Notes: generated from the letters alone by a model not told the origin. Shown: positions 1-64,000, counted from the first letter of the stretch. The stretch: 64,000 bases of DNA from Octopus sinensis (GCF_006345805.1 NC_043001.1:133424001-133488000), one strand, 5' to 3'. Made by a program: numbers and translations.

Positions 1-361
1 TATGTGCATATTACTGGACGAATTTTACCTCCTTTTATGTTATGTAGATGCATTTTTCACCTCAGGCAGCCATATTGTTAAATCGCATCTGATCCTTACA
101 GCAACAGTGCAGTGAGATTATTGATGAAATACCATGGTGACGTTAATTCATTTTTATCCTTATCTTCACTTTCAGAGAAGATACTTAACACAAACAGAAT
201 TTGTTTCAAAACAAATTAAAAGCTTAGGAAGTGAAATAGAATTAGTGTGCGTGTTTATTATTGGTATAACGACCCTCTCGAGATATAAGAAAATTAAAAA
301 TATCAACTGTCGAACGTTTCTTAAAATTCTAAATTTAACTTATTTTATAAGTATATAGTTA

Positions 362-739
362 TTACTTCCGCCTTAGCGAAGGCGGCGGGTATTGTTTTTA
401 GTTGTGTTTTTTTGTTTGTCTGCCTGTAGACATGTCTCAAGAACCGCTGAATGGACACGGATGAAACTTTCAGGGATGTTTGGCCTCGTGACTGGCACGA
501 ACTGATTAGATTTTGGAATCAATCTGCTACCGGACAAGGATTCTGGATTATTTTGCCTGTTTTTTTTTGTTTTTTTTTTTATTTTTGAGAGCCGTCGGGT
601 TCATTTTTTAGTATTCTCGTTTGTGAGAGCAGTAGAGTTTATTTCAGACATTCTTATTATGAAAATCGTCTCTGGCTCATTGTTGAGAGGACGTTGGTGC
701 TACTTTGGCGGAGGTTTGCGCTCTCTGAGTGCTCTTGTT
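362..739 (+). mobile_element. Probable Helentron-associated non-autonomous element (HINE/DINE-1-like)
   Basis: 5' ttccgcc inside the palindrome ccgccttagcgaaggcgg; 3' ggcggaggt followed by the hairpin gcgctctctgagtgc; no ORF. Confidence 0.5.
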
Positions 740-1133
740 ATCATGTACTGCTTTTGGGGGGTTTTTTTTTTAGTTTATTAATATTTTTAATTAAATTTTT
801 TTTTTTTTACATGGTACAAAACGAATACTCTCCGATTGTAAATACCAAGAATCTCATTCAAAAGTAATACTTTACTGTCGGTATGTTCTGTGAAAAACAC
901 CCCGTCATAGTCTGGAAAAGAAGTGACCAGCCCCCTTAAGTCGCCCATGTGCAGGTTTGCAATTAAATGTTCCACTACTCTCCTACCGCCACAAAATTCT
1001 GTGAGAGACCCATAGTGTGTTTTCCAAGAAGTTCCTATGCGTGAAATTGATTATAGTGAATGAAGCGTACGCGGAACTGCAGTCACCCTCTCTCTTTCTC
1101 TCTCTCTTTCCCTCTCCTTCTCTCTCTCTCACT

Positions 1134-1166
<33 letters not shown>

Positions 1167-1724
1167 AACAGATATTTAAAAAATAAATATCTATCATTTC
1201 AACGGCAATTGAAATCTAAATAAATGTTTAAAATGCAGAAAAAAACATAGCGTTCATTATTACAAGTCGGTGAATACGTGAGGAAAAGTACTGAATACAT
1301 AACGTAGAGTTTAATAGTAATAACTAAAGGGTAATGTTTCTTCTATCATTAGTCTGGGGTGCCGCTATTTTTCGTGAGTGTAGTGGCCTGAAAGCATAAC
1401 GCGGAACTCGGAGAAACGACGGCGAAAAATCTCGTTGCCGTAAGCTTGCCGAAGCATGCTCAATGTCTCTGTAGCAGATTTTCCAAGTTTAACGCAAAAA
1501 TTTCACGTTGGCTCTTTGTTCCTGTCCATGACAAAATCGCAGACTACAGCATACACGAGATCACAAATTTCGCAACTTGTGAAGTAAATTCGGCGATGTC
1601 ACTAAGCACACTGCCTCATGAAGGTCACTGCTAGCACTCACCGCGCACGCAACCATGTGCTGCCATCTGTTGACGCGCTACGGAACTAGTTCGGGAACTT
1701 TTACGTACCACCTCGTATATATAT

Positions 1725-1755
<31 letters not shown>

Positions 1756-1756
<1 letters not shown>

Positions 1757-2048
1757 AACAATTTATAAATAAGGGCAAAAGAAAAAAGTTATTATGCCAA
1801 ATATTCCGAGAAATAGATTTTAGATCGTCAATAACCACATATAATTCATCACTAAATTCTTTATTAATTAACTCAGAAATCGGACCGATTTGGTAATAAC
1901 GGAATTTTTTAGAAATTTCTGACAGCTTGCTTCGAAATGCGTGCTTTTAGTGATGAGGATATGTGGTTATTGACGATTTAAAGTCTATTTCTCGGCATAT
2001 TTGGCATAGGAATTTTTTTTTTACTTTTGCTTTATTTATAAGTTGTTT
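1756..2048. repeat. Fold-back element with about 100-bp imperfect inverted arms
   Basis: atgccaaatattccgagaaatagattttagatcgtcaataaccacat...catcactaaa is mirrored by tttagtgatg...atgtggttattgacgatttaaagtctatttctcggcatatttggcat. Confidence 0.75.
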
Positions 2049-2207
2049 ATAATTTTCACCTCAAAAAGGTATTTTTAATATGCTGGCTACTGATAAAATA
2101 TTTTGAAAATGTTATCCTCTGTTAGATGTTATATATATATATACACACGCACGTACATAGGCATGTACATACACATACATATACACATACATTTACACAT
2201 ACATACA

Positions 2208-2581
2208 CCTGTGTGTGTGTGTGTGTGTATGTGTTGTGTGTTGTGTGTGTGTGTGTTGTGTGTTGTGTGTGTGTGTGTGTTGTGTGTGTGTGTTGTGTGT
2301 TGTGTGTGTGTTGTGTGTTGTGTGTGTGTGTGTTGTGTGTTGTGTGTTGTGTGTTGTGTGTTGTGTGTGTGTGTGTTGTGTGTTGTGTGTGTGTGTTGTG
2401 TGTTGTGTGTGTGTGTGTTGTGTTGTGTTGTGTGTGTGTTGTGTGTTGTGTGTGTGTTGTGGTTGTGTGTGGGTGTTGGTGTGTGTGTTGTGTGTTGTGT
2501 GGTTGTGTGGTGGTGTGGTGTGTGTGTGTTGTTGTTGTGTGGTGTGTGTGTGTGTTGTTGTGTGTTGGTGGTTTGTGTGTG

Positions 2582-2619
<38 letters not shown>

Positions 2620-2650
2620 TGTGTGTGTGTGTTTGTGTGTATGTGTGTGT
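2208..2650. repeat. Compound (TG)n/(TTG) microsatellite
   Basis: Direct inspection; source of the spurious C/V-rich and H/T-rich ORFs. Confidence 0.95.
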
Positions 2651-2909
2651 TTGCATATATATTAAATGGAAAGTAACAAGCTGAGGTTTAAGATTAAGAT
2701 GAGTGTTTCTCCTTGGAATGAAGAAAGTAAACTCCGGCACTCCCACTCTTGGCGGATCTGTGAGATTTGGAAATGAGGTGGAGGTGAGCTCAGGAAATTG
2801 CTTTGTTTAATAACATTAAAATGACCTCAATTCATTTAGACTTGTCCAACAACATGGCGACGAAAGTTGAATCACATGGACGCAAAAGCTGTGTTGTCTT
2901 CTCCTTATT

Positions 2910-3180
2910 CAGTGGTTCTCAACCATTTTTTGCATATGGACCTCTTCGATTTCTATTCTACTCCACTGGACCCTCATACCCATTCAATGTTTTAAAATAT
3001 CCAATAGTAGTTTCGTGATTAAATATAATTCGGAATTGTATAATAAAGATTATAAAAATATTTTGCGTATTGAATATAGCCAGTTCATTGCACATACATT
3101 TTAACAGTAAAATCTTATATAGATCCCTTGGGGCCATATAGATCCCTTGGGGCCATATGGACCCCGGTTGAGAACAACTG
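2910..3180. mobile_element. hAT-type MITE
   Basis: TIR cagtggttctcaac ... gttgagaacaactg; 8-bp TSD tccttatt/tccttaat. Confidence 0.72.
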
Positions 3181-3262
3181 TCCTTAATGAAAAAGAAGTC
3201 CTTAATATTTTTCTGGTGAAAATGGTTGTGATATTCGTCAATTTGAGAACCATTGTTTTGGA

Positions 3263-3646
3263 TGGAAGCACTCCGTCGGTTACGACGACGAGGGTTCCGG
3301 TTGATCCGATCAAACGGAACAGCCTGCTCGTGAAATTAACGTGTAAGTGGCTGAGCACTCCACAGACACGTGTACCCTTAACGTAGTTCTCGGGGATATT
3401 CAGCGTGACACAGAGAGTGACAAGGCCGGCCCTTTGAAATACAGGTACAACAGAAACAGGAAGTAAGAGTGAGAGAAAGTTGTGGTGAAAGAGTACAGCA
3501 GGGATCACCACCATCTCCTGCCGGAGCCTCGTGGAGCTTTAGGTGGTTTCGCTCAATAAACACTCACAACGCCCGGTCTGGGAATCGAAACCGCGATCCT
3601 ACGACCGCGAGTCCGCTGCCCTAACCACTGGGCCATTGCGCCTCCA
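3263..3646 (-). mobile_element. tRNA-derived SINE family A (about 385 bp)
   Basis: Head tggaggcgcaatggcccagtggttaggg with A box, B-box-like ggtttcgattcc, 3' end gacggagtgcttcca; TSD accattgtttt. Confidence 0.92.
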
Positions 3647-3990
3647 CACCATTGTTTTAAGACAACGATCAATAAAATAAGCATTCTAATTCTTATCCTC
3701 ATTTATGATTACTCCACATATTGAGCTGTGGAAAAATCTGTGTATGTCCCATATTCTTCGGCTGATTATTATTTTTGTTAAGACCCAAAACCACAAATTT
3801 TAATGGATGGTGAGATGGAAATTTATCACGAGTAATGTAAACTGTACAACTCGTGACTGTTTTTTTTTTTTTCTTTTGTTCACCGGAAGTATATTCTCCA
3901 CCCCGATCCCGCCAAAAAATTTACGACGTCATTTGTAGTTAACAAAAGAGTGAAACAATGAAGCAAGATTAAGTCGAACGATAATGAACA

Positions 3991-4060
3991 TCCTGGTCGG
4001 ATTCTACAAGTGTCCTGGTCTGATTCTACAAGTGTCCTGGTCTGATTCTACAAGTGTCCT
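3991..4060. repeat. 22-bp tandem repeat x3 (tcctggtctgattctacaagtg)
   Basis: Direct inspection. Confidence 0.9.
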
Positions 4061-4374
4061 CGTCTCCTCCTTAAATTGCTTCATCAGTTTTCGTTTTCTT
4101 ATCCTTAATGATGGATTTCTCTTACCACTTATTGCGTATTTCCTGTAATTTCCTTAACGGATGCAATTTATAACACAGTAAATGTTCTTTGAATTTTAAT
4201 GTAATATCCGAAGATCCTTCATTTTATAACAGCGGAAACTATAATAGTAATAACAGTTGTTGCTTTGTGAAGTGGAGATAACATCGCTATTAGTAAGCGA
4301 ATGTTCCAAGGAGACATCTCTCTCTCTCTCTCTCTCTCTACTCCTTACCTACTTCATGTTAATATCTCTAACCT

Positions 4375-4600
4375 ATTTCTTTATTACCCACAAGGGGCTA
4401 AACAAGATGGGCAACAAGGACATACATAGGTATTAAGTCGATTACATCGACCCCAGTGCGTAACTGGTACTTAATATCGACCCCGAAAGGATGAAAGGCA
4501 AAGTCGACCTCGGCGGGAATTGAACTCACAGCGAAACGACAGACGAAAATACGGGCTACGCATTTCGTCCGGCGTGCAACGATTGCCAGCTCGCCGCCTT
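4375..4600 (-). mobile_element. tRNA-derived SINE family B (head aaggcggcgagctggcag; gcctttcatcctttcggggtcgat core)
   Basis: A-box and B-box-like segments; long TSD catgttaatatctctaacc. Confidence 0.85.
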
Positions 4601-4987
4601 CTCATGTTAATATCTCTAACCGATTTGCAAAATACTTTGCGGCATTTCGTCTGTCTTTACGTTCTGAGTTTTAAATGCCGTTAAGGTCGACTTTGCTTTT
4701 CATGCTTTCGGGATCGATAAAATTAGTTGCAATTGAGCACTGGCATCGATGTAATCGACTTGCCCCTTTCCCGAAATTGCTGACCTTGTACAAAATTTGA
4801 AATCAATATCTCTAACCGGTATGAAAAACTAAACTGGACAAGAAGGCTTCAAATGCTAAACATAGACAATCAACCAATTTTTTATATGGATGAATTATAC
4901 GCTGCAAAGTGGTAAATCACTTGAACTACTGCTATAGGTAGTACACATACTCAACAAAAGAATTTACTTTTGAGAATTGCGCAGGCG

Positions 4988-5345
4988 TTCAGTCCCACTG
5001 CGGGGCATCTTGGGCAAGTGTCTTCTGCTATAGCCCCGGGTCGACCAATGCCTTGTGAGTGGATTTGGTAGACGGAAACTGAAAGAAGCCTGTCGTATAT
5101 ATGTATATATATATATATATATGTATGTTGTGTGTGTTTGTGTGTCTGTGTTTGTCCCCTAGCATTGCTTGAAACCGATGCTGGTGTGTTTACGTCCTCG
5201 TCACTTAGCGGTTCGCAAAAGAGACCGATAGAATAAGTACTGGGCTTACAAAGAATTAGTCCTGGGGTCGATTTGCTCGACTAAAGGCGGTTCTCCAGCA
5301 TGGCCGCAGTCAAATGACTGAAACAAGCAAAAGAGACAAAAGATA
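4988..5345 (+). mobile_element. CORE-like SINE family C, 5'-truncated, with internal (TA)(TG) microsatellite
   Basis: cttgggcaagtgtcttctgctatagcc CORE-like block; 3' ggccgcagtcaaatgactgaaacaag plus aaaagag-type tail. Confidence 0.85.
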
Positions 5346-5499
5346 TAAAAGAGACAAGAGGCGTGGGTGGGTGTGTAGTAAAACGTTTGCATCCTGACCA
5401 CCATGGTTCCGGGTTCAGTTCTATTGCATGACACCTTGGGTGTCTTCTACTATAGCTCGGACCGACCAAAGCCATGTGAGTGCATCTCGTAAACGGACA

Positions 5500-5579
5500 C
5501 TGAAAGACTCTTATCATATATATATATATATATTATAGTATATATATATATATATATATATATTATACATATATATATA

Positions 5580-5625
<46 letters not shown>

Positions 5626-5660
5626 TATATATACATATATTATATATGTATATATAATAT

Positions 5661-5748
<88 letters not shown>

Positions 5749-5767
5749 TATACATATATATATATAC

Positions 5768-5808
<41 letters not shown>

Positions 5809-5810
5809 TT
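5500..5810. repeat. (TA)n microsatellite (other long ones at about 6060-6280, 13675-14020, 63870-64000)
   Basis: Direct inspection. Confidence 0.95.
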
Positions 5811-5881
5811 GATAAACGTTATAAGATAACAAAAGAAAGAAAAGAGACCTCAATATTATGTAAATAGAGGAAATTTATCTA

Positions 5882-6056
5882 TACAATATGTTACATTACT
5901 CGGTAGTCAAGATAAAACTCTGAGTTTCAGATGCCGAAGTGGAAATCCACAACACCATCTCTTCGAGATAACCGAAGAGATGGTGTTGTGGATTTCCACT
6001 TCGGCATCTGAAACTCAGAGTTTTATCTTGACTACCGAGTAATGTAACATATTGTA
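5882..6056. repeat. Perfect palindrome with 84-bp arms and a 7-nt spacer
   Basis: 5882-5965 is the exact reverse complement of 5973-6056; spacer agataac. Confidence 0.92.
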
Positions 6057-6061
6057 GATAT

Positions 6062-6095
<34 letters not shown>

Positions 6096-6186
6096 GTGTG
6101 TGGTGTGTGTGTGTGTGTGTGTGTCACAATCCGCGCTGTGGTAACTGCGGGTCAATAGAGTAGAATTCAGAAAGGATCTCCGTGTA

Positions 6187-6284
<98 letters not shown>

Positions 6285-6548
6285 GTGGCGCGTGTGCGTG
6301 TGACCTCCGCTTGGCAACCGTTGTTGGAGTGTTTACACCCCCGTAAATTAGTGGTTCGGCAAAATGAATCGATAGAATAAGTTACAAGCTTTAAAAAAAA
6401 ATTGATCGCTGGGGTCGATTTGTTCGACTAAAAATTCTCAAAGGCGGTACCCCTGCATGGCTTTAGTCTAATGACTGAAATATGTAAAAGATAAAAGATA
6501 AGGCAACATTGAAAAGAAGAAAATAAATAAAAACAAACTCTAATATTA

Positions 6549-6949
6549 TCTTTATATATAAAAGTGAAGTTGTGTGTCTGTCTCCTATGATTTAGATTCC
6601 TAACTACTCCCACATTTTGCGATGCAGTTTAACCAAAACCGGGTATCTTGTAGTCGTGATTCATATCGAGCCCTTCTGGGTATTAGCGCGCGTCTACGAT
6701 GAGTCTACGATTTTAAAAATAATTTATCATCATTTTTTTCCATTTTAATGCATTTTTTCGCTATTATATAAGGGAAGTAACTCTCTAAAAATGTCCACGA
6801 TGAGTCAACGATTCTAAAAAAAATTTACCATCATTTTTTTTCCATTTTTAATGCATTTTTTTTTTGCTATTTTTTGGCTATAACTCTCTAAAAATGCTTA
6901 TATAGTTATTTCCCTTACAAACCCGAGCAACGCCGGGCGATACTGCTAG
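6549..6949 (+). mobile_element. Non-autonomous Helitron (about 400 bp)
   Basis: Starts a|TC, ends with hairpin cccgagcaacgccggg plus CTAG; near-identical inverted copy at 11337-11736. Confidence 0.85.
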
Positions 6950-7075
6950 AGTTAGATAAAGAAGAAATAACTGAATTAAACCAAACCCTGACTTAAAAGC
7001 AAATACTTAGGAGCCAATAAATTTCACAAAGTACATCACACAGCTGAAAGAAATGGTTTTATTTAAACCGTATTT

Positions 7076-7465
7076 AAGGCGGCGAGCTGGCAGAAATGTT
7101 AGTACGCCGGGTGAAATGCGTAGCCGTATTCCGTCTGCCGTTACGTTCTGAGTTTTGAATTCCGCCGAGGTCGACTTTGCCTTTCATCCTTTCGGGGGTC
7201 GATAAATTAAGTACCAGTTACGCACTGGGGTCGATATAATCGACTTAATCCGTTTGTCTGTCCTTTTTTGTCCTCTTTGTGTTTAGCCCCTTGTGGGTAG
7301 TAAAGAAATAGGTATTTTGTCCGGGTTCAAATTCTGCCGTTGTCGATTTTGCCTTTCATCCTTTCGGGGTCGATAAAATGAGTACCAGTTGAGCATTGGG
7401 GTCGATGTGATTGTCTTCCCCCCTCCATCGAAATTGCCGGCCTTGTGCCAACATTTGAAATCAAT
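7076..7465 (+). mobile_element. SINE family B, partial dimer
   Basis: Head, full body unit, second partial unit and alternative tail. Confidence 0.8.
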
Positions 7466-7639
7466 ATTATGAAGTACTTGACATTTTCCACGTATTTCGA
7501 TGGTTTTCCTGTAGATAAAGCACTGCTTTGTATAGTAAATTGCGTTACCTAAAACACTAGAATTTGAACTTAAAAAAGACAGGTTTGGATATTATAAAAC
7601 ATTCATGTCATTGCTCTACAATGTCCTTCTTTCACCGCA

Positions 7640-8230
7640 GGATATTAGTAAGGGTTACACCCAATTAAATGCATATTTCATCCTATTAAAATTCTTTCAT
7701 TCTCTCCGAGTTATTAGCACATACACCTTTAGGAAATCCTTTAAACTTATGATACTAAATATAACAACTTCGTAAGAGAAAGGCTGAAACAATCGTTTCC
7801 TGTCAGTCGTAATAGTGTATCCCAAGTTCAGGTCAAATATTCAAAGCTGAATGGATGCCTGTTGTAGGACATTCCAACTAAAACACCATTTGATGGGTGG
7901 TGAAGCAATTAGTAAACCGCCCAATACTAAGCATCCATTTAGAGGAATTCGCTTACAAACGGATTAATAGATGATTGGCATCGTTAGTGAGATAGTCGAG
8001 GCTTGGTTCAATGAGTTAAATCAAGGCTGTAGCAAAATAATTATATGCAGAAATGGTGACAGCTATAGAATGGATGGGCATTGGAGAATGTAAAATAAGG
8101 GGACATCTGAGAGATATGCAATAGGACACTAAAGGAAGCATTAAGGACTGTGGAGTTCAGTGACATTACTGACTGTAGAATAGGGGACAGTTTAACCCTG
8201 CCTTTGAAATTAGTTGGGGATGGAAACGTA
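7640..8230 (-). mobile_element. Highly degenerate non-LTR reverse transcriptase remnant
   Basis: Stop-riddled minus-strand translation with faint RT-like segments (LSPIL; LNLGYT.T.RK); clade not assignable. Confidence 0.3.
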
Positions 8231-8266
8231 TCGGAATCTGAGCGGTGTCATTCTCTATAATATATT

Positions 8267-8849
8267 AAGGCGGCGAGCTGGCAGAAACGTAAGCACGCCA
8301 GGCGAAATGCGTAGCCGTATTTCGTCGCCGTTACGTTCTGAGTTCAAATTCCGCCGAAGTCGACTTTACCTTTCATCCTTTCGGGGTCGATAAATTAAGT
8401 ACCAGTTACGCACTGGGGTCGATGTAATCGACTTAATCCGTTTGTCTGTCTTTTTTGTCCCCTCTGTGTTTAGCCCCTTGTGGGTAGTAAAGAAATAGGT
8501 ATTTCGCCCGCCGCTGCGTTCTGAGTTCAAATTCCACCGAGGTCGACTTTGCCTTTCATCCTTTCGGGATCGATAAATTAAGTACCAGTTACGCACTGGG
8601 GTCGATATAATCGACTTAATTCGTTTGTCTGTCCTTGTTTGTCCCCTCTGTGTTTAGCCCCTTGTGGGTAATAAAGAAATAGGTATTTCGTCTGCCGCTA
8701 CGTTCTGAGTTCAAATTCCGCCAAGGTCGACTTTGCCTTCCATCCTTTCGGGATCGATAAAATGAGTACCAGTTGCGTACTGCGGTCGATCTAATCGACT
8801 AGCCCTCTCCCCAGGAATTTCGGGCCTTGTGCCTAGAGTAGAAAAGATT
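8267..8849 (+). mobile_element. SINE family B trimer flanked by a single TSD
   Basis: One head plus three roughly 183-bp body units (starting 8317, 8499, 8683); TSD ctataatatatt. Confidence 0.88.
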
Positions 8850-9525
8850 CCCTATAATATATTCTAGGATATCTTCCTTCACTCAATTGTCTCCCTTCAC
8901 TTTGACGTCTTGCCCATGTGTATTGACTCGTTAAGCCATCACTGTTCTTTTCACATTCTCTTCCTCTTCAATTTCATGTGTCGTACGAATAATTTAGGCA
9001 GAAAATGCCGTAACACCACGGAACACCGTATTTTTGGGTATTGTAAACACTTCCAACAATGATATTACGTGTAACTGAAATTTTGCTGTCCATTTTTTTT
9101 GGAAGATTAAACCTCTTTCCAACGAACTTAAACTAATACCCTTTTCTTGCACTTGACGTGATCATTAGATTAAATAAGTAGGTGGTGTTAATGAATTTGC
9201 ATTATTTCATAAAACGGTCAATTCAAAGTTTTTTTTATCAATTGAAGGCACGTGAATCATAATTCATGATACCAAATATTTACCCTCCCCAAATATGATG
9301 ATATTTCTCTTGCAGGCGCCTTCAGAGAGGAAGGAAACACTTAACATAGAGACTTAGATACTCAGTTCATTGAGTTCATTGGATTTGATAAGATGAGGTG
9401 ATGGAAAGATATCATTGCATCTTATTGTGATGAGCTTTTATGAGGTAAATAATATAATTGAAATGTTAGGAGTAGTGAGCCAACAGAAATGGTAGAATGT
9501 AATACTTAGTACATTAGAAGAAATG

Positions 9526-10058
9526 TGGAAGCACTCCGTCGGTTACGACGACGAGGGTTCCGGTTGATCCGATCAACGGAACAGCCTGCTCGTGAAATTA
9601 ACGTGTAAGTGGCTGAGCACTCCACAGACACGTGTACCCTTAACGTAGTTCTCGGGGATATTCAGCGTGACACAGAGAGTGACAAGGCCGGCCCTTTGAA
9701 ATACAGGTACAACAGAAACAGGTAGTAAGAGTGAGAGAAAGTTGTGGTGAAAGAGTACAGCAGGGATCACCACCATCCCCTGCCGGAGCCTCGTGGAGCT
9801 TTTAGGTGTTTTCGCTCAATAAACACTCACAACGCCCGGTCTGGGAATCGAAACCGCGATCCTACGACCGCGAGTCCGCTGCTCTAACCACTGGGCCTTG
9901 TCACTCTCTGTATCACGCTGAATATCCCCGAGAACTACGTTAAGGGTACACGTGTCTGTGGAGTGCTCAGCCACTTACACGTTAATTTCACGAGCAGGCT
10001 GTTCCGTCGATCGGATCAACTGGAACCCTCGTTGTCGTAACCGACGGAGTGCTTCCAC
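9526..10058. mobile_element. SINE family A (minus, head-clipped) fused to an inverted 3' half (plus)
   Basis: 9526-9897 minus copy joined at ggcc microhomology to ttgtcactctct...gtgcttcca. Confidence 0.88.
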
Positions 10059-10369
10059 CACTATGCGCTTTTATTTCAGCCCCTGATATCACAAAAAAAA
10101 GTGGGGCAAGACAATTGTCTACTCTGAATCCCTGCGATAGCATTGTGAAAAGTTATTGAGTAGAAAAAATAATTAATTTAAAATAGGCAAGTAAATTCTA
10201 CAATATTTTGGAAAACCAGCATATTTTTTAAGGAAACGAAAATGTAAAAGTAAATTATTATTTAAGGTTCTGTATTTGTTTATTTTGGGGCTCGTTTCTT
10301 TATGGAGCTCAATGTGAACCATCTTCTGAAAATCTCTGATGCAGCAATTCTGAGTAAATGAACAGGTGT

Positions 10370-10800
10370 GACTGTGAGGCTCGGAAGCTTGCTTCCCAAC
10401 CAAGTGGTCTTAGATCCTATCCCACTATGCGGAATCTTGGGCAATAAGTGCCTTATACTATAGTTCCAGGTTGATCAAAGCCTTGTGAGTGAGTTTGGTA
10501 GACGGAAACTGTATGAAACGCCGTCGTGTGTGTGTGTATCTGTGTGTGTGTGTGTGTGTATGGCAGGTATATCCTTGTGTGTGTCTTTGTGCTATGTTTG
10601 TCCCCCACCTTCACTTTACAACCAGTGTTGGCGTGTTTACGACCCAGTAACTTGGCGGTTCAGCAAGAGACATCAGTAGAATAAGTACCAAACTTGGAAA
10701 ATAAATACTAGAGTAGACTTATTCAATTAAACCCTTCAAGGCGGTGACTCAGCACGGCTGCAGCTCAGTGACTTAAGCATGTAAAAGATATAAAAGATAG
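10370..10800 (+). mobile_element. SINE family C, older diverged copy
   Basis: Same block order and aaaagat tail. Confidence 0.7.
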
Positions 10801-11336
10801 TTCCGGACCAACTGAATATTGTCTGCATTTTTTTATTTTTTATCCCAAATAAACTGAATTCATGTGATTGCATATATTTTAGATATTAGTAAACGCTAGC
10901 AAGGCTGTCAATAATCTAAAACATTTTTTTGCAAGACAGATATCTGCCACCATTTCTGGTCACTTCTCCTTCATTTTCCTCAATTTTTTTTTCTGTATTT
11001 CAATTTCTTTAAATAGTCGTGAGCTTAAGAAAACCGCTTAATTTGCTTCAGAGTTCAAAGTAATCGCGGGAAATTAGCTCGATGGAAACTTTTACACAAA
11101 TTAATCGTATAGACGGCTCGTTTTGGTATGATAAACTTAAACCATGTTCTTTCTTCTTCGCAGTAGATCAAGAGCTACTTGCATTTAAGACCGCAAGTAG
11201 AACGGTGCAATTGAAGAGATTGGCGTACAAAATCTTGTTCAACAAGTTAAACGCTTTCCATCTTTTAAAGCTAAAAATGTACAGAATTATTTTCATTTAT
11301 CATAGTTTATACCCCAAATAAAACTTTTATATATTA

Positions 11337-11736
11337 CTAGCAGTATCGCCCGGCGTTGCTCGGGTTTGTAAGGGAAATAACTATATAAGCATTTTTAGAG
11401 AGTTATAGCCAAAAAATAGCAAAAAATGCATTAAAAATGGAAAAAAAATGATGGTAATTTTTTTTTTAATCGTTGACTCATCGTAGACATTTTTAGAGAG
11501 TTACTTCCCTTATATAATAGCGAAAAAAATGCATTAAAATGGAAAAAATGATAGTAATTTTTTTTTTAAATCGTAGACTCATCGTAGACGCGCGCTAAAA
11601 CCCAGAAGGGCTCGATATGAATCACGACTATAAGATACCCGGTTTTGGTTAAATTGCACCGCAAAATGTGGGAGTAGTTAGGAATCTAAATCGTAGGAGA
11701 CAGACACTCACACAACTTCACTTTTATATATAAAGA
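11337..11736 (-). mobile_element. Non-autonomous Helitron (same family as 6549-6949)
   Basis: A|TC 5' end, hairpin plus CTAG|T 3' end. Confidence 0.87.
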
Positions 11737-12243
11737 TAGAAAACCAGATATTTTGCCGAAAATATTGACCATAAATGCTGAAGTAGAAAGGTCTTTTGCT
11801 GTGTGTGGCTGTTTTGAACATGAAAGTATCTTCGTTTCTTCAGTGCAAGATATGTTCTTGCATTGGCCTTTCAGTACACTAATTTATTTGGTCAGTGCAC
11901 TCATTCCTTTAGTCATTGTACCCATTTCTTTGGCCATTACCCTTATACCAGTTATATGCACCGAATTTCTAATCAGGTTTACAAGTGACATGTTCAGTTT
12001 TCAAGCATACCACAGTTACCACGAAATGATTGACGTCATTAGCTGTAGCGGAATGTAACGTTGTTTGTAGATGAAGTTTGAATAATGGGATTGTTAGGGA
12101 AGTACCAAACCCATAATAGAATCGTATCAGGATTAATGAATCTGTATCAGGATTCTTCTCTGTTAAAGTTCTTTACATTGGCCCAAGACACTGAGTGAAA
12201 TGCTGTAACAACATAATTTGTCTCCGTATTTGACATATATATA

Positions 12244-12626
12244 TGGAGGCGCAATGGCCCAGTGGTTAGGGCAGCGGACTCGCGATCGTAGGATCGCGGT
12301 TTCGATTCCCAGACCGGGCGTTGTGAGTGTTTATTGAGCGAAAACACCTGAAGTTCCACGAGGCTCCGGCAGGGGATGGTGGTGATCCCTGCTGTACTCT
12401 TTCACCACAACTTTCTCTCACTCTTACTTCCTGTTTCTGTTGTGCCTGTATTTCAAAGGGCCGGCCTTGTTACTCTCTGTGTCACGCTGAATATCCCCGA
12501 GAACTACGTTAAGGGTACACGTGTCTGTGGAGCGCTCAGCCACTTACACGTTAATTTCACGAGCAGGCTGTTCCGTTGATCGGATCAACCGGAACCCTCG
12601 TCGTCGTAACCGACGGAGTGCTTCCA
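12244..12626 (+). mobile_element. SINE family A
   Basis: Full-length match to the other copies. Confidence 0.92.
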
Positions 12627-12834
12627 TCCCATATATACATTATACATATATGCATGTATAAGTATATATATATATACATATCATACATATATACATATGC
12701 ATCTAAATATGTATGTATGTATATATACTTTTTCTTTACCCATTCTCTTCCGGTAATTCAAAATGTGACCGCGTGTGTAGCGTTGGTGATTTTTTTCCTC
12801 CGTCTTCCCTTCTTTGGGTCTTTCCTTTTCCTAT

Positions 12835-12869
12835 GTTTCTGACGAAGAGCTCCGCTCGAAACGTTAAAC
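12835..12869 (+). ncRNA. Minimal type-I hammerhead ribozyme motif inside a Penelope-type terminal sequence (about 12740-12960)
   Basis: GUUU-CUGACGA-A-GAGC(UCC)GCUC-GAAAC-GUU-AAAC: intact core, stem I GUUU/AAAC, 4-bp stem II, palindromic loopless stem III. Confidence 0.7.
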
Positions 12870-12994
12870 CCTCCTTTCCTACCTTCCTGAGCGTCCAATA
12901 ATACAATATTTGTTCCACGTCCTCGCGTTGTTGTTTTCTCTTTGTGTTTTCATGTTTGGATTGACAACTCAACTCCAGTCTGAAGTAGAAAGGT

Positions 12995-13669
12995 CTGCTG
13001 TGAGTCAATGGGCAGACAGAAACAAAATGCAACTGAACGAGGGAAAATTTGAGCTGATGCATTTTGGAAGAAATTCCTCACTAAAGCAGCCATACTCTCT
13101 TCCTTCAGGGGAACCGCTCACACAGCCTCTAACAACATCAGAGACCTAGGTGTAATTGTTGATGACGATCTCAGTGGAGTGCACACATCAACAAGAAGGT
13201 CGATATAGCTCGTAGGATGAGTTCCTGGATCTTAAGAACTTTCCGGTCCAGAGAACAGGTGACATCATACCACTCTTCTCCTCCTTTGTACGGCCACACC
13301 TCGAATACTGCTGCCCACTGTGGTCTCCCCATACAAGACAAAACATCTCGAGGATTGAATCACCCCAGAGAGCACTCACAAACGAATTGAAGGCATGGCT
13401 GCTCTCGATTATTGGGATCGCCTTAAAGCCTTGAAACTCTACTCTCTCCAGCGTCGCCGTGAGCGGTACATCATTTGTACGATGTGGAGAATATATACCG
13501 CCAACTTGCCCAAACGACCTGACATAAGCCTCAAGGTTCATCCAAGACTGGGACCACGGGCCATATGTCCCCTGCCCAATTCAAGATCACTCATACATAT
13601 ACACTACAACATAATTTCTTTTCCTCAAACAGGCCCTGCCCTATTTAACATTGTCCCGAAAGAGATCAA

Positions 13670-13670
<1 letters not shown>
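12995..13670 (+). mobile_element. CR1-like LINE, 5'-truncated 3' RT fragment with frameshifts
   Basis: QWADRNKMQLNEGKFELMHFG, RDLGVIVD, RPHLEYCCPLWSP, YWDRLKALKLYSLQRRRERY. Confidence 0.85.
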
Positions 13671-13757
<87 letters not shown>

Positions 13758-13785
13758 GTTATATATATATATATGTATATATGTA

Positions 13786-13816
<31 letters not shown>

Positions 13817-13873
13817 ATATATTATATAATTATTATATATGTATATATTATATATTATATATGTATATATGTG

Positions 13874-13906
<33 letters not shown>

Positions 13907-13947
13907 AATATATATAATATGTATATATATATATATATATTATACTG

Positions 13948-14023
<76 letters not shown>

Positions 14024-14217
14024 CAGATACCCATCATCTATCATACTTAATGTATACACACCGTTGAAAGGTCAGTTACGGCAGTATTCGTCTTACTGCA
14101 GTCATCAGATAACATTTCCTCTGGGATTGGTTTCTTAGAAATGATATATATCATTAGGAGACGAAAAATCGCCTTAGCCGACCTCAGTAATGTGCACTAG
14201 CAGCCAATGCCTGGAAA

Positions 14218-14248
<31 letters not shown>

Positions 14249-14309
14249 ATGAAGCGTATGAAGTGTATATACATACATTCATATATGAATACACACAATA
14301 CATACACAT

Positions 14310-14418
<109 letters not shown>

Positions 14419-14548
14419 GCACAAAGCCAGACAGACAGTTTTCGTCATCTGAATTTCATTTAAAAGGCATTGGTCGAGACTTGCTTAAGGTGCCACACAG
14501 TGGCCACGCACCTGGAAACATCGGACATTTTAATCTTACAGTCACAGA

Positions 14549-14873
14549 CCCAGACCGGGCGTTGTGAGTGTTTATTGAGCGAAAACACCTAAAAAGCTCC
14601 ACGAGGCTCTGGCAGGGGATGGTGGTGATCCCTGCTGTACTCTTTCACCACAACTTTCTCTCACTCTTATTTCCTGTTTCTGTTGTACCTGTATTTCAAG
14701 GGGCCGGCCTTGTCACTCTCTGTGTCACGCTGAATATCCCCGAGAACTTCGTTAAGGGTACACGTGTCTGTGGAGTGTTCAGCCACTTACACGTTAATTT
14801 CACGAGCAGGCTGTTCCGTTGATCGGATCAACCGGAACCCTCGTCGTCGTAACCGACGGAGTGCTTCCATCCA
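14549..14873 (+). mobile_element. SINE family A, 5'-truncated
   Basis: 10-bp TSD cagtcacaga and tcca tail (TPRT signature). Confidence 0.92.
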
Positions 14874-15218
14874 CAGTCACAGAATTTACATGCAAAAAAT
14901 TGAAGAGTGAGTTTTCTGTATTAAGTTTGTCCCTATCTTTCCTCCATATATTCTTCCTCTGGCAGAAACGTTAATCGGGGTCGATTAAATAAGTACCAGT
15001 TGCGCACTGGGGTCGATGTAATCGACTTAATCCGTTCGTCTATCCTTGTTTTTCCTCTCTGTGTTTAGCCCCGAGTGTGTAGTAAAGAAATAGGTATTTC
15101 GCCTGTGTTTACAATTTGAGTTCAAATTTCATTTCGGATCTATTCAACTTGACGTAGATATTATTTAATTAATTTTTTTTTAACTTAAACACTTTGAAAC
15201 TTCCGATACTTATGGGAA

Positions 15219-15600
15219 TGGAAGCACTCCGTCGGTTACGACGACGAGGGTTCCGGTTGATCCGATCAACGGAACAGCCTGCTCGTGAAATTAACGTGTA
15301 AGTGGCTGAGCACTCCACAGACACGTGTACCCTTAACGTAGTTCTCGGGGATATTCAGCGTGACACAGAGAGTGACAAGGCCGGCCCTTTGAAATACAGG
15401 TACAACAGAAACAGGAAGTAAGAGTGAGAGAAAGTTGTGGTGAAAGAGTACAGCAGGGATCACCACCATCCCTGCCGGAGCCACGTGGAGCTTTAGGTGT
15501 TTTCGCTCAATAAACACTCACAAAGCCTGGTCTGGGAATCGAAACCGCGATCCTACGACCGCGAGTCCGCTGCCCTAACCACTGGGCCATTGTGCCTCCA
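15219..15600 (-). mobile_element. SINE family A
   Basis: TSD tccgatacttat. Confidence 0.92.
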
Positions 15601-16105
15601 CTCCGATACTTATACAATGTGTCACATATAACAATGTTTACTCTGTCACTCCAATTCACGGAACTCGCACTTTCTGACAGCCATCTCCGGCTCAATAGCG
15701 GTAGGCAGGGATATGCTGCGGCAACCTAGAACGTCGTAAGTTTCCACTACCACAGGCTCGACTATAAACCCGTCGTCTTCCTTCTTGTTTCCCTGAGCGA
15801 TATAAGCTTAATTACTTTAAATCATGTGTTGACTGTTTTGGTGTTTTTAAGGAAGCTTTTCGTTGGATTTTTTTTTCTTTTGTAGCTCCTAAAACAGTAT
15901 TTTCTTAAGACTTGTTTTATTACCTCCACGTGAGAAGCGTAAAGAAATTACTCCAACCAAACTGATCTAAGTCTAGAATGTGTTATTTAACAATGGATGA
16001 AATTAGCACAAGCATGACTAATATTTGGGTGGCTCATTACGCCAACAATAAATATACGCAATGGTTATATTTCACTTCTTTAACTATTATTATTATTATT
16101 ATTAT

Positions 16106-16590
16106 TACTTTTTTTCTTCTTTCAAATTTGCTTCCATTTCTTGCCGAGTGTCTTCCCGACTCCTAGGGCAAAGAAACTCATAGTATACATTGGTAGGCCA
16201 TTAAACTAAACTCAATAGTTCGTTCATTTTTTTTTTTAAGTTAAATTAAAATACATGGGTAGTAATAGTTCTCACATCGACAATGCTCTTCTCAATACGT
16301 GTGATGTACCAGTTAAGACAATCTTTTGCACTTCTTGCAGGAATGGTAAGCCAGGGATCATTCTCATATAATTTTCGGTTCCCTTCTTGATCATTCCTAG
16401 TGCTCCTACGATCACTGGTATTGTAACCGCCTTGAGATGCCACATTTTCTCAATTTCAATGAGGTCTTTATATTTTCTGAGCTTGTCAAACTCTTTCGCT
16501 AAGATATTATGATCACAGGGGATGCTCATGTCGATCAATAAGCAAACTTTATTGTTTTGGTCTTTCTTCTTCTTCTCCTTCTTCTTCTTA
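16106..16590 (-). mobile_element. R4/Dong-like LINE 3' remnant (RLE domain plus 3' UTR), third family
   Basis: CLLIDMSIPCD...KLRKYKDL...IPVIVGALGMIKK...GTSHVLRRALSM; (att)n on both flanks. Confidence 0.85.
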
Positions 16591-16614
16591 TTATTATTAT
16601 TAGTCAACTTGTAA

Positions 16615-16830
16615 TGGCAACGAGCTAGCAGAATCGTTAACATGCCTGACAGTGCTTAGCACTATTTCTTCCGGCTTTGCGTTCGGAGTTCAAATTTCCC
16701 CGAGGCCGATTTTGCCTTTCATCCTTGTGGGGTCGATAAAATTAAAGTTGAGCACTGGGGATAGATATAGTCGCCTTGGCCCTCCCCTTAAAATTGTTGG
16801 CCTTGTGCCAAAATTTTAAATCATTATTTA
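16615..16830 (+). mobile_element. SINE family B, diverged
   Basis: gagctagcagaatcgttaac head, ttttgcctttcatcc core, ggccttgtgcc tail. Confidence 0.7.
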
Positions 16831-16993
16831 TCAGTTACTTAATCATTTAACCAATTGATTTTTGATTAATCGTTCGGTCAGTCAATCAGATGTTCGCAAA
16901 AGTTCTTTCATCAGTATTCATTACCTCATCAATGTCATGCCCTCTCTGCACCAGTTCTGCTTAACAAAATATTCGTGTTGTATTGATTTAATG

Positions 16994-17380
16994 TGGTGGC
17001 GCAATGGCCCAGTGGTTAGGGCAGGGGACTCGCGGTCGTAGGATCGCGGTTTCGATTCCCAGACCGGACGTTGTGAGTGTTTATTGAGCGAAAACACCTA
17101 AAGCTCCTCGAGGCCCCGGCAGGGAATGGTGGTGATCCCTGCTGTACTCTTTCACCACAACTTTCTCTCACTCTTACTTCCTGTTTCTGTTGTACCTGTA
17201 TTTCAAAGGGCCGGCCTTGTCACTCTCTGTGTCACGCTGAATATCCCCGAGAACTACGTTAAGGGTACACGTGTCTGTGGACTGCTCAGCCACTTACACG
17301 TTAATTTCACGAGCAGGCTGTTCCGTTGATCGGATCAACCGGAACCCTCGTCGTCGTAACCGATGGAGTGCTTCCATCCA
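16994..17380 (+). mobile_element. SINE family A
   Basis: TSD ttgatttaat. Confidence 0.92.
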
Positions 17381-17589
17381 TTGATTTAATAGTTATTTAA
17401 AACTACTTTTTACCTTTCTTCCATAGAAAGCCAAATTTCATAATGCAGCCTTTATAATGTTCAAACATTAAGATGAAAGCCAATGGCGCGTTTTCTTAAG
17501 AAATGCATTACTGCGTTTTGGTTCCGCTGAATGAAAATTGGCTAAAAATATCACGCTTGACTTCATGGCTTGATCCGTGCAGAACGTGG

Positions 17590-17974
17590 TGGAAGCACTC
17601 CGTCGGTTACGACGATGAGGGTTCCGGTTGATCCGAATCAACGGAACAGCCTGCTCGTGAAATTAACGTGTAAGTGGCTGAGCACTCCACAGACACGTGT
17701 ACCCTTAACGTAGTTCTCGGGGATATTCAGCGTGACACAGTGAGTGACAAGGCCGGCCCCTTGAAATACAGGTACAACAGAAACAGGAAGTAAGAGTGAG
17801 AGAAAGTTGTGGTGAAAGAGTACAGCAGGGATCACCACCATCCCCTGCCGGAGCCTCGTGGAGCTTTTAGGTGTTTTCGCTCAATAAACACTCACAACGC
17901 CCGGTCTGGGAATCGAAACCGCGATCCTACGACCGCGAGTCCGCTGCCCTAACCACTGGGCCATTGCGCCTCCA
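17590..17974 (-). mobile_element. SINE family A
   Basis: Full-length match. Confidence 0.92.
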
Positions 17975-18130
17975 CCATATGTATGCATATTTTGCATGTG
18001 TATGTGTGTGTTTGTACTCACACGCATTTGTTTGTATAAATGTATGTTTACATGTGCAAATTTGTTTGCGTGCATATGTGTGAGCATTTGTTTGTAGCCG
18101 TTTTAAGTGTCATAGTCAGAGTAGTGTTAA

Positions 18131-18437
18131 GGCGCGTGGATTAGTGGTTAGGGCGTTCGGCTCACGATTGTAAGGTCGTGAGTTCAATTCCCGGCGACGC
18201 GTAGTGTCCTTGAGCAAGACATTTTATATCACGTTGCCCCAGTCTACTCAGCTGGCAAAAATGAGTAGTACTTGTATTTCAAAGGACTAGCTTTGTCACA
18301 CTGAATCTCCCTGAGAACTACGTTAAGGGTATACGTGTCTGTGGAATGCTCAGCCACTTGCACGTTGATTTCACAAGCAGACTGTCCCGTTGATCGGATC
18401 AACTGGAACCCTCATCGTCGTAACCGACGGAGTGCCA
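18131..18437 (+). mobile_element. SINE family A2: tRNA head, CORE-like middle, 3' half shared with family A
   Basis: gtgtccttgagcaagaca...ctcagctggcaaaaatgagt middle; ends gacggagtgcca; TSD tcagagtag. Confidence 0.8.
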
Positions 18438-18478
18438 ATCAGAGTAGAAAGGATAATGTCTATGACGGCGATAATGTT

Positions 18479-18890
18479 AAGGTGGCGAGCTGGCAGAAAC
18501 GTTAGCTCGCCGGGCGAAATGCTTAACAGTATTTCGTCTGCCGTTACGTTCTGAGTTCAAATTCCGCCGAGGTCGACTTTGCCTTTCATCCTTTCGGGGT
18601 CGATTAAATAAGTACCAATTACGCACTGAGGTCGATATAATCGACTTAATACCTATGTCTGTCTTTGTTTGTCCGCTCTGTGTTTAGCCCCTTGTGGGTA
18701 GTAAAGAAATAGGTATTTCGTCTGCCGCTACGCTCTGAGTTCAAATTCCGCCGAGGTTGACTTTACCTTTCATCCTTTCGGGGTCGATTGAATAAGTACC
18801 AGTTACGCACTGGGGTCGATATAATCGACTTAATCCGTTTGTCTGTCCTTGTTTATCCCCTCTGTGTGTAGCCCCTTGTGGGCAGTAAAG
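18479..18890 (+). mobile_element. SINE family B dimer
   Basis: Head plus two body units; flanking duplication agaaaggataatgtc.atgac. Confidence 0.85.
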
Positions 18891-20092
18891 GATGAAGAAA
18901 GGATAATGTCCATGACCCTTGCAGGGGCTCCGAGATTGGTTCGCGGAAGGTATCCTTAGACTGGAGGGCTGGTCCTAATGCTTACAATAGAGTGGACTCC
19001 GTTATAGTACCCAGGGCCAACTTGTGATGGTAAACTGGGTGACGGATTAAGTGTGTTTATGTATGAGTGTACGTGTGCGCGCGCTTGCGTGAGTGTTTGC
19101 GTGTGCATTGGTAGACTAAAAATACTTAATGCCAATTATGCATATTATATTTGGTTTTTATTTTCTAAGAAAAAAAATACATTATTAATATACGTAAGAC
19201 TCTAAAATGTTAAAAATAGTATTAATTGCGACAATCAAAATATGAGTTAGTAATCGATAAGAATTAATTAAATGTTACTGTTTTCTTTAAATTTTGCTGT
19301 TTGTTTTATTCTGGTCCTTATATATAACGATTATATGATTCTTAATTTGAAAATTACACATAAGCTAACAAAGATTCAAAGCTATTCATTGTGATACTGC
19401 CAGCAAATTCCAACAGGATCTGAGATAATTTCGTAACAGTTCTTGTCCATAACACGGCTCATTTCATTAACTGGAATCTTTGGTGCTAAGTAAGAATGAA
19501 AAAGAAGTTATTGGTTAACAGATTATTGTTAATTAAAATAAAAGTAATATTCATATTAAAACATGTACAAGGTTCAAATTCCATATATTTTATTAGAAAC
19601 AATGGTCGGGATGGTTGGCTGGCTGGATAGATATGCTTATCTATATCTATAAGTCTCATGTTTGTCCAGAAACCAAATCTTCTTGGGAGCCCTACAAGAA
19701 GCTTGCACTATGCTAGAATACCTTACAGGGTCCGATTGGTTTATAATCCTAAAATATTCAAGTTTTATGTTCTATAAATTGGACTGATAATTTTTATAAT
19801 GTTTGAGTGTATTTCAGATCTGATAAAAATTAGCTGCCCGATTTATAAAACATAATACCATATTGTTTTAGAGGCATAAATTAATTTAAGAATAAGAATA
19901 ATTTCTTTTCTATATTCTGGTATATTTGGAACTATGTACTGACTTTTCGAAAATATAATTTTTTTTATTAAGGAATTTTAATATCGACAACTTTCAAACA
20001 TGCACTATCTGTGTAATTTGTTTAAAATATGATTGTTTCCCAGTATTGTTACAGATTTTGTAGACCACTTTAAGGAAACATAACTTAATATA

Positions 20093-20928
20093 CACTGGCC
20101 AAAATAAGTTTTAAAGTGATGACGATAGTTCTATTCCTTCATTAATTTATTTTTAACAAAACTATATAAAATTATTGTTGTATTTAGGAATGGTCATTTT
20201 GCCAGTTTAGCCAATAAAAACACACGCACTATATATTTGGTGTTACTTTGCTTCAGTGTTATTTATTTTTTACATTAATCTTAATCTTATTTCGGCCAGA
20301 GTTCTTTCGTCACACTCCTGTGACCGCATCAGTGGTCCTTTGTTTTCTTCTTACTTATTTGTGTCTCTCTTTACTAACTGTCAGCCATTTTGTATTATTT
20401 TACTTTTTACAATATATGTAGAATTTTTTCTCTTTCGAATGATATAGGCGTTATATATCCTTCTTCAATTTTAATAATTTTAATGAGCAATTAATAGAAA
20501 TGATTAAAAATTGTCGGCAAAATAAGTTGAAGACCGTACCAACATTATTTTGTTTAAATTGGAAATTTACGGCACAAATGATCAACAAACAAAAAATTAT
20601 TATTAGTATCTGGTTCCATAGCCATTATTTTCAATTACGGCCTAAAAACGGTGGGACATGGAAGTTCGACAAATGAGCACAAAAATCACTTGGAATGTTC
20701 TGCCATATTTTTTATACTCTTTTATACTCTTTTACTTGTTTCAGTCATTTGACTGCGGCCATACTGGAGCACCGCCTTTAGTCGAGCAAATCGACCCCGG
20801 GACTTATTCTTTGTAAGCCCAGTACTTATTCCATCGGTCTCTTTTGCCGAACCGCTAAGTGACGGGGACGTAAACACACCAGCATCAGTTGTCAAGCAAT
20901 GCTAGGGGGAACAAACACAGGCACACAA

Positions 20929-21018
<90 letters not shown>

Positions 21019-22433
21019 GACAGGCTTCTTTCAGTTTCCGTCTACCAAATCCACTCACAAGGCATTGGTCGGCCCGAGGCTTTAGCAGAAGACACTTGCC
21101 CAAGATGCCACGCAGTGGAACTGAACCCGGAACCATGTGGTTGGTAAGCAAGCTACTTACCACACAGCCACTCCTGCGCCTATATTTCTTCAATAAAATT
21201 ATATAATTGGGACCAATTTGTTGGTTTTTTTAGCATGAACTATTTCAGAAACATAATTCCATAAATTTCTGTCGGATTCAAATCCGGGTTCTGCAAAGGC
21301 CACTCAATTGCCACCATATTATTGCGCTCAAAGTATTGCAAAACTTTCCTGGCCTTATGAACGGAGCGACTGTCCTGATGGAAAATAGATCCCGGTGGCC
21401 TCTGATTATTTGAATATGGCAGCATATTTTCATTTACTAATTGCAGATAACCTACACTGTTCAGTCGGCCATCAGCCTTAACAACTGGACCAGCACCTAA
21501 GCTGTTAAACGCGGTCCACACCATTACCCCGCCACCACCTACCGCTTGCGCCGTTTTTTTTTTTACACACTTAGGATAGAATTCTTCAGTTGGACGACGT
21601 CTAACATAAGTCATTCCGTCTGATCCAAAGATGCAGAAGCAGGATTCGTCGCTCCAAAGAACTTTTGATCAGTCTTTGGCCCTCCATTCAATGTGGCTTT
21701 TAGTTTGCTTGATCTGCTTCCGCTGGTTCGTCTCAGAAATTATCGGCTTCTTTGGAGCGATCCGGCCGAACAGTCCAAATTCTTTTAGGCGGTTTCCGAC
21801 AGTTTGTGGTGTAAATCTGCTGTCAGTTTCATCAGATAATTGCTTGTAAATGTCCACTGCTGTTAGCATTCGGTTACATTCAGAGAGCCTATGAATTCGC
21901 CGATCCATCTGTACTGTTGCTTTTCTCGGAGCGCCCGTTCTTTGCCGATCTTTGTATTGGCCAGTGGCTTGGTAAAGCTTCCATGCTTGAACACAAGCCG
22001 TTTTGAAACATCCTAATTACTTCTTAATGTTCATGAATGACACATTTTGCTTATGAAGCAACACGATCTTTGATTTAGTAACTGGGCTGATACTACGACA
22101 CTTTCACATAGCGAATTAATGTGTAACAATGCTTGATTATTAAACAAAACAGTGCAGTACGACCAGCCATATGATCACCCATTTGGGTTATTAATTTGCA
22201 TAATCTTGGAACGGTCTTAAACTTTTTTTGCGGACAAGTTCTAATCATTTCAATTAATTGTGCATTAAAATTATTCGAATTGTAGAAAGATATATAACGC
22301 CTATATCATTCGAAAGAGAAAAAAATTCGACATAAACTGTAAAAAGTAAAATAATTTTAAACAGATTTGTTTAAAATATATTAATGAAGGAATAGAACTG
22401 TCATAATCGGTCTTAAACTTATTTTGGCCAGTG
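20093..22433 (-). mobile_element. Tc1-like DNA transposon relic with long IR/DR-type TIRs
   Basis: TA|cactggccaaaataagttt ... aaacttattttggccagtg|TA. Transposase fragments TVGNRLKEFGLFGRIAPKKP, GGGVMVWTAF, FHQD and WPLQNPDLNPTE lie at about 21240-22110. Confidence 0.9.
20712..21180 (-). mobile_element. SINE family C inserted in the Tc1 relic
   Basis: Full head gcaggagtggctgtgtggtaag and internal microsatellite. Confidence 0.9.
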
Positions 22434-22699
22434 TATATAAATTTAAATGTGACACAAGGAAAGAATGAACGATTTTCTATCTTCCGTGATATTTGAAACT
22501 ATACACTCGCCTTTTGAATATGATTTTTAGGTTAGGAATTTTAGTAACTAATTTTAGTAACCTCTGCCAAATATAACAAAGATCTGATCGTCATTAAAAT
22601 TACTGTGATCTTAAGACATGTGGTTCCAGTACGAATTGTAGCTACAACTTTCAACCAAAATATTCTTTGGGTAACCTGCTAGGACGTTCATTAACTGGA

Positions 22700-23990
22700 A
22701 GAGTATATCCACAAAAGATATATTGCTTTTGGCTTCAGATAATAAAAATAATAACGTATACAAGAATCAAACAGCTGGTGACATTTAACTCGCGAGGGAA
22801 AGTTTTCAGGTGTAACAGACAAAACTTAATGATCAACCAAATTTTCACAAAAGTCCATTTTCTAAACAGATTGCTATTACTCTGGCCTCACCGGGAATTG
22901 CTGCAACTTTGCTCGCAAGTGGTAAGATTGCTCATTCTTATTTTAAACTCTCACTCAACCTTATATACAATAATAGCACCGTGTGCAATATTAGCAAAAA
23001 TCTGGACAAGCAAAGGCTCTGAAGCAGCTCAAGCTGAAAGATGTGAGTGCACAATCTCTCAAAGACTTGCATTTGAAGTTCTCAATCGCATCTTATAATA
23101 TCTCAGAAGTAACATTACACCAAGGGTAGAGGCACAGACTTGCTTTCTGGTGATTTCAGGCAAACTCTGCCAGTCATTCCAAAGAGTATCCCTGCTGATG
23201 AGTGGAGAGCATGCCTCAAAGAATTCTACAGAGACGAGAGATAAAACTTTCTCTTTTGACCAATATGAGAATTGCACCTAAAGAAATGTTTCAGTAACCC
23301 ATTTAATACTGAGAGAAAGGATGTCAAAGTGCAAAAAAGTTTGGGGCAATTTTCAACATATGTTAAGTTTATCCTAGACTCTCACAGAATTATAGAATCC
23401 AGCCTGAAACCCCAAAATGACACTGTGCATGATAGTAATGCCACTATAATTCAACGGGTACCAGTCCAATCCTGATGGCACATGTCAATTCGCACTGACA
23501 TGTATTATCAGGATTGACGATATTGCCAAATATATCACAAAGTTTCTTAATTCTCTTCAGTACACTGCTGTCCCTCTTTACAGACCGAAGCAAATTAGAA
23601 GCACCCGTTTTGTCGCCATGAAATTTGAATATACCGAAACTCTGTAACGGTACAAGACTAGCTATTGAATTTTTCATTCTCCATATGATCAAAGCCACTA
23701 TTATGACTGGTTGTTGAGCTAAGGGAGAAGATATTTTCATTCCACGTATTTCCTCGTCCCATCAAATATATTGTTTCAGTTTAAACGCCTTCAATTTCCA
23801 ATGTCAATGCCTATTTCTATGGCCACCAACAAATCTCAGGGACACCCCTCAGGGTTGCTGAAGTTAAATTGTCAAGTCTATGTTTAATCTCATAGTCAGC
23901 TCCTTGTTGCAAGCTTATGTGTTGGGCCAAGCGGACATCTTTTCATCGGAGTGACAACCCGAAGATAAAACACATTGTCTATCGCCGAGC
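22700..23990 (+). mobile_element. Degenerate Helitron PIF1-type helicase remnant
   Basis: Broken-frame motifs TGIAATLL, GDFRQTLPVIP, NGTRL, GEDIFIPRI, FKRLQFP, TNKSQG. Confidence 0.7.
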
Positions 23991-24128
23991 TTTTGCTGAA
24001 TAAAGCACATTTTAAATCCGGATTGAAGATTCGGCTTGCCTGCAGGTTTGCCGCATGTTGTAAGGCAGTCGTCGAGCAAATATTATGGGATTTTTGGTTT
24101 TTGATTTTTTTTTTAAGACTTAAAAATC

Positions 24129-24198
24129 TTAGAGAACCAAATATACGCCTTTAGAGAACCAAATATACGCCTTTAGAGAACCAAATATACGCCTTTAA
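24129..24198. repeat. 22-bp tandem repeat x3 (ttagagaaccaaatatacgcct)
   Basis: Direct inspection. Confidence 0.9.
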
Positions 24199-24603
24199 TG
24201 CTCTCTTCGAGAGCATTATCAAAGTGAAGTGAACTTGAGTAATCGAGTATCGAAACAGCGTTGGCTTGGATGTTAACTTCTGATCTACACCACTCGATTT
24301 TACTAAACAGCAGCAGCTGGGGATAAAAACCGAAACTATTATATTTTGTAAAACCACGATTTACATAAAATTCTGTGCATAAAATTATTTTGCTTTTGGC
24401 TGTGAGAATATTTACAAATCTGTTTACATTCTGTTAAAATACGAACGACTCTGTTATCTCTCACTTTCTGCAGTTTCGCATAGATGTTTAAAATATCCGG
24501 TTGCTGAACAAGGCTGGGGGTATATAGTTAGTATTATAATAATAAACAGTCATGGGTATTTGGTGTCAGATATTATAAGACAGGGAGAACAGGGCAAAAC
24601 GGG

Positions 24604-24634
<31 letters not shown>

Positions 24635-24928
24635 GGTGGGAGAAATCCGGAATGTTAAAATATTTTTACAACATTTAGTTTTCTGCTTTTTAGTTTGATA
24701 TTTTCATCTGTTAGTTTGAGAAGTTTTGAAATATATAATTGACCGAGATGTGAGATAAGATCTCACAAAAAGGTGGCATGAATCCCCGCCACGGGAGGTC
24801 AGCTGAACTTAAGCATTTATCAAACTAATATTAATCATTTACAAGTTCTGTTTGTTGTCTTTTTTCTGCATCACATAATTATATATAATTAACTTCATTG
24901 TTTCCTACGTTGAGTATGTTAACGTTGG

Positions 24929-25316
24929 TGGAGGCGCAATGGCCCAGTGGTTAGGGCAGCGGACTCGCGGTCATAGGATCGCGGTTTCGATTCCCAGACT
25001 GGGCGTTGTGAGTGTTTATTGAGCGAAAACACCTAAAGCTCCACGAGGCTCCAGCAGGGGATGGTGGTGATCCCTGCTGTACTCTTTCACCACAACTTTC
25101 TCTCACTCTTACTTCCTGTTTCTGTTGTACCTGTATTTCAAAGGGCCGGCCTTGTCGCTCTCTGTGTCACGCTGAATATCCCCGAGAACTACGTTAAGGG
25201 TACACGTGTCTGTGGAGTGCTCAGCCACTTACACGTTAATTTCACGAGCAGGCTGTTTCGTTGATCGGATCAACCGGAACCCTCATCGTCGTAACCGACG
25301 GAGTGCTTCCATTCCA
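24929..25316 (+). mobile_element. SINE family A
   Basis: TSD atgttaacgtt. Confidence 0.92.
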
Positions 25317-25485
25317 TGTTAACGTTAACTGAACCATTGTTTTTAATGTTCCATGAATTTATATGTTGATTCTAACATCGGTTGTTTTTCATGCGGTCGG
25401 CGTCACAGAGAAATTTGTTTTTCTACTTCATCTAACGCATACACGTGTACACTTTCTTAGAGATTCTTTCATTATTCTATAAGTA

Positions 25486-25870
25486 TGGAAGCACTCCGTC
25501 GGTTACGACGACGAGGGTTCCGGTTGATCCGAATCAACGGAACAGCCTGCTCGTGAAATTAACGTGTGAGTGGCTGAGCATTCCACAGACATGTGTACCC
25601 TTAACGTAGTTCTCGGAGATATTCAGCGTGACACAGAGAGTGACAAGGCCGGCCCTTTGAAATACAGGTACAACAGAAACAGGAAGTAAGAGTGAGAGAA
25701 AGTTGTGGTGAAAGAGTACAGCAGGGATCACCACCACCCCCTGCCGGAGCCTCGTGGAGCTTTTAGGTGTTTTCGCTCAATAAACACTCACAAAGCCCGG
25801 TCTGGGAATCGAAACCGCGATCCTATGACCGCGAGTCCGCTGCCCTAACCACTGGGCCATTGCGCCGCCA
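25486..25870 (-). mobile_element. SINE family A
   Basis: TSD tctataagta. Confidence 0.92.
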
Positions 25871-26019
25871 CTCTATAAGTATATATGCTTAGTGAGTCTT
25901 CTTTTATTCTGTCAGTACAATGAAGTCTATGTTTTGCTAAGGAGATCTAATACAAACTAAACATGTTCGAAACTATCTTCTGTAGATTCCGTATTTAGAC
26001 AATTAGTTAAAGACAATAT

Positions 26020-26235
26020 TGGTTTCACATTTTGGCACAAGGCCAGCAATTTCGGGGGACGGGGCAAGTCGATGACATCAACCCCAGAGCTCAACTGGTA
26101 CTTATTTTACCCCGAAAGGATGAAAGGCAAGGTCGACCTCGGCGGATTTTGGACTCAGAACGTAAAGTCGAACGAAACACCTCTAAGCATTTTGTCCGGC
26201 ATGCTAACGATTCTGCCAGCTCGCCGCCCTTAGTT
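26020..26235 (-). mobile_element. SINE family B
   Basis: Reverse complement of head, core and tail. Confidence 0.75.
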
Positions 26236-26411
26236 AAAGACAATATCAATTTCTTTATTGCCCACAGGGGACCAAACAGAGATGGGACGATACAGATGAA
26301 GGAGAGGTCGATTCTGATAAACAAAACAAATACACATACAATGAAGTGGGGCGGGTTTTGCCTCGACCTCGCAAGCCCCATGTAACTTTCAGTATAACCT
26401 TATGGATATAC

Positions 26412-28735
26412 TATGTGGGTTCATTCATTTGCAACAAACTCGCCACAGCCTTCCATCTTTTTCCATATACATCAGGTGACAGGCATTTTCTCTCCACCTT
26501 TATTTTCCTTTTAAGGTGGTAAATGAGGTAATGGATCAGTCCAAGGCTGGAGATGAAGGTGCCTATCACGATTCCTTTCACGCGGGTCTTCCATACCACT
26601 TCTTTCGCTACAGCGACCACAGCGAGAAAACAAGCCTTGCCTTCTTTGTTAAAAGAGGAAGGAGGAAAATCTTTACAATCGGCTCGGAAGACAGTTGTAC
26701 TCTTCCCAGAGGTGACAGTAGATGTTCAATGTAAACCCACGTCTCAGAGATTTTGGGGCATTGCACAATTGCGTGCAGAACGATTTCCCCGTCCTGCTCG
26801 CATCTTGGGCACCTGGGTGAACAATGGGCACCATGCCTTGCAAGTTTATCGCGAAGTGGTAAGGCTCCTCGGTAACACTGCCAGGTCAGGGATTGTTGGA
26901 AGTTGTTGGGAGGCATCGTCTTGCTTCTCCAGATGCCGAGCTGAAAACCGACTGATTTATCCTGGTTAACTTTTGCTCCTACCACTTCCTCGTAACCCTT
27001 AATGGCTTTGCCTACCCTCTGTAGATGTACCATCTCGGACACGATGATGGTGATGTCATCCGTGTCGTGTACGCCGAAACCTTACTACTGCAACCTAGAT
27101 CGTGTGGGACGCCCCTCAAGCCCTCTAACTTCCGCAGTAAGAGCTCCAGAGCCAACACATACAGAAGTGGGGAGATGGGACACCTTTGACGAACAGATCA
27201 CTTGATCGAGACAACGTTGCTATCTAAAGACGGAAGACGGGGCCAAGCCCGAACGCTGCGAGGACCTACACCGGATATTGATGGTCAACCCTGTCAAAAG
27301 CTTTAGACCGGTCTAAATGGACCAGCGCCCCACCCTTGCCAGGAGACCCGTCAACCCTCTCTAGGGTGTAGCGCAGAAGGTGGAGAATGTCGTGTATGGA
27401 TCTGCCAGGAACGGCACAAGTTTGTGCCTCCCCGACGATTCCACCCACGATATGCGCCAACCTTTCTGCTAACACCTTGACCAAAATCTTCAAATCTGTG
27501 TTAAGCAGAGTGATGGGCCTGAAATTATCTATAACATCCCCCTTGTTTGGGTCCTCTCTAAACAGCGTCACCACTCCCTGGCTCACAGATCTGGGTATAA
27601 AACCATTCTGAAGACGCATGCCAGTAGGTGCCCAAACAAGTCTGGCGCACTGTTATAAATCTCATTGGGGAGACCATCTAGTCTCGGCGACTTGTCCCCG
27701 CCGCAGTCCGACAAAGCTTCCTGCACCTCCGCAGCGTTGATCGGTGCTTCACAGCACTCTGCTTCCCGCCCCGAGAGACGTGGCACGTCAGCGAAGAAAT
27801 CCGTGATGTTTCCCCAACATTCCGGCCTGCCGCCCCTCCCGAAAAGCAGGCCGAAATGCTCCTGAACGACCTTACACATCTCGGGTTCGTTACCAATTTC
27901 CCTTGACTATACGTCAAAGACCTTATGGTGCCATTATTTCCACACTGGGTCTTTATCACACGGGCCCATCCAGCAGCTTAGATTCCTTCCCGTTCCATTG
28001 CACATTGCTTAGCCCTAACTACGCATCCTTCGTTTTTAGCTTCGAGGCGATGGTTAAGCGCCATTCTCGCAGCTAAACTCGGGTCGCCGAATCAGATTCC
28101 AGTGCTTCATCTAGGGCCCTAACTAAACCCCTTTCTACTCTATTTTTCTTAGCCACTAACTCTTTGCTATACCTAAGAGATTCAAATGGTATGGCTCTTT
28201 TGACGGTATACCACCATTTGTTGTTAATCATGGCATCCCACAGTGCCCTCAACACTAACTGTCTAATCCGACTCCTGTACTCCACATGAGCCCAAAGTGA
28301 CTTATTGAGTTTCCAGTAGCCGGCTCCCTGTCTATAGGTCACACATTTGTGATCACTATAGCTGACATAGTGAAATTGTGGACGACTAACTAGGTTTTGT
28401 GTATTTCCCTAATTAGAATCCTGTCTAAATAAGATCTAGATGACCCATCGCTATTGGAGCATCTGGGACATCTAATCTATACCTATCTGCCAGCTGAAAT
28501 CGACTGAGCAGATCACTGAAACACGTTGTGTACGCGTGGATCGCAGATTACGTTAAAGTCACCTAACATTACTATGGTGTGAGACGTCCCAAGAAACTTC
28601 TCCAGGTTTCGAAAAAACTCAGTCTGTCCCAGTTCCCGGGGAAGATAGTTCTTGTCTCGAAATCCATATGTTTTCTGGGCAGTACAGCGACACCTCTCCC
28701 TCCTCCAGGTAGGCATGGAGAAATAAATTTCTTGT
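26412..28735 (-). mobile_element. Degenerate L1/Tx1-clade LINE ORF2 (APE, RT, zinc finger), internally deleted
   Basis: MLGDFNV, GYWKLN, DKSPRLDGLPNEIY, NFRPITLLNTDLKIL, KAFDRVDH, CPRCEQDGEIVLHAIVQCP. Confidence 0.88.
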
Positions 28736-29174
28736 AACTGTTTAATATATATTGTTAGGTAGACTTTGTTAAAAACTTGTCGAACTTACAGTGGTTAGAA
28801 ATCTATTATTTTCTCTGGCGTTTAAAACCAGAAGAACTAACTTCTCTACTTTTTAGTTGGCTTTCACTAAATTTCAGTTAGGATTTTCTTCGCCTGCAGA
28901 CGAGGAGGGGCCAAGAGAGATTAGGTTGTGCGTATGATCGAAGGTTGAGCTGTGATGTAAGGTGACACCACACGCACTAAGATGGTTGAAGGAAAGACCT
29001 AGTAAATGAAAGATGCAATGGATAGTTCGATGTAGAAGCAAGACAGACGAGTAAAAGGTGGTTTAGGGTAAAAGTGTATAGGCGGCAGTCAATTTTTTTT
29101 CGTGCTTGATGGGCCATTTTAACGTGCTTTAAACTAAAACTCAACGTGTTAGCTAGCCAAAATTTGTTTGTATA

Positions 29175-29577
29175 CAGGCACAACTGTAGCTGTGCGGTTA
29201 GAAGCATGCTTCCCAATTATATGGTCCCGGATTTAGTCCCATTGCGTGGCACTTTGAGCAAGTGTCTTCTACTATAGCCCCAGGCCGGCCAAAGCCTTGT
29301 GAGTGGATTTGGTATACGGAAACTGAAAGAAACCTGTCCTATGTGTGTGTGTGTGTGTGTGTGTGTCTTTGTGCCTGTGTTTGTCCCAACACCGTCGCTT
29401 GACAACCGGTGTTGGTGTATCTCCGTAACTTAGCGGTACGGCAAAAGAGAGCGGTAGAATGAGTACCAGCTTACAAAAAACGAAAATACTGGGGTCGATT
29501 CATTCGATAAAAATTCTTCAAGCCGGTGCCCCAGCATGGCCGCAGTCTAATGACTGATAAAGTAAAAGATAAAAGAT
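29175..29577 (+). mobile_element. SINE family C, older copy
   Basis: Same blocks; aaaagat tail. Confidence 0.75.
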
Positions 29578-30367
29578 GCATATTGTTAGGTACGCTTTGT
29601 TTAAAACTTACACAATTTGTAGTGGATTTTCAAATAGTTGAGTTATTTAATGTTGGGCACATTAAATCAGTCTATAAAAAAAAATATTATTCCTTGTCTA
29701 ATAATGTTTTGGTTCTTTCGAGAGGAAAATAATGCTGACATAGTTAAGTAAACGCTAGTTAGAAATTGCTAGATTAGTTTGTTTATTAGTAAATTAAATA
29801 ATTTAACGGGGTTACATGACAGCAGGAGACTGCACAAACTAAAGCTGATGAAATATCAGAATATTTATGAAGTTTTGGGTAAATAGAAATATAAGAATAC
29901 TAGCTGACATACCCGGTAATTTCCGGAAAAGCGGGGCTTATTCCTTAGCTCCGTTCTCATTATTGTTTCGATAATCCAATAACAATAATACAAAGTATGT
30001 AGCCCTTAAAGCAGCTTTTGTGCGTTTACAGAGACTACCGAATTATCTTTCATAAGATCTTGTTTTTAGGAATTCCCAATAAGTTATGAATACCCAAATT
30101 GTGAAATCAGTTACGTAATAACATGAAATTAGTTAGCCGATAGTAAGAATTCAAATAAAGTAGCCCCGAAAAGGCTTTAACGCGTTCCCTGAGTATATAG
30201 AACTTAGAAGGAAATACCAATAAGGCATGTATACCAAAATCGTGAAGTATGTTACGTAATAACAGGCTAATCAAATATGAGATAATAACAATTCAATGTA
30301 AATAACTCTGAAAAGGGCTTTTGTGCGTTCCTAGAGAATATTACCCTCAGGAGCACTAGTGTTGAAA

Positions 30368-30750
30368 TGGAAGCACTCCGTCGGTTACGACGACGAGGGT
30401 TCCAGTTGATCCGAATCAACGGAACAGCCTGCTCGTGAAATTAACGTGTAAGTGGCTGAGCACTCCACAGACACGTGTACCCTTAACGTAGTTCTCGGGG
30501 ATATTCAGCGTGACACAGAGAGTGACAAGGCCGGCCCTTTGAAATACAGGCACAACAGAAACAGGAAGAAAGAGTGAAATAAAGTTGTGGTGAAAGAGTA
30601 CAGTAGGGATCACCACCATCCCCTGCCGGAGCATCGTGGAGCTTTAGGTGTTTTCGCTCAATAAACACTCACAACGCCCGGTCGGGAATCGAAACCGCGA
30701 TCCTATGACCGCGAGTCCGCTGCCCTAACCACTGGGCCATTGCGCCTCCA
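30368..30750 (-). mobile_element. SINE family A inside the Helitron
   Basis: TSD agtgttgaaat. Confidence 0.92.
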
Positions 30751-33258
30751 CAGTGTTGAAATAGATTTACAATGAAAGTAGGAACAGACTGACATTTAGT
30801 ATTACAGTAGACATACAAATAAATTTGCATATAGATTTTAAAATAAAAGGACATGTAGATTATCACTACATTTACAACACTTAGAAATATTACAGTTAGA
30901 TAATAAATGCCTGATGATTTGGTGAATCTTATTAAGTTTGCAGAGCCTCTTCATAAACAGATGATTAGGATTGCTGACTCTTGAGCATTCCACATAAAGT
31001 TGGCCATGGGATAAAACTGGTTCCGCAAGGTTCAGACTCACCACGTTCAAGGACTGGTCCTGGGCCTTTTTAATGCTCAGTGCAAAGCTCAGTTTCAACG
31101 GAAATTGCAGGCGCATGTACTGGAAAGTCATATCCGAGAGAACAAGTGGAATTCTAGGAATGAATACAGGCTCACCGCTTGCTTTACCAGTCAAAATTGT
31201 TGTCTCCAAGACTTGGCATCATCTCCTTTATCGGGTGCCATTGCAAAGCTTTGCTGGATCGAGGTTTCGAAGCAGCATAACTGGTGCCCCAACCTTGAGG
31301 TGCAAGTTGTGAGATGGGAGGCTGGGTGGTGTTAGACTATTCAAGAATTCAACCGGATAATTCACAGCTTCATTGATGTTGAATACAGCGTCAATGGAAC
31401 TGAAGATGTAACGCTCACCTGGCAACTGTTCCAGAAGTTTAAAGTTCAAATCATCAACTTCCACATTCTTTGGAGCTAAAATGGCATAGGTTTTCAGCTA
31501 GTTGTGGTCTGTAAACTGATTCCTCAGGTTAGGAAACACTTTATTCATTAGTTCCTTTAAATCAGATACCATATGTCCAAAAGGCAAGCTTACCCGGCCA
31601 TCCTTCTCGCCAACCGAAGTGCCATTACCAACGTCCAACAGTTACTTTGAAAAGGTTCTGTCTGCATCATCACCACTGAGCTACACTCTCACGTTGGTTG
31701 TGAGTCTTAGCTTTTGCACACTGCTCCATAGGTAGGACGACTTTATGCTGGCATTTACTTCATCAGCTCTTGTCCTCTTTGGAACCACGGGAAGGGTTTG
31801 TTTAAAGTCTCCTGCAAGCTAGACTCTGGCACTTCCCATGAGCCTAGTGATGTGTTTCAGATCCTGAAGGGCCATGTCAAGAGCTTCAAAAGAAACCGTA
31901 TGGCTCATTGTTGCTTCATCCCAGATGATCAACTTGCATTCACACAGAAGTTTGCCTTTTATAGAACCACGACTGATGTCGCAGATTGCCTTTTCTTTCT
32001 TGGATAGGTCCAAAAGGAATTTGAAACAGGAATGCGCTCTGCGGCCACCACATAGCAGAGCTGCAGCTATTCCTCTTGACGCCACTGCTATGTCAATGTT
32101 TCATTTGGTGCAGTTTAGCCAGAAGAAGGTTGATGACAAATGTTTTGCCAGTTCCACCTGGAGCATCCAAAAAGAAAAGACCTCCTCTTTCATTTTCAAT
32201 GTTCGAAATAATGGTATCATAAACACCCAGTTGGCCCTCCATCAGTTTGTATTCTTTATCAGCTAGATACGCCGTCATTTCCTCGATGTCATAGCTGATT
32301 TCTCACAGGTACTCAATTGCGAGATTGTTTGCTACCTGCTCCGGTTGAGGCAGACTAAATGTTGAATTGCCTTGACTTCCCATAGCTTGAACTCGGATGC
32401 AAGTAATGCCTCATTGACTCAGGTCAAATAATACATCATTGTAAATGGCGTTATTGAACGTGGAAATTTCCTCTGAGGTTTGCCTTTGAATCCTTTGTAG
32501 GATGTCCTCTGCCACGCTGGTTTTGTGTGTCGCCCAAAGCTTGAGAGGTTCACGCAAGCCACATATCATCAACATGATAGAAAATAGCTGGTGCAGTTGA
32601 CTTAGTGCTGTGCTGACTGCTGCTTCCTCCAGTGTCTGATCCCAGTCGGCATCGTCCTCCAGTAGTCCATATTTCTCTGTATGTTGTGCAGACTTCCCCA
32701 TTGTGTCTTCGAAAGTCTGTGAATGATGTAGAACCTCTGACAGTGTGCAGCAGTAGATGCAGAAATAATCACTCCTGCTGATTAGACCCCACTTCTGAAG
32801 ACAGCATATTCTTCCCAGCCCTCAATGCGTGTTCCTTGCTTGCGTCTGTTCCATCTATTCCGTGCCCAGGTATGGTATACGGAGACCTCTACATACAACA
32901 GTGTTCGGCCAAACAGATCACATTGACATAATTTGAAGAAATCCGTCAAAGTGGTTTCTGGTGGATTCAGAAGTACGTTTCGTGCATTGTCTTCTGTGAA
33001 ATATACACGCTGACCATTTTCAAGATATACAGATAGATATTAAGGTGTTCCTACATGTAAATAGAGTGTGATCTTTGTGTTGACAGTTCATTTGTCTAAA
33101 AGCAGAACAGTTCTTCATGCAGCGCTTGTCAATTGGCTGAAGTGACATGAAAGGCATCGTCATTCATGGTATATTCATGAATAAGTCACTAACCGAAATA
33201 AGTGGATCTATTGCTTAGAAAAATAACATTTATTTGTTTAAGGGTTATACTGGATAAG

Positions 33259-33643
33259 TGGAGGCGCAATGGCCCAGTGGTTAGAGCAGCGGACTCGCGG
33301 TCGTAGGATCGCGGTTTCGATTCCCAGACCGGGCGTTGTGAGTGTTTATTGAGCGAAAACACCTAAAAAGCTCCACGTGCTCCGGCAGGGGATGGTGGTG
33401 ATCTCTGCTGTACTCTTTCACCACAACTTTCTCTCACTCTTACTTCCTGTTTCTGTTGTACCTGTATTTTCAAGGGGCCGGCCTTGTCACTCTCTGTGTC
33501 ACGCTGAATATCCCCGAGAACTACGTTAAGGGTGCACGTGTCTGTGGAGTGCTCAGCCACTTACACGTTAATTTCACGAGCAAGCTGTTCCGTTGATCGG
33601 ATCAACCGGAACCCTCATCGTCGTAACCGACGGAGTGCTTCCA
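33259..33643 (+). mobile_element. SINE family A
   Basis: TSD atactggataa. Confidence 0.92.
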
Positions 33644-33937
33644 CATACTGGATAAATTGCGAAAATAACTCTAACAGTTCAAATACTAAGAAATAAACAT
33701 ACTCAACTTGATTTATACCAAATAATATAGGAAAATGAATGGGTTATTTCCCTTGGCTGTTAAAATAAAATGTGTGGGGCCCTAGCTATCTAATTATATA
33801 TTTTTCTTAAACTTCAATGAACTTAGTAACAAACTGGGTGTTACTTCAGCATGTTTGCAAAGTTTCATGAAAATTCGTTAACGGGTATAGACGGCAAACT
33901 TGACACAAACAGACAAACAAGCAGACAACTTTCTTTT

Positions 33938-34303
33938 ATCTGAAGTTGTCTGTGTATGGCAGGTTTGGTAGCCTTCAACTAACACTATCTCCTCCGAGAC
34001 CCTGCAGCGAAAGTTGACCAAAATTAAGAGTATGATAGAAGAAGGCTTGCTCTTCCTTCCGTTTTTTAAATCGGACAATGTTAACACCAAAAATTATTTA
34101 CATCAAAAAGGTGCTTTCTTTCTATGAAAATCCCTATTTTTTACGATTTTTTGACTGCTGTGTCGCCATTTTTCAGTGTATTTCAACCAGAAAAATGTTC
34201 ACTTAAAGAGAATAACAAGCAACATAATGCAAAATTTTTACTTTTCAAAAACTCCAATTCTAAACGGTCGAAACAAACCCGAGCAACGCCGGGCAATATT
34301 GCT
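33938..34303 (+). mobile_element. Non-autonomous Helitron (second small family)
   Basis: Ends aaacccgagcaacgccgggcaatattgctaa; 5' gaagttgtctgtgt resembles the other Helitron 5' ends. Confidence 0.65.
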
Positions 34304-34394
34304 AATATATGTATAAGATCTGGCATCTGGCATTATCGAATTCCAAAAGAGAAAATTAAATTTGATCATCTAACTCGATGGATAAAAATGGTTG

Positions 34395-34869
34395 AGAACC
34401 ATTTTTACCCATGGACCTCTTTCATTCCTATTTTTACTTGGGTGAACCCACATAATTATCCTATGTTTAAAAATATTTTATTATTTTTATAATTAAATAT
34501 TATTAGGAATTGTATTAAAAATTGTTAAAATATCTTGTATATTGTGGAAGTATAATCAATTTATTGCAGATAAATTTTCACAACAAAATCTTATATGGAT
34601 CTTTACTACCCACAAGGGCTAAACATAGAGGGGACAAACAAGGACAGACGAACGGATTAAGTCGCTTACATCGACGCCAGTGCGTAACTGGTACTTAATT
34701 TATCGACCCCGAAAGGATGGAAGGCAAAGTCGACCTCGGCGGAATTCGAACTCCGAACGTCGCGGCAGACGAAATACGGCTACGCATTTCGCCCGGCGTG
34801 CAAACGGTTCTGCCAGCTCGCCGCCTTGAAACGAATTTTCATATCCACCCTTTGGACTGAGAACCACTG
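34395..34869. mobile_element. Degenerate hAT MITE interrupted by SINE family B (about 34600-34827, minus)
   Basis: accatttttacccatggacc resembles the 2910 MITE; right end gagaaccactg. Confidence 0.5.
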
Positions 34870-34946
34870 ATCTAAGTCGAGCTCAATGTATCAGAATAAA
34901 TAAAAGAATAAAAAAGGGGAAATAAAGAAATAGTAGAGCGACTCAC

Positions 34947-35097
34947 TTTTCTTTTGTGGACTGATCCTTATTGACAACTGAGTTGGCAGCTGTAAGAAGC
35001 GGATATTTTTCACCACCATTGCATATTCCCTTGAAATCATCCAATCCAGCGTCCAAAACATCAAACCACCGTAATTGTTTTGCAGGGCAAAATTAGC
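34947..35097 (-). CDS. GH18 chitinase-like gene, last visible exon (ANFALQNNYGGLMFWTLD[L]DDFKGIC...YPLL), with an apparent 1-bp deletion
   Basis: Acceptor tttcccacag and donor gtgagt. The GG.M.W.LD.DDF.G.C...YPLL motif is restored by adding one T at 35043-35044. Confidence 0.85.
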
Positions 35098-36508
35098 CTG
35101 TGGGAAAGAATACCATTTGAATTAACATGATTTCAACATTGAGTTTCACATTGACATTATTAACGACATCAACAAGATTTTCCATTCATATCTAAATTGA
35201 TTTCTGCTTTCTCTGCTGAATTCACACAAACAATAGAGTACTAAACAAAATCGTTGTGTAAAATTTAGTTTGTTTTTTTTTTTTTGTCGTTACGTTCTGA
35301 GTTCAAATCCCCGCATGAGTCAGCTTTATTTTTTTTTCCCCCACAGGATTCGTTCTCTAAGTTAACAGGACTCCATACTACTCTACACACTTTTCTCTTG
35401 TTTTGTAGCACTTCTATATCTAAGACTCGCTGACTTGCTCTCCAAAGTGTCCCTGCAACATGTTTCTGTAATATTTATCCAACAATATTGAAGCAAAACT
35501 GCCTGTTAGCCCTCTGCGTATCATTGTACTGATGTACCACTGTATCTCACATCACTGTAGATTACATTATATCTCTATAGCCATGGATATGTATTTGTAA
35601 GCATGCGTATCTGTGTATGTGTAAGTGAGCGTATGTTTGTGCTTAAGCACATATATACACTACTGTATGTGTATGTATCCATTCGAACTTGTGTATTTGT
35701 ATACTTGTCTCCATATATGTCAATAATGCGGTTACACAGCTTGTATACATAATTTTTCTTATTTCGTTTTTTTCCCCACCCCTCCTTTTTCTTTTTTCCT
35801 TCCCCCTTCTTCGTTCCTTTCTCTCTCTCTTCCTTTCTTTCGTTTTTTTCTCTAACTGATACTGATGCAACTTTACGTCCCCCTTACTTAAGCTTTACTC
35901 AGTATATGAGAATCGCTACATCGATGATTTTAACTTGCGTGCGAGATAGATTGCGTGCATATATGTACGCATGCATTTATGTGTATATTTTAGATTTATA
36001 TTTATACGTCTGTATATGTATGGCGTTTGCACGCATCCTTCTGTGTATGTTGATATATATATGTACACTTTAATATAAATATGTATTGCAGTGTAATATT
36101 TATAATAGGTTTTAATTTCTATGCATTAATTATACTTTCTTCATTAACGTCAATATGTATTTTATTCAATGTAAGGTTTTTTCCTCGAATTTTATAATTT
36201 TTATAATTTTTTATATATATATATATATTTTTGAGCTTTTTTTGTTTATCGCTCGAAGATTGACCGTTATTTCTAAAGGGCCAATCAAACAAGTCCATTT
36301 TTTTTAAGGTGTAGCGTTTGTAAGAGTCTAGATTGAATTGATATATCGGTTCCATTCTAGCAAAAACTGTCTGATGAACGGCAACGAGAAAGTCAGAGTA
36401 ACAGATTTTGTTGAATTTTCTGCTGCTTTAAATAAAGCATATTACTCTACCACTGGTATTTGAGTACTCTTTTTTCCACCTTGTTTCACATTTATGTGTT
36501 TACTCCGG

Positions 36509-36566
<58 letters not shown>

Positions 36567-36734
36567 ACACTTAAAAAAGAGGAAATCCTTCACACATTTG
36601 CACACAGTTTTTCTGAAGTTATATCTTCTTATAATTCAGGTATTGTTAATTACAAGCTTAATATTGAAGTATCGCAACAGAAATTCTGGACTAACTCTAA
36701 TTTTAAATCTGCTCTTATAAAACTATGTACAAAC

Positions 36735-36845
36735 CTTCAACTTGACACTCTCGATGTTTTCGTAACCAATCCAATCATTGTCCACAGCAATAAAGGGGAC
36801 TCCTCTGTCTTCCATGAAAACACTTTTTTTTTCAAGTATACATGT
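36735..36845 (-). CDS. GH18 chitinase-like gene exon (TCILEKKSVFMEDRGVPFIAVDNDWIGYENIESVKLK); not in the ORF track
   Basis: Read by hand. Acceptor tacttcacag and donor gtttgt; 111 bp, phase 0/0. VP....W.GY.N..S..K motif. Confidence 0.88.
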
Positions 36846-36921
36846 CTGTGAAGTAAAAATAAAATAACAAGATTTTTTTAAAACACATACTCAATACAAA
36901 TACAACTGTTTCAGATATGGA

Positions 36922-37284
36922 TGGAAGCACTCCGTCGGTTACGACGACGAGGGTTCCGGTTGATCCGAATCAACGGAACAGCCTGCTCGTGAAATTAACG
37001 TGTAAGTGGCTGAGCACTCCACAGACACGTGTACCCTTAACGTAGTTCTCGGGGATATTCAGCGTGACACAGAGAGTGACAAGGCCGGCCCTTTGAAATA
37101 CAGGTACAACAGAAACAGGAAGTAAGAGTGAGAGAAAGTTGTGGTGAAAGAGTACAGCAGAGATCACCACCATCCCCTGCCGGAGCCTCGTGGAGCTTTT
37201 TAAGGTGTTTTCGCTCAATAAACACTCACAACGCCCGGTCTGGGAATCAAAACCGCGAATCCGCTGCCCTAACCACTGGGCCAT
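36922..37284 (-). mobile_element. SINE family A with head deletion, filling most of a 481-bp intron
   Basis: Body match; explains the hybrid 240-aa ORF 36970-37692. Confidence 0.9.
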
Positions 37285-37326
37285 ATACAAGAGTAATATA
37301 CCAATGAAATTAATATAGAACTTTAC

Positions 37327-37521
37327 CTCGTAGTAAGCTAGAAAGCCTTTGTCTTTTGTATATATTCCTCCATTTCCTTTACCGAAAGAAGGAAGACCTT
37401 CTTTTACACCTTTCTCAGGTGTATGCGATCCGGTGAAAAAACTGCGACCATAAAATGGTATACCGATATTAATCTTTTTCTTAGGAACACCAAGACTATT
37501 CCAGTAATGAGCTGTAAAGTT
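37327..37521 (-). CDS. GH18 chitinase-like gene exon (NFTAHYWNSLGVPKKKINIGIPFYGRSF...GFLAYYE)
   Basis: Acceptor tatttgcag and donor gtaaag; 195 bp. YW...G.P..K...G.PFYGRSF and GFLAYYE motifs. Confidence 0.93.
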
Positions 37522-37671
37522 CTGCAAATATAAATTAGTGCATACGAGAGGCAAGATTCGGAATAAAATTCTGGTATTTATGCGAAGAATATGAGAACGA
37601 CCAATGGGGGGGGGGGAGTTCAGAGCTGAAGCGTGCAACAAAGTACCAGAGATGGTACTTTGAAGGCGGTG

Positions 37672-37900
37672 AGCTGGCGGAAACGTTAGCACCCCGGGCG
37701 AAATGCGTAGCCGTATTTCGTCTGCCGCTACGTTCTGAGTTCAAATTCCGCCGAGGTCGACTTTGCCTTTCATCCTTTCGGGGTCGATTAAGTAAGTACC
37801 AGTTACGCACTGGGGTCGATATAATCGACTTAATCCGTTTGTCTGTCCTTGTTTGTCCCCTCTATGTTTAACCCCTTGTGGGTAGTAAAGAAATAGGTAT
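37672..37900 (+). mobile_element. SINE family B
   Basis: Full head and body. Confidence 0.88.
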
Positions 37901-38454
37901 CGGCCAACAAGGAAGCAACGGACTGCGGGCGTCTCGAGCGTGCCAGTGGGTGGTGGCGGTTGTGACAACAGAAATGCGCGAATGAACGAGGCTATTACGA
38001 AGCTGTAGGGACGGACAGGAAGCAGAGACGCATATTATGCAGTAAAACACAGCAAACATTCAAATGAGACCGTTTGTATATAAAAAAAAATACTCATGTC
38101 ACTGAATTTCATTACAATAACGAAATATTGTTCACGTTACTTAGTATGGATCCTATTTATTGTTTCCATAATGGTATGGAAGGACAATGCGGAGATCACT
38201 CAGGAAGAAAACTTCGGAAATAGGAAGAGCTCAGAGAACTGAATCATTAGGTTGGAAATTATACTTTACTTTCATATCCGACAAAATGTTATTTGGCCAA
38301 ACCCAAGAAGTGTCTAGATCCAGATGTGATATCTACACAGTCACATCTACAGTGATATATCTTCCGTGATTTGTTGTAATATCAATATATTAGTATTTAT
38401 ACAGGTATATGTACACATACACAGTAATATCTATGTATATATCCATATACATAG

Positions 38455-38521
<67 letters not shown>

Positions 38522-39269
38522 TATAAAACTTACTTCGAAGAGGATGCGTGGCGTTCAATCATATGATATGAATAATATATATATATGCATATGTGGGTGA
38601 AAGACGTCACAACAGGAGTACATGTACATGGAATATGAACTATTTTTTAGAACAACGAAAGACACAAATGGAAAACAAGACAAATAACAAAAACAACGAC
38701 CCTTCATCAGTTGTTGGCTGTTTTTCTACTCTTGTATTTCGAGCATTTAACAACAATATACTCTTTCGATAAAACTGTTGCTCCCGCAAAGCAAATTAAA
38801 TAAAATTTGGGATTTGCGGAGGGTCAAAATTGATAACACAAACAGGAGAGTGAAAACAAACAGGAAGGGCTGCTAAGCCTAAACGAGGTTGTGGTGGCGA
38901 ACGCGTAAATCAAGCTTGGACAGGAGACAGGCAAGAACACGTCTTCCTTGATCCAGCTACAACGGAGGTAAGAAAGAAACACAAGTTAGGAGAAGAAAGA
39001 TGGCCGATGATCACGTGGGAGCCACATGAGAAGGGAGGGAGAGTGAGGGAGAGAGATTGACTGACAGATAAATGGGAAAGGGAGAGGAAAAATGGAGATA
39101 GGATAAGTGAGAAAAAGTAGGAGGGGAGAAGGGGAGAAAGGAAGAGAGAAGAAAATGAAAGATTTAAAAAATAGTAGAGTGCGCATCAGAATTATTAAGA
39201 TAAAACTTACTTGGAAGAGGATGCGTGGCGTTTAATCATATAATATAATATATATATATATATATATGA

Positions 39270-39783
39270 CTAGCAGTATCGCCCGGCGTTGCTCGGGTTT
39301 GTAAGGGAAATAACTATATAAGCATTTTTAGAGAGTTACTTCCCTTATAGATGCCAATTCGGGCTTTCTTGGCCATTTCTGTTTTGGTGTCTTCAAGCCA
39401 TGAAGTCGTTGTTCTAAAAAAACGCTGGTCTCCTTGACAACGCATTACGACGTTGATTTCCTTAAACTCCCTTCTCCACAGCTTCACGAGGGAGGGAAGA
39501 AGGGGGAGAAGCAAACGCAGGTGCAGGTGTTTTAGCGTGGACGCCAACTCCGCCGCCATCGACACACGAAAAATGGAATAAAATGGAATAAAAAATGATG
39601 TTAAATTATTTTTAAAATCGTAGACTCATCGTAGACGCGCCCTAATAGCCAGACGGGCTCGATATTAATCACGACTATAAGATACCCGAATTTGGTTAAA
39701 CTGCACCGCAAAATGTGGGAGGAGTTAGGAATCTAAATCGAAGGGGACAGACACTCACACAACTACAGTTTTATATATATAGA
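39270..39783 (-). mobile_element. Non-autonomous Helitron variant with a different internal segment
   Basis: Both termini match 6549/11337 (A|TC ... hairpin CTAG|T); about 39345-39575 is unrelated sequence. Confidence 0.8.
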
Positions 39784-39899
39784 TATATGATATATCACAA
39801 ACTGCGTGACATTGATATCGTTGGCAAAATAGAGGAGTAGATGCATGACTTTTTAAAATTTTGCAGCCAATTGTTCTCCCTATGAGGAGCTAATCAATT

Positions 39900-40800
39900 C
39901 TAAGCGGAGCCCCTCGTGAAATTGTACAGGGATCACTACTGTTCGTGATAGCTCTCTCAGACATGCCCTCAGTCATACAGTCAGCCACTCTTACTAGCTC
40001 TCTTCATGATACAAAAGTAAAGGATCTTGTTGATAACTCAAGGCTACAGAAAGATCTAAATGAAATATACTAGTGGACTGAATAAAACATGTAATTTAAT
40101 ACTGAAAAACTTCAAGCACTCCTCTATCGACCCACAAATAGATTGCAATTAGAATGCACAGGACCACGGGTATTGCAATCCCAGAAACAGAATCGGTACG
40201 TGACCTCCTGAGAATCTATATGAGAGGTGGTGCATCATTCCGTGTAAGATGGCAACAATGTGCAAGCAACTGGCGAGTGAGATTCTGAGACCAGAACATG
40301 GAAAAAGGAAACCATATTTATGGAGAACATTCGTTCTCAACCACATGGATTACTGCTCCCAGTTATGGTCACCAAAATCGTTAAACTAACGGTAGAAATC
40401 GAGGCAATCCAAAGCCATTATACCAAAAAAATTGCTTTGATGCAACAGATGGGTTACCGAGGGAGGCTAAAAGAACTGATGGTCGACCCCTTAGAGAGAA
40501 AATACGAAGGTCTTTCACCCGCTTTGGGATTGAAAGCTGCACCAATCACAGGACTGGACGCCACTGCATACTACCAAAAATACTACCCTCTTTGTCCAGA
40601 GTAAGAATCCAATACTGTAACAGCTAAAGGTTCAAAGGCCCACAATTTTTCAATACCTTTCCAAAAGGCCTTTGAGATCTACGAGAAGTAGATGTGGAGG
40701 AGTTTGAAGAATATTTAGACAAAATTTATGAGACTAAATGAACCCACATCGCAACAAGAAATGAAAAGAAGGCCAACTTTGTTCAACTCATTACCTTATC
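39900..40800 (+). mobile_element. Old CR1-like LINE RT remnant
   Basis: QGSLLFV..LSDMP, LQKDLNEIY, IEAIQSHYTKKI, YRGRLKEL in broken frames. Confidence 0.6.
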
Positions 40801-41300
40801 AAGACCGATTCCGAAGACATGACCAAGAATGAGTCTAACGATTTTAAAAAGTCGATCATATGTGGTTATGTGAAAAGTCTACTTCACAATCACATGGTTC
40901 CGGTGCAGCACCTTGGGCAAATGTCTTCTACCAAAGCTTTGTAGTGGATTTGGTAATCAGAGACTGAAAGAGGTCTGGTCTATGTGTGTGTGTGTGTTCA
41001 CCAACAGTGCTCAACAACCGATGTTGGTTTGTTTGTATGCTCGCAGGTTAGCGGTTCGGCGAACGAGTCCAACGGAATAAGTATCAGGCTTTAAAAAAAT
41101 AAGTTCTGGGGTCGATTTGTTCGACTAAAAAGCCTTTCAAGGCGGTGCCTTAAAGTATTTTTTAGTCCAACAAATCTATTATTTGTTTCAGCCTAATAAT
41201 TGGAAAAAGTAAGGAATAAATAAAAAATAATGTTCCTTCCTTTTTGTCTTTTTGAACATAAAATATATTAGAACTTGATGTGTTGACAAGCCATACTTAC

Positions 41301-41427
41301 GACATTTCTTTCGTACTCATCCTCATTTGTGGAGTTACCAGAGTAAAGAGCACTTGGGTGCATCGCATACTCAGAATCTTGAGGTGAATAAAAGTCGTAC
41401 GACATAATTGATATTACATCAACAGCT
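41301..41427 (-). CDS. GH18 chitinase-like gene exon (AVDVISIMSYDFYSPQDSEYAMHPSALY...ERNV)
   Basis: Acceptor ttcatttccag and donor gtaagt; 127 bp. MSYDF and H.SALY correspond to GH18 MTYDFHG and HNSPLY. Confidence 0.92.
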
Positions 41428-42886
41428 CTGGAAATGAAAAGGAAAATAAAAGCCATTGTTTGTTAGCTTAAATACTATTAATTTTTAGTAAAATTCTATT
41501 TGAATTCTAACTTTTTAATTTTCGTTAATTTCTATTCTTTAATTAAATCTATTTGATGGTCAAATTCTGTTTGAATTTTAGTCCCAGTTTATCATTTCCA
41601 CTTCCCCTTTTCAGTTTATCACTTCCCCGTCCCTAAAGTGTCACGCAGTGGGAGTGAGCCCGGATCCATATGGCTGGAAAGCAAACTTCTTACCACACAG
41701 CCGTGCTTATGTGTGTGTGTGTGTGTGTGTGTATGGAGAGAGAGAGAGGGAGACAGAAAGACAGAGAAGGAACAGAAAGACAGAGAGAGAGGAGACAGAA
41801 AGACAGAGGAAGGGATAGAGGTAGTAATGTAGATAAACACAGTTAGGTTTGATGTATGTTTACATAAAACACAAAAAATACAGAATTAAAAATAACGAAA
41901 TTATGTAATGCCTTAACCCGACAACTGTTTCTGGAAGCCTAGAGTTATGTAATGATCATATTTTGCAGATAATATATGTAAAAAGTTATAGGTATGCAAC
42001 AAGTGACCAGTCACATGAATATATTACAGTGAGTCCGGTTTCCCTCATCAAAAAAGACTTTCAAATGTAGATCATACAGTAGTGCCAGCAAATATAACAT
42101 GTTGAAAGCACAAAGGAGGCGGAACGAAATTTCAAGAACTAGGATAAGTGAAAGAAGAACACCTACAACGTGAGATGAAAAAAGAAGGGAGAAGTAAAAA
42201 GAGAGAGAGAGAGAAGAGAGGATAAAATGAAAACTAGCCTGCCGAAAGCATATATCACGAGCAAACAATAAAGCAATTGGGCATGTCAACTGTCCAGACA
42301 AAAAGGCGAAGAGAGATAAGCGTTGAGACAAAGTAGTTGAGGTGTGGTGACAGAGGTGAAAAATATGATGAGAGAAAGAAAATATGCTGTGAGGAGAAAG
42401 TATTATGATGCTTTGCAACTTAAATAACGAGTAAAGATATTTCGTCACAACTAAGAGAAATTTTAACGATTTTACATAATAAGCAAATGTGCAATAATAT
42501 TTATGTTTACAAGAGAAGATTATGCCAAAGAACCTATTGATGAATTAGCTATTTTAATGTCGTGGAATTGTGAGCGATTTCCTGCAACATAATTTATGAA
42601 CACCATGGTTAGTGTTGTAGGGAGTACCCTCACAGTCAGGATAAGGTATAGGGAATGCTCTGGGACTTGAAGTGCCCTGGATTAAGAATTTGGAGTTTGA
42701 ATTCAAATTCATTTGAACGCTACTTTGTGTTTTCTATATTGAGCTTATCTTGCCCTCACCTACTTACTCTGTGTGTGTGGTGAGTGAAGATTAATTCTGG
42801 ATTTATGTATATAACCTGAACATATTTTACACCTTTCCATTCCCTGTTAATATGTAAACAAGCAATTGATATAGAGTTTCACATAC

Positions 42887-43002
42887 TTATTTATAGCATC
42901 AATATCGTAGGCTTCATCTATCAATGATTTCTTAGACCCTACAACAATTCCAAGAAGGAGTTCCTTTTCTTTTGATTCCTTCTTAAACGCATCTTTCATT
43001 TC
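42887..43002 (-). CDS. GH18 chitinase-like gene exon (EMKDAFKKESKEKELLLGIVVGSKKSLIDEAYDIDAIN); not in the ORF track
   Basis: Read by hand. Acceptor ctaatttcag and donor gtatgt; 116 bp, phase 0 in and phase 2 out. Matches the GH18 segment EL..AF...LLLTAAV.AG...ID.GY.I..I. Confidence 0.88.
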
Positions 43003-43790
43003 CTGAAATTAGAAACGTTTTTAATTAATGAGACAATTAATGTGTACACACACACACACAGTCACTCACTCACACACACAATCACTCACTCACACATACA
43101 GACAGACTAAGCTACATGCAAAGAATTCCTTTCAGGCTCAGTAATTTAGTAACCAACATATTACGACCACTGATTCACATAGTTTCCTCTCGATGCCACT
43201 TGCACAACTGCTACAACGGTTTCTGCACTTCTGAACTATCTTCGGAACTACTCTTGTCACCCAACTTCACCTATCCCTCATCCTTTTTATCGTGTCTTTG
43301 AGTCAAACCCCACAATAAACACAGCAACCGTCTGAAATTCACCCCACCCCACCATCTACTTTTTCCTCCAACTACAAATGTTTGGCCACTGATGGAGCCA
43401 TTAAAAACTATTGAATATCATTGAAAAAAATTACATCGCCTCTAACTCTTTGTCTGTCCGGTGCATCACATGTGACACGCAGAGCATATTTTCCTCGCTT
43501 CCATGCACCATATATGATACACATCCTCAATTTTTTCAGCCTCTAGAGTAACTTAGGACTTATGAAAAGAAGCCTTTATATTAGCCATAGTATGAAAAAA
43601 GACTAACTTGTTTTTAAGAACAAGCATGAACGTTTAGGAAAATATTATGTAACTACTTTGGGTAAGCAAAGGGTTAAATATGAAAATATCAATAGGTTTC
43701 AAAAAAATAGATTGTAGTACAATACTTAAAAGGTGGCGAGGAGTTTGGCTGCGAATGACAATTGACGGTTACTTTACTTTTTTTTTTTAC

Positions 43791-44180
43791 CTTTTTACTC
43801 GTTTCAGTCATTTGACTGCGGCCATGCTGGAGCACCGCCTTTTAGTCGAGCAAATCGACCCCGGGACTTATTCTTTGTAAGCCCATTACTTATTCTATCG
43901 GGTCTCTTTTGCCGAACCGCTAGGTGACGGAGACGTAAACACACCAGCATCGGTTGTCAAGCAATGCTAGAGGGACAAACACAAGCACAAACACACACAT
44001 ACATATATACATATATACGACAGGCTTCTTTCAGTTTCCGTCTACCAAATCCACTCACAAGGCTTTGGTTGGCCCGAGGCTATAGCAGAAGACACTTGCC
44101 CAAGATGCCGCGCAGTGGGACTGAACCCGGAACCGTGTGGTTGGTTAGCAAGCTACTTACCACACAGCCACTTCTACGCC
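43791..44180 (-). mobile_element. SINE family C
   Basis: Full-length. Confidence 0.9.
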
Positions 44181-44735
44181 TATAAAATTCAAATGCGCAA
44201 TCAATGTCTGAAACCAGGCTAAGTAACTGACGTTAGGAATATAAAGAAAGTTTTATTAATTATAAAATACAAATATCAGAAAACGAAAATGTATCTTGTT
44301 TTATGGCAATTACAGCAAAATATATTTAAACAATAGTTTTGGACGATATATCCGTATTTTGAAATGGATTAGTTAGAGGAGGAAAGCGACGTCTAAGACC
44401 TTTTTTAGGGTCTCGAAGCCTCATGGAAGGAAGGGAAGAAATTATCCTCACACTGAAGATTTAGCCTGAATGCTATCGGTCTATTTTGCCGAACCGCTAA
44501 GTGACGAGGACGTAAACACCTTTTAAGTATTGTACTCCTCTGGCTGACGGAGACACCTCTAAATGTACCCAAGTAAAAGGAGGAACTCTTAAACATTCGT
44601 GACAGTGAATCTACTAGCAGATCTGCGATCAATGCACTCAACGGTCAAATGTAGAGATTAAAACTAGACAATAGATTGATTCTATCACTTGTTTATATTT
44701 AAAAAGAAAATTATTATTTAAAAAAATTATGCATC

Positions 44736-45150
44736 GCAGGAGTGGCTGTGTGATAAGTAGCTTGCCTACCAACCACATGGTTCCGGGTTCAGTCCCACTG
44801 CGTGGCACCTTGGACAAGTGTCTTCTGCTATAGCCTCGAGCCGACCAATGCCTTGTGAGTGGATTTGGGAGACGGAAACTGAAAGAAGCCTGTCGTATAT
44901 ATGTATATATATGTACATATGTGTGTGCACGTTTGTGTGTCTGTGTTTGTCCCCCTAGCATTGCTTGACAACCGATGCTGGTGTGTTTACGTCCCCGTCA
45001 CTTAGCGGTTCGGCAAAAGAGACCGATAGAATAAGTACTGGGCTTACAAAGAATAAGTCCCTGGGTCGATTTGTTCGACTAAAGGCGGTGCTCCAGCATG
45101 GCCGCAGTCAAATGACTGAAACAAGTAAAAGAGTAAAAGAGTAAAGAGAG
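44736..45150 (+). mobile_element. SINE family C
   Basis: Full-length with (aaaagagt)n-type tail. Confidence 0.9.
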
Positions 45151-45553
45151 TATAAAAATTATTTTATTATAGATATTCTTTCAAACTCCAAATAAACTCC
45201 AGGTTCTTGCTTTCTTCTCTCTCTAAAATGACAGACAATGTTGAAAACTGCACTCCTCTTATATATATCTCCTGATTAGATAAGCTACCGACAAACCAGT
45301 TGTGGCTGCAACTATACGTACGATGGTGACCTGTTGATCATCCTACTGCATATGCCTATGGCGAAACAAGACTACGGGGATTATGGAAATATGACCCCCA
45401 TTCCTATCAAGTATTCGGAATATGCAGCTGATGGAGTTATTGCAAAATTTGATTAAATGAGTTGAGAGGTTTCTTCACTATCATCCTTAGGTCAAAACGT
45501 GCGGTTGATTTATCTTGGCTTAGTGGCAGACATTAAAGATAGTTTTTTTTTAG

Positions 45554-45936
45554 GGAAGCACTCCGTCGGTTACGACGACGAGGGTTCCGGTTGATCCGAA
45601 TCAACGGAACAGCCTGCTCGTGAAATTAACGTGTAAGTGGCTGAGCACTCCACAGACACGTGCACCCTTAACGTAGTTCTCGGGGATATTCAGCGTGACA
45701 CAGAGAGTGACAAGGCCGGCCCTTTGAAATACAGGTACAACAGAAACAGGAAGTAAGAGTGAGAGAAAGTTGTGGTGAAAGAGTACAGCAGAGATCACCA
45801 CCATCCCCTGCCGGAGCCTCGTGGAGCTTTAGGTGTTTTCGCTCAATAAACACTCACAACGCCCGGTCTGGGAATCGAAACCGCGATCCTATGACCGCGA
45901 GTCCGCTGCCCTAACCACTGGGCCATTGCGCCTCCA
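45554..45936 (-). mobile_element. SINE family A
   Basis: TSD attaaagatagt. Confidence 0.92.
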
Positions 45937-46076
45937 CTATTAAAGATAGTATTGGGTGGACAAAACGGAAATGTTAATCTAATCTCTCAACATTTTGAAA
46001 AGAAATTAGAGAAGTGAGCAAACATAGGGTATTTATTATTTTTATTTTATTAAAATAAAGAAAGTCTCTAACTCAC

Positions 46077-46329
46077 CTTAAGTAAGTTGCCAAATTTTTC
46101 TTTGTCACCCGATTGACTTCCTCTTTTTGTTGGAAATATCCAGCAGATATCTAAACCATCAAAGTTATGTATGCGAAGGAATGTTATTACGTTTTCGATG
46201 AATTTTTTTCTATTGTCTTTGCTAGAAATTACATGGGTAAATGGAAGAGATCCCATATTCCAACCACCGACAGCCAACATTGTTTTCAGATTCTTATTAT
46301 TTATTTTAAGTTCGTTAACTCTGGCGTAC
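46077..46329 (-). CDS. GH18 chitinase-like gene, exon with GGW and the degenerate catalytic motif (YARVNELK...MLAVGGW...FDGLDICWIFP...GNLLK)
   Basis: Acceptor tttcgaacag and donor gtgagt; 253 bp, in frame with both neighbours. LAVGGW and FDGLD motifs. Confidence 0.95.
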
Positions 46330-46420
46330 CTGTTCGAAATAGAATAGGCGGGAAATTTCGTATCATTTCAAATAAGAATGGTAATAACGATGGTTGCTAC
46401 TATAGTTAATCACCTTACTG

Positions 46421-46796
46421 TGGAGGCGCAATGGCCCAGTGGTTAGGACATCGGACTCGCGGTCATAGGATCGCGGTTTCGATTTCCAGACCGGGCGTTG
46501 TGAGTGTTTATTGAGCGAAAACACCTAAAAGCTCCACGAGGCTCCGGCGGGGGATGGTGGTGATCCCTGCTGTACTCTTTCACCAGAACTTTCTCTCACT
46601 CTTACTTCCTGTTTCTGTTGTACCTGTATTTCAAGGGGCCGGCCTTGTGTCACGCTGAATATCCCCGAGAACTACGTTAAGGGTACACGTGTCTGTGGGG
46701 GGCTCAGCCACTTACATGTTAATTTCACGAGCAGACTGTTCCGTTGATTCGAATCAACCGGAACCCTCATCGTCGTAACCGACGGAGTGCTTCCCA
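46421..46796 (+). mobile_element. SINE family A
   Basis: TSD aatcaccttact. Confidence 0.92.
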
Positions 46797-47166
46797 TAAA
46801 AAAAAATCACCTTACTAAATATATCACAATATATTCTAGTCTCTCGATAAGTTCAAATACTGTCTTGGATGATTTTGTTCTTCAGTTCTTCAATAAAATA
46901 TACGGCAATAATTCAATGGAGTTAACTCAAACATTACATGAAGCTTGTGTTAATCAAAACTCTTGAAACATATATGTTCTTCAAACAGCAACATTGTAGT
47001 TAATAATTATTATTATCATTTCTATTATAGACACAAGACCAGCATTTTTAGGGGAAGGGAAAGTCAATTACATCGATCCTAGTACTCAGTTTGTTTTATC
47101 GGCCCCGAAATCTAACGACTCTGCCAGTTCGTCACCTTAATAATAATAACAATAATAATAATAATA

Positions 47167-47202
<36 letters not shown>

Positions 47203-47247
47203 TAACAATAATAACAACAACAACAATAATAATAATAATAATAATAA

Positions 47248-47278
<31 letters not shown>

Positions 47279-47282
47279 AAGA

Positions 47283-50200
47283 AGGAACACCGGGGGACTT
47301 TTAAGATGTAAGAAGGAAAATTCAGAGCTCCGAAACCTATCCACAAACATCGAAAACAAGGACATCCTATGGAGCCAAAGTTTTACTAACAAAGAATTGG
47401 ACTGTACCCGAGTAAGTAATACAAATTGAAATTTATTACTATTTTCGAAATGAAATGATGTATTTTGACTCGATATCATCTCCATCTCTAACGCAACACA
47501 TGCGTGAAACATCACGATCATCCCTGACCCCAAACACCATGTACAAAGGAACTACGAAGAAATTAAATGCCACCGATACTATTCAACCCAAGAATAACAA
47601 TCGAGCGGTACGTACATTAAATTTACAACAAAAAATGTACGAAAAACTACACGTGCGAAATAATGTGACAACAGAAATAAACGGACCGGTACTCTACGAA
47701 AATGACGACCGTCAAAATAATGGGCCGGACGTTGTACCTCATGTCCCGCAAATAAAACCCAAAAGACGTAAATGGACACGTGAGGAATACATTTCTATCT
47801 TACACGCATACTTCACAGCAGTACTCTACCCAAAAAATGTAAATACAACAACACATACATATAAAATATGGAAGGAAAATAATAGAGATATAGACTTGGA
47901 TACAGCAATGAACCCTAATAAATTAGCTAACGTACGAAGATACATTCTCAACACAAAAAAAATATCAGAAATAGAAATAGAACACCTAAAAGAAAACATA
48001 CACCAGGAAAATGTAGATAGAAGCCACACAACAATGCCCAATAATATAAACACTGAAACTGTAAAACACGAAGACAAACGCAACATTCCCAACAAACACG
48101 ATGTAAACAACGAAGGGGAGCCTAATGATTATGATAATATAAAAAATAAAATAATCAAAGAACTGAAAACCACAGAGCTCAAAATGGACCACCGACCATA
48201 CCTCCCAAGAATCAAAATAAACGAAATAACAACACCTATTATAAACAGCATAAACCTAGCCGTCACTGAACTGATAGCCACTGAATCAAAAAAAAGTGAT
48301 ATCACTGAGCTAAATAACCTAATATACGCAGCAGCCACTGCAGCCACAAAAGAAGCTGGATACTCACCCAAACCCGCCCAAACAGGAGTACCACCACCCA
48401 AACAAACCCTGTGGATAAATAACATCCAAAGCAAAATAAAAAAAATTAGAAAAGACCTGTCGATTCTTAATGAAATCAGCAAAGAATCAACGCTACTGAG
48501 CAACAAAAAGAGAACAAAAATACTCCGCAAATATAACATGACAGAGAAAGATTTGCCTGAAATAAAAGAAAAGCTGAAGCAAGATATCCTTGCCAAAGCA
48601 CAAAGGATCCGCCGGTACAAGAAACGCCAACGCTTCTTTGAAGAAAACAAAAAGTTCAGCTCCAACCCCAAAAAGTTCTACCAAGAACTGGGCAAAAATA
48701 AAATAGAAGTCACTGCAGCACCAACGGCAGAAGAATTGGAAGAATTCTGGAGAGAGATATGGTCGGCGAACGAACCACCAAAAAAAAGGAGTATCAAAAT
48801 TACAAACTCGGCATCTGAACAACTTTGGACCCCCATAACAACTGAAGAGGTCACCCAGGCACTGCAAAGACTAAGCAACTGGAAGGCACCTGGGCATGAC
48901 AAGATCCCCAACTTCTGGTTGAAATATCTAACAGGAATGCACAAAAAGCTGGCTGAAAACTTTAACAACATACTAGCAGAGCCAGAGACAATGCCTGAAT
49001 GGCTCACGAAGGGGAAAACCATCTTAATTCCCAAATCAAATGAAACAGAAAAACCAGAAAACTACAGACCAATAACCTACCTCCCTACTATGTTCAAGGC
49101 ATTTACTGCAGTGATATCACAAAGGCTGAACAAGCACCTGGACGAAAACAAACTGTTCCCAGAAGAACAGAAAGGATGCCGCAAAGGCTCATATGGCTGT
49201 AAAGATCAACTAATGATTAATAAAGCCATAACTGAAGACAGCCACAGAAAGAAGAAAGGCCTCAGTATGGCCTGGATTGACTACAAAAAGGCGTTTGATA
49301 GCATCCCCCACACATGGATCCTCGAAACACTAGCCATTAACAAAGTAGCACCAACAATCATAAAATTCATAGAGCACTCTATGAATAAATGGCAAACAGT
49401 CCTACACCTCCAAACAAAAGAGGGACTCATGAAAACCAAAGACATCCCCATTAGAAGAGGAATATTCCAGGGAGACACGCTCTCTCCACTCCTTTTCTGC
49501 TTGGCACTGTCACCTCTATCTGATATGCTAAATAGAACTGGATGCGGATATAAATGTTACGGCAAAACGATCAGCCACCTTTTATATATGGATGACCTAA
49601 AACTATACGCTGCAAATGACAAACAGCTGGAACACTATTAAAGACAGTTCATGGATTTACCAAAGAAATAGATATGAAATTTGGATTAGAAAAATGCGCC
49701 AAAGTAACCATGAAAAGAGGAAAACTAGTTAAGAGTAACAACATCACACTAGATAAAACCAATGAAATAAAAGAATTAGACCAAAGCCAAACTTACAAAT
49801 ACTTAGGAATCCATGAACTAGATAATACACAACACACACAAATGAAAGAGAAAATAAAAAAAGAATATTATAGACGAGTTAGATCAATACTAAACACAGA
49901 GCTCAATGCTAAAAACAAGATAATAGGTATCAACACTTTAGCTGTCCCAGTTATAAGTTACAGCTACAATATCCTTAACTGGACACGAAATGAACTGACC
50001 AAAATAGATAGGAAAACAAGAAAAATAATGACAGGATCTAGGATGCATCACCCAAAATCTGACATAGAAAGACTATATATACAACGTATAGAAGGTGGTA
50101 GAGGCCTTATACAGCTGGAAAACTACTATAAAATAACCACCATAGGACTGCAAAAATATCTACTTCAGAAGGAAGGAAAACTGATCCAGATAGCGGCAAA

Positions 50201-51245
50201 ACACGAGCAAAACAAAAAACTGTTCTCAGTATTTAAGGAAGCTGACAAATACAAACAAGAAATCATACCACCTAATAAACATGAAGAAGAAGAAGAAGAA
50301 GATGAAGAAACAACAAAAGCTATAAAACAAATGAAATCCAAACTAAAAACAGAACAGCAACGAACCATGATAAAACGATGGCAAGAAAAGCCCCTTCATG
50401 GTAAATACTGCACTAAACTAAACGCAAAAGAAATAGACAAGAAAAATCCCAGCAATGGTTGAGAAGCTCAGGACTCAAAGCAGAAACAGAGGGATTTTTA
50501 ATTGCAGCACAAGACCAAAGCCTCCCCACCAGAAATTACCAAAAACATGTAATGAAAAGAAATATTACAAGTAACTGCAGAATATGTGGAGATGGACAAG
50601 AAACAATAAATCATATTATCTCTAGCTGCCCAGTCCTGGCTAAGAAGGAATATATTCACAGACATGACAGAGTTGGAACTTACATACATTGGAAGCTATG
50701 CCAACATTATGGAATAACAACAGAAAAAAGATGGTATAGGCACACACCAGAAAAGGTCACAGAAAACGAGAAAGCAACCATACTCTGGGATATGCCGATA
50801 CACACAGATAGAGAAATTAAGGCCAACAGACCAGATATAGTTGTCAGAGATCATGAAGGAAAAAAAAAATGCTTTCTAATTGATGTATCAATACCGGCAG
50901 ATGACAACGTGTCTCTAAAAGAAATGGAGAAACTCTCAAAATACAAAGACCTGGAAATAGAGGTAACTAGAATGTGGAATCTGAAAACAGAAACAATTCC
51001 TATCATAGTAGGTGCATTAGGCATGATAAAAAAATATTCAGACAAATACATAACAAAAACACCAGGACTTACAAACACATATAACATACAGAAAATTGCA
51101 CTACTAGGCACTGCCCACATCCTACGCAGAACACTTTCCATACAATAACCATCAGAGCATCACAACAAATCACAGCACATACCCAAGGCACACAGAGCTG
51201 CGCTCGGTAGTGAAGTGAAAGCACGCTATAAAAATAAAACTACTG
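47283..51245 (+). mobile_element. Near full-length R4/Dong-clade non-LTR retrotransposon inserted in (TAA)n
   Basis: Single long ORF with RT, CCHC knuckle and C-terminal restriction-like endonuclease; about 100-bp 3' UTR; (aat)n/(aag)n upstream and (taa)n downstream. The exact 5' boundary is uncertain. Confidence 0.9.
47455..51148 (+). CDS. RLE-type retrotransposon polyprotein in three frames (47455-49641, 49674-50462, 50459-51148) joined by two 1-bp shifts
   Basis: KWTREEY N-terminal motif; KAPGHDKIPNFWLK; NYRPIT; IDYKKAFDSIPH; GIFQGDTLSPLLF; YMDDLKLY; GGRGL; CRICGDGQETINHIISSC; RPDIVV..IDVSIP..KLSKYKDL. Confidence 0.9.
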
Positions 51246-51252
51246 AATAATA

Positions 51253-51303
<51 letters not shown>

Positions 51304-51323
51304 TGATGATGATGATGATGATG

Positions 51324-51794
51324 ATAAAAACATGCCCCCTCATTGATATGACTGTCCCAATCGATATAAACGTATCTGTCAAGACCTACCAAAAACTGAG
51401 CAAATATAAAGCTCTTGAAATAGAAATCAGCAAAATGTGACACCTGAAGACTAAAACAACACCTGTTGTCATAGGTGCCCTGGGAATGATAGCAAAAGGG
51501 GCTGATAGCTACCTAACTCAGATACCAGGAAAACCACAAATGGCAGAAATTCAAAAGATAGTGATCATGGCAACTGCTCATATCATGCGCAAATATTTTC
51601 TATGTATCTCAAGTTTTAAAACAAACATAATTTTCGTATGGTATTTTAGACATTCACTAGTACAACACTAAGTACAAAACCAAATATATGGCACCTTAGG
51701 CATAACACCAACATGAACTTCCAACTTGTTGTCTCTTGAGGTCTCTGGGTGAGACTTGGAGCCAACTTATACAAATGTAAAGCAAAAGTCAAAC

Positions 51795-51797
<3 letters not shown>
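51324..51797 (+). mobile_element. Second R4/Dong-like family, 3' remnant (RLE end plus 3' UTR)
   Basis: LIDMTVP..KLSKYKALEIEISKM..PVVIGALGMI..IQKIVIMATAHIMRK; followed by (taa)n. Confidence 0.82.
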
Positions 51798-51852
<55 letters not shown>

Positions 51853-51853
<1 letters not shown>

Positions 51854-51899
51854 CTAAAGGGTCGAAACAAACCCGAGCAACGCCGGGCGATACTACTAG
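51853..51899 (+). mobile_element. 47-bp Helitron 3'-end element
   Basis: a|tctaaagggtcgaaacaaacccgagcaacgccgggcgatactactag|t; matches the 3' end of the 33938-34303 element. Confidence 0.7.
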
Positions 51900-51911
51900 T
51901 AATAATAATAA

Positions 51912-53166
51912 TAATCCTTTCTATTATAGGCACAAGGATGAAATTTGGGGGAAGCGAGCAGTTGATTATATCGATCCCAGTACTTAACTGGTCCTTATTT
52001 TATCGACCCCGAAAGAATGAAATGCAAAGTCAACCCCAGTGGAGTTTGAACGCAGAACGTAGCGACAGACTAAATACGCGGTTTCAAATCTTGCCACAAG
52101 TGTAGAAATTTTGGGGGAAGGGATAAGTCGATTACATGGACCCCCAGTGTTCAACTGGTACTTATTTTATCGACCCGAAAGGATGAAAGACAAAGTCGAC
52201 CTCGGCGGAATTTGAACTCAGAACGTAGCGACAGGCGAAATATCGCTAAGCATTTTGTCCAGCGTGCTAATGATTCCGTCAGCTCACTACCTTTTACTAA
52301 TAATAATTCTTTTAACTATAGGCACAAGGCCTGAAATTTTGTGGAGGGGGCGGGGGTTAAGTTGATTACACCTACCCCAGTACTCAACTGGTTCCTAATT
52401 TATCGGCCCCGAAAGAGTGAAAGGTAAAGCCGACCTCGGCGGACTCTAAACTCAGAACGTAGCAACAGACGAAATACTGCTAAGCTTCTTGCTCGGCGCG
52501 CTAACGATTCTGCCAGCTCACTGTCTTGATAATAATAATAATCCTTTCTACTGTAGGCACAAAGCCTGGATTTTGTGGGGAGAGGAACAGTCGATCACAT
52601 TAACTCAAGTACTTCACTGGTATTTAATTTATCGACCCTGGAAGAATGAAAGGCAAAGTCGACCTCAGCGGAATTTGAACTAAGAACGTAGCGACGGGTT
52701 AAATACCTATTTCTATTTCTTTATTACCCACAAGGGGCTGAACATAGAGGGGACAAACATGGACAGACATAGGTATTAAGTCGATTATATCGACCCCAGT
52801 GCTTAACTGGTACTTAATTTATCGACCCCGAAAGGATGAAAGGCAAAGTCGACCTCAGCAGAATTTGAACTAAGAACGTAGCGACGGGTTAAATACCGCT
52901 AAGCGTTTCGCCCGGCGTGCTAACGATTCTGCCAGCTCGCCACCTTAATAATAATCCTTTCTACTAAGTGCACAAGGCATAAATTTTGGTGGGAAGAGAC
53001 TAGTCGATTACATCGACCCCAGTGTTTCAGTGGTGGTTGATTTATCGACCCCGCAAGGATGAAAGGCAAAATCGACCTCAGTGGAATTTGAACCAGAATG
53101 TACAGACGGACGAAATGCCGCATAGCATTTTGTCCGGCGTGCTAACGATTCTTTCAGCTCATTACC

Positions 53167-53206
<40 letters not shown>

Positions 53207-53262
53207 TGATAATAGTGATAATAATAATAATAATAATAATAATAATCATAATAATAATAATC

Positions 53263-53308
<46 letters not shown>

Positions 53309-53361
53309 TAATAATAATAATGATAATAATAATAAATAATAATAATATAATAATAATAATA

Positions 53362-53398
<37 letters not shown>

Positions 53399-53401
53399 CA
53401 T

Positions 53402-53440
<39 letters not shown>

Positions 53441-53476
53441 ATAATAATAATAATCATAGTAATAATAATAATAATG

Positions 53477-53512
<36 letters not shown>

Positions 53513-53529
53513 TAATAATAATAATAATG

Positions 53530-53582
<53 letters not shown>

Positions 53583-53583
53583 C

Positions 53584-53635
<52 letters not shown>

Positions 53636-53663
53636 TATAATAATAATATAATAATAATAATAA

Positions 53664-53705
<42 letters not shown>

Positions 53706-53766
53706 TAATAATAATATAATAATCATAATAATAATAATCATAGTAATAATAATAATAATAATAATG

Positions 53767-53834
<68 letters not shown>

Positions 53835-53839
53835 TAATG

Positions 53840-53871
<32 letters not shown>

Positions 53872-54110
53872 CATAGTAATAATAATACTAATAATAATAA
53901 TTCAGATTTTGCAACGAGGACAGCAGTTTTGGGAGAGGGGGATGAGTCGATTACATTGACCAAAGCGTTCAACTGGTACCTATTTCATCGACTCCGAAAG
54001 GATGAAAGGCAAAGTCGCCTCGGCGGAATTTGAACTCAGACTGTAAGGACGGACGAAATGCCGCTAAGCATTTCGCTTGGCGTGCTAAAGATTCTGCTAT
54101 CTCGCCACCT
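51912..54110 (-). mobile_element. Head-to-tail array of about 7 SINE family B copies separated by (TAA)n, including a roughly 720-bp degenerate (TAA)n at 53170-53890
   Basis: Repeated gatgaaaggcaaagtcgacctc...gccagctcgccacctt blocks, all on the minus strand. Confidence 0.88.
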
Positions 54111-54115
54111 TAATA

Positions 54116-54193
<78 letters not shown>

Positions 54194-54221
54194 TTAATAA
54201 TAATAATGATAATTTTTTTTT

Positions 54222-54370
54222 AGACAGCCACTAGTACAACACAAAAAACAACCAAATATATGGCACACGAGGCATAACAACAACGTGAACTTCCAACCTG
54301 TTGTCTCTTGAGGTCTCCGGGTGAGACTTGGAGCCAACTTGTACAAATATAAAGCAAAAGTCAAACATAT
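54222..54370 (+). mobile_element. 3' UTR-only copy of the second R4/Dong-like family
   Basis: Matches about 51650-51797 (aacttccaac.tgttgtctcttgaggtctc.gggtgagacttggagccaac); (taa)n on both sides. Confidence 0.8.
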
Positions 54371-54401
54371 AATAACAATAATAATGATAATAATAATAAT
54401 A

Positions 54402-54448
<47 letters not shown>

Positions 54449-54492
54449 TAATAATAATAATAATATAATAATAATAATAATAATAATAATAT

Positions 54493-56240
54493 TAAGCCTC
54501 ACAAATGGAGCCCACACACGCTCACCGTCCAGAAATCGTTGCAGGTGGCGTAACCCAAGAGCGTGTCTGCACACTAGGAGCCACGGCATACCTAATCCGC
54601 CGCTCAGAGGATCCTGACAACAGACTGAGCACCTGACCATTGGAACGCGTCCTCCCATAAGAATTTAAATAAGAGACGTTCCAACCTGGTCGAGCAGTAA
54701 CCGGAACAAAACAACGGTCAGGCGATAAATGATAACGGAAGCGATACAGGCCTTATCCACCTCTGCCTGATCTTCCAGGGACAGCTTCCTCTCAGCCCGT
54801 GGCCGCCCTGTTCGCCACCCCATCCCAGTTCTTATCAACCTGGAGGTCCGAACCAAACTGGTCCGTCGGCCCACCGTCCGACAACGCCGTCCGATGGCAT
54901 CGACTAGCCTCTCTAGGAGCCCAACCGCAAACCCACCGATTTGTCGGCATTAATTTTAGCCCCTGCAATCGGCTCATTTAGGATGGTGCCTCCCGTCTCC
55001 ACTTCGGAAGCATCTGATATTATGACGGTGATGTCGTCTGTGTATGCCGTCACTGTCCTTCCGTGTCCCAGTTCGAAAGGGATGCCCCTTAAATGTTACA
55101 CCTTTCGCAGCAGTGGCCCGTGTGCCAATATGTACAGAAGATGCAACAGCAGACAGCCCTGACGAATCGAACGTGCCATACCAGACGGATCCGATAGGTG
55201 ACGGTTTTCTTTGACCAGTGAATAGGTGCCGCTGTGCATTGCAGCGATCAAGCCATTGAAAACGGGTCCGAAACCGCCAGCTTCCAGGACAGCTTTCAGG
55301 ACGGCTTCTAACTAGCGATACTTGACCCTAATGAATGCTTTCGAGTGATCCAAATTGATCAAAGCACTCCCAAAGCCAGCTTTGGTTCCAGCCCTCTTTA
55401 TGATGTATCGCATAATGTGGAGGTTGTCGTGAATAGACCTGCTCGGGATTGCGCACGTTTGCACCTCTGCGACCAGGCTACCGACAAGTGCCAACTTTTT
55501 CGCTAACACCTTGGCCAAAATCTTAAACTTTGTTTAGCAGAGTTATGGACCGAAAATTCCCTAGTACGTCTCCATTGTCGTCGCCCTTCCTCAGCAGTGT
55601 CCATACCTCAGTTAACAGCGCTAGGAATTCTACAGTCCTGTTGCCAGTTGCGATAGACGTCTGCCAAGTGGTCACCAAACAGATCTGGCATGAATACGTA
55701 GAATTCATACGGCAGACCATCAAAACCGGACGATTTATGATTTGTGCAATCGCTCATTGCCTCCCGAATCTTAACGGCTGCTATCGACTTTTCACATAAC
55801 TTCGCGTAAGCTGCTGAGAGCCGCGGCAAGCCGTCCAGGTACAAACTAAAGTCCACTACCGTCGTCGAGTCATCGCCCTCCCAAAACAGCCACACGAAGT
55901 GCTGCTGAAAAACTGCACACATCTGCTCGGAGCCGAGTAACACGCGCCCGCCACGCGCCCGCCACGCACCCGATCCGTCAAAGACCTGATCATGGTTTTG
56001 TATCCATGTCGCGTCTCCATCGTTCGGGCCCGTCGGACAGCTTTAGTTCGTTCATGTTTGAGTGCACGGTCCTTAGCTGACAACATAACCTTCGTGTTTC
56101 ACTTCGAAGAAATGGTAAAGGGCCATTCTCGCGCTAACACATTAGTCGCAATGCCCTTCTAATCGCCTCTTCCAATTTGCTAACTAGTTCCCCCTCTAAT
56201 CTATTCCTTTCAATTGCTATAGTTTATGGAGATAACTAGG
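54493..56240 (-). mobile_element. Degenerate L1/Tx1-clade LINE ORF2 fragment (second, diverged family)
   Basis: SSGFDGLPYEFY, NFRSITLLN, QTCAIPSRSIHDNL, LINLDHSKAF, GLSMPW-like segment. Confidence 0.82.
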
Positions 56241-56384
56241 CTATGAAAAACTTGACTCAATGGTTTACATTTTCTAGTTTTAAACATTCGTTCGGAAAAC
56301 AAATATCTTGTAATTGATTTTGTTTTCTCTCTCTTAGAACCAATAACTTAATTAATAACAGTGGTGTACACCACAGTTCTATAG
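56151..56384. repeat. 234-bp direct repeat, copy 1 (copy 2 at 59361-59594)
   Basis: Three substitutions seen by eye between the copies. Confidence 0.92.
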
Positions 56385-56806
56385 TGTGTTACAGGAAGTA
56401 TTCTGCCCCAACACCATCATGCCAACTCTGTTCAACTTATTGAACCTCATGTCGTTACATGCCTCTGTATTTATCCAGTTCTTTGCTAGATCGATTCAAT
56501 TTGCAAACAAACGACTATTTACCGAAGCAAATCATTATGAGTTTCTTTGAAGTCTACTGTTTCACGATTTCAAAAAAATAAAAAGCCCAACACAATCTTC
56601 TTTCTAGAATGACGATTCTTTATCCAAGAATGCTAACCAGTTGCACCCAGACATCACATATTGTCAGAACATGGGTTAGATGAATGACAAGACTTAGGTC
56701 TATGAAGGTCTCTCCTGGCTTCTGAAGATTCACGTGGTAACTTCAACTGAACACTGAAACCGATCGTAACATTCATTAAATATAGTTTCCTCCCTGCTTA
56801 TAACAC

Positions 56807-57190
56807 TGGAAGCACTCCGTCGGTTACGACGATGAGGGTTCCGGTTGATCCGAATCAACGGAACAGCCTGCTCGTGAAATTAACGTGTAAGTGACTGAGC
56901 ACTCCACGGACACGTGTACCCTTAACGTAGTTCTCGGGGATATTCAGCGTGACACAGAGAGTGACAAGGCCGGCCCTTTGAAATACAGGTACAACAGAAA
57001 CAGGAAGTAAGAGTGAGAGAAAGTTGTGGTGAAAGAGTACAGCAGGGATCACCACCATCCCCTGCCGGAGCCTCGTGGAGCTTTAGGTGTTTTCGCTCAA
57101 TAAACACTCGCAACGCCCGGTCTGGGAATCGAAACCGCGATCCTATGACCGCGAGTCCGCTGCCCTAACCACTGGGCCATTGCGCCTCCA
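56807..57190 (-). mobile_element. SINE family A
   Basis: TSD ttataacact. Confidence 0.92.
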
Positions 57191-57380
57191 CTTTATAACA
57201 CTAGTTTATGATTCACTCGGTTCTTTGCTGAGGAGTTTGGTCCAAAGAAAGCTAAGGTTCTTATTCTTGGACCATATTACTATTCTGAAAATTTTAATAA
57301 AAACTGAGTTTTTGTTGGATTTAATTGGTTGCGTTTCTTATCTATTATCGCAATAAAAATACATATTATTAGTAACTCAC

Positions 57381-57573
57381 ATTCCTTTTGACCACTTGCT
57401 GTTTTCATCATTCCATTCCTGCGCAACTAAGCTGTTATTGACGATGTTAGCAAATGCATAAGAAATATGTGTGCACAATGTTGCATCGATATCGTCAGGC
57501 ACGAATTTCCCTTCATTGCTGCGGTACTGAGCCCAGTTTGTGTAAAAGCACCAACGTCGCAACTCTGATGTGT
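57381..57573 (-). CDS. GH18 chitinase-like gene, first visible coding exon ([17 protein letters not shown]...CTHISYAFA...WNDE)
   Basis: Classic GH18 N-terminal motifs [10 protein letters not shown] and CTHISYAFA. Acceptor ttttacag and donor gtgagt; 193 bp, phase 1 in and phase 2 out, joins the next exon as ATG (GM-YARV). Confidence 0.93.
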
Positions 57574-57827
57574 CTGTAAAATAATACATTCATATATGAG
57601 TATATATATATATAGAGAGAGAGAGGGGGGAGGGGAGGGAATAGAAGTCAAAACATGAGTGTATATATATATTTATTGATATTTAGCAGAAACAACAGAG
57701 TGACTCAAGGCTCAAGAGTTTCGTTTGATAAGTGCTAATGCACGAAACTCTTGAGCCACTTTGTTGCTTCAGAGAGTATTTGTGTGTGTGTGTGGTGTGT
57801 GTGTGTGTGTGTGTGTTTACTTGTGTG

Positions 57828-59345
57828 TACATGGTGTCGCTCAAAATGCAAACACATTTTAATAGCTGGTTATTCACTTGATTTTTAACTCTTTCTAGAT
57901 TTAATCCATAAAAAATAATGACGGAAACCAGGAAAGCTTTCAACGAAGGAAATTTGTCCTAAAGTACAACTGGAAATTTGGACTCGCAGTCGAAGTGCAA
58001 AAACAGTTTAGAAAAGAATTTCAAAAAAAAATCCTTCTACACGGCTTATCATCCTTCGTATTAAAGATAAGTTTGAAGCAAATAGAACTTCTTAGAATAT
58101 CTACATTCTCACTCTAGAAGACAGACATCAAAGAGCAAGAAAGGGTACAAGAAATGTATTGCCAGAGCTCAAGAAAATCTACGCAACAAGAGAGTCGTAG
58201 GGTAGAAATTTCAGAGTCAATAAATGTCCATCATATTTTGAAGCGCCGTCATTGGAATAGCTACTCTTTTTACTCTTTTACTCTTTTACTTGTTTCAGTC
58301 ATTTGACTGCGGCCATGCTGGAGCACCGCCTTTAGTCGAGCAAATAGACCCCGGGACTTATTCTTTGTAAGCCCAGTACTTATTCTATCGGTCTCTTTTG
58401 CCGAACCGCAAAATGACGGGGACGTAAACACACCAGCATCGGTTGTCAAGCAATGCTAGGGGGACAAACACAGACACACAAACATATAGACACACACTTA
58501 TATATATATATATACATATATACGACGGACTTCTTTCAGTTTCCGTCTACCAAATCCACTCACAAGGCATTGGTCGGCCCGGGGCTATAGCAGAAGACAC
58601 TTATCCAAGATGCCACGCAGTGGGACTGAACCCGGAACCATGTGGTTGGTAGGCAAGCTACTTACCACACAGCCACTAGTCTATGCTCTCAATGAAGAGG
58701 ACCCAGATCGAAGAGTGAAGTTTTACCAGTGGTGGTGGTAAGATGTGTAGAAGATGCACCGCTTTCTAACATATATTGTTTGGAATGATGAGGGAACATT
58801 TCAATTAAATGGCTTAATTAACTGTCATAATTACACCTACTGGGGGCCTGAGTGTCCGCTGCTTACGGTGGAACATGGTGTAGCTTGTCATCAAAAGGAA
58901 TAATTCGATCATTTTATGGTATTGTGACTGGCTCCACTTATGTGAACCTGCTGTGGTAATGTAAGGGTCTACCTTGAGATTTTGCAAAACAGGTGGATTG
59001 GACGAAAAGGTTCAGTAGAATATCCTCTGTGTACACCGAACCTCATACCACTATGGGGATGTTAAAAGATAAATCTTCTGGTACAAAACCGGCAACAACA
59101 GACAAATTGTCAGTAGCCATTGAACGAGAATGCGTACAACTACCGAACGAAATGTTTGTTGACGTTTACGTTCCACTGCATTACGTTATCAGCAGGGCCT
59201 GGACCAGAGCGATCATCAGGGCCTGGACCAGAGCGATCAGCAGGGCCTGGACCAGAGCGATCAGCAGTTTAAAAACAGTCATTCATAAGAAAATTAAATT
59301 CTGTTTGTAGATTCAATTAAATTTTGAAGAATATAAATGTATTTT
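57828..59345 (+). mobile_element. Degenerate Tc1/mariner transposon (DUF4817-type N-terminal HTH), interrupted by SINE family C (58262-58677, minus)
   Basis: QRRKFVLKYNWKF...EVQKQFRKEF...TRLIILRIKDKFEA; ALNEEDPDRRVKFYQW; [16 protein letters not shown] 24-bp tandem x3 lies at about 59190-59266. Confidence 0.7.
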
Positions 59346-59360
59346 AATAATCATTGATTT

Positions 59361-59594
59361 ATGCCCTTCTAATCGCCTCTTCTAATTTGCTAACTAGTTC
59401 CCCCTCTAATCTATTCCTTTCAATTGCTATAGTTTATGGAGATAACTAGGCTATGAAAAACTTGACTCGATGGTTTACATTTTCTAGTTTTAAACATTCG
59501 TTCGGAATACAAATATCTTGTAATTGATTTTGTTTTCTCTCTCTTAGAACCAATAACTTAATTAATAACAGTGGTGTACACCACAGTTCTATAG
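59361..59594. repeat. 234-bp direct repeat, copy 2
   Basis: See 56151-56384. Confidence 0.92.
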
Positions 59595-60066
59595 AAGGGC
59601 ACTATTCAATGTGTGTATAAATGTTTTTGAAGAAAACAGCATCACAAAAGAGCAACAAGTCATTTTAAAAGAAATATACTACTGGAATAATGCAGTTATC
59701 TCCACCCTGATCCAAAATATAGCACTAATTTTTACCATCTCCTCTTCGTAAGAGAGAGAGCGGCGCCTATGGTTCTTTAAACGCTTCTAAGACTTTTGGG
59801 AGAGATGAAAACAGTTATCTTCGGACTGGAGACTTCAACCCAAACGCCTGGAACAGAGTGAACTTTCATAAATGCACTCATGTACCAGTGGTTGTGTTGA
59901 ACTAGATGTTGAATTAAGTTTACCGTGTCTACAGGAGATGTGGGTTCTTGTCCCACGAGCAGCCTTCGAATACATCTATCCAAATTCTTTTAATCCAATA
60001 TTTACATGCTATCAGTTAGTGATTTATATGTACTTCGAGAACTAATTCCGCCTCGCCAACAAGAAT

Positions 60067-60311
<245 letters not shown>

Positions 60312-60547
60312 TAGTAAAAAAACACACAAATTTCCACACGAAAGCACGTGATTTCTGCCCTTGGCATGTAGCTTCAACCGTGCTTTCTGACGTAAATTTG
60401 CTACCCGGGTATCGGTTAACCGAATTATCCATACTAGGATAATTCATTCAACTACTTAAATATATATATATATATATATATATATAACCATATGTGAATC
60501 GTTGGCGATTTTCTTCCTCTGTCTTCATTTCTATTGAACTTTCTTCT

Positions 60548-60582
60548 ATTACTGAAGAAGAGCGTTGCTCGAAACGTTAAAC
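60548..60582 (+). ncRNA. Minimal hammerhead motif in a Penelope-type terminus related to 12740-12960
   Basis: CUGAAGA-A-GAGC(GUU)GCUC-GAAAC-GUU-AAAC; stem I partly decayed. Confidence 0.55.
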
Positions 60583-60676
60583 CGTCTTTCTTTCCTTCCC
60601 TGAGTGTCTGCTAATACTTTACATGTAACACGTCCTCGCATTGTTGTTGTTTTTGTGTTTGTTCTTCTTTGGGGGA

Positions 60677-60715
<39 letters not shown>

Positions 60716-60869
60716 TTTGTGTGTGTGTGTGTGAGTGTGTGTGGGTGTGAGTGTGTGTGTTTGTTTGTTTGTGTGTAACGGCTTGTATTAATGATATATG
60801 TTGGAGTTGGTAGTTAGCGATTGTAACGAGTGTTGCTGTTGCAGAAGTGCAAGGTGAACAAAGAACATT

Positions 60870-61700
60870 GATCGAAGTTGTAAATAAATATTTATTTACC
60901 GTTACTTAATATAATGCCATGCCTCGACGGGTAGGTGTGATATAATTGTAAGAGCATGCGAGGTTAAGAAAGTAAATTTCGGCCTGTATGTGTGTACACG
61001 TTCTTATTATAGTGGGATGGTGGAAGCACTCCGTCGGTTACGACGATGAGGGTTCCGGTTGATCCGAATCAACGGAACAGCCTGCTCGTGAAATTAACGA
61101 GTAAGTGACTGAGCACTCCACAGACACGTGCACCCTTAACGTAGTTCTCGGGGATATTCAGCGTGACACAGAAAGTGACAAGGCCGGCCCTTTGAAATAC
61201 AGGTACAACAGAAACAGGAAGTAAGAGTGAGAGAAAGTTGTGGTGAAAGAGTACAGCAGGGATCACCACCACCCCCTGCCGGAGCATCGTGGAGCTTTTA
61301 GGTGTTTTCGCTCAATAAACACTCACAACGCCCGGTCTGAGAATCGAAACCGCGATCCTATGACCGCGAGACCGCTGCCCTAACCACTGGGCCATTGCGC
61401 CTCCACTTATTATAGTAGTAAGCCATAGATAGTGATAGAATGATTTTGTAAGAGAAAAGAAACTGAGCTAGTGAAAGTTATAGAGTTGAGGGAAGTTGTG
61501 TCGACTGATTGTAACCTTTTTCCCTCTGGTCGTTTGTCTTTTGTGGTTGCCTGCTTGTGGCCATGACTCTAGTATTTATAACTATGCAAAACCAGCTAGA
61601 AGGATAGACATATTGTAGAGAACAATAGATTTCGTTGGGATCTGTTATGGTCTAGCAGAGGTTAGAAGGTATCTGGTAAAAGTAACTGCTGTCACTCACT
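60870..61700 (-). mobile_element. Possible decayed Penelope GIY-YIG remnant interrupted by a SINE
   Basis: Faint LYN.H..SF...Y.W and R..TY.P / NKYL similarities in broken frames. Confidence 0.3.
61021..61405 (-). mobile_element. SINE family A
   Basis: TSD cttattatagt. Confidence 0.92.
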
Positions 61701-61812
61701 GAAAAAAAATAGTGTTTTAACGTGAGAAAAGTGCTATTGAACTGCTAAGTGAAATTTGACAATCCACGCCTTGCCTGCATGAAGCCAGTACATATATACA
61801 TATATATATATA

Positions 61813-62220
61813 TTCTTTTACTTGTTTCAGTCATTTGACTGCGGCCATGCTGGAGCACCGCCTTTTTTTAGTCGAGCAAATCGACCCCGGGACTTATTCT
61901 TTGTAAGCCCAGTACTTATTCTATCGGTCTCTTTTGCCGAACCGCTAAGTGACGGGGACGTAAATACACAAGCATCGGTTGTCAAGTAATGCTAGGGGGG
62001 CCAAACACAGACACACAAACATACACACACACATATATATATATATATACATACATATATACGACAGGCTTCTTTCAGTTTCCGTCTACCAAATCCACTC
62101 ACAAGGCATTGGTCGGCCCAGGGCTATAGCAGAAGACACTTGCCCAAGATGCCACGCAGTGGGACTGAACCCGGAACCATGTGGTTGGTTAGCAAGCTAC
62201 TTACCACACAGCCACTCCTG
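61813..62220 (-). mobile_element. SINE family C
   Basis: Full-length. Confidence 0.9.
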
Positions 62221-62253
62221 TATATATATATGTGTGTGTGTGTGTGTATGTGT

Positions 62254-62315
<62 letters not shown>

Positions 62316-62319
62316 ATAT

Positions 62320-62532
62320 TTACAGTTCTATATTTAAAAGATGAGGAATTAGGTACATTATTTACATTTGACGGATATTTGTCCTCATCTTGTTTGTTGT
62401 TAATACAACGTTTCGGCTGATATACCCTCCAGCCTTCATCAGGTGTCTTGGGGAAATCTCGAACCTGGGTTCTTATTCCTAAGGTATTTTTCGATGTTGT
62501 TGTTGTTGTTGTTATAATAATTATTATTATTA

Positions 62533-62576
<44 letters not shown>

Positions 62577-62773
62577 ACAACAACAACAACAACAACATCG
62601 AAAAATACCTTAGGAATGAGACCCCAGATTCGAAATTTCCCCAAGACACCTGATGAAGGCTGGGGGGGTTTATCAGCCGAAATGTTGTGTTAACAATAAA
62701 CAAGATGAGGATAAATATCCGTCAAACGTAAATAATCTACATAATTCCTCATCTCTTATATATAGAACTGTAA
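62320..62773. mobile_element. Inverted pair of roughly 195-bp Penelope-type termini, each with a hammerhead motif, around an (ATT)n core
   Basis: Hammerhead on minus at 62402-62447 and on plus at 62645-62691: GACAC-CUGAUGA-A-GGCUG..CAGCC-GAAA(C/U)-GUU-GU(A/G)UU. Confidence 0.75.
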
Positions 62774-62800
62774 TTACATACATACATGCATATATATGTA

Positions 62801-62840
<40 letters not shown>

Positions 62841-62978
62841 CACTGGCGTCATGCAGGCAAGGCGTGGATTCGATCCTCGATTTCACGTAATAGTTCAACA
62901 GCACTTTTCTCACGGTAAAACAATATGAAGAAGAAGACGAACAACAACAACAACGAAAAATACCGTTAAATGTAAATA

Positions 62979-63026
<48 letters not shown>

Positions 63027-63379
63027 TATATATTATATATATATTGTTGTTGGCATCCTTTTTGTCTCGGGAGACAATAGAGTTGAGCATAAAGTAGTCT
63101 AGTCCGCTTTTACATTTCATGTCCTGATACATTTCCTGCTGTGGCTGTGTAGTCCTATCCTGGACAAACACTCCCTCTGGCAGGTACCGCAAATGTAGCG
63201 AAGGCTGTTCCTGATATATATATATATATATACTATAAGGTGAGCAGAAATGTACAAAAACGCAATAGAGAACAATAAAACATCTGGACAGATAGACGAT
63301 ACAAAGGCGGACAGAAAAAAAGAACAATTAGAGGGACAGAGAAAAAGGAAGGGTCATTCGTGGCCTTCTTTCGTCAGTT

Positions 63380-63437
63380 AAGTTACCAGAGGTCCTTACA
63401 GTTTCGGACCCGAAACTATAAGGACATCTGGTAACTT
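63380..63437. repeat. Hairpin with 27-bp arms (2 mismatches) and a 4-nt loop
   Basis: aagttaccagaggtccttacagtttcg / cgaaactataaggacatctggtaactt. Confidence 0.85.
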
Positions 63438-64000
63438 GTCCCAATTGTAACTGTCGCATTGCAACCTCTTTCTTCCCCTACCTAACTGTCGTTCTCCCTC
63501 TTCTTGTTACCTGCCCTCTCTTAACCCTTACCTCTCTCTCTATCTTTCTTCCTGCCGCTCGTCTAACGTCTATTTTTGGCTCTTACAGTTATTGATAAGC
63601 TAATTCTGTCATACCTTTTCCTCGCTTTTCCCTTTCTCATGTCGATCATTTCGCACGCTCTTATTCGTACCCCAGCGTAAATCTCACGCACAAACACACA
63701 CACATACACACATACACACACACACCTACGCACACACATACGCACACACACATACACACACAGACAGACACAAACACACACATACATACAAAGAAATTTC
63801 ACTACCAGTGACCTAGCACGTATAAAAAGTCAATAGAAAACATTCTCAATATAAAGTATTTTTTATTGCGTATATATATATATATATATTATATATATAT
63901 AATATATATATATATATATGTATATATAATATATATATATGTATATATATATGTATATTATATATGTATATATATATATGTATATATATATATGTATATA

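Follow-up and report, generated by a model that had tools for sequence, protein, structure and literature searches.

A GH18 protein of Octopus sinensis with Cys and Ile at the catalytic acid positions

Does a GH18 gene that has lost its catalytic acids still encode a working protein, or is it a gene in decay? Catalytic loss in GH18 has repeatedly given rise to lectin-like or signalling proteins, in mammals, insects and bivalves, and loss of the proton-donor Glu abolishes hydrolysis in this family. A gene of this kind had been predicted from the sequence of a 64,000-nucleotide stretch of Octopus sinensis DNA, and this whole stretch (the window) was analysed here.

Locus and exon structure

The window belongs to O. 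sinensis chromosome CM016863.1, its reverse complement being identical over 54,619 bp. RefSeq already annotates the gene as 'chitinase-3-like protein 1' (XP_029637089.1), to which the window exons translate. The gene lies on the minus strand and has ten coding exons instead of the seven originally predicted: seven within 57573-34947, two past the right end of the window, which hold the start codon and the signal peptide, and a terminal one at 19485-19385. The predicted outer limits, 57573 and 34947, were recovered with AG/GT borders on all seven exons, but the splice phases were not retained throughout: these exons sum to 1146 nt where the frame requires 1147, the exon at 35097-34947 being one base short.

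The exon at 57381-57573 (RefSeq coding exon 3, translation ending in SKWSKG) was placed by its borders, its translation, the exon map of RefSeq protein P0121 and tblastn to the O. vulgaris protein; it carries the equivalents of C26, Y27 (here Phe), W31 and C51 (numbering of human chitotriosidase, CHIT1). The exon at 46077-46329 contains GGW and the degenerate catalytic motif, and its protein is 100% identical to that of O. vulgaris. It is followed by the exons at 42887-43002 (EMKDAFKK...DAIN; borders, translation and exon map), at 41301-41427 (AVDVISIMSYDFYSPQD...), where the M210, Y212 and D213 equivalents are present and the W218 equivalent is absent, at 37327-37521 (NFTAHYW...FLAYYE), which encodes the alpha+beta insertion domain, at 36735-36845 (TCILEKK...SVKLK), with the C307 equivalent, and at 34947-35097 (ANFALQNNYGGLMFWTLD then LDDFKGICNGGEKYPLL...). 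In the intact frame the terminal exon contributes only (N)TKDSS before the stop codon TAA at 19469-19467, and the O. vulgaris protein ends in ...KENTKDSS; in the shifted RefSeq frame the same exon reads TPKIPVNEMS...HNE. A tblastn run with five members of the clade described below turned up no second GH18 gene in the window, and an Rfam scan of the window gave no matches.

Catalytic motif and its distribution in cephalopods

As predicted, the minus-strand codons GAT GGT TTA GAT ATC TGC TGG ATA at 46160-46137 encode DGLDICWI, where active GH18 enzymes have DGLDxDWE. Cys (TGC, 46145-46143) occupies the position of the assisting Asp (D138 of CHIT1) and Ile (ATA, 46139-46137) that of the proton-donor Glu (E140), so that the DxxDxDxE signature of active chitinases is missing here, and it is likewise missing in the orthologues. 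The codons were compared across species and the motif was surveyed in 120 homologues. DICWI is found in O. sinensis, O. vulgaris and O. bimaculoides, and Argonauta hians has NGLDVCWL; the motif is therefore no read error, and the residue changes are old, Octopus and Argonauta both having them.

In a neighbour-joining tree (own NJ code, rooted on vertebrate chitinases) the protein falls into a clade of cephalopod sequences only (100% bootstrap), which sits among GH18 proteins of molluscs and other invertebrates. The Cys is present in eight of the nine clade members, octopods and decapods alike, the remaining one having Ser; an acidic D..E motif was found in about 100 of the 110 matches outside the cephalopod clade. 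Decapod members retain the Glu (DICWE), namely Sepia esculenta BAS05959.1 and Heterololigo bleekeri BBU59751.1, both called 'chitinase', and an O. sinensis paralogue, 'chitinase-3-like protein 1 isoform X1' (P0007), has DICWQ. The Asp-to-Cys change, although present as predicted, is not peculiar to this gene; it predates the coleoid clade's diversification and extends to the members that still have the Glu. These paralogues share 49-52% identity and the exon structure with the octopus protein, and the W218 and E297 equivalents are gone in the entire clade; the paralogues differ in keeping a CBM14 domain and Glu or Gln at the catalytic position. Most clade members have Phe at the Y27 position, P0007 having Tyr.

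Since the loss arose within a cephalopod-specific clade, it is independent of the chitinase-like proteins of vertebrates, insects and bivalves, in line with the original prediction. Insect IDGFs and oyster Cg-Clp1/Clp2 are independent GH18 catalytic losses as well, secreted and acting as growth factors or in immunity; they belong to other GH18 lineages, and the clade recovered here has no IDGF or oyster Clp member.

One-base gap and selection on the coding sequence

A three-species DNA alignment showed that one C is missing between 35044 and 35043 (GGAT^TGG versus GGATCTGG in O. vulgaris and O. bimaculoides). MFWTLD and LDDFKGICNGGEKYPLL consequently fall in different frames, RefSeq protein P0121 reads through the gap as ...MFWTLDWMISREY..., and the conserved LDDF...C...YPLL past it, with a disulfide Cys and helix alpha8, is out of frame. 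Apart from the gap the exon is identical to that of O. vulgaris, and its downstream frame is still fully open. A protein-database search with the last 100 residues returned two unrelated 41% matches only, in a search that likewise did not return the known orthologue. Over 53.5 kb, one-base gaps in non-homopolymer context numbered 16 in O. sinensis versus 3 in O. vulgaris, so that error by itself should leave about 0.3 such gaps in a coding sequence of 1.24 kb, whereas real change would give about 0.07 even in a neutral gene. Because this deletion class is over-represented in the assembly, the gap is probably an assembly error; in that case the out-of-frame C-terminus of the RefSeq protein is an artefact.

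The frameshift could nevertheless be real. The O. sinensis gene would then be a unitary pseudogene of recent date, or a null allele, dying after long relaxed constraint and encoding a protein that lacks the last barrel helix and the disulfide-Cys loop, a reading that we regard as unlikely. The frameshift does stand in the reference assembly, but the five-fold excess of such deletions there, the open post-gap frame identical to O. vulgaris and the intact reading frames of O. vulgaris (non-coding mismatch 0.84%), O. bimaculoides and Argonauta speak against decay. Introns are present, so that the gene is not a processed pseudogene; the single frameshift occurs in this assembly only, and sites evolve non-uniformly.

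Substitution rates, calculated with our own Nei-Gojobori code, bear on both sides. Gene-wide dN/dS within Octopus was 0.90-1.07, about equal to intron divergence, and much of the protein is therefore unconstrained. O. sinensis and O. vulgaris differ by 9 amino-acid changes in 412 codons (dN/dS 0.66, confidence interval up to 2.4), which leaves room for decay. A value near 1, named in the original prediction as a sign of a pseudogene, was thus reached for the whole gene, but the pattern partitioned by site is not pseudogene-like: dN/dS was 0.13 (CI 0-0.41) at GH18-conserved columns and 1.17 (0.70-2.16) at variable ones, which led us to drop the equation of dN/dS about 1 with a pseudogene. Between O. 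sinensis and O. bimaculoides, changes fell on 3 of 91 conserved columns versus 59 of 257 others (Fisher 4.6e-6), and dN/dS against Argonauta was 0.27. No stop codons occur (probability 0.038 given 90 neutral substitutions), and all three coding indels separating O. vulgaris and O. sinensis from O. bimaculoides are in-frame, compared to 25% in non-coding DNA. The low dN/dS at conserved columns, the lack of stops and the in-frame indels suggest that the gene encodes a working GH18 protein, non-enzymatic and fast-evolving, whose core appears to be under purifying selection. In paralogue P0007 non-synonymous evolution is three times slower (dN/dS 0.33 versus 0.90 for this gene).

Two further signals were discarded. 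The exons of O. sinensis and O. vulgaris at first seemed to differ at more nucleotides than the introns, but this excess vanished once multi-nucleotide codons were scored as single events, and the O. bimaculoides orthologue is cut by an N-gap in the assembly, not by a mutation.

Expression searches lend the decay reading some support. No Logan transcript contigs fell in the 90% cluster of the gene, a literature search returned no hits for its accessions and nothing specific to this gene among work on cephalopod chitinase-like proteins, and the protein is absent from the supplements of the O. vulgaris skin-mucus and posterior-salivary-gland proteomes, where other GH18 proteins are listed. The roles suggested originally, in beak, radula, sucker or immunity, found no support.

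Fold, binding residues and the preferred reading

The protein matches Pfam PF00704 (GH18) with 273-279 bits (7.6e-83) over profile positions 1-317. The AlphaFold model of the O. vulgaris orthologue (pLDDT 90.8) forms a GH18 barrel, and Foldseek aligned it to chitotriosidase with a TM-score of 0.93-0.95, normalised by target length, and an rmsd of 1.5 A. Its five Cys residues comprise four at the two conserved disulfide positions and the extra one at the D138 site. A GH18 fold with a non-acidic residue for the catalytic Glu is a hallmark of chitinase-like proteins that this protein shows, and the prediction of a GH18 protein without both the assisting Asp and the proton donor is borne out.

In both sequence and structure the protein is closest to human CHIT1 (5e-90) and acidic mammalian chitinase. 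The equivalents of W31 (TNW), W99 (GGW), M210, Y212, D213, R269 and W358 (MFW) are the same as in CHIT1; the octopus protein differs from the two enzymes by replacement of D138 and E140, by changes at W218, E297, Y27 and Y141, and by the lack of the C-terminal chitin-binding domain, no CBM14 being detected in a Pfam search. The predicted retention of the binding aromatics hence holds for W31, W99 and W358 but not for the Trp of the +2 subsite, W218 (Gln), or for Y27 and Y141 (both Phe).

Mammalian CHI3L1 (YKL-40), CHI3L2 (YKL-39), Ym1/Chil3 and oviductin resemble the octopus protein in being secreted single-domain GH18 barrels with both disulfides and no CBM14. They too have non-acidic residues for the Glu (Ym1 FDGLNLDWQYP, oviductin FDGLDLTFLYP), the nearest look-alike of DGLDICWI being the DGLDVSWI of YKL-39. 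Structures of YKL-40, SPX-40 and YKL-39 gave TM-scores of 0.93-0.95 by target length, and those of vertebrate CHI3L1 match no better than CHIT1 or acidic mammalian chitinase. The octopus protein is nevertheless not orthologous to them: it belongs to the cephalopod-only clade, in a tree from which a CHI3L1 sequence is absent, its D138 position is occupied by Cys, and the W218 equivalent, retained in YKL-40, is missing. Because of this clade membership the RefSeq name denotes similarity only.

Whether the protein binds chitin is uncertain, given the missing CBM14, the loss of the +2 Trp and, in the orthologue of Argonauta, the further loss of the N100 and D213 equivalents. The same losses, together with those of E297 and Y27, of M210 in Argonauta and with a dN/dS of about 1.2 at variable columns, would fit a functional protein that binds no carbohydrate and uses the barrel as a protein-protein scaffold, e.g. 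as an inhibitor or a structural component of secretions; we consider this decidedly unlikely, as the W31, W99, W358, Y212 and D213 equivalents are strictly conserved across the three Octopus species.

A long shot is that coleoids possess a distinct ancient GH18 subfamily with a conserved unpaired active-site Cys for the substrate-assisting Asp, DxxDxCxE in squid and cuttlefish, in which octopods then replaced the Glu, probably more than once, by Gln in one paralogue and by Ile or Leu in this gene. The Cys might have a function of its own, in thiol-assisted or redox-gated catalysis in the Glu-keepers or in covalent tethering, and the octopod Ile/Leu proteins might form a branch that evolves fast and serves in recognition. 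That the octopus protein has glycosidase or transglycosylase activity of a weak or unconventional kind, via the Cys or another acid, is very improbable in spite of the wide occurrence of that Cys and the Glu of the decapod 'chitinases', given the established effect of Glu loss, the Ile here or Leu in Argonauta with no acidic replacement nearby in the motif, and the use of E-to-L mutants as inactive traps. The livers of cuttlefish and squid have yielded active chitinases on purification (PMC4728518), which are not tied here to sequences of the Cys clade. Insect chitinase E-to-L mutants in the PDB are complexed with intact (GlcNAc)5, in agreement with binding without cleavage upon removal of the Glu.

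In our view the locus probably encodes the O. sinensis member of an octopod-specific group of orthologues: a secreted GH18 protein with a single domain, unable to hydrolyse chitin by the family mechanism, i.e. a pseudo-enzyme, the gap being most likely an assembly error. Secretion is suggested by a hydrophobic N-terminal segment, which the exons past the end of the window encode. With the proton donor changed to Ile and the Asp that positions the N-acetyl group of the substrate changed to Cys, and with the (beta/alpha)8 barrel, two disulfides and -3/-1 subsite residues (the W31, W99, Y212, D213 and W358 equivalents) preserved, we infer that activity is lacking and that the remnant cleft would most likely hold a GlcNAc-containing oligosaccharide or glycan uncleaved, in the mode of chitinase-like proteins. 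The fast-changing surface suggests interaction with partners that themselves change, as would be the case in defence, in reproduction or in secretions.

For annotation, the C-terminus of the RefSeq O. sinensis protein is out of frame and its name wrongly implies orthology with vertebrate CHI3L1, and the O. bimaculoides model is cut by an assembly gap; O. vulgaris protein CAI9723552.1 is the intact-frame reference for experiments. A genome-wide survey of molluscan GH families described the critical D and E as conserved in all chitinase groups (PMC7560691), and the coleoid Cys therefore went unnoticed there. Cys in place of the assisting Asp is a feature of the coleoid clade as a whole, and the octopus gene, as far as sequence comparison can tell, is another, cephalopod case of the known route from enzyme to binding protein, with an independent origin.

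Gene structure and annotation

The degenerate GH18 motif is present as originally predicted: the minus-strand codons GAT GGT TTA GAT ATC TGC TGG ATA at 46160-46137 encode DGLDICWI, within an exon translated as ...FLRIHNFDGLDICWIFPTKRGS.... By a stop-to-stop ORF scan and border inspection we found seven AG/GT-bounded GH18 coding exons on the minus strand, at 57573-57381, 46329-46077 (carrying the motif), 43002-42887, 41427-41301, 37521-37327, 36845-36735 and 35097-34947, the frame of the seventh being broken. The ends of this set are the predicted outer limits of the gene (34947-57573). A homology search of the window revealed no second GH18 gene. The seven-exon model itself proved incomplete, as the RefSeq model comprises ten coding exons, namely these seven, two located to the right of the window and a terminal exon at 19485-19385 (minus strand). 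The two outlying exons encode MAPIMIGTQGKMAFLHLLIVLLVPLLTNSSE, which by inspection appears to be a signal peptide.

Reverse-complemented, the window matches chromosome CM016863.1 of O. sinensis GCA_006345805.1 without a difference over 54,619 bp, which puts it at ~133,424,001-133,488,000. The top database match is the O. vulgaris orthologue protein P0001 (98% identity), whose 90% cluster includes O. sinensis XP_029637089.1/XP_036358984.1, named 'chitinase-3-like protein 1' (P0121, 447 aa). A paralogue (P0007) is located on the same chromosome, 11 Mb from the gene. The O. bimaculoides model XP_014779959.1 ('chitotriosidase-1') is devoid of the first GH18 exon and begins at the next one because of an N run inside the first GH18 exon (9755-9845 of the locus taken from CM046605.1); more of this protein is covered by an older 368-aa version, P0122.

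Several repeats were also identified in the window. A non-LTR retrotransposon (47455-51148, plus strand) lies within an 11-kb intron on the strand opposite to the gene and contains a 728-aa ORF with a reverse-transcriptase domain (RVT_1, 6e-25), followed by two more ORFs, one with a zf-RVT domain. Fragments of a PIF1-like (Helitron-type) helicase at ~30841-33039 on the minus strand (Pfam PIF1, 2.7e-8; Pif1 2B domain, 2e-18) are interrupted by stops and frame changes. Copies of a ~400-bp interspersed repeat (43785-44190, 44735-45150, 58262-58677, 61811-62220) each match the O. vulgaris locus many times, with 82-95% identity, and a second short repeat family occurs at ~30419-30643, 37040-37225, 45604-45853, 56858-57082 and 61072-61311. 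Long microsatellites at 2210-2650, 5516-5809, 13674-14019 and 53168-53901 consist of (TG)n, (AT)n, (TA)n and a 730-bp (TAA)n tract.

A one-base gap in the seventh exon

The splice phases had been described as all retained, but the seventh exon leaves the frame, and the exons sum to 1146 nt instead of the 1147 needed. This exon encodes ANFALQNNYGGLMFWTLD in one frame and LDDFKGICNGGEKYPLLTAANSVV... in the next. At the site where O. vulgaris and O. bimaculoides have GGATCTGGATGAT, the window instead has GGAT-TGGATGAT, one base being absent between positions 35044 and 35043; at full length, GGATTGG of the window would be GGATCTGG. Outside the gap the exon is identical to that of O. vulgaris. The RefSeq protein continues in the shifted frame (...GGLMFWTLDWMISREYAMVVKNIRFLQLPTQLSIRISPQKKTPKIPVNEMS...HNE), and owing to the one-base gap the C-terminal 66 residues of XP_029637089.1/XP_036358984.1 (WMISREY...HNE, encoded by 35043-34947 and 19485-19385, minus strand) are an out-of-frame translation. 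The intact frame ends in ...STKENTKDSS, as in O. vulgaris protein CAI9723552.1. With the frame shifted, the protein loses its last barrel helix as well as the loop that bears the Cys of the second disulfide; the O. vulgaris orthologue is modelled by AlphaFold with a strand at 374-378 and then a helix at 396-415.

Alignment of the O. sinensis and O. vulgaris loci over 53.5 kb gives 8.4 mismatches per kb, along with 2.3 gap openings per kb. One-base gaps are unevenly distributed, 42 being missing in O. sinensis and 23 in O. vulgaris (16 and 3, respectively, outside homopolymers). Such an asymmetry between sister species would be expected if one assembly still contained deletion errors. Per 1.24-kb coding sequence ~0.3 deletion errors are expected, compared with ~0.07 genuine deletions even if the DNA were neutral, and this excess argues that the frameshift is quite probably an artefact. 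Errors of this kind could disrupt further gene models in the O. sinensis assembly.

Age of the motif and state of the cleft

DICWI with identical codons is also found in O. vulgaris and O. bimaculoides, and the equivalent in Argonauta hians is AAT GGT TTA GAT GTC TGC TGG TTG (NGLDVCWL). These orthologues indicate that the degenerate motif is real and old. Among 120 homologues a Cys (or Ser) at the position of the assisting Asp is restricted to nine cephalopod sequences, which carry DICWE in Heterololigo and Sepia (S. esculenta BAS05959.1), DISWE in a Logan transcript contig with a CBM14 domain (P0005), DICWQ in the O. sinensis/O. bimaculoides paralogue and in a second such contig with CBM14 (P0004), DICWI in the Octopus gene studied here and DVCWL in Argonauta. 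P0004 is represented on 52 contigs and is therefore abundantly expressed somewhere. Of the 110 matches outside these nine, ~100 carry an acidic motif, either DxDWE, DxDFE or one close to them.

Neighbour-joining places all nine sequences in one clade (100% bootstrap), which indicates that the Asp-to-Cys change is older than the octopod-decapod split. Bootstrap support was 94% for the Ile/Leu group and just 56% for joining the Gln members with the Glu members, from which we infer that the Glu was lost later, probably in more than one event. CAG (Gln), TTG (Leu) and ATA (Ile) are connected by single steps via CTG and CTA/TTA; a Glu-Gln-Leu-Ile path would be compatible with these codon steps, which do not prove it.

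GH18 is the sole Pfam domain of the protein, to which the paralogue adds CBM14, and the best solved relative is human chitotriosidase (5e-90). The AlphaFold model (mean pLDDT 90.8, pTM 0.88) superposes on chitotriosidase, AMCase, YKL-40-type proteins and YKL-39 with target-length-normalised TM-scores of 0.92-0.95. Residues which we take to be the cleft residues of chitotriosidase structures were mapped onto chitotriosidase (hCHIT1) numbering. W31, F58, W71, G97, G98, W99, N100, D136, M210, Y212, D213, Y267, R269 and W358 are kept, together with the cysteines C26, C51, C307 and that of ...KGICNGG...; with five Cys in total, the motif Cys is unpaired. The changes are Y27F, D138C, E140I, Y141F, Y190L, W218Q, E297D and M300F. 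Retention of the substrate-binding aromatics, as originally claimed, thus applies to the -3 to -1 side and not to the +2 platform (W218Q). In the Argonauta orthologue the motif's first Asp is missing too, as are equivalents of N100, M210 and D213, so that its -1 subsite is more degraded than that of Octopus. These losses make sugar binding a less likely candidate for the function that the Ile/Leu group conserves.

Selection and relation to known chitinases

Coding sequences of O. vulgaris, O. bimaculoides, Argonauta and the paralogue were rebuilt from the genomic loci, and dN/dS was calculated by the Nei-Gojobori method. Values (95% CI) were 0.90 (0.57-1.48) for O. sinensis-O. bimaculoides, 1.07 (0.67-1.86) for O. 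vulgaris-O. bimaculoides, 0.66 (0.24-2.42) for O. sinensis-O. vulgaris, 0.27 (0.18-0.39 across three pairs) for Octopus-Argonauta and 0.33 (0.17-0.64) for the DICWQ paralogue between O. sinensis and O. bimaculoides. The dN of 0.10 is similar to intron divergence at the same locus (0.07-0.095). A dN/dS near 1 without expression had been proposed as the mark of a pseudogene, and the whole-gene Octopus dN/dS alone fits this description; three tests of sites and frame count against decay. Columns with ≥80% conservation in other GH18 proteins carry fewer amino-acid changes (3/91 versus 59/257 elsewhere; Fisher 4.6e-6), and dN/dS is 0.13 (0-0.41) at these columns compared to 1.17 (0.70-2.16) at the others. 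In simulations, 90 neutral substitutions left the frame stop-free in just 3.8% of runs, and all three coding indels separating O. vulgaris/O. sinensis from O. bimaculoides are multiples of three, versus 25% of flanking non-coding indels (7.5 gaps/kb). The core therefore appears conserved and the remainder either free or adaptively changing, two states the tests cannot tell apart.

Thirteen codons distinguish O. sinensis from O. vulgaris, four of them (codons 53, 83, 290 and 329 of P0121; 57381-57573 and other exons) differing at two or three positions, e.g. CAG versus TTC at codon 83, at a non-coding mismatch of merely 0.84%. Multinucleotide mutation, selection or conversion could account for these differences.

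No direct sign of expression emerged: the gene's 90% cluster has no transcript-derived members, and its accessions do not occur in searchable papers or in the supplements of O. vulgaris skin-mucus and salivary-gland proteomes, in which other GH18 proteins are present. Paroctopus digestive gland transcripts 'Chitotriosidase-1' and 'Chitinase-3-like protein 1' were named by best octopus match (PMC12607849) and could not be assigned to the gene. Active chitinases have been isolated from the livers of squid and cuttlefish and from octopus salivary gland (PMC4728518), and the deposited DICWE sequences may or may not be those enzymes. A molluscan GH family survey including O. bimaculoides describes conservation of the critical D and E in every chitinase group (PMC7560691), and the cephalopod Cys clade seems to be absent from that survey.

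The original observation is real except in three respects: it overlooked the frameshift, its gene model was incomplete, and one of the aromatics is lost. Its reading as an independently derived chitinase-like protein is reasonable. RefSeq already lists the gene with a chitinase-like name, and such catalytic loss is a familiar phenomenon. The most interesting by-product is the active-site Cys across a whole cephalopod clade.
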